Shown: positions 1-64,000 of the stretch, piece after piece | Numbering within the stretch: position 1 is the stretch's first letter | How the letters are laid out: each line of letters opens with the position of its first letter | Assembly: GCF_032444005.1 (NCBI RefSeq) | Contig: NC_091288.1 | Location: forward strand, 215,636,001 to 215,700,000 | Source: Ranitomeya imitator | Taxonomy: Eukaryota | Reading direction: 5' to 3' | Length of the DNA stretch: 64,000 bases | Notes under the pieces: model-generated | Databases searched by the model: none | What the model was told of the DNA's origin: nothing | The model's input: the letters and a program-made list of their open reading frames with translations, nothing else | Program-made: the position numbers and the translations under genes

Positions 1-3000
1 GAAGACAGGAGTCTGGAGGAGGAAGACAGGAGTCTGGAGGAGGAAGACAGGAGTCTGGAGGAGGAAGACAGGAGTCTGGAGGAGGAAGACAGGAGTCTGG
101 AGGAGGAAGACAGGAGTCTGGAGGAGGAAGACAGGAGTCTGGAGGAGGAAGACAGGAGTCTGGAGGAGGAAGACAGGAGTCTGGAGGAGGAAGACAGGAG
201 TCTGGAGGAGGAAGACAGGAGTCTGGAGGAGGAAGACAGGAGTCTGGAGGAGGAAGACAGGAGTCTGGAGGAGGAAGACAGGAGTCTGGAGGAGGAAGAC
301 AGGAGTCTGGAGGAGGAAGACAGGAGTCTGGAGGAGGAAGACAGGAGTCTGGAGGAGGAAGACAGGAGTCTGGAGGAGGAAGACAGGAGTCTGGAGGAGG
401 AAGACAGGAGTCTGGAGGAGGAAGACAGGAGTCTGGAGGAGGAAGACAGGAGTCTGGAGGAGGAAGACAGGAGTCTGGAGGAGGAAGACAGGAGTCTGGA
501 GGAGGAAGACAGGAGTCTGGAGGAGGAAGACAGGAGTCTGGAGGAGGAAGACAGGAGTCTGGAGGAGGAAGACAGGAGTCTGGAGGAGGAAGACAGGAGT
601 CTGGAGGAGGAAGACAGGAGTCTGGAGGAGGAAGACAGGAGTCTGGAGGAGGAAGACAGGAGTCTGGAGGAGGAAGACAGGAGTCTGGAGGAGGAAGACA
701 GGAGTCTGGAGGAGGAAGACAGGAGTCTGGAGGAGGAAGACAGGAGTCTGGAGGAGGAAGACAGGAGTCTGGAGGAGGAAGACAGGAGTCTGGAGGAGGA
801 AGACAGGAGTCTGGAGGAGGAAGACAGGAGTCTGGAGGAGGAAGACAGGAGTCTGGAGGAGGAAGACAGGAGTCTGGAGGAGGAAGACAGGAGTCTGGAG
901 GAGGAAGACAGGAGTCTGGAGGAGGAAGACAGGAGTCTGGAGGAGGAAGACAGGAGTCTGGAGGAGGAAGACAGGAGTCTGGAGGAGGAAGACAGGAGTC
1001 TGGAGGAGGAAGACAGGAGTCTGGAGGAGGAAGACAGGAGTCTGGAGGAGGAAGACAGGAGTCTGGAGGAGGAAGACAGGAGTCTGGAGGAGGAAGACAG
1101 GAGTCTGGAGGAGGAAGACAGGAGTCTGGAGGAGGAAGACAGGAGTCTGGAGGAGGAAGACAGGAGTCTGGAGGAGGAAGACAGGAGTCTGGAGGAGGAA
1201 GACAGGAGTCTGGAGGAGGAAGACAGGAGTCTGGAGGAGGAAGACAGGAGTCTGGAGGAGGAAGACAGGAGTCTGGAGGAGGAAGACAGGAGTCTGGAGG
1301 AGGAAGACAGGAGTCTGGAGGAGGAAGACAGGAGTCTGGAGGAGGAAGACAGGAGTCTGGAGGAGGAAGACAGGAGTCTGGAGGAGGAAGACAGGAGTCT
1401 GGAGGAGGAAGACAGGAGTCTGGAGGAGGAAGACAGGAGTCTGGAGGAGGAAGACAGGAGTCTGGAGGAGGAAGACAGGAGTCTGGAGGAGGAAGACAGG
1501 AGTCTGGAGGAGGAAGACAGGAGTCTGGAGGAGGAAGACAGGAGTCTGGAGGAGGAAGACAGGAGTCTGGAGGAGGAAGACAGGAGTCTGGAGGAGGAAG
1601 ACAGGAGTCTGGAGGAGGAAGACAGGAGTCTGGAGGAGGAAGACAGGAGTCTGGAGGAGGAAGACAGGAGTCTGGAGGAGGAAGACAGGAGTCTGGAGGA
1701 GGAAGACAGGAGTCTGGAGGAGGAAGACAGGAGTCTGGAGGAGGAAGACAGGAGTCTGGAGGAGGAAGACAGGAGTCTGGAGGAAGACAGGAGTCTGGAG
1801 GAAGACAGGAGTCTGGAGGAAGACAGGAGTCTGGAGGAAGACAGGAGTCTGGAGGAAGACAGGAGTCTGGAGGAAGACAGGAGTCTGGAGGAAGACAGGA
1901 GTCTGGAGGAAGACAGGAGTCTGGAGGAAGACAGGAGTCTGGAGGAAGACAGGAGTCTGGAGGAAGACAGGAGTCTGGAGGAAGACAGGAGTCTGGAGGA
2001 AGACAGGAGTCTGGAGGAAGACAGGAGTCTGGAGGAAGACAGGAGTCTGGAGGAAGACAGGAGTCTGGAGGAAGACAGGAGTCTGGAGGAAGACAGGAGT
2101 CTGGAGGAAGACAGGAGTCTGGAGGAAGACAGGAGTCTGGAGGAAGACAGGAGTCTGGAGGAAGACAGGAGTCTGGAGGAAGACAGGAGTCTGGAGGAAG
2201 ACAGGAGTCTGGAGGAAGACAGGAGTCTGGAGGAAGACAGGAGTCTGGAGGAAGACAGGAGTCTGGAGGAAGACAGGAGTCTGGAGGAAGACAGGAGTCT
2301 GGAGGAAGACAGGAGTCTGGAGGAAGACAGGAGTCTGGAGGAAGACAGGAGTCTGGAGGAAGACAGGAGTCTGGAGGAAGACAGGAGTCTGGAGGAAGAC
2401 AGGAGTCTGGAGGAAGACAGAGGAGTCTGGAGGAAGACAGAGGAGTCTGGAGGAAGACAGAGGAGTCTGGAGGAAGACAGAGGAGTCTGGAGGAAGACAG
2501 AGGGGTCTGGAGGAAGACAGAGGGGTCTGGAGGAGGACAGAGGGGTCTGGAGGAGGACAGAGGAGTGTGGAGGAAGACAGAGGAGTGTGGAGGAGGACAG
2601 AGGAGTGTGGAGGAGGACAGAGGAGTGTGGAGGAGGACAGAGGAGTGTGGAGGAGGACAGAGGAGTGTGGAGGAGGACAGAGGAGTGTGGAGGAGGACAG
2701 AGGAGTGTGGAGGAGGACAGAGGAGTGTGGAGGAGGACAGAGGAGTGTGGAGGAGGACAGAGGAGTGTGGAGGAGGACAGAGGAGTGTGGAGGAGGACAG
2801 AGGAGTGTGGAGGAAGACAGGAGTGTGGAGGAAGACAGGAGTGTGGAGGAAGACAGGAGTGTGGAGGAAGACAGAGGAGTCTGGAGGAGGACAGAGAAGT
2901 ATCGATGGGAGAGAGGGTTCTGGAGGGGACAGAGGAATCTGGATGGGACTGAAGGTTCTGGAGGAGGACAGAGGAGTCTGATAGGAACAGAGGAGTCTGG

Positions 3001-3120
3001 AGGAGGATAGAGGAGTCTCGATGGGACAGAGGGTTCTGAAGGAGGACTGAGGCATCTGACAGGAACAGAGGAGGACACAGGTGTCTGGAGGAGGACAGAG
3101 GAGTCTGGATGGGACTGAGG
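1..3120. repeat. Purine-rich minisatellite; unit changes from 21 bp to 18 bp to 20 bp
   Basis: GAAGACAGGAGTCTGGAGGAG repeated to ~1780, GAAGACAGGAGTCTGGAG to ~2415, then GAAGACAGAGGAGTCTGGAG and GAGGACAGAGGAGTGTGGAG variants that decay after ~2880. Confidence 0.97.
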
Positions 3121-3137
3121 AATCTGGATAGGACTGA

Positions 3138-3308
3138 GGCTGCCGTCACACTATCAGTATTTTACATCAGTATTTGTAGCCAAAACCAGGAGTGGGTGAT
3201 AAATACAGAAGTTGTGCAGATGTTTCTATTATACTTTTCCTCTAATTGTTCCACTCCTGGTTTTGGCTACAAATACTGATGTAAAATACTGCGAGTGTGA
3301 TGGCAGCC
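3138..3308. mobile_element. Palindromic MITE, PIF/Harbinger (Tourist-like) type
   Basis: Termini GGCTGCCGTCACAC / GTGTGATGGCAGCC; internal inverted repeat CAGTATTTGTAGCCAAAACCAGGAGTGG; flanked by the 3-mers TGA / TAA. Confidence 0.8.
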
Positions 3309-4007
3309 TAAGGTTCTGGAGGAGGACAGAGGCGTCTGAGGGAGGACAGAGAAGTCTGGAGAGGACAGAGGGGTCTGTTGGGGAAATGTTGCAGAATTTT
3401 ACAAATATATACTGTATGTAACACAAGAACCTGATTTAATCCCTTGGTCACCATCTGTTGACGTTCTCCTTGAACCCTCCTCCCCTTATTGCCACTTATG
3501 CTGAGTAGTTGGACAGACTGGTGATGGACACATTGCCTGACAACCCCCACACACAGCACTGTAGTTGTCGGCTTCTGTATAGCGCACTGTCCGTCCTGTC
3601 TCGGATTCTTCCCGACATGGCGGAGTGCACAGAGGACACCGCTGTTCGGTCACTTTTCGCTTTATCAGAATTTGGAGATGTGAAAATCGTGTATTAGACC
3701 TGTAACCGCCCGAGATATTGATAACCCACAAGCCAAAAAAACAGACAAAACTATGATTTTATCATTAAAGTGCGGAAAAGCGGGGCGACAACCAATAAAG
3801 TGCTAATATAACGTCCGCAGTTGTCACACAGCTTTCCCTGATTCCTGAATGACAGATCTGCGTATGATTTCATGGTGGTTGTCCATTCACGATACTGGAG
3901 CAGAGCTGCAATACCAGACACAGCCTGAGGGCAGTGGTGGTGCTGTTTACGAGGTGGTAGTTGTGCCGAGATCGCTTCCCATGGCGGTCAGGGGGATTAT
4001 TACCTAC

Positions 4008-4232
4008 CTGACAGGTGAGCATCGCCGGGAGCGTCGTCCGCGGAGCAGGAGTAATTGCTGGACGTGTTGTCAGGAGCGAGCCGTACCGTCAGGACGTTGG
4101 TATCTAACATGAGGATGATGGGAGTCATCCCCAGCAGCACCCACGAGCCGTTGCTGCGCTCCTCCATCTGCAGCTTCAGCACCAGCGGGACGGGAGCGGA
4201 GGAGTGATGTCCGCAGGGCAGAAAGGTGGAAC
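4008..4232 (-). CDS. Ig-like domain exon (exon 2) of a candidate CD19-like cell-surface receptor
   Basis: Minus-strand acceptor CCCGTCTCTGCAG| and donor |GTAGGT; 225 nt, phase 1-1, open: (G)STFLPCGHHSSAPVPLVLKLQMEERSNGSWVLLGMTPIILMLDTNVLTVRLAPDNTSSNYSCSADDAPGDAHLS. Two Cys, a Y-x-C motif and three N-glycosylation sequons; splices in frame to the exon at 6462-6549. Confidence 0.65.
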
Positions 4233-5009
4233 CTGCAGAGACGGGAGCAGATCATTTACACAATTACACAATGATCATTCCGCGCCAAGAATTGTATTTG
4301 CAGCTTCGGATGTGAGCGGAGGATATAAAATGACGGAACTCGAGATCCTACGTCCTACGTACCATCATACGACAGCGACACCCTATTCTGTGGGGGGACG
4401 TATTCGTGAACGTATTTCTTACATGTTAAATAGGGAAACCATCAGCAAGCTTGAAACTGATTTAGGTTCTTATTCCAGCTGTGACCTGTAGAAAGTCCCA
4501 GAAGAGCCCAGGTCGTGTGAAAGGGTCGAGGACAACACACTGATCTCTGGGGACCCCCAGAAATCTGGAGAATGGGGCTCGGGGTCCTGCATACTCGACC
4601 ACCGCTCCGATCATGGTGTATGGGGTTGTTGGAAGTAGCGGAGCGCTGCGCATTGTCCCATACAAAGGCTTCCAGGATCCAGGGCCGCTGGACGTCACTG
4701 TGTAACCCCCTATACTATGTATATTTGCTAACTTTTAATTTATGGCATATCCCTTTAAGATACAAGTAGCCCCGAACAGGACACGCAAGGGCCACATGAT
4801 TCTGCCCGGACTATCAGCCCATCAGATCCACATCTATTCCCGGCAGAATACACTCAAATTCCTAAAAACAGAAGCAGATCTGTCAGCACCTGCTTGCTGA
4901 TGGTTTCCACTTTTTCGAACATTACACAAAATAAAGAAAATTTATAGAAAACCAGGAGGCAGATGAAGATGTTACAAGAAGAAAAATAACCTTACCCAGA
5001 TCACCCCAA

Positions 5010-6435
5010 ATTCCCAGGATAGGGATCGTTAGGAAAGTGATGTCAGAGCGAATCCTAGATTATGGGAGAGAAGGGATCATACCAGCATACCATAGGAAGC
5101 AAGACAGAGTAGGGATCATTGTAGGGATCATTAGGAAGGTGATGTAATAGTTCTTGTTTAATTTTTATTTTGGAGAGTAGTGATCATTGCAGAATGTCAC
5201 GCTGAGCATGACAGCATAGGGATCACTACGGGGGTAACTAGGCAGGCTCTCCATTATGGAGAGTAGGGATCATCACAGATTACCGCAGAGAATATGATAA
5301 AGTAGGGATTGTTGACCAGATGATGTCAGGAATAGTCTTAGGTTATAGAGAGTAGGGATTATCAAAGAATAAAACTGTAAGCATGACAAGGTAAGAATTA
5401 TTACTGGGTTGATTAGACAGATGAGTACAGAGAGTAGGGATCATCCTATCATACCATAGAAAGCAGGACAGGATAGGGATCAATAAGGTGATGGGCGTAG
5501 GGATCATTGCAGAATGCCACACCGAGCATGATCGCATAGTGACCATTAGAGGGGTCACTAGGTAGATGATGGTAGTAATAGTTCTACATTATGGAAAGTA
5601 GGGATCATCCCAGTATCTTTAAAATAACCAGAAAGTAAAGCCCATAATAATGTATACTGTTTATTTATTTATTTTTACAATGCAAAGCGTGGAAAGAGTA
5701 GGGATCATAGGGTGGGCAGAAAAAAAGGGACCTGGACTTTGTAGGAAGAGTAGGGAACACCGTAGGCAATACATCACATAGGGTTTTACAGATTATCATA
5801 GAGTAGATAGAAAAAAGGGAGCATGATAAAGCGGGAAGAGTAGGGAACGCTGTAGGTAATGCGTAACAGCTTCATCTCCGCATATTTCTACAGATTGTTG
5901 CAGTGTAGGAAGAGTAGGGATCATCGCAGCATTGAAAGTGCACAGAATGGATCATTTCAGAATACAGAACAAAAAGAGAATAATATTGCAGGGGAATTTG
6001 AGATTGTTACAGAAATCAGGGAATTTGAGATTGTTAGGGATCGTCATCACATAGGGATCATTATGGGGACCACATCATGTAGGTCTATTAGATGGAATGA
6101 GAATCATATTTTATAGGCCAGCGATCCTATTAGTGTGGAGAGTAGGGATCATCATTTTGGAGGACGAGTAGGGAAGGATCATTGTGGGTTACCATGGGGA
6201 AAGGCAGAGTTATTACAGAGGGGTAATGATACTGTAACCAGAGTAGGGACTACCAAATAATTATTACAGTAGGGATCGTCATAGATTGTTGAATATGGAT
6301 CTATAGGATGCGGGAAAGTTATTTCTACAATATCGAGGGCTGATTACTATAAAATGGAAATAACCATAGTAGGGATCAACAAAGAATCCTGAGAGTCGAG
6401 GATTGGAGCATTGGGCTTTTCAGTAGGGATCATCA
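5010..6435 (+). repeat. Degenerate dispersed repeat of the motif (GAG)AGTAGGGATCAT in intron 1 of the receptor gene
   Basis: About 25 same-strand copies of AGTAGGGATCAT-like words at irregular spacing. Confidence 0.7.
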
Positions 6436-6461
6436 CTAGTAGATTTGGGCACATTTCTTAC

Positions 6462-6549
6462 CTTCTGCAGGCACGGTGATAATCCCGCTGTGATCTGGAT
6501 TTTCGGCTGAGCAGGGGATCCCAAGGTAGAGGACAAGGAGGAGCAGCAT
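6462..6549 (-). CDS. First coding exon (signal peptide) of a candidate CD19-like receptor
   Basis: Perfect Kozak GCCACCATG; MLLLLVLYLGIPCSAENPDHSGIITVPAE has a hydrophobic core and a small-residue cleavage region; 88 nt, phase-1 donor AAG|GTAAG; divergent from RABEP2, as CD19 is in mammals. Confidence 0.7.
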
Positions 6550-7584
6550 GGTGGCCCCAGAACTGACAGCGAGTAACTGAGGGCACCGCTCAGCGAGCCA
6601 GAAACACAAAGTCACAGGAGCAGAACATTCTCAACAACTGGGTCCCCTGGGAGGAGCGGCTGCACCTGCAGGGTGGGCTGCAACAAGAACTAAGGGCGTC
6701 CTCAAAAGTCTGAAGATCTCTCATGTGTCAGATTCTCAGCAGAAAACGAAACGAGAAGTTCTGGGAAGTTTAGTCAAATCTAAAGAACAAGACGCATAAG
6801 GGGAACATCACAGGGTAATAATAATCATGAGCTGCAGATCTCACACCGATCACTGAGCGCTAAAGTATCATCTTATAGGTTCCTTAGGCTCAGGCTCGGA
6901 CTGGCCCACTGGAGAACCGGAGGATTCTCCAGTGGGCCCAGGCACTGACACCTGCTGGCATATTGGCCAGCAGCTGCCTAGGGCCTCCACTGCTCCAGGG
7001 GCCCCCCAGCCAGTGGAGTGTCGCTAATAGCGACACACCCAGCTGCTATGGGGCCCCTGAGTCAAGGGGGGCCCTTCTGGTGCCGGAGAGCAGCAGATGG
7101 ACAGGAGCCTGTCCCCGCTGCTAAAGAGAAATTAATATTCACGCTTCCCCATGCCCCCATGGGCGTGGAGAGGCGTGAATACCATTTCACTTTAATGGCA
7201 GGCAGCGTTAGCCGCAGGCTGAGGCTAACACTGCCCGCCGCTGCTGAATGGGGGGCCCCAGAGGTGGGCACCTAAAGTGCGGCGATCCTTGATTGCGATC
7301 CCTGCAGCTTGGGACCAGAGCGGAGCTACAGGGATCCACGCCGTCCTCCTTCCTGCCCGGCACTTCCTGTCTGAATCAGCGCGGCTGGATGACGTCATCA
7401 TTTCAGACAGAAAGTTGCCGGGATGTGCTGCGGCTGCTGGGAACGTGCGGAGAGGTGAGTGGGTGCTGTGTGTGTGTATGCGCAAGTGTGCCTGAATGTG
7501 TGCGGCTGTGTGTGTCTGTGTGTGTGCGTCTCTGCCTCCATGTGTGCAGCTGTGTGTGTGGGGGGGTGAGGCAACGATGGCGGC

Positions 7585-8300
7585 GCTGGAGGAATGATGA
7601 TGGCGCTGGAGGCAATGATGATGGCGCTGGAGGCAATGATGATGGCGCTGGAGGCAATGATGATGGCGCTGGAGGCAATGATGATGGCGCTGGAGGCATT
7701 GATGATGGCGCTGGAGGCATTGATGATGGTGCTGGAGGCAATGATGGTGGTGGGGGCAATGATGATGGTGCTGGATGCAATGATGATGGCGCTGGAGGCA
7801 ATGATGATGGCGCTGGAGGCAATGATGATGGTGCTGGAGGCATTGATGATGGTGGTGGGGGCAATGAGGATGGTGCTGGAGGCAACGATGATGGTGCTGG
7901 AGGCAATGATGATGGTGCTGGGGGCAATGATGATGGTGCTGGGGGCAATGATGATGGTTCTGGAGGCAAGGATGATGGTGGTGTGGGCAAGGATGATGGT
8001 GGTGGGGGCAATGATGATGATGGTGGTGGGGGCAATGATGATGGTGGTGGTGGTGGCGATGATGATGATGGTGCTGGAGGCAATGATGATGGTGGTGGGG
8101 GCAATGATGATGTTGCTCGAGGCAATGATGATGATGACGATGGGGCAATGATGATGGTGGGGAAGAAAGCAATGATGGCTGTGCTGTAAAGGACAAAGAT
8201 GGTAGTGGTGGAAAGGACAATGGTGGTGGGGAAGGAGGCAATGATGGAGGTGGTAATGAGTACAATGGTGGAGGGGGAGAAAAATGATGATGGTGGAGGG
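7585..8300. repeat. 21-bp GATGATGGCGCTGGAGGCAAT minisatellite decaying into (GAT/GGT)n
   Basis: Direct tandem periodicity; explains the low-complexity His/Pro/Met ORFs. Confidence 0.92.
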
Positions 8301-8800
8301 GGCTGCATTATACCTTTTCAGGGGGGCTGCATTATACCCTATGAGGGGGCTACATTATAATTCTGTGGGGGCTGCATCATACTATATGAGGGGAGCTGCA
8401 TTATGCCCTATGAGGGGCTACAGTATATTCTATGGTGGCCTGCCTTACGAGGGGTTGGCATTATACTCTGAGGGGGCTGCATTATATTCTGTGGAGGGGC
8501 AGCATTATTCTCTCAGGTGGCTACATCATACTATTTGAGGGGAGCTGCATTATGCCCTATGAGGGGGCTACATTATATTCTGTGGAGGGGCTGCATTATA
8601 CCTTATGAGGGGGTTGCATTATATTTTGTGGGGTGCTGTATTATACCCTATGAGGGGGGCTGCATTATATTCCATGAGGGAGGCTACATTATATTCTATG
8701 AGGAATCTGCATTATATTCTATGGGGGGCTGCATTATATTCTGTGGGAGGCTACATTATATTCTATGAGGGGGGCTACTTTACATTCTATGAGGGGGCTA
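8300..8800. repeat. Degenerate ~23-27-bp GAGGGGGCTGCATTATATTCTAT minisatellite
   Basis: Recurring GGGGGCTGCATTAT / GGGGGCTACATTAT units. Confidence 0.85.
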
Positions 8801-9054
8801 CCCCAACCCCTGCTACATAATTAAGACATGTACTACCTTATATTATGCCCTGATATTAGTGTGTTTTACCGCACAATTGATGGTCTTGAATGTATTTCTA
8901 TGTAGCTACATAGTGGGCCCCAAGAATGATTTTCTCTGGTGGGCCCAAGGTGCTCCAATCCGACGCTGGCTGAGGTTACAATAAAATATAACATATATAT
9001 ATATTTATAGTACAGGATCCTCCAATCACAACAGGCGAAGTCCCAGCTACCTCC

Positions 9055-9700
9055 GCCCTCTCTGCACAGCTCACCTCCTCCCACTATCTGTATAATGATC
9101 TCTGCACAACTCTTCTCCTCCCACTCTCTGTATAATGATCCCTGCACAGCTCACCTCCTCCAAACTCTCTGTATAATTATCTCTGCACAGCTCTCCTCCT
9201 TCCACTCTCTGTATAATGATCTATGCACAGCTCTCCTCCTCCCTCTCTGTATAATGATCTCTGCACAGCTCTCCTCCTCCCTCTCTGTATAATGATCTCT
9301 GCACAGCTCTCCTCCTCCCACTCTCTGTATAATGATCTCTGCACAGCTCTTCTCCCATTCTCTGTATAATGATCTCTGCACAGCTCTCCTCCTCCCATTC
9401 TCTGTATAATGATCTCTGCACAGCTCTCCTCCTCCCTCTCTGTATAATGATCTCTGCACAGCTCACCTCCTCCCACTCTCTGTATAATGATCTCTGCACA
9501 GCTTACCTCCTCCCATTTTCTGTATAATGATCTCTGCACAGCTCTCCTCCTCACTCTCTGTATAATGATCTCTGCACAGCTCTCCTCCTCCCACTCTCTG
9601 TATAATGATCTCTGCACAGCTCTCCTCCTCCCACTCTCTGTATATTGATCTCTGCACAGCTCTCCTCCTCCCACTCTCTGTATAATAATCTGTGCACAGC
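9055..9700. repeat. ~37-40-bp minisatellite TATAATGATCTCTGCACAGCTCTCCTCCTCCCACTCTCTG
   Basis: About 16 tandem units; one inverted copy at ~10567-10610. Confidence 0.92.
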
Positions 9701-10105
9701 TCACCCCCTAGTGGTGGCTGCAGACAGGATCTTATCATGTATCTCTGTATACAGGGAGCTCCCCCTAGTGGTGGCTGCAGACAGGATCTTATCATGTATC
9801 TCTGTAGACAAGAAGATCCCTCTAGTGGTGGCTGCAGATAGGATCTTATCATGTATCTCTGTATACAGAGAGCTCCCCCTAATGGTGGATGCAGACAGGA
9901 TCTTATAATGTATCTATGTATACAGGGAGCTCCCCCTAGTGGTGGCTGCAGACAGGATCTTATGTATCTCTGTATACAGGGAGCTCCCCCTAGTGGTGGC
10001 TGCAGACAGGATCTTATCATGTATCTCTGTATACAGGGAGCTCCCCCTAGTGGTGGCTGCAGACAGGATCTTATCATGTATCTCTGTATACAGGGAGCTC
10101 CCCCT
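9700..10105 (-). repeat. 56-58-bp satellite containing CCACTAGGGGGAG, reverse orientation
   Basis: About 7 units of GAGCTCCCCCTAGTGGTGGCTGCAGACAGGATCTTATCATGTATCTCTGTATACAG. Confidence 0.92.
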
Positions 10106-10233
10106 ATTTAGTCAGTCGCCAATTGTGCAAGTTCTCCCACTTAAAAACATGAGAGAGGCCTGCAATTGACATCAAAGGTAGACGACAACTATGAGAGTCA
10201 AAAGGAGAAAACAAATCCAGAAAACCAGTATTA
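10105..10233 (+). mobile_element. Short fragment of the Tc1 left end
   Basis: Identical to ~12773-12890 (TTTAGTCAGTCGCCAATTGTGCAAGTTCTCCCAC...AAATCCAGAAAA). Confidence 0.85.
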
Positions 10234-10609
10234 CATGAGGGCGTCGATACTTCCTAATGTGACCTTAAAGAAAAACATAACAGAAAAGCATAAAACAAAC
10301 AAGTAAAAAACATTTGATAAAATAAATTGACAAAAAATAACAAAAATCAGAATAAAGGCGTGAACTGTGAAAAAAGTCATCAAACAAATTACCAAAAATA
10401 GTAGTAAAGTCATCGAAACCGACAATGTGAGGAGGAAATAATGCAAAAATGTACAAACATCAGAGTAATAATAATGTCCCAGCAAACAAGTCTCGGAGCA
10501 GGTGGCCTCAATGGTCTGGAAATGTTCATGGACTTCAGTAGGATAGTGTTGTGAGCATGCTCTTTGAGCTGTGCAGAGATCATTATACAAAGAGTGGGAG
10601 GAGGAGCTC

Positions 10610-11430
10610 CCTGTATACAGATATCTGATAAGATCCTGTCTGCAGCCACCACTAGGGGGAGCTCCCTGTATACAGATATCTGATAAGATCCTGTCTGCAG
10701 TCACCACTAGGGGGAGCTCCCTGTATACAGATATCTGATAAGATCCTGTCTGCAGCCACCACTAGGAGGAGCTCCCTGTATACAGAGATACATGATAAGA
10801 TCCTGTCTGCAGCCACCACTAGGGGGAGCTCCCTGTATACAGAGATACATGATAAGATCCTGTCTGCAGCCACTACTAGGGGGAGCTCCCTGTATACAGA
10901 GATACATGATATGATCCTGTCTGCAGCCACCACTAGGGGGGCTCCCTGTATACAGATATCTGATAAGATCCTGTCTGCAGCCACCACTAGGGGGAGCTCC
11001 CTGTATACAGAGATACATGATAAGACCCTGACTGCAGCCACCACTAGGGGGAGCTCCCTGTATACAAATATCTGATAAGATCCTGTCTGCAGCCACCACT
11101 AGGAGGAGCTCCCTGTATACAGAGATACATGATAAGATCCTGACTGCAGCCACCACTAGGGGGAGCTCCCTGTATACAGAGATACATGATAAGATCCTGT
11201 CTGCGGCCACTACTAGGGGAGCTCCCTGTATACAGAGATACATGATAAGATCCTGTCTGGAGCCACCACTAGGGGGAGCTCCCTGTACACAGAGATACAT
11301 GATAAGATCCTGTCTGTAGCCACCACTAGGGGGCGCTCCCTGTATACAGATACATTATAAGATCCTGACTGCAGCCACCACTAGAGGGAGCTCCCTGTAT
11401 ACAGAGATACATAAGATCCTGTCTGAAGAC
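10610..11430 (+). repeat. 56-58-bp satellite containing CCACTAGGGGGAG, forward orientation
   Basis: About 14 units of CTGCAGCCACCACTAGGGGGAGCTCCCTGTATACAGAGATACATGATAAGATCCTGT. Confidence 0.92.
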
Positions 11431-11864
11431 ACAAAAGAGAATGGTAAAACCAAAAACACTCAGTTTGAAAAAATGTTTGCAGTAATCCGCAAGTGCTAGT
11501 AAAAGATGTAAATAACAGGGTATTTGGTTGATACGTTTTTTGCAAAAAATGTATACTAAGCTGCTCTACCAATCTTCACGGTATACCCATATCAGAGCAG
11601 TCCTAACTAATGTATGCAATCCCTATCTGATGTATTTAAAAACCTGATCATCTGTATATTACCTGTGTGAACAGGGTTCAGAGAGGAAAAATCCATGTGT
11701 GCATACAGGGTAGAACAGCTTTTGTGCAGCTAGCCCAAGAGGAGTGGTGGAACTCCCCAGTCTTGTAGACACAAGAGAACAATCATGGAAACAGGAACAC
11801 ATGGGCTACTTGCACAGTGAACAAGTCTGTAAGAACATGTTCACACACCACCAAGAAACCTGAA

Positions 11865-12520
11865 GGGGGGAGCTCCCTGTATACAGAGATACATGATATG
11901 ATTCTGTCTGCAGCCACCACTAGGGGGAGCTCCCTGTATACAGATATACATGATATGATTCTGTCTGCAGCCACCACTAGGGGGAGCTCCCTGTATACAG
12001 AGATACATGATAAGATCCTGTCTGCAGCCACCACTAGGGGGAGCTCCCTGTATACAGATATACATGATATGATTCTGTCTGCAGCCACCACTAGGGGGAG
12101 CTCCCTGTATACAGAGATACATGATAAGATCCTATCTGCAGCCACCACTAGGGGGAGCTCCCTGTATACAGATATACATGATATGATTCTGTCTGCAGCC
12201 ACCACTAGGGGGAGCTCCCTATATACAGAGATACATGATAAGATCCTGTCTGCAGCCACCACTAGGGGGAGCTCCCTGTATACAGATATACATGATATGA
12301 TTCTGTCTGCAGCCACCACTAGGGGGAGCTCCCTGTATACAGAGATACATGATAAGATCCTATCTGCAGCCACCACTAGGGGGAGCTCCCTGTATACAGA
12401 TATACATGATATGATTCTGTCTGCAGCCACCACTAGGGGGAGCTCCCTGTATACAGAGATACATGATATGATTCTGTCTGCAGCCACCACTAGGGGGAGC
12501 TCCCTGTATACAGATACATA
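11865..12520 (+). repeat. 56/58-bp satellite, forward orientation, alternating dimer structure
   Basis: About 11 units that alternate 56-bp and 58-bp variants. Confidence 0.92.
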
Positions 12521-13006
12521 AGATTCAGTATTAACACTGTGTGTGCCAGTTTGGAGCTGGTTGCTGTAGCAGAGGGCAGTGGGGTGTAGAGGGTGTTCCT
12601 CTCGCCCGCCGATCACACACGGCTGCATCCTGTTTGTCGCTCTCACATAGGGAGGATGTGTATTTTTCTACCGTCTTACTTCTTACTCAGTTATTGTAGC
12701 AAATGCTATAAAACCCAACCGAACCACGCACGAAGCCAGAACACAACATACATACAGTGGGGAAAAAAAGTATTTAGTCAGTCGCCAATTGTGCAAGTTC
12801 TCCCACTTAAAAACATGAGAGAGGCCTGCAATTGACATCAAAGGTAGACGACAACTATGAGAGTCAAAAGGAGAAAACAAATCCAGAAAATCACCTTGTC
12901 TTATTTGGTAAGATTTATTTTGCATATTATGGTGGAAAATAAGTATTTGGTCACCTAAAAACATGCAAGGTTTCTGGCTCTCCCAGACCTGTAACTTCTT
13001 CTTTAA

Positions 13007-13199
13007 GGCCACATTCACACTAGCAGTATTTGGTCAGTATTTTTCATCAGTATTTGTAGCCAAAACCAGGAGAGGAACAAATAGAGGAAAAGTATAATAG
13101 AAACATCTGCACCACTTCTGTATTTATCACCCACTCCTGGTTTTGGCTACAAATACTGATGAGAAATACTGACCAAATACTGATAGTGTGACGGCAGCC
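13007..13199. mobile_element. PIF/Harbinger-type MITE, first of a stack of three
   Basis: TAA|GGCCACATTCACACT...AGTGTGACGGCAGCC|TTA; same core as 3138-3308. Confidence 0.8.
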
Positions 13200-13202
13200 T
13201 TA

Positions 13203-13612
13203 GGCTACTTTCACACTGGCGTTTTTTTTAATACGTCGCAATGCGTCGTTTAGGGGAAAAAACGCATCCTGGAAAGTTGTTTGCAGGATGCGTTTTTGCC
13301 CCATAGAGTAACATTACCGACGCATTGCGACACGTCGCAACCGTCGTGCGACAGTTGCGCCGTGTTGTGGTGGACCGCCGGGAGCAAAAAACGTTAAATG
13401 TAACGTTTTTTGCTCCAGACGGACCGCTTTTTCCGACCGCGCATGCGCGGCCGGAACTCCGCTCCCACCTCCTTGCACCTCACAATGCGGCAGCGGATGC
13501 GCCGGAGAATGCATCCGCTGCACTCGTTGTGCGGCGCTAACAACGCTAGCGTCGGAATCTCGGCCCGACGCAATGTGACGGGCCGAATTCCGACGCTAGT
13601 GTGAAAGTAGCC
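13203..13612. mobile_element. PIF/Harbinger-type MITE, second of the stack
   Basis: TTA|GGCTACTTTCACACT...AGTGTGAAAGTAGCC|TTA. Confidence 0.85.
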
Positions 13613-13615
13613 TTA

Positions 13616-14010
13616 GGCTACTTTCACATTTCCGTCGGTAGTCGGCCATCACAAAGCGTCGGCGCGACGTACCGACGGACGTTTATGAAATAGTGTATAT
13701 CGTGAGCAGCGGACGCAGTTTTTCAACGGGTCCGCTGTCCAGTGTAAAGTCCCGGGGAGGAAAGAGAGAGAGAGATTTCCTGCCGGGCATGCGAAGTCGG
13801 AAACACAGGATACAACATACGGAAAAACGTTCCCTTGAACGTTTTTTTTGCAAAAGACGGGCCGTCACATTTTGCAGGATTCAGTGCACGACGGACAAAA
13901 CGTGACTCCATACGTCGCTAATACAAGTCTATGGGAAGATGCAGGATCCTGCATTTTCAAAAATCGACGTATTGCGACGGTAGCAGAAAGACGGAAATGT
14001 GAAAGTAGGC
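13616..14010. mobile_element. PIF/Harbinger-type MITE, third of the stack
   Basis: TTA|GGCTACTTTCACATTTCCGTC...GACGGAAATGTGAAAGTAGGC. Confidence 0.8.
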
Positions 14011-14265
14011 TATGAGGCTCCTCTGTCCTCCGCTCATTACCTGTAGTAATGGCTGTTTGACCTTGTTAACAGTATAAAAGACACCTGTCCACAACCTCAG
14101 TCACACTACAAACCCCACTATGGTGAAGACCAAAGAGCTGTAGAAGGACACCAGAAACAAAATTGTAGCCCTGCACCAGGCTGGGAAGACTGAATCTGCA
14201 ATAGCCAACCAGCTTGGAGTGAAGAAATCAACTGTGAGAGCAATAATAAGAAAACGGAAGACTAA

Positions 14266-14614
14266 GGCCGTGTGCACACGATGCGGAATTTGTGCGGATC
14301 AACAGCGGATTTTTCCGCGCAGAAATGCTGCAGATCTGCACAGTGATTTACAGTACAATGTAAACCAATTGGGAAAAAAAAAGCTGTGCTAATGGTGCAG
14401 AAAAATCCGCATGAAAACCGCTGCGGAACAAAAGAAGTAGCATGCTACTTCTTTATTGTGGAACTGAAACGTTTCTGACCCCTTCTATAATAGAAATCCG
14501 CAGGGGTAAAAACCGCAGAAAATCCACGGCAAATCCACACCTGCGGTTTCTGTCGGGAGATGCGGATTTTGTGCGGAAAATTCTGCACCCCAATCCGTAA
14601 CGTGTGCACATAGC
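14266..14614. mobile_element. MITE interrupting the Tc1 transposase N-terminus
   Basis: TAA|GGCCGTGTGCACACG...CGTGTGCACATAGC; breaks the reading frame after AIIRKRK. Confidence 0.75.
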
Positions 14615-15338
14615 AATAGAAGACCACTGAATCTCCCTCTATCTGGGGCTCCATGCAAGATGTCACCCTGTGGGGTCAAAATGATCACAAGAACAGAGAG
14701 CAAAAATCCCAGAACCACACGGGGGACCTAGTGAATGACCTAAATAGAGCTGGGACCAATGTAACAAAGGCTACCATCAGTAACACACTACGCCAGGGAC
14801 TCAGATCCTGCAGTGCCAGACGTGTCCCCCTGCTTAAGCCAGTACACATGTGAGGTGTGCTAGAGAGCATTTGGATGATCCAGAGGAGTTTTGGGAGAAT
14901 GTCCTATGGTCTGATGAAACCAAAGTAGAACTGTTTGGTAGAAACAAAACTCATCGTGTTTGCAGGAGACAGAATGCTGAGCTGCATCCAAAGAACACCA
15001 TACCTATTGTGAAGCATGGGGGTGGCAACATCATGCTTTGGGGCTGCTTATCCGCAAAGGGACCAGGACGACTGATCCGTGTACATGAAAGAATGAATGG
15101 GGCCATGTATCGTGAGATTTTGATTGCAAACCTCCTTCTATCAGCAAGAGCATTGAAGATGAAACATGATGATGCCAAGCACACCGCCAGGGCAACGAAG
15201 GAGTGGCTTCGTAAGAAGCATATGAAGGTCCTGGAGTGGCCTAGCCAGTCTCCAGATCTCAACCCTATAGAAAACCTTTGGAGGGAGTTGAAAGTCCGTG
15301 TTGCCCAGTGACGAGCCCAAAACATCACTGCTCTAGAG

Positions 15339-15500
15339 CAGGGGTCCCCAACTCCAGTCCTCAAGGCCCACCAACATGTCATGTTTTCAGGATTTCCTTA
15401 GTCTTGCCCAGGTAATAATTGCATCACCTGTGCAATGCAAAGGAAATCCTGAAAACATGACCTGTTGGTGGGCCTTGAGGACTGGAGTTGGGGACCCCTG
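15339..15500. mobile_element. hAT-type MITE (162 bp)
   Basis: Perfect 8-bp TSD CTCTAGAG on both sides; TIR CAGGGGTCCCCAACTCCAGTCCTCAAGG; near-perfect palindrome. Confidence 0.92.
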
Positions 15501-15669
15501 CTCTAGAGGAGATCTGCATGGAGGAATGGGCCAAAATACCAACAACAGTGTGTGCCAACCTTGTGAAGACTTACAGAAAACGTTTGACCTAACGTAGAGA
15601 GATAAACTGCCCTGATTTAAGCTGCTGCTTATCTCCATAAATTAAATTATCAGCCTTAATATATGTATA

Positions 15670-17630
15670 GTCCCTGCAGCCCACCCTGCAGTCTCCCGGG
15701 TCCCCCTGCAGCCCACCCTGCAGTTTCCCGGGTCCCCCTGCAGCCCACCCTGCAGTCTCCCGGGTCCCCCTGCAGCCCACCCAGCACTCTCCCCTGAGTC
15801 CCCCTGCAGCCCACCCTGCACTCTCCCGAGTCCCCCTGCAGCCCACCCTGCACTCTCCCGAGTCCCCCTGCAGCCCACCCTGCACTCTCCCGAGTCCCCC
15901 TGCAGCCCACCCTGCACTCCCCCGAGTCCCCCTGCAGCCCACCCTGCACTCTCCCGAGTTCCCCTGCAGCCCACCCTGCACTCCCCGAGTCCCCCTGCAG
16001 CCCACCCTGCACTCCCCGAGTCCCCCTGCAGCCCACCCTGCACTCCCCCGAGTCTCCCTGCAGCCCACCCTGCAGTCTCCCCAGTCCCCCTGCAGCCCAC
16101 CCTGCACCCCACCCTGCACTCCCCGAGTCCCCCTGCAGCCCACCCTGCACTCCCCCGAGTCCCCCTGCAGCTCACCCTGCACTCCCCGAGTCCCCCTGCA
16201 GCCCACCCTGCACTCCCCCGAGTCCCCCTGCACTCCCCCGAGTCCCCCTGCAGCCCCCCCTGCACTCCCCCGAGTCCCCCTGCAGCCCACCCTGCACTCC
16301 CCGAGTCCCCCTGCAGCCCACCCTGCACTCCCCCGAGTCCCCCTGCACTCCCCCGAGTCCCCCTGCAGCCCCCCCTGCACTCCCCCGAGTTCCCCTGCAG
16401 CCCACCCTGCACTCCCCGAGTCCCCCTGCAGCCCACCCTGCACTCCCCCGAGTCCCCCTGCAGCCCACCCTGCACTCCCCCGAGTCCTCCTGCACTCCCC
16501 CGAGTCCCCCTGCAGCCCCCCCTGCACTCCCCCGAGTCCCCCTGCAGCCCACCCTGCACTCCCCGAGTCCCCCTGCAGCCCACCCTGCACTCCCCCGAGT
16601 CCCCCTGCACTCCCCCGAGTCCCCCTGCAGCCCCCCCTGCACTCCCCCGAGTTCCCCTGCAGCCCACCCTGCACTCCCCGAGTCCCCCTGCAGCCCCCCC
16701 TGCACTCCCCCGAGTCCCCCCGCAGCCCACCCTGCACTCTCCCGAGTCCCCCCGCAGCCCCCCCTGCACTCCCCCGAGTCCCCCTGCAGCCCCCCCTGCA
16801 CTCCCCCCGAGTTCCCCTGCAGCCCACCCTGCACTCCCCGAGTCCCCCTGCACTCCCCCGAGTCCCCCTGCAGCCCCCCCTGCACTCCCCCGAGTCCCCC
16901 TGCAGCCCACCCTGCACTCCCCGAGTCCCCCTGCAGCCCCCCTGCACTCCCCCGAGTCCCCCTGCACTCCCCCGAGTCCCCCTGCAGCCCACCCTGCACT
17001 CCCCGAGTCCCCCTGCAGCCCCCCCTGCACTCCCCCGAGTCCCCCTGCAGCCCCCCCTGCACTCCCCCGAGTCCCCCTGCAGCCCACCCTGCACTCCCCC
17101 GAGTCCCCCTGCAGCCCCCCCTGCACTCCTCCGAGTCCCCCTGCAGCCCCCCCTGCACTCTCCCGAGTCCCCCTGCAGCCCACCCTGCACTCCCCCGAGT
17201 CCCCCTGCAGCCCCCCCTGCACTCCCCCGAGTCCCCCTGCAGCCCACCCTGCACTCCCCCGAGTCCCCCTGCAGCCCCCCCTGCACTCCCCCCGAGTCCC
17301 CCTGCAGCCCCCCCTGCACTCCCCCCGAGTCCCCCCTGCACTCCCCCCGAGTCCCCCTGCAGCCCCCCCTGCACTCCCCCCGAGTCCCCCTGCAGCCCCC
17401 CCTGCACTCCCCCCGAGTCCCACCTGCACTCCCCCGACTTCCCCTGCAGCCCACCCTGCACTCTCCCGAGTCCCCCTGCAGCCCCCCCTTCACTCCCCCC
17501 GAGTCCCCCTGCAGCCCACCCTGCACTCCCCCGAGTCCCCCTGCAGCTCCCCCTGCAGCTCCCCCTGCACTCCCCCGAGTCCCCCTGCAGCCCCCCCTCC
17601 ACTCTACCCTGTAGCCCACCCTGCAGCCCC
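15670..17630. repeat. C-rich ~31-33-bp minisatellite CCCCCTGCAGCCCACCCTGCACTCCCCCGAGT
   Basis: Tandem periodicity with sub-unit slippage; source of the spurious Gly-rich minus-strand ORFs. Confidence 0.95.
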
Positions 17631-18400
17631 CGATGCTGCACAATCATCACCAGCAGCATTTCCACCTGCAGCTCATGCAGGACCGGTCTCCTCTGCCGGA
17701 AATTGCCGAACTCACTGATCTGAGACGACGGAAAGTCCCGAGCTGCCTCCAAGACAATAAGACGAGCGGAGCCGAGCGCTGCCGGAAATCACCGAGGTCC
17801 CTGCTGTCCTCAGAGCCGAGCGCTGCCGGAAATCACCGAGGTCCCTGCGTCCTCAGAGCCGAGCGCTGGCGGAGATTCCCGAGCGGATACGGAAACGTGT
17901 CCCATGCGGATGCGGATTTGCTTGGGAGGAAAGTTGGAGGTTTGGGAAGGAAAGTAGAAGTGTGTGCGCCCCCCGAAGGCTGCAGCCAAGGTGGGTGCAG
18001 GGTCTGCCTGTGTGATGTGCAGCAGAGCTGCCGGTACAATGTGTTATGTGAATGCAGCTGCATGCTGGGAGTTGTAGTCCCTCTTCTCTATGCAGGAAAG
18101 TCTGTGTGCATTAGTTCACATAATATATAAAAGTAATATCCAGGCCAGAGCGGCGACCCCAGGAGCTGACGATCTAATGACGCCAGCAGTGCAGGGGTTA
18201 ATGCAATTAATGCTGCACGGGGGAGGGGCTTGTGGATTAATTTTGCCTAATTAATTATTCCGATCACAGGGAGTGAAGACGCTGGAAGGACAAGATGGCG
18301 GCAAAATGTTACCGCAGATTTATTTGTGACTTTGCTGATAAAATCCGCGGTTGCGGCGCCGTATTAATATCGGCTCTCGATTCTTCATTTATTTTTGTTT
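17630..18400. promoter_or_regulatory. CpG-rich promoter-like region with ZNF143/Staf and YY1 motifs
   Basis: High CpG density; reverse-strand GGACTACAACTCCCAGCATG at 18061-18080 (SBS/M4 consensus); CAAGATGGCGGC at 18291-18302 (YY1 consensus). Confidence 0.55.
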
Positions 18401-18754
18401 CTTGTCTGTGAACCGTTTTCTTAATGTCTCCTGGGGCTCAGGAAAGTGTTTTTAGGATTTTTTGGGGGTAAGAAGACGCTTGTGCTAAAGTTCTGCAACT
18501 TCTGAGACAACAAGTGTAAAATGATGAATCGGAAAAGTCAGAATAAAATGGCGAAGAAGCAGGAAAATAGGAGAAGTGAAATGCTGATGGTCGGGTGTGA
18601 TCACTGGAGCCGGGATCTGGGCGTTCAGTCATGATGCCGTCAGCGCTGCAGCCAGTCATGGGCAGCAGCGGTCACCTGTGAATGGCGGCCATTACCCTTG
18701 ATAGTTGGTCTCCATGCCCATTAATATGTACATTTCTTCCATCTCGTCCCCCAG

Positions 18755-21700
18755 GAAACCTCCGCGTGTTGATGTCTCGGTCAGAAGATGGCAGCTTTGT
18801 CCAGGACCCCCTCACGTCCTCTCCTGGGGGCCCCTGTGATGACCCCGAGCTCCTGGCCACCACTGAGGCCTTTGCCAGAGGCTTTGATTGCGTCTCCATT
18901 TCCTCTTTTTCGGGGGAGCGACTGATCCAGGGCCAGGAGGACACGGCCTCCATTATCTCTACGGCCACCCTGGTCCCCGAGTGCATATACATCCCCCCGG
19001 CGGGCTTCCAGCTACTGTCCGAGCAGGAGGTAACCATCCCCCCTGGCCGCGCTTCCGCCAGCCCCTTGGTCCATTGTGTCTTTCTGGTTAGAAAAAAAGC
19101 CGCATCTAAAGTAAAAATACCGATCTTTCCAAAAATCCTATAGCGATGTTTCCATAGTAACAGACTACACACAAGGCCTGCGTAGTCAGATAGCGCCGCC
19201 ACATTCCCTAACACGTGTGCACTCCTCCTTCACTAGTTTTTTTGGAAAGACGTATGATTTTTTTTTTTGGTTTGTTTTTTTCGGTTACTAAGGCAACACA
19301 GATCTGTATACAGCTTCTATACAGACCTACGTGTTTCCCTGGCAACAGACTACGAGCAAACCCTGCGTAGTCAGATCCTACACAAGAAGGAAGGAATGTG
19401 ACGTATCAGACTACACAGGTCTTGTTCATAGCCTGTTACCAAGGAAACTCATAGATCTGTATAGAAGTTGTCTAATGACCTGTGTTGCCTTAGTAACAGA
19501 CTACAAACGAGGCCTATGTAGTCTGATCCGACACACTTCTTCCTTTGTTTTTTTTAGAAAGGAATATGACCACAGGGTCCGACTACACAAGGTTTGCTCG
19601 TAGTCTGTTACCATGGAAACGTATAGGAGCTCGATAGTTTAGGATATTTACACAGTTGCTTCACTTTTCAGACGCGTTAAGGCAATAAAAACAATAATAC
19701 AAGAAACGCGTGAAGTGGTAGTGATGGCGGGGGGCATCAGTAGTAACATTTCTGTGTTTTGGGCCAGTGGGCGCAGCAGAAGGCGGCACTGCAGAGCGCC
19801 ACGGAGCGGCTGGAGGTGGTGACCCAGGAGAAGGAGGCGCTGCAGGACGCCCTGAGGTGCAGCTCGGAGGACTGCGCTAACCAGGCGAGTCATTGTATAG
19901 ACGTATGGCGCAGGTCTATGTGTGACCACCGTATGGACTCATCGCCCGCTGCCTCTCCTGCAGGTGAAGCAGTTACTGGAGCAGATAAAAAGCTCCGAGG
20001 AAATCCTGCAAGGTCTGCAGAGAACCATGGCTGACACCCAGCAGAAGACGTCCCAAAAAATGGTGAGTTATCACCATCCCTTCTTCATTCTGACCGTCCT
20101 AGCCTCCTCCTCACTGACGTGAAGCTTTACGCCAGCTGCCTGGCATTGAGCCGACCTTCCGGATCGGTGCATTTCTAGGTTTCGCTGTCAGATAATCAGG
20201 ATTTATTCTAATAATGGAGCAACGGAACAACCGGGATCCCCTCCTCACATTCGGGCTTTCTTCTTTGTTTTCTTCCCAGGCCGCCCTGACGGCCTCCTTC
20301 AGCCGCATGTGTCAGGAGGTGAACGGTCTCGATGACGAGAGCGAGAAGCTGAGGACACTAAGTTTACAAGCGCCCCCTGCTGGTCAGAACGCGCAGCTCT
20401 CAACCCCGCAGGTATACAGAGACTTTATTACAGTGTGCACAGCGTCAGTCAGCAGCTGCTAAAGCCTGCGAGATATGTGTCTCTCTATGGTGTGACTGGT
20501 GCCCTAACTTCTGCTGATGACTGGGCACGCTACTCAGACAGAAAGTTACTTGGTATTTTAGGCTTTTTTTGTCATATTTTATACCATTTTTTTCCCCAGA
20601 GAGCGGCGCAGCACAGACAGGAGCGGTTGTGTATCGAGATCGTCTCTCTGCAAGAGGAGCTGAAAGGCGAACAAGTGGCGAAGCAAGAGGTGGAGGAGCA
20701 GCTGAGGAGAACGACGGACACCCACACCGAGGAGAGGGGTGAATGAGCTCAGTCTGGGGGGCGGGCGCCCGTCTATCCCTGCAGGCAGTCCCCTGCGCAG
20801 CACATGGACTGCTGGATGTCGCCATGATGCCCAGATCCGCTCCGCCGGTCACTGATGGGCGTCCTTCTTCCCCGTAAATGCCAACAAACCCGATCTCGTT
20901 AGGACCGTCCCACAGCCATGTGCGTTTAGGGGTCTTTCTATGATATTTTGGGAACAATCCTGGGGTTTGGTTTTAAGTGACCCAAATTTTGCCCCAGTTA
21001 TAGTAGAAAATGGCAAAATTAAAAAAAATAATAAAATTTCCTCCTTTTCCCGCCCCAGAAGCCCTTTATGGCCTCATGGAGGTAAAAATTCAACCAGATT
21101 GTATTTAAAAATACATTAAATAAAATCAGATAATTAAATAAAATATTGTGCTCCGTCGCTGGAGCCCCATCCACCTGGAAATTAAATTAAAAAAATACTA
21201 CATTAATATATATATTAAAAAAAAAAATAATAATAATAAAAAAAAAAAATCCTGGGGTTCTGCATACTGTGACATGTGGTGTATTTCCAGGGCATTACTG
21301 ACTTTTTCCTCCTCTTCCTCGTGATGTCAGAGATTATGGAAGGTAGGTGCCGTGTTTTGGGTGGGGGGCTCGGCTCAGCTCTCGCCCCTCACCACTGGTC
21401 TCTGATCTTGCAGCCACGCTCTCCAGCCTGAGGACGGAGATGGAGCGGATACAGCAGGACCGGAAACAGGTGGGATAAGAGAGACCCCTTCATTCTCTGC
21501 CTTCTCAGTCCCTGATTTTCCCTGTAGTCGGACATGAGTCTGGGGACCGCCAAGTAGTGTTGGGTTAATGGAAAATGTTTATATCCTTTAAGGGGGTTGT
21601 CAACATTTGAGGACACTTTTTGTTGAGTATTTTTTTTTTTTTTTACTTAAATACATGTATTTTGATCTACGAAAAATTCTGTCACCGTTTCTTTTCTATG

Positions 21701-22521
21701 GCTTGTGTGTTACACAATCTATTGCAGGCGGAGTTAACTGAGAATCTGTCAGTGAGCTCCTTCTGAAAGTCAATTGATAAACTGAAGTCCAATCGCGCTT
21801 CTTTCCCTCCAGGCGGAGTTGCAGCTGCAGGAGTCGGAGGGTCAGGTGCAGAAGCTCTGGGAGTCTCTCGGGGACCAGGAGAAGGTTCTGCAGCAGGAGA
21901 AGGAGGAGAAGGTAGCGGCCCCTCGCTCAGTCTCCCCCGCGGCCCCTCGCTCAGTCTCCCCCGCGGCCCCTCGCTCAGTCTCCCCCGCGGCCCCTCGCTC
22001 AGTCTCCCCCGCGGCGCTCCTCCTGCTCCGCGTCGTCTCATCTTGTCTCTGTCCGCAGACGTCTCTGGATCTCGCTCTCGCCGATGAACGGAGCAAGGTC
22101 TCCAGGCTGCAGACGGAGCTGAGGACCAGCGAGGAGGTGCAGAGGGACTTTGTGCGCCTGTCACAAAAGCTGCAGGTAATCGGATGTCCCAATGACAACA
22201 CTTCCGGTCCACAGCAGCTCACTGTTTAATAAAAGGGGTAATGTATATCCAGATCCCCATCAAAGTGCACACGTATACACTAACCCAGCCGATAATACAC
22301 AACGTCCCAGAGCTTATGACCGGAAGTGTTGTCATAGGGAAGAAATGGTATACAGCTCTAATCTGGAAGGGTTTTCACTTTTTTTTTTTTTTTTTTAACA
22401 ACCTCTGATCACACGACAGGTCAGCCTGGAGAAAATCCGACAAGCGACTTCCATGGAGGACGTCCACGACATCTTGGAGGGGACGCGTTTCACAGACGTC
22501 AGTCAGCTGAGCGACACCTGA
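18755..22521 (+). CDS. RABEP2: Rab GTPase-binding effector protein 2 (rabaptin-5beta), C-terminal coding exons
   Basis: In-frame exons 18755-19029, 19768-19884, 19964-20062, 20280-20411, 20600-20738, 21331-21342, 21414-21469, 21728-21751 (tentative), 21813-21911, 22059-22175 and 22420-22521 (TGA). Peptides EDTASIISTATLVPECIYIPPAGFQL, ERLCIEIVSLQEEL, SLRTEMERIQQ and SEEVQRDFVRLSQKLQVSLEKIRQA match mammalian RABEP2 motifs as I recall them (EETASLVSTGTLVPEGIYLPPPGYQL, ERLRIEIVTL, SLRTEMERVQQ, SEQVQRDFVRLSQALQ). Confidence 0.92.
19148..19620. mobile_element. MITE-like inverted-repeat element in a RABEP2 intron, carrying six X-box-like motifs
   Basis: Termini GTTTCCATAGTAACAGACTAC / GTAGTCTGTTACCATGGAAAC; internal inverted CAGACTAC/GTAGTC modules. 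Confidence 0.6.
21915..22015. repeat. 24-bp intronic VNTR, about 4 copies
   Basis: GCGGCCCCTCGCTCAGTCTCCCCC repeated directly after the 21911 donor. Confidence 0.9.
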
Positions 22522-22711
22522 GTCACGGGACTGCGGAGACTGAGATGGGAGCACACGCTGTATACCGTGTATATGGGGTGTAATATATCCGCTAATCAGT
22601 ATCCTGCCGCCAAAAGGGGGCGCACTCTAATACTACTGATCCGCCTGTGGGAAACGAGTAGAGAGCGGAGGATTGTGTGCGACTAACGACCACTAACTGC
22701 TGTTACACTTT

Positions 22712-22717
22712 ATTAAA
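22712..22717 (+). terminator. Probable RABEP2 polyadenylation signal
   Basis: ATTAAA ~190 nt after the stop codon, followed by a GT-rich stretch. Confidence 0.5.
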
Positions 22718-25182
22718 GGCTCTTTTATATCACACCTGTCGTGTCTGTGATGCATAAATCGAAGACTGGAACGTCCCTTTAAGCAGCTTAATTTAACTGC
22801 AGCAGTTCACTTGCGACTATTGAAATGTCATTTTTCTCTGTCCCAACCACAATGCTTCCACGGGGGAAAAGGACCAACTATGACTCAGTCAGAAGTCGCT
22901 CAAAACTTTTCAACTATAGGAAAATATCGATGTCTTGGCACCTGACGTACACTGGTAGTGGTGTAACCCAGGCACCAAACTCTACAGCGGTGCAGGTAAA
23001 GATGGTACTAGGGTGGGGTTAGGATTAGAGCTAGGGTTGGGTTAGGATTAGAGCTAGGGTAGAGGTGGTACTAGGGTGGGGTTAGGATTAGAGCTAGGGT
23101 AGAGGTGGTACTAGGGTTGGGTTAGGATTAGAGCTAGGGTAGAGGTGGTACTAGGGTGGGGTTAGGATTAGAGCTAGGGTAGAGGTGGTACTAGGGTTGG
23201 GTTAGGATTAGAGCTAGGGTAGAGGTGGTACTAGGGTGGGGTTAGGATTAGAGCTAGGGTAGAGGTGGTACTAGGGTTGCGTTAGGATTAGAGCTAGGGT
23301 AGAGGTGGTACTAGGGTAGAGGTGGTACTAGGGTTGGGTTAGGATTACAGCTAGGGTAGAGGTGGTACTAGGGTGGGGTTAGGATTAGAGCTAGGGTAGA
23401 GGTGGTACTAGGGTTGCGTTAGGATTAGAGCTAGGGTAGAGGTGGTACTAGGGTGGAGGTGGTACTTGGGTTGGGTTAGGATTAGAGCTAGGGTAGAGGT
23501 GGTACTAGGGTTGGGTTAGGATTAGAGCTAGGGTGGAGGTGGTACTAGGGTGGGGTTAGGATTAGAGCTAGGGTAGAGGTGGTACTAGGGTGGGGTTAGG
23601 ATTAGAGCTAGGGTAGAGGTGGTACTAGGGTTGGGTTAGGATAAGAGCTAGGGTAGAGGTGGTACTAGGGTGGGGTTAGGATTACAGCTAGAGTAGAGGT
23701 GGTACTAGGGTTGGGTTAGGATTAGAGCTAGGGTAGAGGTGGTACTAGGGTTGGGTTAGGATTAGAGCTAGGGTGGAGGTGGTACTAGGGTTGGGTTAGG
23801 ATTAGAGCTAGGGTGGAGGTGGTACTAGGGTTGGGTTAGGATTAGAGCTAGGGTGGAGGTGGTACTAGGGTTGGGTTAGGATTAGAGCTAGGGTGGAGGT
23901 GGTACTAGGGTGGGTTAGGATTACAGCTAGGGTAGAGGTGGTACTAGGGTTGGGTTAGGATTAGAGCTAGGGTAGAGGTGGTACTAGGGTTGGGTTAGAG
24001 CTAGGGTGGAGGTGGTACTAGGGTGGGGTTAGGATTAGAGCTAGGGTAGAGGTGGTACTAGGGTTGGGTTAGGATTAGAGCTAGGGTAGAGGTGGTACTA
24101 GGGTGGGGTTAGGATTAGAGCTAGGGTGGAGGTGGTACTAGGGTGGGGTTAGGATTAGAGCTAGGGTAGAGGTGGTACTAGGGTGGGGTTAGGATTAGAG
24201 CTAGGGTAGAGGTGGTACTAGGGTTGGGTTAGGATAAGAGCTAGGGTAGAGGTGGTACTAGGGTGGGGTTAGGATTACAGCTAGAGTAGAGGTGGTACTA
24301 GGGTTGGGTTAGGATTAGAGCTAGGGTAGAGGTGGTACTAGGGTTGGGTTAGGATTAGAGCTAGGGTGGAGGTGGTACTAGGGTTGGGTTAGGATTAGAG
24401 CTAGGGTGGAGGTGGTACTAGGGTTGGGTTAGGATTAGAGCTAGGGTGGAGGTGGTACTAGGGTTGGGTTAGGATTAGAGCTAGGGTGGAGGTGGTACTA
24501 GGGTGGGTTAGGATTACAGCTAGGGTAGAGGTGGTACTAGGGTTGGGTTAGGATTAGAGCTAGGGTAGAGGTGGTACTAGGGTTGGGTTAGAGCTAGGGT
24601 GGAGGTGGTACTAGGGTGGGGTTAGGATTAGAGCTAGGGTAGAGGTGGTACTAGGGTTGGGTTAGGATTAGAGCTAGGGTAGAGGTGGTACTAGGGTTGG
24701 GTTAGAGCTAGGGTGGAGGTGGTACTAGGGTGGGGTTAGGATTAGAGCTAGGGTAGAGGTGGTACTAGGGTTGGGTTAGGATTAGAGCTAGGGTAGAGGT
24801 GGTACTAGGGTTGGGTTGGGTTAGGATTAGAGCTAGGGTGGAGGTGGTACTAGGGTGGGTTAGGATTACAGCTAGGGTAGAGGTGGTACTATGGTTGGTT
24901 TAGAATTAGAGCTGGGGTAGAGGTGGTACTAGGGTGGGGTTAGGATTAGAGCTAGGGTAGAGGTGGTACTAGGGTTGGGTTAGGATTACAGCTAGGGTAG
25001 AGGTGGTACTAGGGTGGGGTTAGGATTACAGCTAGGGTAGAGGTGGTACTAGGGTGGGGTTAGGATTACAGCTAGGGTAGAGGTGGTACTAGGGTGGGGT
25101 TAGGATTACAGCTAGGGTAGAGGTGGTACTAGGGTGGGGTTCGGATTACAGCTAGGGTAGAGGTGGTACTAGGGTGGGGTTA

Positions 25183-25580
25183 GCAAAAACTTGTATAAGA
25201 ACAGCGAGCACTCACCATCTTCTTGTATCCAAACTTTATTATCGCATATTGACAATAGCAGGTATAGTCAGGGAGAAATGTGCTAGCCCAAGATGACAGC
25301 CGTTTCGCGCTCCTGCGCTTCCACGGTCGTCTTAGGCTAGCACATTTCTCCCTGACTATACCTGCTATTGTCAATATGTGATAATAAAGTTTGGACACAA
25401 GAAGATGGTGAGTGCTCGCTGTTCTTATACAAGTTTTTGCATGCACGATTGGAGTTTTTCAAGCTAGAGCACTGCACATCAGAAAAGGGCTTTATAGCGC
25501 TGATAGGAAAACGAGCGGGTGTGAGTGATTTTAACCAGCTGTTGGTGCTGCTTCTTTGTTTTTCTTTGGCTTCATAAATA
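25183..25580. mobile_element. Insert with a 258-bp palindrome and a central hammerhead-like motif; possible Penelope-like element remnant (copy 1)
   Basis: Inverted arms 25183-25297 / 25326-25440; minus-strand loop CCGTGGAAGCGCAGGAGCGCGAAACGGCTGTC; 140-bp unique tail. Confidence 0.5.
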
Positions 25581-26467
25581 CTAGGTTTGGGTTAGGATTA
25601 CAGCTAGGGTGGAGGTGGTACTAGGGTTGGGTTAGGATTAGAGCTAGGGTAGAGGTGGTACTAGGGTTGGGTTAGGATTAGAGCTAGGGTTGGGTTAGGA
25701 GTAGCGCTAGGGTAGAGGTTGTACTGGGGTTGGTTTAGAATTAGAGCTGGGGTAGAGGTGGTACTAGGGTTGGGTTAGGATTAGAGCTAGGGTAGAGGTG
25801 GTACTAGGGTTGGGTTAGGATTAGAGCTAGGGTTGGGTTAGGAGTAGCGCTAGGGTAGAGGTTGTACTGGGGTTGGGTTAGGATTAGAGCTGGGGTAGAG
25901 GTGGTACTAGGGTTGCGTTAGGATTAGAGCTAGGGTAGAGGTGGTACTAGGGTTGGGTTAGGATTACAGCTAGGGTAGAGGTGGTACTAGGGTTGGGTTA
26001 GGATTACAGCTAGGGTAGAGGTGGTACTAGGGTTGGGTTAGGATTATAGCTAGGGTAGAGGTGGTACTAGGGTGGGGTTAGGATTACAGCTAGGGTAGAG
26101 GTGGTACTAGGGTCGGGTAAGGATTACAGCTAGGGTAGAGGTGGTACTAGGGTTGGGTTAGGATTACAGCTAGAGTAGAGGTGGTACTAGGGTTGGGTTA
26201 GGATTAGAGTTAGGGTAGAGGTGGTACTAGGGTAGGTTAGGATTACAGCTAGGGTAGAGGTGGTACTAGGGTAGGTTAGGATTAGAGGTGGTACTATGGT
26301 CGGGTAAGGATTACAGCTAGGGTAGAGGTGGTACTAGGATTGGGTTAGGAATACAGCTAGGGGAGAGGTGGTATTAGGGTCGGGTAAGAATTACAGCTAG
26401 GGTAGAGGTGGTACTAGGGTCGCGTAAGGATTACAGCTAGGGTAGAGGTGGTACTAGGGTTGGGTTA

Positions 26468-26864
26468 GCAAAAACTTGTATAAGAACAGCGAGCACTCAC
26501 CATCTTCTTGTGTCCAAACTTTATTATCACATATTGACAATAGCAGGTATAGTCAGGGAGAAATGTGCTAGCCCAAGACGACGGCCGTTTCGCGCTCCTG
26601 TGCTTCCACGGTCGTCTTAGGCTAGCACATTTCTCCCTGACTATACCTGCTATTGTCAATATGCCATAATAAAGATTGGACACGAAGATGGTGAGTGCTC
26701 GCTGTTCTTATACAAGTTTTTGCATGCACGATTGGAGTTTTTCAAGCTAGAGCACCGCACATCAGAAAAGGGCTTTATAGCGCTGATAGGAAAACAAGCG
26801 AGCGGGTGTGAGTGATTTATCCAGCTGTTGGTGCTGCTTCTGTTTTTCGTTGGCTTCATAAATA
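26468..26864. mobile_element. Second copy of the palindromic insert
   Basis: Near-identical to 25183-25580; also begins right after GGGTTA; minus-strand loop CCGTGGAAGCACAGGAGCGCGAAACGGCCGTC. Confidence 0.5.
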
Positions 26865-28637
26865 CTAGGGTTGGGTTAGGATTACAGCTAGGGTAGAGGT
26901 TGTACTAGGGTTGGGTTAGGATTAGAGCTAGGGTAGAGGTGGTACTAGGGTTGGGTTACGATTACAGCTAGAGTAGAGGTGGTACTAGGGTTGGTTTAGA
27001 ATTAGAGCTAGGGTAGAGGTGGTACTAGGGTTGGATTAGGATTACAGCTAGGGTAGAGGTGGTACTAGGGTTGGGTTAGAATTAGAGCTAGGGTAGAGGT
27101 GGTACTAGGGTTAGGTTAGGATTACAGCTAGGGTAGAGGTGGTACTAGGGTTGGATTAGGATTACAGCTAGGGTAGAGGTGGTACTAGGGTTGGGTTAGG
27201 ATTACAGCTAGGGTTGGGTTAGGATTACAGCTAGGGTAGAGGTGGTACTAGGGTTGGGTTATGATTACAGCTAGAGTAGATGTGGTATTAGGGTTGGGTT
27301 AGAATTAGAGCTCAGGGTAGAGGTGGTACTAGGGTTGGGTAAGGATTAGAGCTAGGGTAGAGGTGGTACTAGGGTTGGGTTAGGATTACAGCTAGAGTAG
27401 AGCTGGTACTAGGGTTGGGTTAGGATTACAGCTAGAGTAGAGCTGGTACTAGGGTTGGGTTAGGATTACAGCTAGGGTAGAGGTGGTACTAGGGTCGGGT
27501 TAAGATTACAGCTAGGGTAGAGGTGGTACTAGGGTCAGGTTAGGATTACAGCTAGGGTAGAGGTGGTACTAGGGTTAGGTTAGGATTACAGCTAGGGTAG
27601 AGGTGGTACTAGGGTTGGATTAGGATTACAGCTAGGGTAGAGGTGGTACTAGGGTTGGGTTAGGATTACAGCTAGGTTTGGGTTCGGATTACAGCTAGGG
27701 TAGAGGTGGTACTAGGGTTGGGTTAGGATTACAGCTAGAGTAGATGTGGTATTAGGGTTGGGTTAGAATTAGAGCTAGGGTAGAGGTGGTACTAGGGTTG
27801 GGTAAGGATTAGAGCTAGGGTAGAGGTGGTACTAGGGTTGGGTTAGGATTACAGCTAGAGTAGAGCTGGTACTAGGGTTGGGTTAGGATTACAGCTAGAG
27901 TAGAGCTGGTACTAGGGTCGGGTTAGGATTACAGCTAGGGTAGAGGTGGTACTAGAGTTGGATTAGGATTACAGCTAGAGTAGAGCTGGTGCTAGGGTTG
28001 GGTTAGGATTACAGCTAGGGTAGAGGTGGTACTAGGGTCGGGTTAAGATTACAGCTAGGGTAGAGGTGGTACTAGGGTCAGGTTAGGATTACAGCTAGGG
28101 TAGAGGTGGTGCCTGCAGTCACCACTAGGGTGAGCACACTGCATACATGAAACTTAATGACAGTCTGCAGTGAGCCGCTGCCAATGGGACAATCTGACCC
28201 CCCCCCCCCCCTTACATACCGTAATTATTGAAAAATGTAAAAAAAAATTAAAAACAAAAATACCCAAACATAACATAAAAGTTGTCATCACCACGCTATT
28301 CCCCAAATACAAATAGTGAAATAAAATCTAAAAATATTTTGATAACCGTAATGGAGTGATGCTGTAATGCTGCGGACACCAGACATAAATTAAGTTGATC
28401 GAATCTGAGCAGCAATTCCACACACAACCTTTGGACAGGGGTGGCGCTGTTTTTTTAAAGGAGAACCAAAGATCAGGGACATATCACATGAACCACTGTA
28501 TCTGAATTATGTGGTTTCCCTTTAAATGCATGGTTCTGTCCCCGAATAATCTGCTGATCTCTTCTCCGCCTTTTTTTCCAAAGTTACTTTCACTTTTGAA
28601 ACTGAACGTATTGGAGCAGCTGCAGCTTTAGCTGACC

Positions 28638-31600
28638 ATGTATTGTCCAAAGACCGGGGGGTTTAAGATGGCGAATGCGTCTTTATCTCCGTGGCAGATC
28701 GTTACTGAATACTACCCGGGTCGCACTTTGGGGAACATCAACAACGGAATCCAGAGAGTCCTCCTGCAAGTCTTCGGGATGCTCGGTCAAGGGAAATCGT
28801 CGCTCATTAATTCTTGCCTGTGTGTAATGAAGGGCGGAGGATACAACAACACGGCGCCTTCTGGCTCAAATCATGGAGGAATGACGATAGAGAGAAAGGA
28901 ATTTGAACTGACAAACCATTTGGTGATGATCGATAACCGGGGGTTCAACAAGCTGAATCCAACGGAGGTGCTAGAGATGAGCGCCCAGTTCAGTAAGTAT
29001 TCAGAAAGCGCCTAAAAGGGGTTAGGTGGCACCTCTCACATCCGCATCTGGAGGTGATACATGTTATACATGTCACATCTATAACTGGCAGGTATGTGCA
29101 GACGTCATGTCATCGTCACCACTCACTTCTACATCTGGAGGTGAGCAGCACCGATCATGTCACATCTACAGTCATGGCCAAAATTTTTAAAAACGACACC
29201 AAAATTCTATTTTCACATGATCTGCTGCCCTCTGGTTTTTATTAGTGTTTGTCTGATGTTTATATCACATACAGAAATATAATTGCAATCATATTATGAG
29301 TACCAATAGGTTATATTGACAGTCAGAATGAGTTAATGCAGCAAGTCAATATTTGCAGTGTTAACCCTTCTTCTTCAAGACCTCTGCAATTCTCCCTGGC
29401 ATGCTCTCAATCAACTTCTGGACCAAATCCTGACTGATAGCAGTCCATTCTTGCATAATCAGTGCTTGCATTTTGCCAGAATTTGTTGGTTTTTGTTTGT
29501 CCACCCGTCTCTTGATGATTGACCACAAGTTCTCAATGGGATTAAGATCTGGGGACTTTCCAGGCCATGGACCCAAAATCTCTATGTTTTGTTCCATGAG
29601 CCATTTAGTTATCACCTTTGCTTTATGGCAAGATGCTCCATCATGCTGGAAAAGGCATTGTTGGGCGCCAAACCGCTCTTGGACGGTTGGGAGAAGTTGC
29701 TCTTGGAGGACATTCTGGTACCATTCTTTATTCATGGCTGTGTTTTTAGGCAAGACTGTGAGTGAGCCGATTCCCTTGGCTGAGAAGCAAACCCACACAT
29801 GAATGGTTTCAGGATGCTTTACAGTTGGCATGAGACAAGACTGGTGGTAGCGCTCACCTATTCTTCTCCGAATAAGCTGTTTTCCAGATGTCCCAAACAA
29901 TCGAAAAGGGGATTCATCAGAGAAAATGACTTTGCCCCAGTCCTCAGCAGTCCACTCCCTGTACCTTTTGCACAATATCAGTCGGTCCCTGATGTTTTTT
30001 CTGGAGAGAAGTGGCTTCTTTGCTGCCCTCCTTGAAACCAGGCCTTGCTCAAAGAGTCTCCGCCTCACAGTGCATGCAGAAGCACTCACACCAGCCTGCT
30101 GCCATTCCTGAGCAAGCTTGGCACTGCTGGGAGTCCGATCCCGCAGCTGAAACAGTTTTAAGATACGGTCCTGGCGCTTGCTGGTCTTTCTTGGGCGCCC
30201 TGGAGCATTTTTAACAACAATGGAAGCTCTCTCCTTGAAGTTCTTGATGATGCGATAGATTGTTGACTGAGGTGCAATCTTTGTAGCTGCGATACTCTTC
30301 CCTGTTAGGCCATTTTTGTGCAGTGCAATGATGGCTGCACGTGTTTCTTTAGAGATAACCATGGTTAACTGAAGAGAAACAATGATACCAAGCACCAGCC
30401 TCCTTTTAAAGTGTCCAGTGATGTCATTCTTACTTAATCATGACTGATTGATCGCCAGCCCTGTCCTCATCAACACGCACACCTGTGTTAATGGATCAAT
30501 CACTAAAACGATGTTAGCTGCTCCTTTTAAGGCAGGACTGCAATGATGTTGAAATGTGTTTTGGGGGTTAAAGTTCATTTTCTGGGCAAATGTTGACTTT
30601 GCAAGTACAGTAATTGCTGTTAACCTGATCACTCTGACATTCAGGAGTATATGCAAATTGCCATTAGAAAAAATGAAGCAGTAGACTTTGGAAAAATTAA
30701 TATTTGTCTCATTCTCAAAATTTTTGTCCATGACTGTATAACTGGCAGGTATGTGCAGACGTCATATCATCATCACCACTCACTCCTACATCTGGAGGTG
30801 AGCAGTACCGATCATGTCACATCTATAACTGGCAGGTATGTGCAGACGTCTTGTCATCGACACCACTCACTCCTACATCCGGAGGTGAGCAGTACCGATC
30901 ATGTCACATCTATAACTGGCAGGTATGTGCAGACCTCATGTCATCAACACCACTCACTCCTACATCTGGAGGTGAGCAGTACCGATCATGTCACATCTAT
31001 AACTGGCAGGTATGTGCAGACGTCATGTCATCGGCACCACTCACTCCTACATCTGGAGGTGAGCAGTACCGATCATGTCACATCTATAACTGGCAGGTAT
31101 GTGCAGATGTCATGTCATCGACACCACTCACTCCTACATCTGGAGGTGAGCAGTACCGATCATGTCACATGTATAACTGGCAGGTATGTGCAGACGTTAT
31201 GTCATCGTCACCACTCACTTCTACATTTGGAGGTGAGCAGTATGGATCATGTCACATGTATAACTGGCAGGTATGTGCAGACGTCATGTCATCGACACCA
31301 CTCACTCCTACATCTGGAGGTGAGCAGTACCGATCATGTCACATGTATAACTGGCAGGTATGTGCAGACGTTATGTCATCGACCCCACTCACTCCTACAT
31401 CTGGAGGTGAGCAGTACCGATCATGTCACATCTATAACTGGCAGGTATGTGCAGACGTCATGTCATCGACACCACTCATTCCTACATCTGGTGGTGAGCA
31501 GTACCGATCATGTCACATCTATAACTGGCAGGTATGTGCAGACGTCATGTCATCGTCACCACTCACTTCTACATCTGGAGGTGAGCAGTATGGATCATGT

Positions 31601-34600
31601 CACATGTATAACTGGCAGGTATGTGCAGACGTTATGTCATCGACCCCACTCACTCCTACATCTGGAGGTGAGCAGTACCGATCATGTCACATCTATAACT
31701 GGCAGGTATGTGCAGACGTCATGTCATCGACACCACTCATTCCTACATCTGGTGGTGAGCAGTACCGATCATGTCACATCTATAACTGGCAGGTATGTGC
31801 AGACGTCATGTCATCGTCACCACTCACTTCTACATCTGGAGGTGAGCAGTATGGATCATGTCACATGTATAACTGGCAGGTATGTGCAGACATGATGTCA
31901 TCGTCATCACTCACTTCTACATCTGTACTGTTGATGTCGTATGCACAATCATCAGGTAAGTAAAGCAGAAACTCTCCAAAATCCTCCTAAAAAATGCAGT
32001 TTCCCCCCAGTTTCCGCTCCATAAGCTCTGCAAAAACTCACACCCTTAGGCTATGTGCAAACTGATTTTTTTTTTACGTAATCAAAAATGTCAAGTTTTT
32101 TTATGTGAACAATTTTAGAACACTCTCTTCTGAAGAGTCAAAAAAAACACCGGTGGGGAATAGCGCAGAACCCACCACTTCCACTAATTTGTCAGGGAGA
32201 TGTTACTTAGCTGCCTCCAATCAGGACAATTATGCAATTGACTGATGAGTGATGGACTAGGCCAGGGCTGGTTCCACTACTAGGCCGGTGTTTGGGAAAC
32301 TCACAGTGAGCATATGGTATATACACCTCCAATTCCAACACAAGGAATATATACATACATGCCCCGCTACGGTCACTGCCAACTCTGCAATAACAGAAAG
32401 AACTACTCGCTGCCACCACCAATCATTTATACAGGCTGATTGGAAGCCTGTTATATGTAGCGTATGGCTTCAGGGGTGCGGTTTACAGAGCAAGAGGAAC
32501 AAAACTAATACATTTTATATCTGTAATCCGGAAAAGTAGGCAGCGTTTATAAAAAAATATACAAAGATGATATAAAATGGGAAAAAAACAATGCGGTATA
32601 TACAATCACATGCAATAAAAGGGATGACAAAAGAAAAGTACTAAACCTCTGTCACAGAAATAGATCAGCGCTTAGTGGAGGGAGGTACTCCTTAGGAAAA
32701 TGGACAGAACCTACAGCAAGCTATACCTTAGCCTAACTAATGACCAAACTCAAACTCTGATTTTTATTAGATCAAGGTTACGCCCACATACCTCCCCTTG
32801 GTGAACTCATATGGGGGCTGGTCGTCGGATGTGCTTGGTCTTTTGGAAGTTTATGAGATGCTCAACTTTCAGGATATCTTCACCCCTGAAGGTCCCAGGC
32901 AGGAGATATGGTTGTCATGTTTCTTATCACCATTTTACCTTTCTATAGAGATGAAACATGCAAACCATAGCATCATCCATCTGGTCAATATTAAGTTAGA
33001 AGTGTTAGAATGGCCTTACAGTGATGTAAGTGATTGTTCATCATTTCACTACGACACAGAAAATATATCTCCTATAAATATCAGATCGATGCAAACCCCA
33101 ATATTCATCATTGGCCCAGAAGGTCTGAGATAATTACTTTGAACAGGGGAAGCTGATTCCTTTGAAGAGAGGAAGCCGCTGTACTTTTCTGTCTATGAGT
33201 ATACGAATCCTAGGCTTGTTGGCTGGATCTCATCAGATCCCCCTGTGAAGTCTCAGCTCTTTCTCACTTCCCCAGTTTAAACTAATCCATTATGATCAAT
33301 GTGAGGGTATTTTGTCCGCTCTCTGGAGATGTCTTTGTGAATTTTACTATATTTTCTCTACGACATTGAGTTTTTGGAGGAAATGTTAGATTTCTGAAGC
33401 AGTTTTGAAAAGATTATATTTTTCCTGAAGTGTTTTTGCAGCTTTTTAGTTGGACAGTGCCTAGTTTGAAGCTACTTCAAAGAAGTGACCTGCAGTTCCT
33501 ATTTTCCCAACAGGCATTTTTCAAAACCTAAAGTGAAAAAAAACCTCAAAAGACTGAACATGTGACCAGAAAAGTGGTTGTACTATAGAAACCTATGTGC
33601 ACATGGAGCTTTTCAAGCAGAAACTGATAGAAAACTCCAAATTCTCATCTAAACCACAAAACTCCTCAAAAACGTTGAGTTTGCGCTCAGTTTCTGCTCC
33701 AAAAACTCAACAATTTTTGAGCAATTTTTCAGGCATGATTTTGGAGTGGACTCTCAAAAAACTCTGTGCACATAATTTTAGGGTGCAGAACTGTCAAATT
33801 TGCTTGTAAATTTGTTGTGTCCAAAGTTGGCCTTGTATTCAGGGAAACCCCAGTAACATATAGGAAAGCTGAAGACCAGCTCTGCTATCAGACGGGTATT
33901 GGAGAGTGGCCGATAACTCGTCACTAATGTAGAAGAAAGTTGACTCCGACATCACCTGTCTATTCTCCCATTAGGGCATCTTCGGGAATTGGGGAAAGTG
34001 ACCTGGACTGGAATATCCATAAGAGAAGCTTACAGAGTATATAAAGAAGAGCAAAGAAGAGAACCCACAGATCTTGTGGTCCCTGTGTTTGTACATAGGT
34101 AAGTTTTTTTTTTTTGCAATAATCAAATTTTTTTACTTTTATTTTTTTACTCAATGAACGGAGACATAGTGAATATCCAGAATAATCCCACACTGTAAGA
34201 AACAGGTGAGAATCACAGACCAGGATGTTATTATTATACATTTTTAAAGCCGCTGTTCACACTTTTCTGATTCTGATTGGAATGTGTCATTAGAAAATAA
34301 TTGACTGTTAGGGTTTTGTGTTTCTTTTTTTTTTTAACATTTCTGGCAATTTATTTTATTATTCTTAATACTAGATGGTGGCCCGATTCTAACGCATCGG
34401 GTATTCTAGAATAGTATATAGCACAGGCCACGTAGTATATAGGAGCCATGTAGTATATAGCAAACAAATACTACATGGCCTGTGCCATGTGGCTGCTATA
34501 TACATACATATTGTAGAATACCCGATGCGTTAATACAGGCCACGCAATATATAACAGTGGCCACACAGTATATAACACAGCCCACACAGTATATAGCAGC

Positions 34601-37600
34601 CACGCAGTATATAGCAGCCACGCAGTATATAACACAGGCAACGTAATATATTGCACAGCCTACGCAGTATATGGCAGCCACGTAGTATATAACACTGCCC
34701 ACGCAGTATATAGCAGCCATAGTATATAACACTGCCCACGCAGTATATAACAGTGGCCACGTAATATATAGCACAGTCCACGCAGTATATAACACAGCAC
34801 ACGGAGTATATAACACTGCCTATGTAGTATATAGCAGCCATGCGGTATCTAACACAGCCCACGCAGTATATAACACAGGCCACACAGTATATAACACTGG
34901 CCACGTAATATATAGCACAGCCCACGCAGTATATAGCAGCCACGTAGTATATAACACTACCCGCGCAGTATATAACACAGCCCACGGAGTATATAACACT
35001 GCCTATATAGTATATAGCAGCCACGCGGTATCTAACAGCTCACGTAGTATACAGCAGTGTGGGCACCATATCCCTGTTAAAAAAAAAATTATTAAAATAA
35101 AAAATAGTTATATACTCACCCCCTGGGATCCACCGAAGCTCTGGCGATACGGGCGTGGCTGACGCCATCTTCCGTTCCCAGGATGCATTGCGAAATTACC
35201 CAGATGACTTAGCGGTCTCGTGAGACCGCTAAGTCTTCTGGGTAATTTCGCAATGCATCGCCGGGAATGGAAGATGGCGGCAGGCGCGAGCGGCTCGGCG
35301 GACTACGGAGGGTGAGAATAGCAGGTTTTTTGTTTTTTTATTATTTTTAACATTACATTTTTTTTACTATTGATCCCGCATCAATAGTAAAAAGTTGGGG
35401 ACACACAGGTTTTTGTTTTTTTTTGATTCAAAAAGATTTTTATTAAGAATAACAATATAATTGACATATTACATTCTTGTTTTCAATAGGGGACACACAG
35501 GGTTAATAGCAGCGGTTACGGAGCGTGTTACCCGCGGCATAACGCGGTCCGTTGGGGAGTATGCGGTCATCGGGCACTGACTGCGGGGAGTAAGGAGCGG
35601 CCATTTTCTTCCGGACTGTGCCCGTCACTGATTGGTCGCGGCTGTTTTGCTGCGACCAATCAGCGACTTGGATTTCCATGACAGACAGAGGCCGCGACCA
35701 ATGAATATCCGTGACAGACAGACAGAAAGACGGAAGTGACCCTTAGACAATTATATAGATTATTAAAATGCACATTAAAATGCACAAATTTGTATCCTTG
35801 CAATTATCACATTGGCCACTGGGGCAATTTTAGAATGATACTTCTTGACTTTTCAGAAGTCACATTGTCATTAAAGGCAGGATTACAATGGCAGGTAACA
35901 CCTTTATACACAGGATCCACCAATCACAATAGGTGGTTACAGCTGATGCTTCACAATGAACTTTGCACTTGCTCATTAGATGCTTCAATACAAAAGATAG
36001 GGGCGGAGTCTCCTCATTGCTGCTAATTTAAATGTGCATTTCCTGAAACAGCAAGAAGTTAGAGCAGTGTTTCCCAAACTCCAGTCCTCAAGGACCCCAC
36101 AGGTCATGTTTTCAGGATTTCCTTAGGATTGCGCAAGTAGTGGAAGTTTCATCAAGGCATCAGGAATTGATTCATCTGTGCAACACTATGGAAATCCTGA
36201 AAACGTGACCCGTGGGGTCCGTGAGGACTTGAATTTGGGAACTACTGAGTTAGACAATAAAAAAAAAGTCCCAGTGGCCGGTGCGAGAACTGCAAGATTT
36301 TGACTTAAAAAAAATATATTTTTGTGCTAAATCTTATATATTTCAAGAGTAGGCCATTTCCTAATTATAAATTCCCTTTAAGTTACATTTAGACGGGACC
36401 ATTTTGGCCCATAACAAGCACCAGCAGGCTACAGTATATACGTACTGATTAGCACTTATTGGCAGAGGAGAAATTATGGGAACATATTGGAACCTAATAT
36501 GATCATTCTGCGCTCATATAGCACCATTTTATCGGCAGCACATCCTCTGTGTATACCAATAATCATGATTTTTATGCCACATAAACCATCCAATCACCTG
36601 ATAAATGAGTGTTTTGACCTTTTCGTCAGGTGATCGCTGACTTGATCAATGATCAGGAACTAGCACTCTTACGAAAGCTGGTTTGGCAATTGTAGTCTCA
36701 GGTTGTCGCACCTTTAGTTCTATGTTCTACGCCGTTCTCGCACTCATCCCGCAATGTTCTCGCGCTGCAGACGCCTTTCCTGAATTACGGTTATTTATGA
36801 GAAGTGATTCGCTCCTCGGTTATTTTTTTTTAGCATATTTTACTTTGATTGAGCAGAATGTGTCTGAAAGGAAACATTTTATTTCAGCTGCAAAACGGTC
36901 TGGGATGAAAATGCTGAGAAGTTACTAGCAGAGGTTTACAGCATCACGGGTAGGTGACCACTTTGCGGTTTTTGGTTAGACCTTCTTAGTAGATGGAGTG
37001 ACGGTCAATATCACAGGTAGGTGTCCAAAACTCGATGATGCCATACAACATGGCTGCCAGAATGCAACATTGCACTACATCCCTCATTTCCAACTCCTCA
37101 TATATCTAGGATTACTTCTTCTTCATAACCAGTAGGGTCTATATTCATAGGAATACCTATAACCATGGAATAATTTTTTTCCTGGTGATTTCTTTGTAGT
37201 TTTGATTAATTTCTGAGATAGGAAGTAGCCGGCTGATATCTACCGCTATCAGCCATATAAACTTTTTATTTTAGCGGCCGTCTTCGGCTCGGTCTCGAAC
37301 CATGGCGACTTGATGAAAGAAGAATCTGTAGGAAGATCGATCTTGTGCAGCCTAGATAGGTCCACCAGGGTCTTCTCCGCTGTTATCTTGATAGTTTTCA
37401 GCCATCGGATTGCTGGTGTTCCTCTTCGCCGTGCTCCTTCTATTCTTCTGACCATGATGTCCTTCTCCAGTGATTACGCTATAAGCTACAAGGACAAATT
37501 CCTCTGTCACTCGGCCACCCAGAAGTTCTTCTCTGTTCCTTTCTTCAATTCTGCCTGGCAGTCAAGCACAGTGATAAAACTGCACGCTTCCTATAAAGCA

Positions 37601-38342
37601 CTGCCAAAGAACAAGAGAAGTGTTGTCTGGGGGAAAAAAAAAAGATCTCGACAGAGGGAGGAAGGAGCTAACTTCTCGTCCTACTGGTTCTCAAGAGAAA
37701 AATAAACAGAAATAACTGTATTGGAAGGGCGTAAAACAACGGGACCTTTATTGGGGGGTGTAGTATGCAGACATTGACCCCATATCATAACTTAGAGGTC
37801 CTAGTCCATCACGATTGCTAGTTAGTGAGTCTAGAACAAGAAATATTTTTCATTTTGTCTTTTCTTCCTTTCATTGGTTTCCCAATTATTTGTTCATCCC
37901 AGTAATTTACCTGATCTCCATGGAGGGTAGGATGGTCCCAATTATCTTTATAGGTATCGTATTTTTACTCTTCTTGAAGCCAGATCCATTCCACTATGAG
38001 ATTTTTTTTGTACTTACAGGAATTCACCCAATCATTGTCATCACACACTCGTCCTCCAAGAACTGTGGCGAATTTATTGAAAAGTTGAAAAAGTTAAAGT
38101 CAACTCACTTTATCACGTTGGAAAACTACACTGAGAAAAACCCAAAACCAAACCCCGAAATTGATGGCAAAATCGTGGAGTTCCTACAGACGTGCATTAA
38201 AGAAGCAGAGTCCAGAATTAAAAAGATGTCGGAAGAAGATCCATCTCAGAGAATAGTTCAACAGACAACTCAGCAGGTTAATGAGGAGGCAGCAAAAGTG
38301 AAGGAATCACGTGATCGACTGCAGAAAGTTCTGAGGAAATAG
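28638..38342 (+). CDS. IFI44/IFI44L-like P-loop GTPase without a TLDc domain, copy A (287 aa, 4 exons)
   Basis: Exons 28638-28992, 33975-34098, 36888-36949 and 38020-38342 join with consistent phases (864 nt). G1 GMLGQGKS, G3 DNRG, VFVH, GIHPIIVITH and LENY match the IFI44-family C-terminal domain pattern; in-frame TAG 9 nt upstream of the ATG. Confidence 0.82.
29169..30736 (-). mobile_element. Full-length Tc1/mariner element of the DD35E (Traveler-like) class
   Basis: TA TSD on both sides; TIRs CAGTCATGGCCAAAA / TTTTGTCCATGACTG; 1568 bp; single transposase ORF. Confidence 0.93.
29361..30362 (-). CDS. Tc1-family transposase, DD35E, 333 aa, stop 5 codons before the likely native end
   Basis: MVISKETR..., GRPRK, FSDES, FQHDG and [11 protein letters not shown]; 35 residues between the second D and the E; KKKG-TAA-HCKY-TGA. 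Confidence 0.9.
   Translation of the reverse strand: MVISKETRAAIIALHKNGLTGKSIAATKIAPQSTIYRIIKNFKERASIVVKNAPGRPRKTSKRQDRILKLFQLRDRTPSSAKLAQEWQQAGVSASACTVRRRLFEQGLVSRRAAKKPLLSRKNIRDRLILCKRYREWTAEDWGKVIFSDESPFRLFGTSGKQLIRRRIGERYHQSCLMPTVKHPETIHVWVCFSAKGIGSLTVLPKNTAMNKEWYQNVLQEQLLPTVQERFGAQQCLFQHDGASCHKAKVITKWLMEQNIEILGPWPGKSPDLNPIENLWSIIKRRVDKQKPTNSGKMQALIMQEWTAISQDLVQKLIESMPGRIAEVLKKKG
34371..35759 (-). mobile_element. Non-autonomous Helitron with an internal ~21-bp minisatellite (copy A only)
   Basis: Minus strand starts TC and ends with hairpin CCCGAT-GCGTTAGA-ATCGGG then CCACCATCTAG; inserted between A and T; absent at the matching site in unit 2 (~54480). Confidence 0.82.
35410..35488 (-). 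mobile_element. Short poly(A)-tailed retroposed fragment inside the Helitron
   Basis: 13-bp direct repeat GGGGACACACAGG on both sides; minus strand has AATAAA followed by an A-rich tail. Confidence 0.65.
36065..36247. mobile_element. hAT-type MITE (copy A only)
   Basis: TSD AGTTAGAG / AGTTAGAC; related to 15339-15500; empty site at ~54765 in unit 2. Confidence 0.85.
37249..37490 (-). mobile_element. 3' fragment of an RTE-clade LINE
   Basis: Translation SLEKDIMVRRIEGARRRGTPAIRWL resembles the RTE C-terminal SLEKxIMLGKIEGxRRRGRPxxRW motif; duplicated at 55766-56010. Confidence 0.75.
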
Positions 38343-39989
38343 AGAAGTTCTGAAGGAACAGGTTATAAACCAGAGAAGCTAAGATAGCGGAAAAAAAGGA
38401 CATTGAGCTTTTGCCTGTTGCAAGTGAGGCTTTATTTGTAGCTCGCTGTTGTGATACTTTCCTAGTCTTTTTCGCCAATTGTAACTTTTGATTCTTTTCT
38501 TTGCAAAAAATAAAACAAAACATTCACTTTTGGCCAAGATTTGTAGCCTTTAATACTTATCTTGGAGAGCATATCTTCTTTTCGATGCGACGCCATCAGT
38601 CTCCACCACCAGCTAGGTCCTGTTCAGGTTTGTGTGTGTTTTTTTACACTGCTGGACGTTTACATTTGTATGTCACAAAAAAGGTGTTCAAACGTAATCA
38701 TTGGCGCAAAGGTGGTTAAAAAATGATTACCGTCGACTAGGTTTGATTTAGACATATGCTTTTTTTTTTAGAGAACACGCAGTAAATGCACCAGTCATGC
38801 ATTATTCTCAGGATCTATCTTCAGGAGAGCACCGCTCCTCTGCCTCCTGCTTGCCGGGAGTCAGTGGGCTTCGGATGACTGACAGTTCGGCTATACGGCA
38901 AGGTTGAGCCGTTGGTCCAAACAGTGCACCCTTCCATGCTGCAAGAAAACCCCTTTAACTGTCTATGGCATATTTCCCTGGTGTTACATCACACATGTTC
39001 ATTGTCGCTTGGCAGAGCCGTCTGCATTGATACAATGGGAATTTTCTTCCTGTAGTTTCCCCTTAAGTCCAGGGGAAAAACTTCTGCTCTTAATGTATAT
39101 TTAGTACAGAGAAGCTTTCACTATAATCCCAAATTTTTACAATCCTTGATGGAACTGTACAATGGATGTGACAAGAGGAATGATATTTAGAAGAACAGAT
39201 GATGAGCACCTGTAGAACAGAGAAGAAGGGGTAAATGCAGAGGTACCAGATCATTTTCACTTTCGCTCTGGATGTTTCCAGTAAATATATTTGTGGAATT
39301 TGTTCTGGGTGTGGTGGCAAGATAAAGGGCGTTATAAAAAAATATCTGCAGGTTGCGGTCAGACTTCTACAATTCTGTTTCTGGAGAAGCTGGGTGGCCA
39401 ACAGCACAAAGAATAATAAGCGGAAAAATCCCTACATTTTTTTTATGAATCCTATAAAAAAATTAATGAAATCAGCACTTTGAAGTCGAAGAAGTACAAT
39501 TTGGCCTTGGTCTCCCTACTGCTGGACCCCATGGCGGTGCCCATCACTCTGATCTCCAGCCTATATATATCACTGTTGTAATGTCATTTTCTAATGAAGA
39601 CTTGTCCAAAATGTAAGATAGTTAAATTCCAAGTCAATCTGTGTCTCAACCAAGAGCAAAACTACAACTTCCAGCAGATCCTGGCAGCCTATGGTTGTAC
39701 ATTATATTAAAGGGAATAACTAAATGAATGACAGTTAGCTCCCGGTGTCTTCTGTGGTGATTTTCATCGGTCAACACTAAATAGGAAGATGATGATGAAA
39801 CTCATGGTTTACAGGAATCAAATATATAACATTCAGAAGGTAAAAATACATCAAAGGCTATAGCCAAATAATACTGCCTGCTGTGCACAAGGATATAATT
39901 ATACTGACTCCTGTGGACAAATATTGATACTTTAATACTGGACACAGATATAGCTACAATAAAATAATTGCTTATGACGTTATTCTCTT

Positions 39990-41005
39990 GTATATCAGGG
40001 GCAGTTTTATAGTAGTTATATTCTTGTACACAGGGTCATTATTATAGTAGTTATATTCTTGTACATAGGGGCATTATTATAGTAGGTATATTCTTGGACA
40101 TAGGGGGAGTATTATGGTAGTTATATTCTTGGACATAGGGGCAGTATTATAGTAGTTATATTCTTGGACATAGGGGCAGTATTATAGTAATTATATTCTT
40201 GTACATAGGGGCAGTATTATAGTAGTTAAATTCTTGTACATAGGGGCAGTATTATATTAGTTATATTCTTGTACATAGGAGCAGTATTATAGTATTTATA
40301 GTCTTGTACATAGGGGCAGTATTATAGTAGTTATAGTCTTGTACATAGGGGCAGTATTATAGTAGTTATATTCTTGTACATAGGAGCAGTATTATAGTAG
40401 TTATATTCTTGTACATAGGAGCAGTATTATAGTAGTTACATTCTTGTACATAGGGGCATTATAGTAGTTATAGTCTTGTACATAGGGGCAGTATTATAGT
40501 AGTTATAGTCTTGTACATAGGGGCAGTATTATAGTAGTTATAATGTACATAGGGGCAGCATTATAGTATAGTCTTGTACATATGGGCAGTATTATAGTAG
40601 TTATATTCTTGTACATAAGAGCAGTATTATAGTTATATTCTTGTACATAGGGGCAGCATTATAGTAGTTATATTCTTGTACATAGGGGCAGCATTATAGT
40701 AGTTATATTCTTGTACATAGGGGTAGTATTATAGTAGTCATATTCTTGTACATAGGAGCAATATTATAGTAGTTATATTCTTGTATATAGGGGCAGTATT
40801 ATAGTAGTTATATTCTTGTACATAGAGGGCAGTATTATAGTAGTTATATTCTTGTACATAGGGGCAGTATTATAGCAGTTATATTCCTGTACATAGGGGC
40901 AGTATTATAGTAGTTATATTCTTTTACATAAGAGCAGTATTATAGTAGTTATATTCTTGTACATAGGGACAGTATTATAGTAGTTATATTCTTGTACATA
41001 GGGAC
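39990..41005. repeat. ~35-bp satellite GGGGCAGTATTATAGTAGTTATATTCTTGTACATA (unit 1)
   Basis: About 1 kb tandem array. Confidence 0.95.
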
Positions 41006-41010
41006 AATAT

Positions 41011-41680
41011 TGTAATGGCTTTCTACGTAGGGCTACTGTCACTGGGTTACCGCAATGGAGCGGAGCCAGAAGACCGCGTCTGGTTGCTCCTACTCCACTG
41101 CTGAGAAAAAGCACTTCTCCGGTTTAAATAAATGTGTTTATTTCTTCCAGCAGGACAGGGGTTAGTCAGCCATGTTGGAAATCCCTGTGTTCAGCTGTGA
41201 TCGGTTAGCCACTCCTTTTCTCTAAAATGTGGCCTCTAATACCAAGTCCTTGTCAGAGTTAGCTCTTGATGCATTACAAAAGGAGAGAGAAGTTGATACT
41301 GTAAGAGGAGAGCTGGAGGAGCTAGAAGCGACTGATGTTTGGTTTGTGGGCTTGACAATTCCTTATCCTTCCCTGTTTTGCTTTCTTCCTCTTCCTGCAC
41401 ACCCCGGTGGATTCCTCTGTTATATGTGAGTGAATATTTTGTGTGTGGAGTTTTCAGTTACCCCATGTCTTTGTTGATCTGTTTGTCGGGTTGGTGTACT
41501 GCGGTGCACAATAGCGCCCCCTCTTCCCTGGGTGGAGGAAGGGGACAGACGAAGGGCCCTGGCATCTTTCCCATCTGAAGTATCCCCAGGAACAGGGCGA
41601 GCTACGGCGCCTCAGAGTGTAGGGCCAGGAAAGGAGCCCATGGTCCCAGGTCACTCGACAGCTGTGTCGTGACACTTACA
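41011..41680. mobile_element. Possible solo LTR
   Basis: TGTAA...TTACA (or ...CGTGACA) termini around a ~670-bp non-coding block; no TSD found. Confidence 0.35.
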
Positions 41681-42206
41681 TTAAGAGGCAAAGTACAATG
41701 AATCTGTACCTGTTCCTCTAACATATCTTTATATATTTTCATCCCATTCTTGTAAACAGCAGGAAGAATCTTGTAATTACACACAGTCTCAGGAACTTTG
41801 CCATTTTTTTATTACCTTTCATGCAAATTCTACCTGCATATTATCTGTGCTTCAGCAGTACCTGAGGGCTGTTGAGTTCTCTCGGAAGGCAGCTAGGTCC
41901 ACGTTGTATGCAGCTACATTATTTCTATATTAAAATGGATTATTTTTGTTGGGTTCGGTGGATTTTATTCCTCATGTTTCTTTGAAGTTTAGTGCACCAG
42001 CTGTTGTGGGACTACAACTCACAGCATATCCTTACAGTCTATCCAATCAAATCTTGGAGACTGAACTTTATTTGTTAAAGTGCATGGGCTCAGAATATTA
42101 TAACATGTAATTTCCATTAAATGTGACTTTGGTATTATGCCTAATAAGTGTAATAAATATTTTGTCGGTTTTTATGTCTTTTCTTGTTGCTTTTTTGCTT
42201 AGAGAG

Positions 42207-42516
42207 ATGGTGGACTCGATAAGCAATGACTCATCACTGCAAAGGCTCCATGATTACAGCCCGGAATCTAAGTATGAACAGGTCAGCCTGCAATTATTTG
42301 GGATGCAGGGGTACGGAAAATCCTCTTTTATTAACACGTGCATGAATATTGTCCACGGAGGAACTTTTACCAATGTGGCTGGATCTGGGAAGTCTGACAA
42401 ACCTATCACTATGGAGAGAATGGACTATAACCTGTCATCTAAAGTGCTCATCACCGATAACTGAGGGCTTGGCAAAATGAGCCCGGAAGAGCGGGAAGAG
42501 ATGGCCGCCCAGATGG
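42207..42516 (+). pseudogene. Exon 1 of a third, divergent IFI44-like GTPase; premature stop and no downstream exons
   Basis: MVDSISND...VSLQLFGMQGYGKSSFINTC...MERMDYNLSSKVLITDN-TGA-GLGKMSPEEREEMAAQM; TGA (42462-42464) replaces the Arg of DNRG; phase-1 donor ATGG|GTATGT as in the paralogs; cut off by the junction at 43093. Confidence 0.8.
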
Positions 42517-43092
42517 GTATGTCTGCTAACCCTCTTGTCTATGTTAGGGGGCATTGCCACGTGCCAATGCTCTTGTCAATTTACATTGTAAAAATTATTT
42601 GCAACGTTTGCCTGTGATTCCTACTATCAAATCCTGTAAATACATCTGCCAAATTTTTGCTATATGGGAAAGTACCCTAAAGGGAAGCTCTACCTTTACG
42701 GTAACTTTGGCCATGTCACAGTTGTGTTGGCAGAGACCACCCTATGCCGCTTTTAGACTCAGCATATTGATGTTGATTGGAGTTGCCTTGATTTGCAAAA
42801 AGTTGGATTTTTTTGCAACTTGTTTTTGGTGCGGTAGCAGTACCTTATGGGTCACAATGTGACCCCATGCACCTGCGTTATGTGACTATGTAACCCCGGT
42901 GGTGTCACCATTAGTGATGAGCAAGCATGCTCCGATAAGGTGGTATCTGAGCATGCTCTTGTGATAAGTGTCTTCTGCATACGCAAATATTATGTTTGAG
43001 TCCCCGCAGTTGCTATCAAACAGCCGCAAGCCATGCAGCCACGGAGACTCGAACATAGTATTTGAGCATGCCAAAGACACTTAATTATCACA

Positions 43093-43590
43093 GTCAGTCA
43101 GCTGAGCGACACCTGAGTCACGGGACTGCGGAGGCTGAGATGGGAGCACACGCTGTATACCGTGTATATGGGGTGTAATATGTACGCTAATCACAGTGTC
43201 CTGTCGCCAGAAGGGGGCGCACTCTAATACTACTGATCCGCCTGTGGGAAACGAGTAGAGAGCGGAGGATTGTGTGCGACTAACGACCACTAACTGCTGT
43301 TACACTTTATTAAAGGCTCTTTTATATCACACGTGTCGTGTCTGTGATGCATAAATCGAAGACTGGAACGTCCCTTTAAGCTGCAGTTCACTTGTGACTA
43401 TTGAAATGTCATTTTTCTCTGTACAAATCACAACCACAATGCTTCCACGGGGGAAATGGACCAACTATGACTCAGTCAGAAGTCGCTCGATATTTTCCTA
43501 TAGTTGAAAAGTTTTGATGTCATGGCATCTGACGTACACTGGTAGTGGTGTAACCCAGGCACCAAACTCTACAGGGGTGCAGGTAAAGAT
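43093..43590 (+). pseudogene. Duplicated RABEP2 tail (last codons VSQLSDT*, 3' UTR and flank)
   Basis: High identity to 22498-23000, including the stop codon and ATTAAA; no upstream acceptor or exons. Confidence 0.92.
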
Positions 43591-44975
43591 GGTACTAGGG
43601 TTGGGTTAGGATTAGAGCTAGGGTAGAGGTGGTACTAGGGTTGGGTTAGGATTAGAGGTGGTATTAGGGTTGGGTTAGGATTACAGCTAGAGTAGAGGTG
43701 GTATTAGGGTTGGGTTAGGATTAGAGCTAATGTAGAGGTGGTACTAGGGTTGGGTTAGGATTGCAGCTAGAGTAGAGGTGGTACTAGGGTAGGTTAGGAT
43801 TAGAGCTAGGGTAGAGGTGGTACTAGGGTTGGGTTGGGATTAGAGCTAGGGTAGAGGTGGTACTAGGGTTGGATTAGAATTAGCGCTAGAGTAGAGGTGG
43901 TACTAGGGTAGGTTAGGATTAGAGCTAGGGTAGAGGTGGTACTAGGGTTGGGTTGGGATTAGAGCTAGGGTAGAGGTGGTACTAAGGTAGGTTAGGATTA
44001 GAGCTAGGGTTGGGTTAGGATTAGAGGTGGTACTAGGGTTGGGTCAGGATTAGAGCTAGGGTAGAGGTGGTACAAGGGTTGGGTTAGAAAAAGAGCTGGG
44101 GTAGAGGTGGTACGAGGGTTGGGTTAGGATTAGAGCAAGGGTAGAGGTGGTACTAGGATTGGGTAATGATTAGAGCTAGGGTAGAGGTGGTACTAGGGTA
44201 GGTTAGGATTAGAGCTAGGGTTGGGTTAGGATTAGTGGTGGTACTAGGGTTGGGTTAGGATTACAGCTATGGTAGAGGTGGTACTAGGGTTGGATTAGGA
44301 TTACAGCTAGGGTAGAGGTGGTACTAGGGTTGGGTTAGGATTACAGCTAGGGTAGAGGTGGTACTAGGGTTGGGTTAGGATTACAGCTTGGGTAGAGGTG
44401 GTACTAGGGTTGGATTAGGATTACAGCTAGGGTAGAGGTGGTACTAGGGTTGGGTTAGGATTACAGCTAGGGTAGAGGTGGTACTAGGGTTGGGTTAGGA
44501 TTACAGCTTGGGTAGAGGTGGTACTAGGGTTGGATTAGGATTACAGCTAGGGTAGAGGTGGTTCTAGGGTTGGGTTAGGATTACAGCTAGGGTAGAGGTG
44601 GTACTAGGGTTGGGTTAGGATTACAGCTAGGGTAGAGGTGGTACTAGGGTCGGGTTAGGACTACAGCTAGATTAGAGGTGGTACTAGGGTTGGGTTAGGA
44701 CTATAGCTAGAGTAGAGGTACTAGGGTTGGATTATGATTACAGCTAGGGTAGAGGTGGTACTAGGGTTGGGTTAGGATTACAGCTTGGGTAGAGGTGGTA
44801 CTAGGGTTGGATTATGATTACAGCTGGGGTAGGGATGGTACTAGGGTCAGGTTAGGATTACAGCTTAGGGTAGAGGTGGTACTAGGATCAGGTTAGGATT
44901 ACAGCTTAGGGTAGAGGTGGTACTAGGGTTGGGGTAGAGGTGGGGGTAGGATAGAGTTAGGTCTATAGTTAGGGT
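43590..44975. repeat. Telomere-like 40-bp satellite, unit 2 (shorter, no inserts)
   Basis: Same consensus as 23003-28110. Confidence 0.95.
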
Positions 44976-45989
44976 GGTAAATAAATATGTGTATCTTTTA
45001 TGTCTGCAGCAAAAATCAGAATAATTTACAGCGCCATAGAGCAAAGTATAATCCCTTCAGCATTTTCTTAAAATACACTCCATGTTCTTGGGCTATAAGG
45101 GGTTCAGTACTGGATTGGTGCTGTGGATTCGGGGTGCGCTATTTAATCGGGAAAATACAATTTTCCTGCCACAGACCTGGTGATCCGTCCTATCCTACTG
45201 GTGACAGATGATCAAACATTCTGGATTAGACAGAAGTAAATAATTATAGCCATATGTTTGCGGTTTTCCTCATTTTCACTGCATTTTCTCACACCTCAGC
45301 TCTTTTTTCAGATTCTGTCCACCTTTTAGAGGATGTGGTGTTGTTGTTTTTTTTAGAATATAAATGGATGTATAAGAAAATAGTCAGTGCTGCTTTGTTC
45401 AGTGATCGATCTTTATTGCAGTTGCAGCTCCATTTTTTGGACACAGAATCTTAAAGTATAATTTTTTGTGCCTGCAGTCACCACTAGGGGGAGCACACTG
45501 CATACGTGAAACTTAATAACAGTCTGCAGTGAGCAGCCGCCATTGGAACAATCTGAACCCCCCTTACCTACCGTAACTATTGAAAAATGTGAAAAAAAAA
45601 ATTAAAAACAAAAATACATAAACGTAAAAGTTTTCATCATCATGCTTTTCCCCAGATGCAAATAGTGAAATAAAATCTAAAAATATTTTGATAAACGTAA
45701 TGGAGTGATGCTGTAATGCTGCGGACACCAAACTTAAATTAAGTTGAACGAATCTGAGCAGCAATTCCACACACAACCTGTAGACAGGGGTGGCGCTGTT
45801 TTTTTGAAAGGAGAACCAAAGATCAGGGACATGGCATATGAACCACTGTATCTGAATTATGAGGTTTCCCTTTAAATGCATTTTTCTGTCCTCGAATAAT
45901 CTGCTGATCTCTTCTCCGCCTTTTTTTTTCCAAAGTTACTTTCACTTTTGAAACTGAAAGCATTGGAGCAGCTTCAGCTTTAGCTGACC

Positions 45990-48900
45990 ATGTATTGTGC
46001 GAAGATGGGGGGGTTTAACATGACGAATGCTTCTTCATCTCCGTGGCAGATCATTACTGAATACTACCCGGGTCGCACTTTGGGGAACATCAACAATGGA
46101 ATCCAGAGAGTCCTCCTGCAAGTTTTCGGGATGCTCGGTCATGGGAAATCGTCGCTCATTAATTCTTGCCTGTGTGTAATGAAGGGCGAAGGATACAACA
46201 CGGCGCCTTATGGCTCAAATCACGGAGGAATGACGATGGAGAGAAAGGAATTTGAACTGACAAACCATTTGGTGATGATCGATAACCGGGGGTTCAACAA
46301 GCTGAATCCAACGGAGGTGCTAGAGATGCGAGCCCAGTTCAGTGAGTATTCAGAAAGCGCCTAAAAGGGGTTAGGTGGCACCTCTCACATCCGCATCTGG
46401 AGGTGATACATGTTATACATGTCACATCTATAACTGGCAGGTATGTGCAGACGTCATGTCACCGTCACCACTAACTTCTACATCTGGAGGTGAGTAGTAT
46501 GGATCATGTCACATCTATAACTGGCAGGTATGTGCTGACGTCATATCATCGTCACCACTCACAGCCGCATCTGGAGGTGAGCAGCACGGGTCATGTCACA
46601 TATATAACTGTGTTGTGAATTCTGTGGCAGAGCTCCCTCCTGTGGTCACAAGTGGTACTTCGGCTGATTCTCTCTGGGAGCTTCCGTTTGTGGAGGAAAG
46701 TGGTACAGCGGCTTCTGAGTTTCCTCCCTCAGGTGATCTGGTGAGGTCGTTAGGTGCTTCTCTACTTAACTCCACCTAATGCTTTGATCCTGGCTTCCTG
46801 TCAATGTTCCAGTGTTGGACTTGCTTTTCCCTGGATCATTCCTGTGGCCTGCTGCTCTGCATAGCTAAGTTCTTCTTTGCTATTTGTTTGCTATTTTTTC
46901 TGTCCAGCTTGTCTAATTTGTTGCTGGAAGCTCTGGGACGCAAAGGGTGTACCTCCGTGCCGTTAGTTCGGTACGGAGGGTCTTTTTGCCCCCTTTGCGT
47001 GGTTTTCTTTAGGGTTTTGTGTAGACCGCAAAGTTACCTTTGCTATCCTCGCTCTGTTAAGAAAGTCGGGCCTCACTTTGCTGAATCTATTTCATCTCTA
47101 CGTTTGTCTTTTCATCTTAACTCACAGTCATTATATGTGGGGGGCTGCCTTTTCTTTTGGGGTATTTCTCTGAGGCAAGGTAGGCTTATTATCTATCTTC
47201 AGGCTAGTTAGTTTCTCAGGCTGTGCCGAGTTGCATAGGCAGAGTTAGGCGCAATCCACGGCTGCCTCTAGTGTTGTTTGGAGAGGATTAGGGATTGCGG
47301 TCTGCAGAGTTCCCACGTCTCAGAGTTCGTTCTATGATTTTGGGTTATTGTCAGATCACTGTATGTGCTCTGACCGCTATGTCCATTGTGGTACTGAATT
47401 GCCTTTCATAACAGTACAGGAAGCCAAAAGTACTAATGATTCTCAATAGAGGGAAAAAAGAAGTTCTGAGACCATTTTTTTTTTCTTTACACTGTGTTTT
47501 GCCTTTTTTTCCCCCTAGACATTTGGGTGGTTCAGTACACAGGTGTGGTGATGGACATTAGAAGTCTGTCTTCATTTGTGGATCAGCTTGACATCTTCCG
47601 AGAGTACCTGGATAAATTCCTGATTGTGTACTTGGATGACATTTTGATCCTCTCGTACGATTGGGAGTCTCATGTGAAGCAGGTCAGAACAGTTTTTCAG
47701 GTCCTGCGTGCTAATTCTTTGTTTGTGAAGGGATCAAAGTGTCTCTTTGGTGTGCAGAAGGTTTCATTTTTGGGGTTCATCTTTTCCCCTTCTACTATCG
47801 AGATGGATCCTGTTAAGGTCCAAGCCATCCATGATTGGACTCAGCCGACATCTCTGAAAAGTCTGCAAAAGTTCCTGGGCTTTGCTAATTTTTATCGTCG
47901 CTTCATCTGCAATTTTTCTAGTATTGCCAAACCATTGACCGATTTGACCAAGAAGGGTGCTGATTTGGTCAATTGGTCTTCTGCTGCTGTGGAAGCTTTT
48001 CAAGAGTTGAAGCGTCGTTTTTCTTCTGCCCCTGTGTTGTGTCAACCAGATGTTTCTCTTCCGTTCCAGGTCGAGGTTGATGCTTCTGAGATTGGAGCAG
48101 GGGCTGTTTTGTCGCAGAGAGCTTCTGATTGCTCAGTGATGAAACCATGCGCTTTTTTTTCCAGGAAGTTTTCGCCTGCTGAGCGAAATTATGATGTAGG
48201 CAACCGAGAGTTGCTGGCCATGAAGTGGGCATTCGAGGAGTGGCATCATTGGCTTGAAGGAGCTAAGCATCGCGTGGTGGTATTGACTGATCATAAGAAC
48301 TTGACTTATCTTGAGTCTGCTAAGCGGTTGAATCCTAGACAGGCTCGTTGGTCGCTGTTTTTTGCCCGTTTTGACTTTGTGATTTAGTACCTTCCGGGCT
48401 CTAAAAATGTGAAGGCGGATGCTCTGTCTAGGAGTTTTGTGCCAGACTCTCCGGGTTTGTCTGAGCCGGCGGGTATCCTCAAGGAAGGAGTAATTGTGTC
48501 TGCCATCTCCCCTGATTTGCGGCGGGTGCTGCAAAAATTTCAGGTTAATAAACCGGATCGTTGTCCAGCGGAGAGACTGTTTGTCCCTGATAGGTGGACC
48601 AATAAAGTTATCTCTGAGGTTCATTGTTCGGTGTTGGCTGGTCATCCTGGAATCTTTGGTACCAGAGAGTTAGTGGCTAGATCCTTTTGGTGGCTGTCTC
48701 TGTCGCGGGATGTGCGTGCTTTTGTGCAGTCCTGTGGGATTTGTGCTCGGGCTAAGCCCTGCTGTTCTCGTGCCAGTGGGTTGCTTTTGCCCTTGCCGGT
48801 CCCGAAGAGGCCTTGGACACATATCTCTATGGATTTTATTTCTGATCTTCCCGTTTCTCAAAAGATGTCAGTCATTTGGGTGGTCTGTGATCGCTTTTCT

Positions 48901-51900
48901 AAGATGGTCCATCTGGTACCCTTGTCTAAATTGCCTTCCTCCTCTGATTTGGTGCCATTGTTCTTCCAGCATGTGGTTCGTTTACATGGCATTCCAGAGA
49001 ATATCGTTTCTGACAGAGGTTCCCAGTTTGTTTGAAGGTTTTGGCGAGCCTTTTGTGGTAGGATGGGCATTGACTTGTATTTTTCCTCGGCTTTCCATCC
49101 TCAGTCTAATGGCCAGACCGAACGAACCAATCAGACCTTGGAAACATATCTGAGATGCTTTGTTTCTGCCGATCAGGATGACTGGGTGTCCTTTTTGCCT
49201 TTGGCTGAGTTCGCCCTTAATAATCGGGCCTGCTCGGCTACCTTGGTTTCGCCATTTTTCTGCAATTCTGGGTTCCATCCTCGTTTCTCTTCAGGACAGG
49301 TTGAGTCTTCGGACTGTCCTGGTGTGGATACTGTGGTGGACAGGTTGCAGCAGATTTGGACTCATGTAGTGGACAATTTGACCTTGTCCCAGGAGAAGGC
49401 TCAACGTTTCGCTAATCGCAGACGCCGTGTGGGTCCCCGACTTCGTGTTGGGGATCTGGTTTGGTTATCTTCTCGTCATATTCCTATGAAGGTTTCCTCT
49501 CCTAAGTTTAAACCTGGTTTCATTGGTCCGTATAGGATTTCTGAGGTTCTTAATCCTGTGTCTTTTCGTCTGACCCTTCCAGATTCTTTTTCCATACATA
49601 ACGTATTCCATAGGTCATTGTTGCGGAGATACGTGGCACCTATGGTTCCATCTGTTGATCCTCCTGCCCCGGTTTTGGTGGAGGGGGAATTGGAGTATAT
49701 TGTGGAGAAGATTTTGGATTCTCGTGTTTCTAGACGGAAACTCCAGTATCTGGTTAAATGGAAGGGTTATGCTCAGGAAGATAATTCCTAGGTTTTTGCC
49801 TCTGATGTCCATGCTCCCGATCTTGTTCGTGCCTTTCATGTGGCTCATCCTGGTCGGCCTGGGGGCTCTGGTGAGGGTTCGGTGACCCCTCCTCAAGGGG
49901 GGGGGGGTACTGTTGTGAATTCTGTGGCATAGCTCCCTCCTGTGGTCGCAAGTGGTACTTCGGCTGATTCTCTCTGTGAGCTTCTGTTGGTGGAGGGAAG
50001 TAGTACTGCGGCTTCTGAGTTTCCTCCCTCAGGTGATCTGGTGAGGTCGTTAGCTGCTTCTCTACTTAACTCCACCTAATGCTTTGATCCTGGCTTCCTG
50101 TCAATGTTCCAGTGTTGGACTTGCTTTTCCCTGGATCATTCCTGTGGCCTGCTGCTCTGCATAGCTAAGTTCTTCTTTGCTATTTTTTCTGTCCAGCTTG
50201 TCTAATTTGTTGCTGGAAGCTCTGGGACGCAAAGGGTGTACCTCCGTGCCGTTAGTTCGGTACGGAGGGTCTTTTTGCCCCCTTTGCGTGGTTTTCTTTA
50301 GGGTTTTGTGTAGACCGCAAAGTTACCTTTGCTATCCTCGCTCTGTTAAGAAAGTCGGGCCTCACTTTGCTGAATCTATTTCATCTCTACGTTTGTCTTT
50401 TCATCTTAACTCACAGTCATTATATGTGGGGGGCTGCCTTTTCCTTTGGGGTATTTCTCTGCGGCAAGGTAGGCTTATTTTCTATCTTCAGGCTAGTTAA
50501 TTTCTCAGGCTGTGCCGAGTTGCATAGGCAGAGTTAGGCGCAATCCACGGCTGCCTCTAGTGTTGTTTGGAGAGGATTAGGGATTGCGGTCTGCAGAGTT
50601 CACACGTCTCAGAGCTCGTTCTATGATTTTGGGTTATTGTCAGATCACTGTATGTGCTCTGACCGCTATGTCCATTGTGGTACTGAATTGCCTTTCACAA
50701 CATAACTGGCAGGTATGTGCAGACGTCATGTCATCGTAAACACTCACAGCCGCATCTGGAGGTGAGCAGCACGGGTCATATCACATCTATAACTGGCAGG
50801 TATGTGCTGACGTCATGTCATCATCATCACTCACTTCTACGCCTGGAGGTGAGCAGCACGAATTATGTCACATCTATAACTGGCAGGTATGTGCAGACGT
50901 CATGTCATCGTCACCACTCACTCCTACATCTGGAGGTGAGCAGTACCGATCATGTCACATCTATAACTGGCAGGTATGTGCAGACATCATACTATCTTCA
51001 CCACTCACTTCTACATCTGGAGGTGAGCAGTACCGATCATGTCACATGTATAACTGGCAGGTATGTGCTGACGTCATGTCACCGTCACCACTCACTCCTA
51101 CATCTGGAGGTGAGCAGCACAGGTCATGTCACATGTATAACTGGCAGGTATGTGCAGACCTCATGTCATCAACATCACTCCTACATCTGGAGGTGAGCAG
51201 AACCGATCATGTCACATCTATAACTGGCAGGTATGTGCAGACGTCATGTCATCAACACCACTCACTTCTACATCTGGAGGTGAGCAGAACCGATCATGTC
51301 ACATCTATAACTGGCAGGTATGTGCAGACGTCATGTCATCTTCACCACTCACTTCTACATCTGGAGGTGAGCAGAACCGATCATGTCACATATATAACTG
51401 GCAGGTATGTGCAGACGTCATGTCATCAACACCACTCCTACATCTGGAGGTGAGCAGCACAGGTCATGTCACATGTATAACTGGCAGGTATGTGCAGACC
51501 TCATGTCATCAACACCACTCCTACATCTGGAGGTGAGCAGAACCGATCATGTCACATCTATAACTGGCAGGTATGTGCAGACGTCATGTCATCAACACCA
51601 CTCACTTCTACATCTGGAGGTGAGCAGAACCGATCATGTCACATCTATAAATGGCAGGTATGTGCAGAAGTCATGTCATCAACACCACTCCTACATCTGG
51701 AGGTGAGCAGCACAGGTCATGTCACATGTATAACTGGCAGGTATGTGCAGACCTCATGTCATCAACACCACTCACTTCTACATCTGTACTGCTGATGTCA
51801 TATGCACAATCGTCAGGTAAATGAAGCAGAAACTCTCTAAAGTCCTCCTAAAAAATTCTGTGTTTTCCCCCAGTTTCCACTCCAAAAACTCTGCAAAAAG

Positions 51901-54900
51901 GCTCACACCCTTAGTCTATGTGCAAACTGATTTTTTTTTTACGCAATCGAAAATGTCAAGTTTTCCTGTGTAAACAATTTTCGAAAACTCAAACAGGGAA
52001 ATAGGTACCGCGCTAGAATTATGGCCCAAACCAATATTGTTCACAACTGTCCCTCGTGGTAATATATCACAATCAAGGCTGCTAAGTCATAACTTCATAG
52101 ACAATCTAATAAAGGAAGCAGCTGTAAAGCACCACTGTAATGCTGCGTATAAGTAACACTAAATGACTTATGGACTATGTTTGGACAGCCCCTAAATACA
52201 AATGTACATAGGTGTTAGCACTAGATAGTACCGCGGTTATCCCAAATGCCTGCGTATAGTGACTATGCCCTTGATTTCACTGCCAATGCCACATAAACTT
52301 CTAGGCAAAATGTCTGCAGCAGAGCCAGTGTTTTACCTACTTGGCAACAAGTCAGGTCAGGCATTCGGACCTTGTGTCTTCTTCATAAAGCCCAGGTAGT
52401 GCGCAAATGGTCGTATTCCTCACTCCAGAGTCTGTACGATGAGTGCACAGAGCCGTGCAGTGCCAGAGACGCCCCGGCTGGCGCTACCGCTGGATTCTCG
52501 GAGAAAAAAAGGCGGGGAGGAGCGGCCGCTTACAGCGTGTGATGTCACTAGGCAAAGGAGCTTCGCTGGAGCCCTAAAATATATTTCCTATAAATATCGG
52601 ATCGATGCATACCCCGATATTGATTACTGACCACTGGCCCCGAAGGTCTGAGATAATTCGTTTGAACAGAGGAAGCTGATTCCTTTGAACAGAGGAAGCC
52701 CCTGTACTTTTCCGCCTCCGATTATAGGAATCCTAGGCTTGTTGGCTGGTTCTCATCAAATTACCTATTCACAGCAGGAGATCTTACTTCAAGGAGGGTT
52801 GAAGTCTCAGCTCTTTCTCACTTCCCCAGTTTTAGCTAATCCCTTATGTTCAATGTGAGGCTATGTGCACACGTACAGTTTTTTTCACGTTTTTTCGCGC
52901 TGAAAACGCTATAAAAACTCATTAAAAACGCATACATTATGCATTCTATCATTTAGAATGCATTCTGCATGTTTTGTGCACATGGATGCGTTTTTTTCCC
53001 GCGAAAAAAACGCATTGCGGTAAAAAATGAGCATGTTCATTATTTTTGCGGATTTTCTGCGTTTTTCCTCGCAATTCTATGCATTTGGGGAAAAAACGCG
53101 TCAAAATCGCGGTAAAAACGCATGCGGATTTCTGGCAGAAATGTCCGTTTTTTGTCAGGAAAATTTCTGCAAGAAATCCTGACGTGTGCACATACCCTAA
53201 GGGTATGTGTCCACGTTCAGGATTGCATCAGTATTTGGTCAGTATTTTACATCAGTATTTGTAGCCAAAACCAGGAGTGGAACAATTAGAGGAAAAGTAT
53301 AATATAAACATATGCTCCACTTCTGCATTTATCACCCACTCCTGGTTTTGGCTACAAATACTGATGAAAAATCCTAACCAAATCATGATGCAATCCTGAA
53401 CGTGGACACATACCCTTAGGGTAATACCTGAGGGTAATTTGTCCACTCTCCAGAGATTTCTTTGTGGATTTTACAATATTTTTCTCTACAGCATGGAGTT
53501 TTTGGAGGAAATGTTAGATTTCTGAAGCGGTTTTGAAAAGATTATAGTTTTCCTGAAGTGTTTTTGCAGCTTTTTAATTGGGCAGTGCCTAGTTTGAGGC
53601 TACTTCAAAGAAGTGACCTGCAGTTCCTATTTTTCTATTTTCCCAATGGACATTTTTCCAAACCTAAAGTGGAAAAAAAAACACTCAAAAGAATGAACAT
53701 GTGACCAGAAAAAGTGGTTGTACTATAGAAACCTATGGAGCTTTTCGAGCAGAAACTGATAGGAAACTTTGAGTTTGTGCTCAGATTCTGCTCCAAAAAC
53801 TCAACAATTTTTGAGTGATTTTTCAGACATGATTTTGGATTCTTAAAAAACTCTGTGACCACATCATTGTGAACTGTCAAATTTGCTTGTGAATTTCTTA
53901 TGTCCACATCATTGCTAGTAGGCCTTGTATTCAGGGAGGCCCCAGTAACATATAGAGAAGCTAAAGACCAGCTCTGCAATAAGACGGTTATTGGACAGTG
54001 GCCGATAACTCGTCACACACGTAGAAAAAAGTTATTAGTCCGACCTCACCTGTCTATTCTCCCATTAGGGCATCTTCGGGAATTTGGGAAAGTGACCTGG
54101 ACTGGAATATCCATAAGAGAAGCTTACAGAGTGTATAATGAAGAGGAACGAAGAGAACCCACAGATCTCGTCGTCCCTGTGTTTGTACATAGGTAAGTTT
54201 TTTTTTTTGTTTGTTTTTTTGCAATAATCAAATTTTTTTACTTTTATTTTTTTGCTCAATGAGCGGAGACATAGTGAATATCCAGGATATTCCCACACTA
54301 TAAGAACCAGGCGAGAATCACAGACCAGGATTTTGTTATTATTATTACACATTTTTAAAGCCGCTGTTCACACTTTTCCGGTTCAGATTTAAATGTGTCA
54401 TTAGAAAATAATTGACTGTCAGGGTTTTGTGTTTCATTTATTTTTTTTAACATTTCTGGCAATTCATTTTTATTATTACTATAATGCAAAAATTTGTATC
54501 CTTGCAATTTTCACACTGGCTGCTGGGGCAATTTTAGAATGATACTTATTGACTTTTCAGCAGACTAATTGTCATTAAAGGCAAGATTACAATGGCAGGT
54601 AACACCTTTATACACAGGATCCACCAATCACAATAGGCGATGTTACAGCTGATGCTTCACAATGAACTTTGCACTTGCTCATTAGATGCTTTAATACAAA
54701 AGATAGGGGCGGAGTCTATTCCTTGCTGCTAATGTAAATGTGCATTTCCTGAAACAGCAGGAAGGTAGAGAATAAAAAAAGTCCCAGTGGCCGGTGCGAG
54801 AACTGCAAGATTTCTACTTGAAATATATATAAGATTTAGCACAAATATATATATATTTTTAACAATAGGGGTAGGCCATTTCCTAATTATAAATTCCCTT

Positions 54901-56858
54901 TAAGTTGCATTTAAACGGGATCATTTTGGCTCATAACGAGCCCCAGCAGACTACAGTATATACGTACTGATTAGCACTTATTGGCAGAGGAGAAATTATG
55001 GGAACATATTGGAACCTAATATGATCATTCTGCGCTCATATAGCACCATTTTATCAGCAGCACATCCTCTATGTATACCAATAATCATGATTTTTATGCC
55101 ACATAAACCATCCAATCACCTGATAAACGAGCGTTTTGACCTTTTCATCAGGTGATCGCTGACTTGATCAATGATCAGGAACTAGCGCTCTTACGAAAGC
55201 TGGTTTGGCAATTGTAGTCTCAGGTTGTCGCACCTTTAGTTCTGTTTTACGCCGTTCTCGCACTCATCCCGCAATGTTCTCGTGCTGCAGACGCCTTTCC
55301 TGAATTACGGTTATTTATGAGAAGTGATTCTCTCCTCGGTTATTTTTTTTAGCATATTTTACTTTGATTGAACAGAATGTGTCTGAAAGGAAACATTTTA
55401 TTTCAGCTGCAAAACGGTCTGGGATGAAAATGTTGAGAAGTTACTAGCAGACGTTTACAGCATCACGGGTAGGTGATCACATTGCGGCTTTTGGTTAGAC
55501 CTTCTTAGTAGATGGAGTGACGGTCAATATCACAGGTAGGTGTCCGAAACTTGATGATTCCATACAACATGGCTGCCAGAATGCAACATTGTACTACATA
55601 CCTCATTTCCAACTCCTCATATATCTAGGATTACTTCTTCATAACCAGTAGGGTCTATATTCATAGGAATACCTATAACCATGGAATAATTTTTTTTCCT
55701 GGTGATTTCTTTGTAGTTTTGATCCTTTTCTGAGATAGGAAGTAGCTGGCTGATATCTACCGCTGTCAGCCATATAAACTTTTTATTTTAGCGGCCGTCT
55801 TCGGCTCGGTCTCGAACCATGGCGACTTTATAAAAGAAGAATCTGTAGGAAGATCGATCTTGTGCAGCCTAGATAGGTCCACCAGGGTCTTCTCCGCTGT
55901 TATCTTGATAGTTTTCAGCCATCGGATTGCTGGTGTTCCTCTTCGCCTTGCTCCTTCTAATCTTCTGACCATGATGTCCTTCTCCAGTGATTATGCTATA
56001 AGCTACAAGGACAAATTCCTCTGTCACTCGGCCACCCAGAAGTTCCTCTCTGTTCCTTTCTTCAATTCTGCCTGGCAGTCAAGCAGTGATAAAACTACCC
56101 GCTTCCTATGAAGCCCTGCCAAAGAACAGGAGAGGTGCTGTCTGGGGGAAAAAAAGATCTTGACAGAGGGAGGAAGTAGCTAACTTCTTGTCCTACTGGT
56201 TCTCAAGAGAAAAATAAACAGAAATAACTGTATTGGAAGGGCGTAAAACAACGGGACCTTTATTGGGGGGGTGTAGTATGCAGACATTGACCCCATATCA
56301 TAACCTAGAGGTCCAAGTCCATCACGATTGCTAGTTAGTGAGTCTAGAACAAGAAATATTTTTCATTTTGTCTTTTCTTCCTTTCATTGGTTTCCCAATT
56401 ATTTGTTCATCCCAGTAATTTACCTGATCTCCATGGAGGGTAGGATGGTCCCAATAATCTTTGTAGATTTCATATTTTTACTTTTCTTGAAGACAGATCC
56501 ATTCCACTATGAGATTTTTTTTGTACTTACAGGAATTCACCCAATCATTGTCATCACACACTACTCGTCCTCCAAGTACTCTGGAAAATGTATCGAAAAG
56601 TTGAAAAAGTTAAAGTCAACTCACTTTATCATATTGGAAAACTACACTGAGAAAAACTCAAAACCAAACCCCGAAACTGAGGGCAAAATCGTGGAGTTCC
56701 TACAGATGTGCATTAATGAAGCAGAGTCCAGAATTAAAAAGATGTCGGAAGAAGATCTATCTCGGAGAATAGTTCAACAGACAACTCAGCAGGTTAATGA
56801 GGAGGCAGCAAGACTGAAGGAATCACGTGATCGACTGCAGAAAGTTCTGATGAAATAG
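45990..56858 (+). CDS. IFI44/IFI44L-like P-loop GTPase without a TLDc domain, copy B (287 aa, 4 exons)
   Basis: Exons 45990-46341, 54069-54192, 55407-55468 and 56533-56858 (864 nt, phases consistent); G1 GMLGHGKS, G3 DNRG; paralogous to copy A throughout. Confidence 0.82.
46611..50702 (+). mobile_element. Ty3/Gypsy chromovirus-type LTR retrotransposon, internally deleted
   Basis: LTRs 46611-47413 and 49911-50702 (TGTTGTGAA...TTCAyAACA); TAACTG duplicated on both sides; G-rich PPT before the 3' LTR; pol remnants YLDDILI (RT), EVDAS / TDHKNL (RNase H), GHPG..C..C and SDRG (integrase), EYIVEKILDSR..YLVKWKGY (chromodomain). Confidence 0.95.
47551..49791 (+). pseudogene. Defective gag/pol fusion of the Gypsy element
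   Basis: Gag-like start MDIRSLSSFVDQL joined in frame to mid-RT DIFREYLDKF; in-frame stops at 48385-48387, 49033-49035 and 49789-49791. Confidence 0.85.
52858..53428. mobile_element. Two adjacent PIF/Harbinger-type MITEs plus a 10-bp remnant (copy B only)
   Basis: TGA|GGCTATGTGCACACG...CGTGTGCACATACCC(53197)|TAA|GGGTATGTGTCCACG...CGTGGACACATACCC(53415)|TTA|GGGTAATACC|TGA; empty site AATGTGAGGGT at ~33300. Confidence 0.85.
55766..56010 (-). mobile_element. RTE-clade LINE 3' fragment (duplicate of 37249-37490)
   Basis: Same translation with few substitutions. Confidence 0.75.
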
Positions 56859-57570
56859 AGAAGTTCTGAAGGAACAGGTTATAAACCCGAGAAGCTAAGA
56901 TAGCGGAAAAAAAGGACATTGAGCTTTTGCCTGTTGCAAGTGAGGCTTTATTTGTAGCTCACTGTGGTGATACTTTCCTCGTCTTTTTCGCCAATTGTAA
57001 CTTTTGCATCTTTTCTTTGCAAAAAAAATAAAAATAAAACTAAACATTCACTTTTGGCCGAGATTTGTAGCCTTTAATACTTTTCTTGGAGAGCATATCT
57101 TCTTTTCGACGCGACGCCACCAGCTAGGTCCTGTTCAGGTTTGTTTGTTTTTTTTCACTGCTAGACGTTTACATTTGTATGTCACAAAAAAGGTGTTCAA
57201 ACGTAATCATTGGCACAAAGGTGGTTAAAAAATGATTACCTTCGACTAGGTTTGATTTAGACATGTTTTTTTTAGAGAACATGCACCAAATGCACCAGCC
57301 ATGCATTATTCTCAGGGTCTATGTTCAGGAGAGCACCGCTCCTCTGCCTCCTGCTTGCCGGGAGTCAGTGGGCTCCTGATGACCGACAGTTTGGCTATAC
57401 GGCAAGGTTGAGCCGTTTGTCCAAACGGTGCACCCTCCCATGCTGCAAGGAAACCCCTTTAACTGTCTATGGCATATTTCCCTGGTGTTACATCACACAT
57501 GTTCTTTGTCGCTTGGCAGAGCCGTCTGCATTGATATAATGGGAATTTCCTTGCTGTAGTTTCCCCTTAA

Positions 57571-57888
57571 AGGGACACTGTCACCTGAATTTGGAGGGAA
57601 CAATCTTCAGCCATGGAGGCGGGATTTTTGGGTGTTTGATTCACCCTTTCCTTACCCGCTGGCTGCAATATTGGATTGAAGTTCATTCTCTGTCCTCCGT
57701 AGTACACGCCTGCACAAGGCAATCTTGCCTTGTGCAGGCGTGTACTACGGAGGACAGAGAATGAACTTCAATCCAATAATTGCAGCCAGCATGCAGCCAG
57801 CTGGTAGGGAAAGGGTGAATCAAACACCCCAAAACCCCGCCTCCATGGCTGAAGATTGTTCCCTCCAAATTCAGGTGACAGTGTCACT
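57571..57888. mobile_element. TTAA-targeting palindromic MITE (T2/Kolobok type; copy B only)
   Basis: TTAA|AGGGACACTGTCACCTGAATTTGGAGGG...CCCTCCAAATTCAGGTGACAGTGTCACT|TTAA; empty site CCCTTAAGTCCAGG at ~39060. Confidence 0.88.
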
Positions 57889-58849
57889 TTAAGTCCAGGG
57901 GGAAAATTTCTGCTCTTAATGTATATTTAGTACAGAGAAGCTTCCACTATAATCCCAAATTTTTACAATCCTTGATGGAACTGTACAATGGATGTGACAA
58001 GAGGAATGATATTTAGAAGAACAGATGATGAGCACCTGTAGAACAGAGAAGAAGGGGTAAATGCAGAGGTACCAGATCATTTTCACTTTCGCTCTGGATA
58101 AGTTTCCAGTAAATATATTTGTGGAATTTGTTCTGGGTGTGGTGGCAAGATAAAGGGCGTTATAAAAAAATATCTGCATGTTGCGGTCAGACTTCTACAA
58201 TTCTGTTTCTGGAGAAGCTGGTTGGCCAACAGCACAAAGAATAATAAGCGGAAAAATCCCTACATTTTCTTTATGAATCCAGTAAAAAAATTAATGAAAT
58301 CAGCACTTTGAAGAAGTCGAAGAAGTACAATTTGGCCTTGGTCTCCCTACTGCTGGACCCCACGGCGGTGCCCATCACTCTGATCTCCAGTCTATATATA
58401 TCACTGTTGTAATGTCATTTTCTAATGAAGACTTGTCCGAAATGTAAGATAGTTAAATTCCAAGTCAATCTGTGTCTCAACCAAAAGCAAAACTACAACT
58501 TACAGCAGATCCTGGCAGCCTATGGTTGTACAATATATTAAAGGGAATAACTAAATGAGTGACAGTTAGCTCCTGATGTCTTCTGTGGTGATTATCATCA
58601 GTCAACACTAAATAGGAAGATGATGATGAAACTCATGGTTTACAGGAATCAAATATATAACATTCAGAAGGTAAAAATACATCGAAGGCTATAGCCAAAT
58701 AATACTGCCTGCTGTGCACAAGGATATGATTATACTGACCCCTGTGGACAAATATTGATACTTTCATAATGGACACAGATATAGCTACATTAATAATAAA
58801 AATAATTGCTTATGCCAAAGGAGCAGTTTTAGTCATTATTCTCTTGTAT

Positions 58850-61800
58850 ATCAGGGTATCAGGGGCAGTTTTATAGTAGTTATATTCTTGCACACAGGGG
58901 CAGTATTATAGTAGGTATAATGTTGTACATAGGGGCAGTATTATAGTAGTGATATTCTTGTACATAGGGGCAGTATTATAGTAGGTATAATGTTGTACAT
59001 AGGGGCAGTATTATAGTAGTGATATTCTTGTACATAGGGGCAGTATTATCGTAGTTATATTCTTGTACATAGGGGCAGTATTATAGTAGTTATATTCTTG
59101 TACATAGGAGGCAGTATTATAGTAGTTATATTCTTGTACATAGGGGCAGTATTATAGTAGTTATATTCTTGTACATAGGGGCAGTATTATAGTAGTTATA
59201 TTCTTGTACATAGGGGCAGTTTTATAGTAGTTATATTCTTGTACATAGGGGCAGTACTATAGTAGTTATATTCTTGTACATAGGAGGCAGTATTATAGTA
59301 GTTATATTCTTGTACATAGGGGCAGTATTATAGTAGTTATATTCTTGTACATAGGGGCAGTATTATAGTAGTTATATTCTTGTACAAAGGGGCAGTACTA
59401 TAGTAGTTATATTCTTGTACATAGGAGCAGTATTATGGTAGTTATATTCTTGTACACAGGAGCAGTACTATAGGAGTTATATTCTTGTACACAGGGGCAG
59501 TATTATAGTAGTTATATTCTCGTACATAGGGGCAGTTTTATAGTAGTTATAGACTTGTACATAGGGGGCATTATTATAGTACGTATATTCTTGTACATGG
59601 GGCAGTATTATAGTAGTTATATTCTTGTACATAGGGGCAGTATTATAGTAGTTATATTCTTGTACATAGGGGCAGTATTATAGTAGTTATATTCTTGTAC
59701 ATAGGGGCAGTATTATAGTAGTTATATTCTTGTACATAGGGGCAGTATTATAGTAGTTATATTCTTGTACATAGGGGCAGTATTATAGTAGTTATATTCT
59801 TGTACATAGGAGGCAGTATTATAGTAGTTATATTCTTGTACCTAGGGGCAGTATTATAGTAGTTATATTCTTGTACATAGGGGGCATTATTATAGTAGGT
59901 ATATTCTTGTACATAGGGGCAGTATTATAGTAGTTATATTCTTGTACATAGGGGCAGTATTATGGTAGTTATATTCTTGTACACAGGAGCAGTACTATAG
60001 TAGTTATATTCTTGTACACAGGGGCAGTATTATAGTAGTTATATTCTTGTACACAGGGGCAGTATTATAGTAGGTATATTCTTGTACACAGGGGCAGTAT
60101 TATAGTAGTTATATTCTTGTACATAGGGGCAGTTTTATAGTAGTTATATTCTTGTACATAGGGGGCATTATTATAGTAGGTATATTCTTGTACATAGGGG
60201 GCATTATTATAGTAGGTATATTCTTGTACATAGGGGCAGTATTATAGTAGTTATATTCTTGTACAAAGGGGCAGTACTATAGTAGTTATATTCTTGTACA
60301 TAGGGGCAGTATTATGGTAGTTATATTCTTGTACATAGGAGCAGTATTATGGTAGTTATATTCTTGTACATAGGAGCAGTATTATAGTAGTTATATTCTT
60401 GTACATAGGGGCAGTTTTATAGTAGTTATATTCTTGTACACAGGGGCAGTATTATAGTAGGTATATTCTTGTACACAGGGGCAGTATTATAGTAGTTATA
60501 TTCTTGTACATAGGGGCAGTTTTATAGTAGTTATATTCTTGTACATAGGGGCAGTATTATAGTAGTTATATTCTTGTACATAGGAGCAGTATTATATTAG
60601 TTATATTCTTGTACATGGGGCAGTATTATAGTAGTTATATTCTTGTACAAAGGGGCAGTATTATAGTAGGTATATTCTTGTACATAGGGGCAGTATTATA
60701 GTAGTTATATTCTTGTACATAGGGGCAGTTTTATAGTAGTTATATTCTTGTACAAAGGGGCAGTACTATAGTAGTTATATTCTTGTACATAGGGGCAGTA
60801 TTATGGTAGTTATATTCTTGTACATAGGAGCAGTATTATGGTAGTTATATTCTTGTACACAGGAGCAGTACTATAGGAGTTATATTCTTGTACACAGGGG
60901 CAGTATTATAGTAGTTATATTCTCGTACATAGGGGCAGTTTTATAGTAGTTATATTCTTGTACATAGGGGGCATTATTATAGTAGGTATATTCTTGTACA
61001 TGGGGCAGTATTATAGTAGGTATATTCTTGTACATAGGGGGCATTATTATAGTAGGTATATTCTTGTACATAGGGGCAGTATTATAGTAGTTATATTCTT
61101 GTACAAAGGGGCAGTACTTTAGTAGTTATATTCTTGTACATAGGAGCAGTATTATGGTAGTTATATTCTTGTACATAGGAGCAGTATTATGGTAGTTATA
61201 TTCTTGTACATAGGAGCAGTATTATAGTAGTTATATTCTTGTACATAGGGGCAGTTTTATAGTAGTTATATTCTTGTACACAGGGGCAGTATTATAGTAG
61301 GTATATTCTTGTACACAGGGGTAGTATTATAGTAGTTATATTCTTGTACATAGGGGCAGTTTTATAGTAGTTATATTCTTGTACATAGGGGCAGTATTAT
61401 AGTAGTTATATTCTTGTACATAGGGGGCAGTATTATAGTAGTTATATTCTTGTACATAGGAGCAGTATTATAGTAGTTATATTCTTGTACATAGGTGCAG
61501 TATTATGGTAGTTATATTCTTGTACATAGGAGCAGTATTATAGTAGTTATATTCTTGTACATAGGGGCAGTTTTATAGTAGTTATATTCTTGTACATAGG
61601 GGCAGTATTATAGTAGTTATATTCTTGTACATAGGGGCAGTATTATAGTAGTTATATTCTTGTACATAGGGGCAGTTTTATAGTAGTTATATTCTTGTAC
61701 ATAGGGGCAGTACTATAGTAGTTATATTCTTGTACATAGGAGGCAGTATTATAGTAGTTATATTCTTGTACATAGGGGCAGTATTATAGTAGTTATATTC

Positions 61801-63890
61801 TTGTACATAGGGGCAGTATTATAGTAGTTATATTCTTGTACAAAGGAGCAGTACTATAGTAGTTATATTCTTGTACATAGGGGCAGTATTATGGTAGTTA
61901 TATTCTTGTACATAGGAGCAGTATTATGGTAGTTATATTCTTGTACACAGGAGCAGTACTATAGGAGTTATATTCTTGTACACAGGGGCAGTATTATAGT
62001 AGTTATATTCTCGTACATAGGGGCAGTTTTATAGTAGTTATAGACTTGTACATAGGGGGCATTATTATAGTACGTATATTCTTGTACATGGGGCAGTATT
62101 ATAGTAGGTATATTCTTGTACATAGGGGGCATTATTATAGTAGGTATATTCTTGTACATAGGGGCAGTATTATAGTAGTTATATTCTTGTACATAGGGGC
62201 AGTATTATAGTAGTTATATTCTTGTACATAGGGGCAGTATTATAGTAGTTATATTCTTGTACATAGGAGGCAGTATTATAGTAGTTATATTCTTGTACCT
62301 AGGGGCAGTATTATAGTAGTTATATTCTTGTACATAGGGGGCATTATTATAGTAGGTATATTCTTGTACATAGGGGCAGTATTATAGTAGTTATATTCTG
62401 GTACAAAGGGGCAGTACTATAGTAGTTATATTCTTGTACATAGGGGCAGTATTATGGTAGTTATATTCTTGTACACAGGAGCAGTACTATAGTAGTTATA
62501 TTCTTGTACACAGGGGCAGTATTATAGTAGTTATATTCTTGTACACAGGGGCAGTATTATAGTAGGTATATTCTTGTACACAGGGGCAGTATTATAGTAG
62601 TTATATTCTTGTACATAGGGGCAGTTTTATAGTAGTTATATTCTTGTACATAGGGGGCATTATTATAGTAGGTATATTCTTGTACATGGGGCAGTATTAT
62701 AGTAGGTATATTCTTGTACATAGGGGGCATTATTATAGTAGGTATATTCTTGTACATAGGGGCAGTATTATAGTAGTTATATTCTTGTACAAAGGGGCAG
62801 TACTATAGTAGTTATATTCTTGTACATAGGGGCAGTATTATGGTAGTTATATTCTTGTACATAGGAGCAGTATTATGGTAGTTATATTCTTGTACATAGG
62901 AGCAGTATTATAGTAGTTATATTCTTGTACATAGGGGCAGTTTTATAGTAGTTATATTCTTGTACACAGGGGCAGTATTATAGTAGGTATATTCTTGTAC
63001 ACAGGGGCAGTATTATAGTAGTTATATTCTTGTACATAGGGGCAGTTTTATAGTAGTTATATTCTTGTACATAGGGGCAGTATTATAGTAGTTATATTCT
63101 TGTACATAGGAGCAGTATTATATTAGTTATATTCTTGTACATGGGGCAGTATTATAGTAGTTATATTCTTGTACAAAGGGGCAGTATTATAGTAGGTATA
63201 TTCTTGTACATAGGGGCAGTATTATAGTAGTTATATTCTTGTACATAGGGGCAGTTTTATAGTAGTTATATTCTTGTACAAAGGGGCAGTACTATAGTAG
63301 TTATATTCTTGTACATAGGGGGCATTATTATAGTAGGTATATTCTTGTACATGGGGCAGTATTATAGTAGGTATATTCTTGTACATAGGGGGCATTATTA
63401 TAGTAGGTATATTCTTGTACATAGGGGCAGTATTATAGTAGTTATATTCTTGTACAAAGGGGCAGTACTTTAGTAGTTATATTCTTGTACATAGGAGCAG
63501 TATTATGGTAGTTATATTCTTGTACATAGGAGCAGTATTATGGTAGTTATATTCTTGTACATAGGAGCAGTATTATAGTAGTTATATTCTTGTACATAGG
63601 GGCAGTTTTATAGTAGTTATATTCTTGTACACAGGGGCAGTATTATAGTAGGTATATTCTTGTACACAGGGGTAGTATTATAGTAGTTATATTCTTGTAC
63701 ATAGGGGCAGTTTTATAGTAGTCATATTCTTGTACATAGGGGCAGTATTATAGTAGTTATATTCTTGTACATAGGGGGCAGTATTATAGTAGTTATATTC
63801 TTGTACATAGGAGCAGTATTATAGTAGTTATATTCTTGTACATAGGTGCAGTATTATAGTAGTTATATTCTTGTACATAGGGGCAGTATT
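58850..63890. repeat. ~35-bp satellite (unit 2), expanded to about 5 kb
   Basis: Same consensus as 39990-41005; variant blocks recur at kb scale. Confidence 0.96.
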
Positions 63891-64000
63891 ATAGTAACAT
63901 AGTAACATAGTTAGTAAGGCCGAAAAAAGACATTTGTCCATCCAGTTCAGCCTATATTCCATCATAATAAATCCCCAGATCTACGTCCTTCTACAGAACC
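63891..64000 (-). mobile_element. Probable CR1-type LINE 3' end
   Basis: ATAGTAACATAGTAACATAG is the reverse complement of an 8-bp (CTATGTTA)n tail, followed by unique sequence running off the window. Confidence 0.6.

Follow-up and report, generated by a model that had tools for sequence, protein, structure and literature searches.

In the human CD19 gene, which has 15 exons, the leader exon comes first and a phase-1 Ig-like exon second; the gene encodes two Ig-like halves, between which strands are exchanged, a single transmembrane helix and a tail that is long and acidic and carries YxxM sites. The protein has 556 residues, and its ectodomain consists of two Ig folds plus a connecting part (PMC8155657, referring to Teplyakov 2018), with a semi-structured middle at S118-S185 (PMC8155657). 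The YxxM motifs of CD19 bind the p85 subunit of PI3K (PMC3414724), and the conserved tail tyrosines, once phosphorylated, dock PI3K, Vav, PLC and Lyn (PMC10055206). RABEP2 and CD19 are adjacent in the human genome (PMC12898128). A BLAST-based survey found CD19 in amphibians and not in fish, and did not find CD21 in Xenopus (PMC9141580). Here we compare with these systems a pair of exons in a 64,000-nucleotide stretch of the Ranitomeya imitator genome (the window; RefSeq assembly GCF_032444005.1, contig NC_091288.1, positions 215,636,001 to 215,700,000), the letters of which contain no N.

The two exons, which lie on the minus strand between positions 6549 and 4008, are almost certainly coding exons 1 and 2 of R. 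imitator CD19. The 88-nt coding exon 1 (6462-6549) opens with an ATG at 6549 in the context GCCACCATGC and encodes the signal peptide and first mature residues, MLLLLVLYLGIPCSAENPDHSGIITVPAE, together with one base of a split Gly codon; it ends in phase 1 at 6462 (...GAAG / GTAAG). The initial annotation had described the start context as a perfect Kozak sequence. The core of that sequence is indeed present, although position +4 is C rather than G. Upstream, the 5' UTR extends over at least 6550-6644, as given by a contig from run X3 that covers 6460-6644 and is joined to exon 2; a contig from a second organism carries the 5' UTR up to 6711, with a 26-nt insertion behind 6675.

Coding exon 2 (4008-4232; 225 nt, phase 1-1) is preceded directly before 4232 by the acceptor CTCTGCAG and is followed by a donor at 4008 (...TCAG / GTAGGT), and it joins the phase-1 leader exon in frame, as first described. 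Its 74-residue peptide corresponds to the N-terminal Ig-like half of the ectodomain. The two cysteines, the Y-x-C motif and the three glycosylation sequons that had been noted in it are all in place, namely Cys36 and Cys92, Y90-S-C92, and N57 (NGS), N85 (NTS) and N89 (NYS) in protein numbering. Intron 1 (4233-6461; 2229 nt, GT..AG) contains a degenerate repeat in which 12 copies match GATCCCTAC exactly, where 0.7 would be expected, all on the minus strand between 5109 and 6431. Intron 2, 6119 nt in all, occupies positions 1-4007 of the window and is mostly a 21-nt minisatellite, with about 150 copies of the unit in 1-3018. There are no exons in 1-3018, and all of the window past exon 2 toward position 1 is non-coding.

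A search of public sequencing runs returned eight runs, each matching some 10% of the words in 3950-6650, which is roughly the share of that interval occupied by exons 1 and 2. Contigs of four of the eight (X1, X3, X5 and X7, from two studies and two Ranitomeya species) were aligned to 3450-6750. The runs are presumed to be RNA, and their contigs speak to the presence of a transcript rather than to its level, tissue or start site. In all four, the 5' UTR and exon 1 run directly into exon 2 with 4233-6461 excised exactly, so that the proposed joining of 6462 to 4232 is found as predicted; the excised stretch is bordered by CT..AC on the plus strand, equivalent to GT..AG on the minus strand. A contig lacking intron 1 implies a spliced product, although the runs are only presumed to be RNA. 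Contigs of all four runs also continue past exon 2 into letters outside the window, and their loose ends, once reverse-complemented, read TGAGCTGGATGATGTGGAGGAGCAGCGGAT, which is the start of CD19 exon 3. Variants in the contig of run X7 correspond to residues of R. variabilis CD19, and a variant in that of run X5 corresponds to the Trp80 allele of a second R. imitator assembly.

The joint between exons 2 and 3 differs among these contigs at residue 105. The RefSeq model and one contig, that of run X3, have Asp (...TCA G/AT AGT GAG), and the contigs of runs X1, X5 and X7 (three of four) have Gly (...TCA GGT AGT GAG). The genome reads tcag/gtag/gtaata at the exon 2 donor and cacag/atag/TGAG at the exon 3 acceptor. 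Since GTAG follows 4008 in three of the four contigs, the exon 2 donor may lie at 4004 in some transcripts. The Gly form could arise in two ways: the donor and the acceptor may both be shifted by 4 nt, which keeps the frame, or exon 3 may be polymorphic at its first base. The latter is possible, but we lean towards the shifted splice pair, in that the models of the second R. imitator assembly (whose allele is seen in run X5) and of R. variabilis (run X7) both have Asp. Most transcripts may use a donor and an acceptor that are both displaced by 4 nt, and would then have Gly105 in place of the Asp of RefSeq.

Residues 1-29 of XP_069590941.1 match the exon 1 peptide and residues 31-104 the exon 2 peptide, both at 100% identity; residue 30 is the split Gly codon. 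This N-terminus is common to all three RefSeq isoforms of "B-lymphocyte antigen CD19" from R. imitator, XP_069590938.1 (X1, 444 aa), XP_069590940.1 (X2) and XP_069590941.1 (X3), and to CAJ0934183.1, from the second assembly. In other words, the gene in the window and the RefSeq gene are one and the same, with exons 1 and 2 encoding residues 1-104 exactly and the reference identical. The agreement of the two exons with the contigs and with the annotated protein is far beyond chance. This bears out the proposal that the exons belong to a frog CD19, but not the suggestion that the gene had been missed: RefSeq already models both exons in isoforms X1-X3, CD19 with precisely these two exons is not new for R. 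imitator, and about 20 other amphibians already carry the CD19 name in NCBI.

Database searches place the exon 2 peptide in the same family. Exons 1 and 2 were used as separate queries, and full-length comparisons relied on public proteins. An exhaustive search of 1.84 billion proteins with the exon 2 peptide gave two matches, both with tails rich in Y-E-N, YEDM and YENM. One of them is Anomaloglossus CD19, a protein of 452 residues that is 68% identical over its residues 32-104 (E 1.8e-21). A word search with the Anomaloglossus protein returned 22 amphibian proteins, nearly all named 'B-lymphocyte antigen CD19' by NCBI and R. imitator among them, and no second CD19-like gene of R. imitator appeared among the matches listed in the word searches that might have been a better candidate. 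A word search with the exon 2 peptide itself yielded no candidate among proteins of 41-130 aa.

The remainder of the gene lies beyond the window. Window positions 1-16549, once reverse-complemented, are base for base the start (positions 1-16549) of the locus of isoform X1 (GCA_032444005.1, CM064365.1, 215611719-215652549), and exact spliced mapping of the isoform gives 13 coding exons, all with GT-AG borders, of which exons 1 and 2 fall inside the window. Exons 3-13, the other 11, lie between 2112 and 14,281 letters ahead of window position 1; exon 3 starts at locus position 18662, at the distance of 2112. The initial annotation had cautioned that no transmembrane or cytoplasmic exons could be found in the window, and all of them do lie before position 1. 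It had also proposed extending the sequence in search of a second Ig-like exon, a transmembrane exon and a tail with YxxM motifs. All three are found there: rather than a different family, exons 3-13 encode a second Ig-like half, a transmembrane helix (YWIVMAVASSSALLGLLLAGGFV in isoform X1) and a tail of some 220 residues that is acidic, rich in tyrosine and has two YxxM sites. The protein has the layout of a type I membrane protein, with a leader from exon 1, Ig-like exons 2 and 3 and one transmembrane helix.

The flanks of the gene agree with those of human CD19 on one side. Rabaptin-like open reading frame pieces in ascending order on the plus strand (18682-22229) mark a rabaptin-family gene, taken as RABEP2, with a Pfam Rab5-bind match on 21819-22226 (E 3.9e-11) and a match to the human RABEP1 chain 1tu3_F (E 3.7e-07). 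With these exons ascending from 18.7 to 22.2 kb, CD19 is transcribed away from its rabaptin neighbor, as had been claimed, and the arrangement supports divergence of the two genes from a common upstream region, as for human CD19 and RABEP2. On the other flank, where NFATC2IP had been anticipated as the next gene, there is instead a gene with tectonic (TCTN_DUF1619) Pfam matches.

By comparison with human CD19 (7JIC chain A, 7URV chain C), the frog gene shares the order of a leader exon and then a phase-1 Ig-like exon, the two Ig-like halves, the single transmembrane helix, the long, acidic tail that bears YxxM sites and the divergent rabaptin neighbor. It differs in its 13 coding exons, in the shorter protein of 444 aa, and in lacking the semi-structured middle, where the profile match described below skips about 60 residues. 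It differs also in that neither half is detected by Pfam Ig models and in that Leu50 occupies the Ig Trp position of the first half. This position, the canonical Ig Trp column 14 residues after the first Cys, is Leu in neobatrachian frogs; the caveat that the C-strand Trp was not at its usual place is thus correct. A second Trp, W60, is common to the frogs in an alignment of 18 amphibian sequences, and exon 3 of Ranitomeya has no YxC.

Among amphibians, the CD19 proteins of Xenopus tropicalis (XP_002941751.3), Microcaecilia and Geotrypetes resemble that of R. imitator in the leader, the pattern of the first Ig-like exon, the transmembrane helix and the invariant tail motifs, although the Xenopus and caecilian proteins are only 25-35% identical to it. 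Unlike R. imitator, the CD19 of Ascaphus, Discoglossus, Xenopus and caecilians keeps the canonical Trp, and that of Ascaphus, Xenopus and caecilians has clear Pfam Ig matches, which include the homologous exon 2. In Xenopus and caecilian CD19, a third Ig-like segment, absent in R. imitator, separates the two halves, and a tblastn search of R. imitator intron 2 found no relic of it. Exon 2 of R. imitator retains both cysteines but matches none of the Pfam ig, I-set, V-set, Ig_2 and Ig_3 models and lacks the Trp of the Cys-Trp-Cys core; on these sequence comparisons it is a decayed Ig domain by descent, and not by its own score.

We considered whether the exons or the name of the gene might be explained in some other way. 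If the open frame had arisen by chance, or if the real transcript did without this exon pair as an alternative or spurious start, only the lack of family matches for the peptides of exons 1 and 2 would be accounted for (0 Pfam families at E <= 10 for either). Such an explanation is refuted by the spliced contigs, in which intron 1 is removed exactly in four runs from two species, and by a match to each of the three RefSeq isoforms at 100% identity. Conservation of the exon 2 peptide across frogs speaks against it too. We regard its probability as negligible, and coding exons 1 and 2 of the annotated gene remain the preferred reading. Because the RefSeq name comes from an automatic pipeline, we sought independent support for the CD19 identity itself. 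The protein so named might instead be another Ig-superfamily transmembrane adaptor rather than a true CD19 orthologue, and several observations could be read in that sense. Isoform X1 matches 0 Pfam families at E <= 1 and, in a phmmer search, nothing in the PDB at E <= 10, the exon 2 peptide finding only chance matches there (chlorophyll-binding proteins, E ~1). Foldseek likewise returned no match in the PDB for the ectodomain model at E <= 0.001, and the downstream neighbor is tectonic-like, not NFATC2IP. Amniote CD19 does not appear among the matches listed in the word searches with the profile (at most 8000 candidates) and with Anomaloglossus CD19, which list amphibian proteins only, but this does not speak for its absence. 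A profile of the amphibian proteins does reach human CD19 (7jic_A) in a single co-linear stretch across both Ig-like parts and the transmembrane helix (profile 18-248 to chain 16-320; 43.4 bits, E 1.1e-10), with exon 2 aligned to the first Ig-like part. This stretch outscores every other single one in the four matches listed, whereas the generic Ig proteins LRIG1, titin and contactin equal or exceed the CD19 score over the whole sequence in several shorter pieces.

The predicted fold bears on the same question. An AlphaFold model of the ectodomain (residues 1-198, 21-row alignment; pLDDT 79, pTM 0.74) has all-beta halves, and in an exhaustive structural comparison with 48,161 chains the two human CD19 structures, 7urv_C and 7jic_A, took ranks 1 and 2. 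Their Z of 5.4 is weak by the tool's yardstick (rmsd 3.8-3.9) and rank 3 follows at Z 5.0, a point in favor of another adaptor, but the 114-122 aligned residues cover both halves and are the longest spans. The modeled match is consistent with a CD19 fold and is taken no further than that. The tail weighs against such an adaptor as well. In the 18-sequence amphibian alignment, the tail is where invariant columns cluster, in S-x-S-Y-E-D-M-x-G and D-x-D-S-Y-E-N-M; Y350 (SYEDM) and Y381 (DSYENM) do not vary between caecilians and frogs, and further conserved acidic Y-E-N/D sites are repeated along it. The divergence from a rabaptin gene, as in human, and the independent BLAST-based report of CD19 in amphibians (PMC9141580) argue in the same direction. 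We therefore consider a non-orthologous adaptor very improbable. The link to amniote CD19 is indirect and is supported by the ectodomain profile, the weak fold match, the one-sided synteny and the tail motifs, and orthology with CD19 is retained below. The initial annotation was right to call the gene fast-evolving, given the replacement of the Trp by Leu50 and a full-length protein without a Pfam family. Its expectation that protein similarity might miss CD19 holds for Pfam and for phmmer against the PDB, but not for the amphibian profile, with which human CD19 is found.

Exon 1 supplies the signal peptide, and exon 2 supplies the N-terminal Ig-like half of the ectodomain, which is short. By analogy with mammalian CD19, this half probably packs with that from exon 3 into a single ectodomain of the CD19 type, with the tetraspanin CD81 as its partner. 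On the same analogy, the protein would sit on B cells beside the antigen receptor, and triggering of the receptor would lead to phosphorylation of the tail tyrosines. PI3K, through its p85 subunit, would then dock at Y350 (YEDM) and Y381 (YENM), while Vav and Src-family kinases would be recruited at other tail sites, the overall effect being a lower threshold for B-cell activation.

As a discovery the locus is of small value, since the gene is already annotated and the literature already dates the origin of CD19 to amphibians (PMC9141580). It does illustrate that raw sequence and synteny sufficed to call the 5' end of a gene that is invisible to Pfam and pairwise searches. The reduced neobatrachian ectodomain, with its eroded Ig signature above an invariant tail, may interest research on the CD19-CD81 interface, and it may also interest engineers of stable CD19 ectodomains. 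We advance only tentatively, as a somewhat doubtful proposal, that the neobatrachian CD19 ectodomain has been minimised, with its Ig signatures decayed and the mammalian middle and the third Ig-like segment gone, and with the CD19 fold possibly kept. If this is true, the minimised frog ectodomain would amount to a naturally occurring 'core' CD19 and would reveal what the co-receptor really needs of its ectodomain.

At residue 105 of CD19 (window 4000-4012, minus strand; 18655-18670 of L001, the locus encoding CD19 isoform X1), the annotation and the transcripts disagree. The joint between exons 2 and 3 reads GTAG (Gly) in contigs assembled from X1, X5 and X7, three of the public Ranitomeya runs that we take to be RNA, but ATAG (Asp) in RefSeq and in one contig from a fourth such run, X3. 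Either of two explanations would account for the difference: splicing may join a donor at 4004 to an acceptor that is likewise displaced by 4 nt, into exon 3, or exon 3 may be polymorphic (A/G) at its first base. Other substitutions in the contigs correspond to known CD19 sequences. R80W in the X5 contig (window 4083) is the allele of CAJ0934183.1, from a second R. imitator assembly, and P12T, R55P and A94V in the X7 contig (window 6516, 4157 and 4040), from organism B, are exactly the R. variabilis CD19 residues.

Within intron 2 of CD19, window 1-3018 is a minisatellite in which a 21-nt unit, reading GAAGACAGGAGTCTGGAGGAG on the + strand, is repeated about 150 times (97% matches); 18-nt and 36-nt variants are also present. 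GC and AT skew is strong over the first 4 kb of the window, and this array is its cause. In intron 1, GATCCCTAC occurs in 12 exact copies, all on the minus strand (window 5109-6431), where 0.7 would be expected in the whole window, and their arrangement suggests a decayed repeat whose period is roughly 100-150 nt. Another 21-nt tandem repeat, at 7568-8159, translates as MMMALEA repeats, and because the publicly called gene upstream, with a product of 693 aa, begins within it, at about window 7600, the first exon called there is doubtful. Between the CD19 and rabaptin exons lies a further tandem repeat (15589-17752), about 2 kb in length and GC-rich at 73%, whose minus strand shows long but spurious ORFs, the largest of 684 aa.

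The window also holds mobile elements: an intact 344-aa Tc1/mariner-type transposase ORF (29361-30395, minus strand; HTH_Tnp_Tc3_2, DDE_3), a DDE_3 fragment (14850-15311, + strand) and the pol of an LTR retrotransposon, split across three ORFs (47494-49791, + strand; RVT_1, RNase H, integrase, chromodomain). Three related + strand ORFs with a P-loop-like motif, G-x-G-K-S-S (28638-29012, 42123-42461 and 45990-46361), resemble exons from a family of GTPase genes located within a duplicated block; their MMR_HSR1 matches are weak (E 0.002-0.003) and fall below the cut-off.

Among the 18 amphibian sequences of alignment A1, a third Ig-like segment lies between the two halves encoded by exons 2 and 3 in Xenopus tropicalis and caecilian CD19 (P0021, P0022 and P0023 versus the rest), and is absent from Ascaphus, Bombina, Discoglossus and all listed neobatrachians; Pfam Ig matches are retained only by the non-neobatrachian sequences. 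The initial annotation had proposed checking whether NFATC2IP follows CD19. The next gene is instead one of the tectonic family (L001 31783-39602, + strand, some 15.2-23.1 kb ahead of the window's first position; Pfam DUF1619_N and TCTN_DUF1619) and thus, within the DNA seen, synteny with human 16p11.2 is confined to the rabaptin side of CD19.

Follow-up and report, generated by a model that had tools for sequence, protein, structure and literature searches.

GBP1, GBP2 and GBP5 end in a CaaX box. IFI44 and IFI44L carry a G1 motif GxxxxGKS and a G3 motif DxxG followed by a hydrophobic residue; their G4 motif reads (N/T)KxD in IFI44L and is incomplete in IFI44 (Busse et al.). The oyster IFI44L has been reported to combine a TLDc domain with MMR_HSR1, and zebrafish has 19 ifi44 genes. 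A sequence-only reading of the 64-kb stretch of Ranitomeya imitator DNA analyzed here (hereafter, the window) had placed two of its genes, A and B, in this group, as TLDc-less members of IFI44/IFI44L under relaxed or diversifying selection and possibly with altered nucleotide specificity. We consider this assignment unlikely. In our view, it is rather probable that A and B are instead young, working duplicates from an unnamed metazoan family of G-domain proteins, which are kept under weak constraint and may serve as immune switches.

The window contains no runs of N in its 64 kb. Both genes have already been annotated in R. imitator as ‘G domain-containing protein’, with 287 aa each, and they are laid out as follows.

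28638 to 28992, plus strand: gene A exon 1, with the start codon, the P-loop GQGKSS, the G2 Thr83 and the G3 motif DNRG
33975 to 34098, plus strand: gene A exon 2, from the gene model
36888 to 36949, plus strand: gene A exon 3, from the gene model
38020 to 38342, plus strand: coding part of gene A exon 4, with the G4-like THSS, ENYT, the two long helices and the stop TAG
38343 to 38532, plus strand: gene A 3' UTR, with AATAAA at 38509 and contig ends at 38524-38532
45990 to 46341, plus strand: gene B exon 1, in which the Asn70 codon is missing
54069 to 54192, plus strand: gene B exon 2, from the gene model
55407 to 55468, plus strand: gene B exon 3, from the gene model
56533 to 56858, plus strand: gene B exon 4, with an additional Tyr codon and THYSSS

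The two intact 287-aa reading frames proposed earlier were recovered in full: each gene has four exons, every intron is of the GT..AG type, and the CDS is 864 nt long (287 codons and the stop) in both. The in-frame stop said to lie just upstream of the ATG is also present, as a TAG 9 nt 5' of the start codon in A and B alike, and the P-loop begins 46 residues into the ORF. Contigs that skip the introns were found in runs from four studies, which shows transcription and splicing for copy A at least; hence the absence of transcripts, which had been named as an argument against the earlier reading, does not apply. The joint 34098|36888 between A exons 2 and 3 occurs in contigs from four runs and the joint 36949|38020 between exons 3 and 4 in contigs from three, and in run X1 exon 2 is joined to a loose end that corresponds to the end of A exon 1. 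A 1137-nt contig has just 424 nt before exon 2, corresponding to exon 1 and about 69 nt, so that the mRNA leaves no space for a TLDc exon. This short leader, the upstream TAG and the absence of any Pfam match to the TLD domain in A or B together bear out the claim that an N-terminal TLDc is lacking. The expression of B was judged by the number of differences in contigs and not by a full read-out; a second contig with exactly the difference count of B (7 in 38086-38231) was found in two runs, and copy B is probably expressed too.

The G1 motif reads G47-MLGQ/HGKS54 and the G3 motif D99-NRG-F103, with K53, S54, T83, D99 and G102 invariant or near-invariant; at P-loop position 51, copy A has Gln, as against His in 98% of the family. 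The G4-equivalent is T189-H-S-S in A and T-H-Y-S in B, and thus lacks Asp in both copies, as had been noted. The AlphaFold2 model (pLDDT 88.7) agrees with the helical tail foreseen from the sequence, which it resolves into two long helices (226-250 and 255-286). Foldseek returned 266 matches at E<=0.001, and all among the matches listed were GTPases, the best being GIMAP2/7, EngB, Toc34 and IIGP1 (1tq6); VIA-align gave Z scores of 12-13.6, tied across many unrelated G-domain families. Both fold searches indicate a generic G domain, with no single family standing out. A Pfam analysis of single exons and of 15 full-length members yielded only sub-threshold matches to MMR_HSR1, RsgA and URGCP, and a profile search of PDB sequences yielded nothing below E 0.019. 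As modelled, A and B carry a P-loop G domain of the TRAFAC class. Each copy would encode a cytosolic P-loop protein of 287 residues, in which a TRAFAC-type G domain (G1 GxxGxGKSS, a G2 Thr and a G3 DNRG with a following hydrophobic residue) precedes a two-helix tail, and the motifs suggest that it may bind nucleotide.

When 1.84 billion proteins were searched with a profile, 443 representatives passed at E<=0.001; a word search gave 356 matches, the 120 best of which were all from frogs. A and B matched the frog members with E-values of 1e-41 to 1e-164 and kept all invariant columns of the family blocks FG..G.GKSS.INS, DNRG, TG..P..V.T and ENYT. Judging from these alignments (A1 and A2), A and B are members of an unnamed, frog-expanded family of G-domain proteins. 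The suggestion of a lineage-expanded family is well founded, given the hundreds of frog paralogs in the word and profile searches; the family was also seen in cnidarians, echinoderms, cartilaginous fish, bichir and sturgeon, and would be an old, metazoan one with hundreds of genes in frogs. A CaaX box ends 46 of the 120 best relatives (38%) and is absent from A and B. The G3 motif is DNRG in every family member. The G4 motif is mostly LTHKTS in frogs, without Asp, and (I/L)TH-x-D in the invertebrate members, which we take to be the IFI44 form. On this comparison, the frog family as a whole lacks the Asp, and the pair is not peculiar in this respect. Because the Asp is replaced by Ser/Thr in frogs, an altered base specificity relative to classical GTPases is possible.

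No search linked A or B to IFI44 or IFI44L. The name IFI44 was absent from the 120 best hits of the word search and from the 30 relatives looked up among the best 150 of the 443 profile hits, a TLDc domain was found in none of the 24 relatives scanned, and the NCBI name for every member is ‘uncharacterized’. Moreover, the 443 representatives are estimated to be too few to hold the IFI44 families of vertebrates, fish and molluscs. The TH-x-D of the invertebrate relatives speaks for a membership in IFI44/IFI44L, as a lead and not as a test. The G1, the G3 and the incomplete G4 of A and B also agree with the description by Busse et al., the family weakly matches the MMR_HSR1 domain reported for the oyster protein, and the zebrafish ifi44 genes are likewise numerous. 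The label ‘IFI44-like’ is not borne out by these results, and a remote relation of the A/B family to the IFI44 G domain is possible. We also asked whether cnidarian and urchin relatives bear a TLDc in their N-terminal extensions and so form a bridge to IFI44. This idea was dropped, because the extensions are acidic, low-complexity and non-globular and a Pfam search for TLDc in them (E<=10) gave none.

The two genes lie in the units of a segmental duplication, between which the remains of another gene are found.

28109 to 41011, plus strand: duplication unit 1 with gene A, defined by collinear blastn blocks against 45468-59926 with 86-94% identity
42177 to 42551, plus strand: relic of an older third paralog between A and B, an exon-1-like piece only
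45468 to 59926, plus strand: duplication unit 2 with gene B, from the blastn blocks

The non-coding divergence between the A and B units is 5.6-5.9%, compared with 12.7-13.5% to Dendrobates tinctorius, and the coding divergence is 5.2%. In the tree, A and B are sisters (support 0.99) within a dendrobatid clade (support 1.0), and D. tinctorius and P. terribilis each have a single copy at the loci examined. Given a non-coding difference of 5.6% between the copies and 13% to D. tinctorius, the duplication is younger than the split of Ranitomeya and Dendrobates. A and B would therefore be two working copies that arose in the Ranitomeya lineage after this split, through a tandem duplication of about 13 kb. 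The best match of the relic is P0071 (61% identity). A TGA at 42462-42464 replaces the Arg of its DNRG; in the other assembly, the Arg is kept at that codon, but a frameshift follows directly. Later exons of the relic were sought ahead of gene B and none was present.

The copies differ by compensating one-codon indels, exactly as the sequence-only reading had described: exon 1 of B has lost Asn70 (AAC), and exon 4 of B has gained a Tyr (TAC) behind His190. With D. tinctorius as outgroup, both events fall on the B branch. Our recount of codons also gave identical numbers, with 31 replaced and 10 purely silent, and 15:2 in exon 4. This exon-4 skew is within chance (binomial against the neutral 0.76, p=0.19), and exon 4 did not differ significantly from the other exons (p=0.15). 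The dN/dS ratio (ω) was 0.64-0.92 in pairwise comparisons and 0.70 on a four-taxon tree, the test of 0.70 against 1 being borderline (p=0.05). These estimates indicate that the coding sequence is under weak constraint, with ω of about 0.7. Such values are already seen on the pre-duplication branches, there was no rise after duplication (0.68 vs 0.71, p=0.93), and ω exceeded 1 nowhere among the pairwise, tree and branch estimates. The ratio of replaced to silent changes, 31:10 between copies as against 5:6 within copies, would favour the diversifying selection that was part of the IFI44 proposal; however, a McDonald-Kreitman table with two haplotypes per gene was not significant (p=0.07-0.16). 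Of the earlier description of rapid divergence under relaxed or diversifying selection, the high dN/dS stands, the diversifying part is not supported, and positive selection in the pair is neither shown nor excluded by these comparisons.

If redundancy freed B or both copies after the duplication, then B might be on its way to becoming a pseudogene, and relaxation would account for the high dN/dS. The ω value is 1.00 on the B branch and 0.48 on the A branch, although this difference is not significant (p=0.31) and an ω of about 0.7 predates the duplication. On the B branch, 13 of the 15 unambiguous codon changes and both indels alter the protein, and five changes and the insertion fall within ten residues after the G4 position. 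Given this ω and the changes and insertion behind G4, B could be losing function. The coding divergence is also close to the non-coding one, the genes flank a third paralog that is dead, and a single copy would escape a stop through 25 neutral changes with a probability of 0.35, so that an open frame by itself proves little. On the other hand, the intron rate predicts 6.9 indels for the CDS and two were observed, both of 3 nt; there is no frameshifting indel in A or B, against about 5.5 expected (P=0.004 under neutrality), which argues against pseudogene drift, a possibility that the sequence-only reading had itself raised. Frameshifts thus appear to be still removed by selection. Moreover, B has lost no splice site and no residue that is invariant in the family, and the contig attributed to it occurs in two runs. 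Of the 54 most conserved columns, only 2 contain replacements, and a test for avoidance of conserved sites was not significant. On balance, we regard a decay of B as quite improbable and retain the reading of two working copies under weak constraint.

A scan of the 64 kb for the ISRE consensus gave four matches, three of which are at the two gene starts.

28586 to 28597, minus strand: ISRE consensus AAAAGTGAAAGT, 5' of gene A
45938 to 45949, minus strand, and 45950 to 45961, plus strand: two adjacent ISRE consensus matches 5' of gene B, from the consensus scan

Each ATG is preceded by a consensus match at a distance of 41-52 nt. The element of gene A is conserved in D. tinctorius, and P. terribilis has a near-match. 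The motif suggests that expression of A and B may be driven by an IRF/ISRE promoter element; if the contig leader of about 69 nt is collinear with the genome, this element would be part of the 5' UTR, an unusual position.

In seven frog proteins from seven species, the family domain follows GBP_C (residues 1-205), and five of the seven additionally include the N-terminal G domain of GBPs. In the Bombina fusion, the exon for the G domain carries a splice acceptor and lacks a separate start codon. The domain also occurs C-terminal to an Ig V/C ectodomain, in proteins of bichir, sturgeon and sea urchins. A search of the 64-kb window for a GBP gene found none, no neighbouring-gene context was obtained for the locus of the Mixophyes relative, and a literature search on the G-domain family or frog GBP fusions found nothing relevant. 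For A and B, fusions found elsewhere offer by analogy only guilt by association. With this in mind, we suggest that A and B may work in cell-autonomous immunity as switches that dimerise or oligomerise. Under a wider and more speculative reading, which we hold to be doubtful, they would belong to an undescribed class of immune effector G domains that is linked to GBPs, forms the ends of Ig receptors and has an altered base recognition. In frogs, this class would cooperate with the GBPs, to which it is physically fused in at least seven species; in fish and echinoderms, the domain would act as the signalling part of B7/butyrophilin-like Ig receptors on their cytoplasmic side; and the change of G4 from TH-x-D to TH-x-S/T in frogs would perhaps entail a loss of guanine specificity.

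The A/B pair is a modest case, namely a young tandem duplicate of a gene that is already annotated and weakly constrained. The family is more interesting than the pair, because this conserved, small and unnamed G domain has hundreds of copies in frogs, occurs repeatedly in fusion with established immune modules (GBPs and Ig V/C ectodomains), and has an interferon-type promoter element in some members, including A and B. If interferon-driven, it would be an addition to the vertebrate interferon-inducible GTPases (Mx, GBP, IRG, GVIN and IFI44) and would provide new candidate effectors for work on amphibian ranavirus and chytrid.

Compared with IFI44/IFI44L, A and B share the P-loop GxxxxGKS and the DxxG with a hydrophobic residue, which are also found in many other GTPase families, and have an ISRE-type promoter motif. 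Their incomplete G4 resembles that of IFI44 and fails the (N/T)KxD of IFI44L, and the multi-copy expansion of their family has a counterpart in a lower vertebrate, the zebrafish. Unlike IFI44/IFI44L, they have no TLDc, their locus lies beside CD19 and a Rab5-bind gene and so differs from the IFI44-type position, and their family has an invariable DNRG and a long two-helix tail, often with CaaX. The CaaX ending of GBPs resembles that of the family members that have one, and the family domain sits behind GBP_C in the frog fusions; however, it has no PF02263 match and is not a large G domain of the GBP type, and A and B are stand-alone. The IRGs share with A and B the Foldseek match 1tq6 and are likewise multi-gene and fast-evolving; profile matches to them were weak and not significant (IIGP1 chains, E 0.26; the relic paralog against Pfam IIGP, E 0.06), and IRGs differ in their length of about 400 residues and in a G domain that is flanked by helical domains at either end. 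For A, B and the frog family, the Pfam models AIG1, Septin and IIGP all stay below threshold, which sets them apart from GIMAPs, septins and IRGs: AIG1 (PF04548) had no matches in A, B and 15 family members and a sub-threshold one in a GBP-fusion protein (22.2 bits vs 27), and one urchin relative reached 25.8 bits on Septin (cut-off 26.2). Nevertheless, it is the dimerisation-activated TRAFAC proteins of the GIMAP/AIG1, Toc34 and septin type that A and B resemble in the hydrophobic residue after DxxG and in the helical extension behind the G domain, and GIMAP2, GIMAP7 and Toc34 are the top Foldseek matches to the A/B model.

We searched the exons of the tandem small G-domain genes A and B singly and matched annotated 287-aa proteins, two from Ranitomeya imitator and one from Dendrobates tinctorius. 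Gene models were obtained by mapping these proteins back onto the window, which contains 0 runs of N, and the joined exons were used for codon statistics. The public alleles P0001 and P0003, which differ from the window at 3 and 2 residues, served in searches as full-length stand-ins for the products of A and B, respectively.

Exons of the two genes, from protein mapping (window positions)
Gene A: 28638-28992, 33975-34098, 36888-36949, 38020-38342
Gene B: 45990-46341, 54069-54192, 55407-55468, 56533-56858

Introns are GT..AG throughout, and both reading frames comprise 287 codons, as the sequence-only reading had described. Its finer details also held: in B the Asn70 codon is absent and His190 is followed by an additional Tyr codon; 31 codons are amino-acid-changing and 10 purely silent between the copies (15 and 2 in exon 4); and an in-frame TAG lies 9 nt before the ATG in both genes. 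Self-comparison of the window revealed a tandem segmental duplication (approximately 28109-41011 versus 45468-59926) with collinear blocks that are 86-94% identical. A third, older family member survives between A and B as an exon-1-only relic (42177-42551), 61% identical to an Engystomops protein; a search for later exons up to gene B found none. Its DNRG Arg is replaced by TGA in the window, and is retained in the other R. imitator assembly, with a frameshift a few codons further on.

An open transposase frame of the Tc1/mariner type, 344 aa long, sits in intron 1 of A (29361-30395, minus strand; HTH_Tnp_Tc3_2 and DDE_3) and is absent from B. In intron 1 of B there is a remnant of a Ty3/gypsy-type LTR retroelement (approximately 46596-50500), with pol across three frames and near-identical flanks (46804-47211 and 50177-50500) carrying the same ORF text; no gag, protease or full RT was seen in it.

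Parts of the retroelement remnant in intron 1 of gene B
47494-48387: RT end and RNase H
48409-49035: integrase
49063-49791: SH3 and chromodomain

An array of approximately 87-nt period occupies intron 1 of both copies (30651-31963 and 50584-51824), and one of approximately 35-nt period follows both (39979-41011 after A, 58861-63896 after B); the array following B is far longer than that following A, spanning at least 5 kb and reaching the window end.

Logan contigs from four sequencing runs of four studies were compared with window positions 33000-38900. The 34098-36888 joint was present in all four runs and the 36949-38020 joint in three of the four, each with GT..AG ends. Because the contigs skip introns, we took the runs to hold RNA; the RNA label in the run record is a guess. 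Upstream of exon 2, one 1137-nt contig has 424 nt, made up of 355 coding nt from exon 1 and approximately 69 nt of leader, so that no TLDc-coding exon fits. In run X1, a loose end equals the last 22 nt of A exon 1, and contig ends fall at 38524-38532, just past an AATAAA at 38509. Runs X1 and X3 also gave a second contig over 38086-38231 with 7 differences from A, exactly the A-B difference count there, from which we infer that B is probably expressed too. The sole exon-2 contig of X1 (33975-34096) carries B-type letters at 34039, 34045, 34052 and 34055 and then an A-type exon-1 end, a mixture that could come from exchange between the copies by gene conversion, from haplotype divergence or from contig chimerism; the A>C change at 34055 is fixed in X3 and X7.

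The 64 kb of the window contain 4 matches to the ISRE consensus RRAANNGAAASY, and 3 of the 4 fall 29-52 nt upstream of the A/B start codons. D. tinctorius has the element at -53, and the second R. imitator assembly has it in A and B alike; Phyllobates terribilis has a near-match, and a Mixophyes relative has a separate match at -150. This suggests IRF or interferon control of A and B. The ISRE would fall within the 5' UTR if the genome and the 69-nt leader are collinear.

D. tinctorius and P. terribilis each have one ortholog, adjoining the same Rab5-bind gene, and no second copy was found within 10 kb downstream of either. The tree pairs A with B as sisters (support 0.99) within the dendrobatid clade (support 1.0), and their non-coding divergence is 5.6%, against 12.7-13.5% to D. 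tinctorius. The duplication thus belongs to the Ranitomeya lineage alone.

Pairwise dN/dS between A and B was 0.64-0.92, varying with the method. We then estimated omega with a purpose-written GY94/F3x4 likelihood script.

Codon models on the tree ((A,B),Dtin,Pter)
One ratio: omega 0.70; against omega=1, 2dlnL 3.84, p=0.05
Post-duplication versus background: omega 0.68 versus 0.71, p=0.93
A versus B: omega 0.48 versus 1.00, p=0.31

The gene is thus under weak constraint that was already present before duplication. No model run on this tree gave any indication of omega above 1, and with no shift after duplication the diversifying selection that had been proposed is unproven. A McDonald-Kreitman table from the two public R. 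imitator assemblies (5 replacement and 6 silent differences in A/B) leaned towards adaptation without significance (p=0.07-0.16). Against pure pseudogene drift, the lack of stop codons is weak evidence (P=0.16); among the 54 most conserved columns 2 carry replacements, and among the 216 others 25, an avoidance that is not significant (p=0.13). However, 34 indel events were counted across 4262 nt of aligned non-coding DNA, 21% of them multiples of three, which predicts 6.9 indels in the CDS; only 2 are seen, both of 3 nt. Because no frameshift occurred (P=0.004), pure drift is unlikely. Directly after G4, residues 190-200 (38046-38078 / 56559-56594) show five replacements and the Tyr insertion within ten residues, mostly on the B branch; residue 199 of B is Cys/Phe polymorphic between the two assemblies.

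An AlphaFold2 model built with 112 family sequences (pLDDT 88.7) has a G domain at approximately 40-225 and, in agreement with the helical tail proposed earlier, two long predicted helices (226-250 and 255-286). The top-ranked Foldseek matches were GIMAP2/7, EngB, Toc34 and IIGP1, and VIA-align scores (Z 12-13.6) were tied across many G-domain families. Both proteins have intact G1, G2 Thr and G3 (DNRG, then Phe). Codon 51 of A (28788-28790) encodes a P-loop Gln (GQGKSS); the residue is His in B, in the two outgroups and in 98% of family members. The G4 position indeed lacks Asp, reading THSS in A and THYS in B. Since frog relatives mostly have LTHKTS there, the missing Asp is a trait of the frog family and not of this pair alone; cnidarian and urchin relatives have TH-x-D, which looks like the older state.

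Pfam gave MMR_HSR1 and RsgA matches only, all sub-threshold, and a profile search of PDB sequences found no match below E 0.019. Word searches recovered 16 and then 356 relatives, the best 120 of which are all from frogs, in keeping with the lineage-expanded family first suspected; all but two of these 120 are uncharacterized, hypothetical or unnamed, and the other two bear chance names. A CaaX-type C-terminal box (e.g. CAIL, CRVM, CSIL) occurs in 46 of the 120 listed members (P0007-P0120), suggesting prenylation; it is absent from A, B and the dendrobatid and Mixophyes relatives, where we read it as lost. The full profile search yielded 443 representatives at E<=0.001 (200 at E<=1e-10, 105 at E<=1e-30). 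Names were checked for 30 of the top 150, and 24 proteins were run through Pfam. Among these, stand-alone relatives came from elephant shark, sharks, sea urchins, crinoids, Hydra and Clytia, and proteins in which the family G domain comes after Ig V-set and C2-set domains were found in bichir ("CD276 antigen homolog"), sturgeon and sea urchins. In the Ig fusions (P0244, P0251, P0252, P0230, P0254, P0227, P0256, P0258), the Ig part is B7/butyrophilin-like, and the G domain is C-terminal, the place of B30.2 in butyrophilins. Seven frog proteins from seven species (P0140, P0161, P0173, P0146, P0148, P0188, P0202) have GBP_C (residues 1-205) and then the family G domain; five of the seven also contain the GBP N-terminal G domain, and for four the source gives the name guanylate-binding protein. 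Residues 510-693 of Bombina "GBP3" match P0001 residues 37-218 with 37% identity (E 7e-32). In the Bombina bombina gene (58804-58884 and 61228-61571 of its locus, L005), the G-domain exon opens at a splice acceptor and lacks its own start codon; the fusion therefore looks real and built into the gene.

It is a sound observation that A and B are an expressed, recently duplicated pair under weak constraint, with expression of B probable. The pair itself is ordinary; what deserves following up is the unnamed G-domain family and its fusions to GBP and Ig domains. Within the searches made, A and B are placed in this family, an outcome that the sequence-only reading had itself named as refuting: none of the 30 relatives looked up bears the name IFI44 and none of the 24 scanned has TLDc, so that the IFI44-like label of that reading is unproven. 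IFI44 and IFI44L have G1 GXXXXGKS and DxxG followed by Leu, and G4 is present in IFI44L and incomplete in IFI44 (Busse et al.); oyster IFI44L is reported to consist of TLDc and MMR_HSR1. Compared with these published descriptions, the frog proteins share only generic features with IFI44/IFI44L. A lead is offered by the G4 of IFI44, which we take to be TH-V-D and which would resemble that of the invertebrate members of the A/B family.
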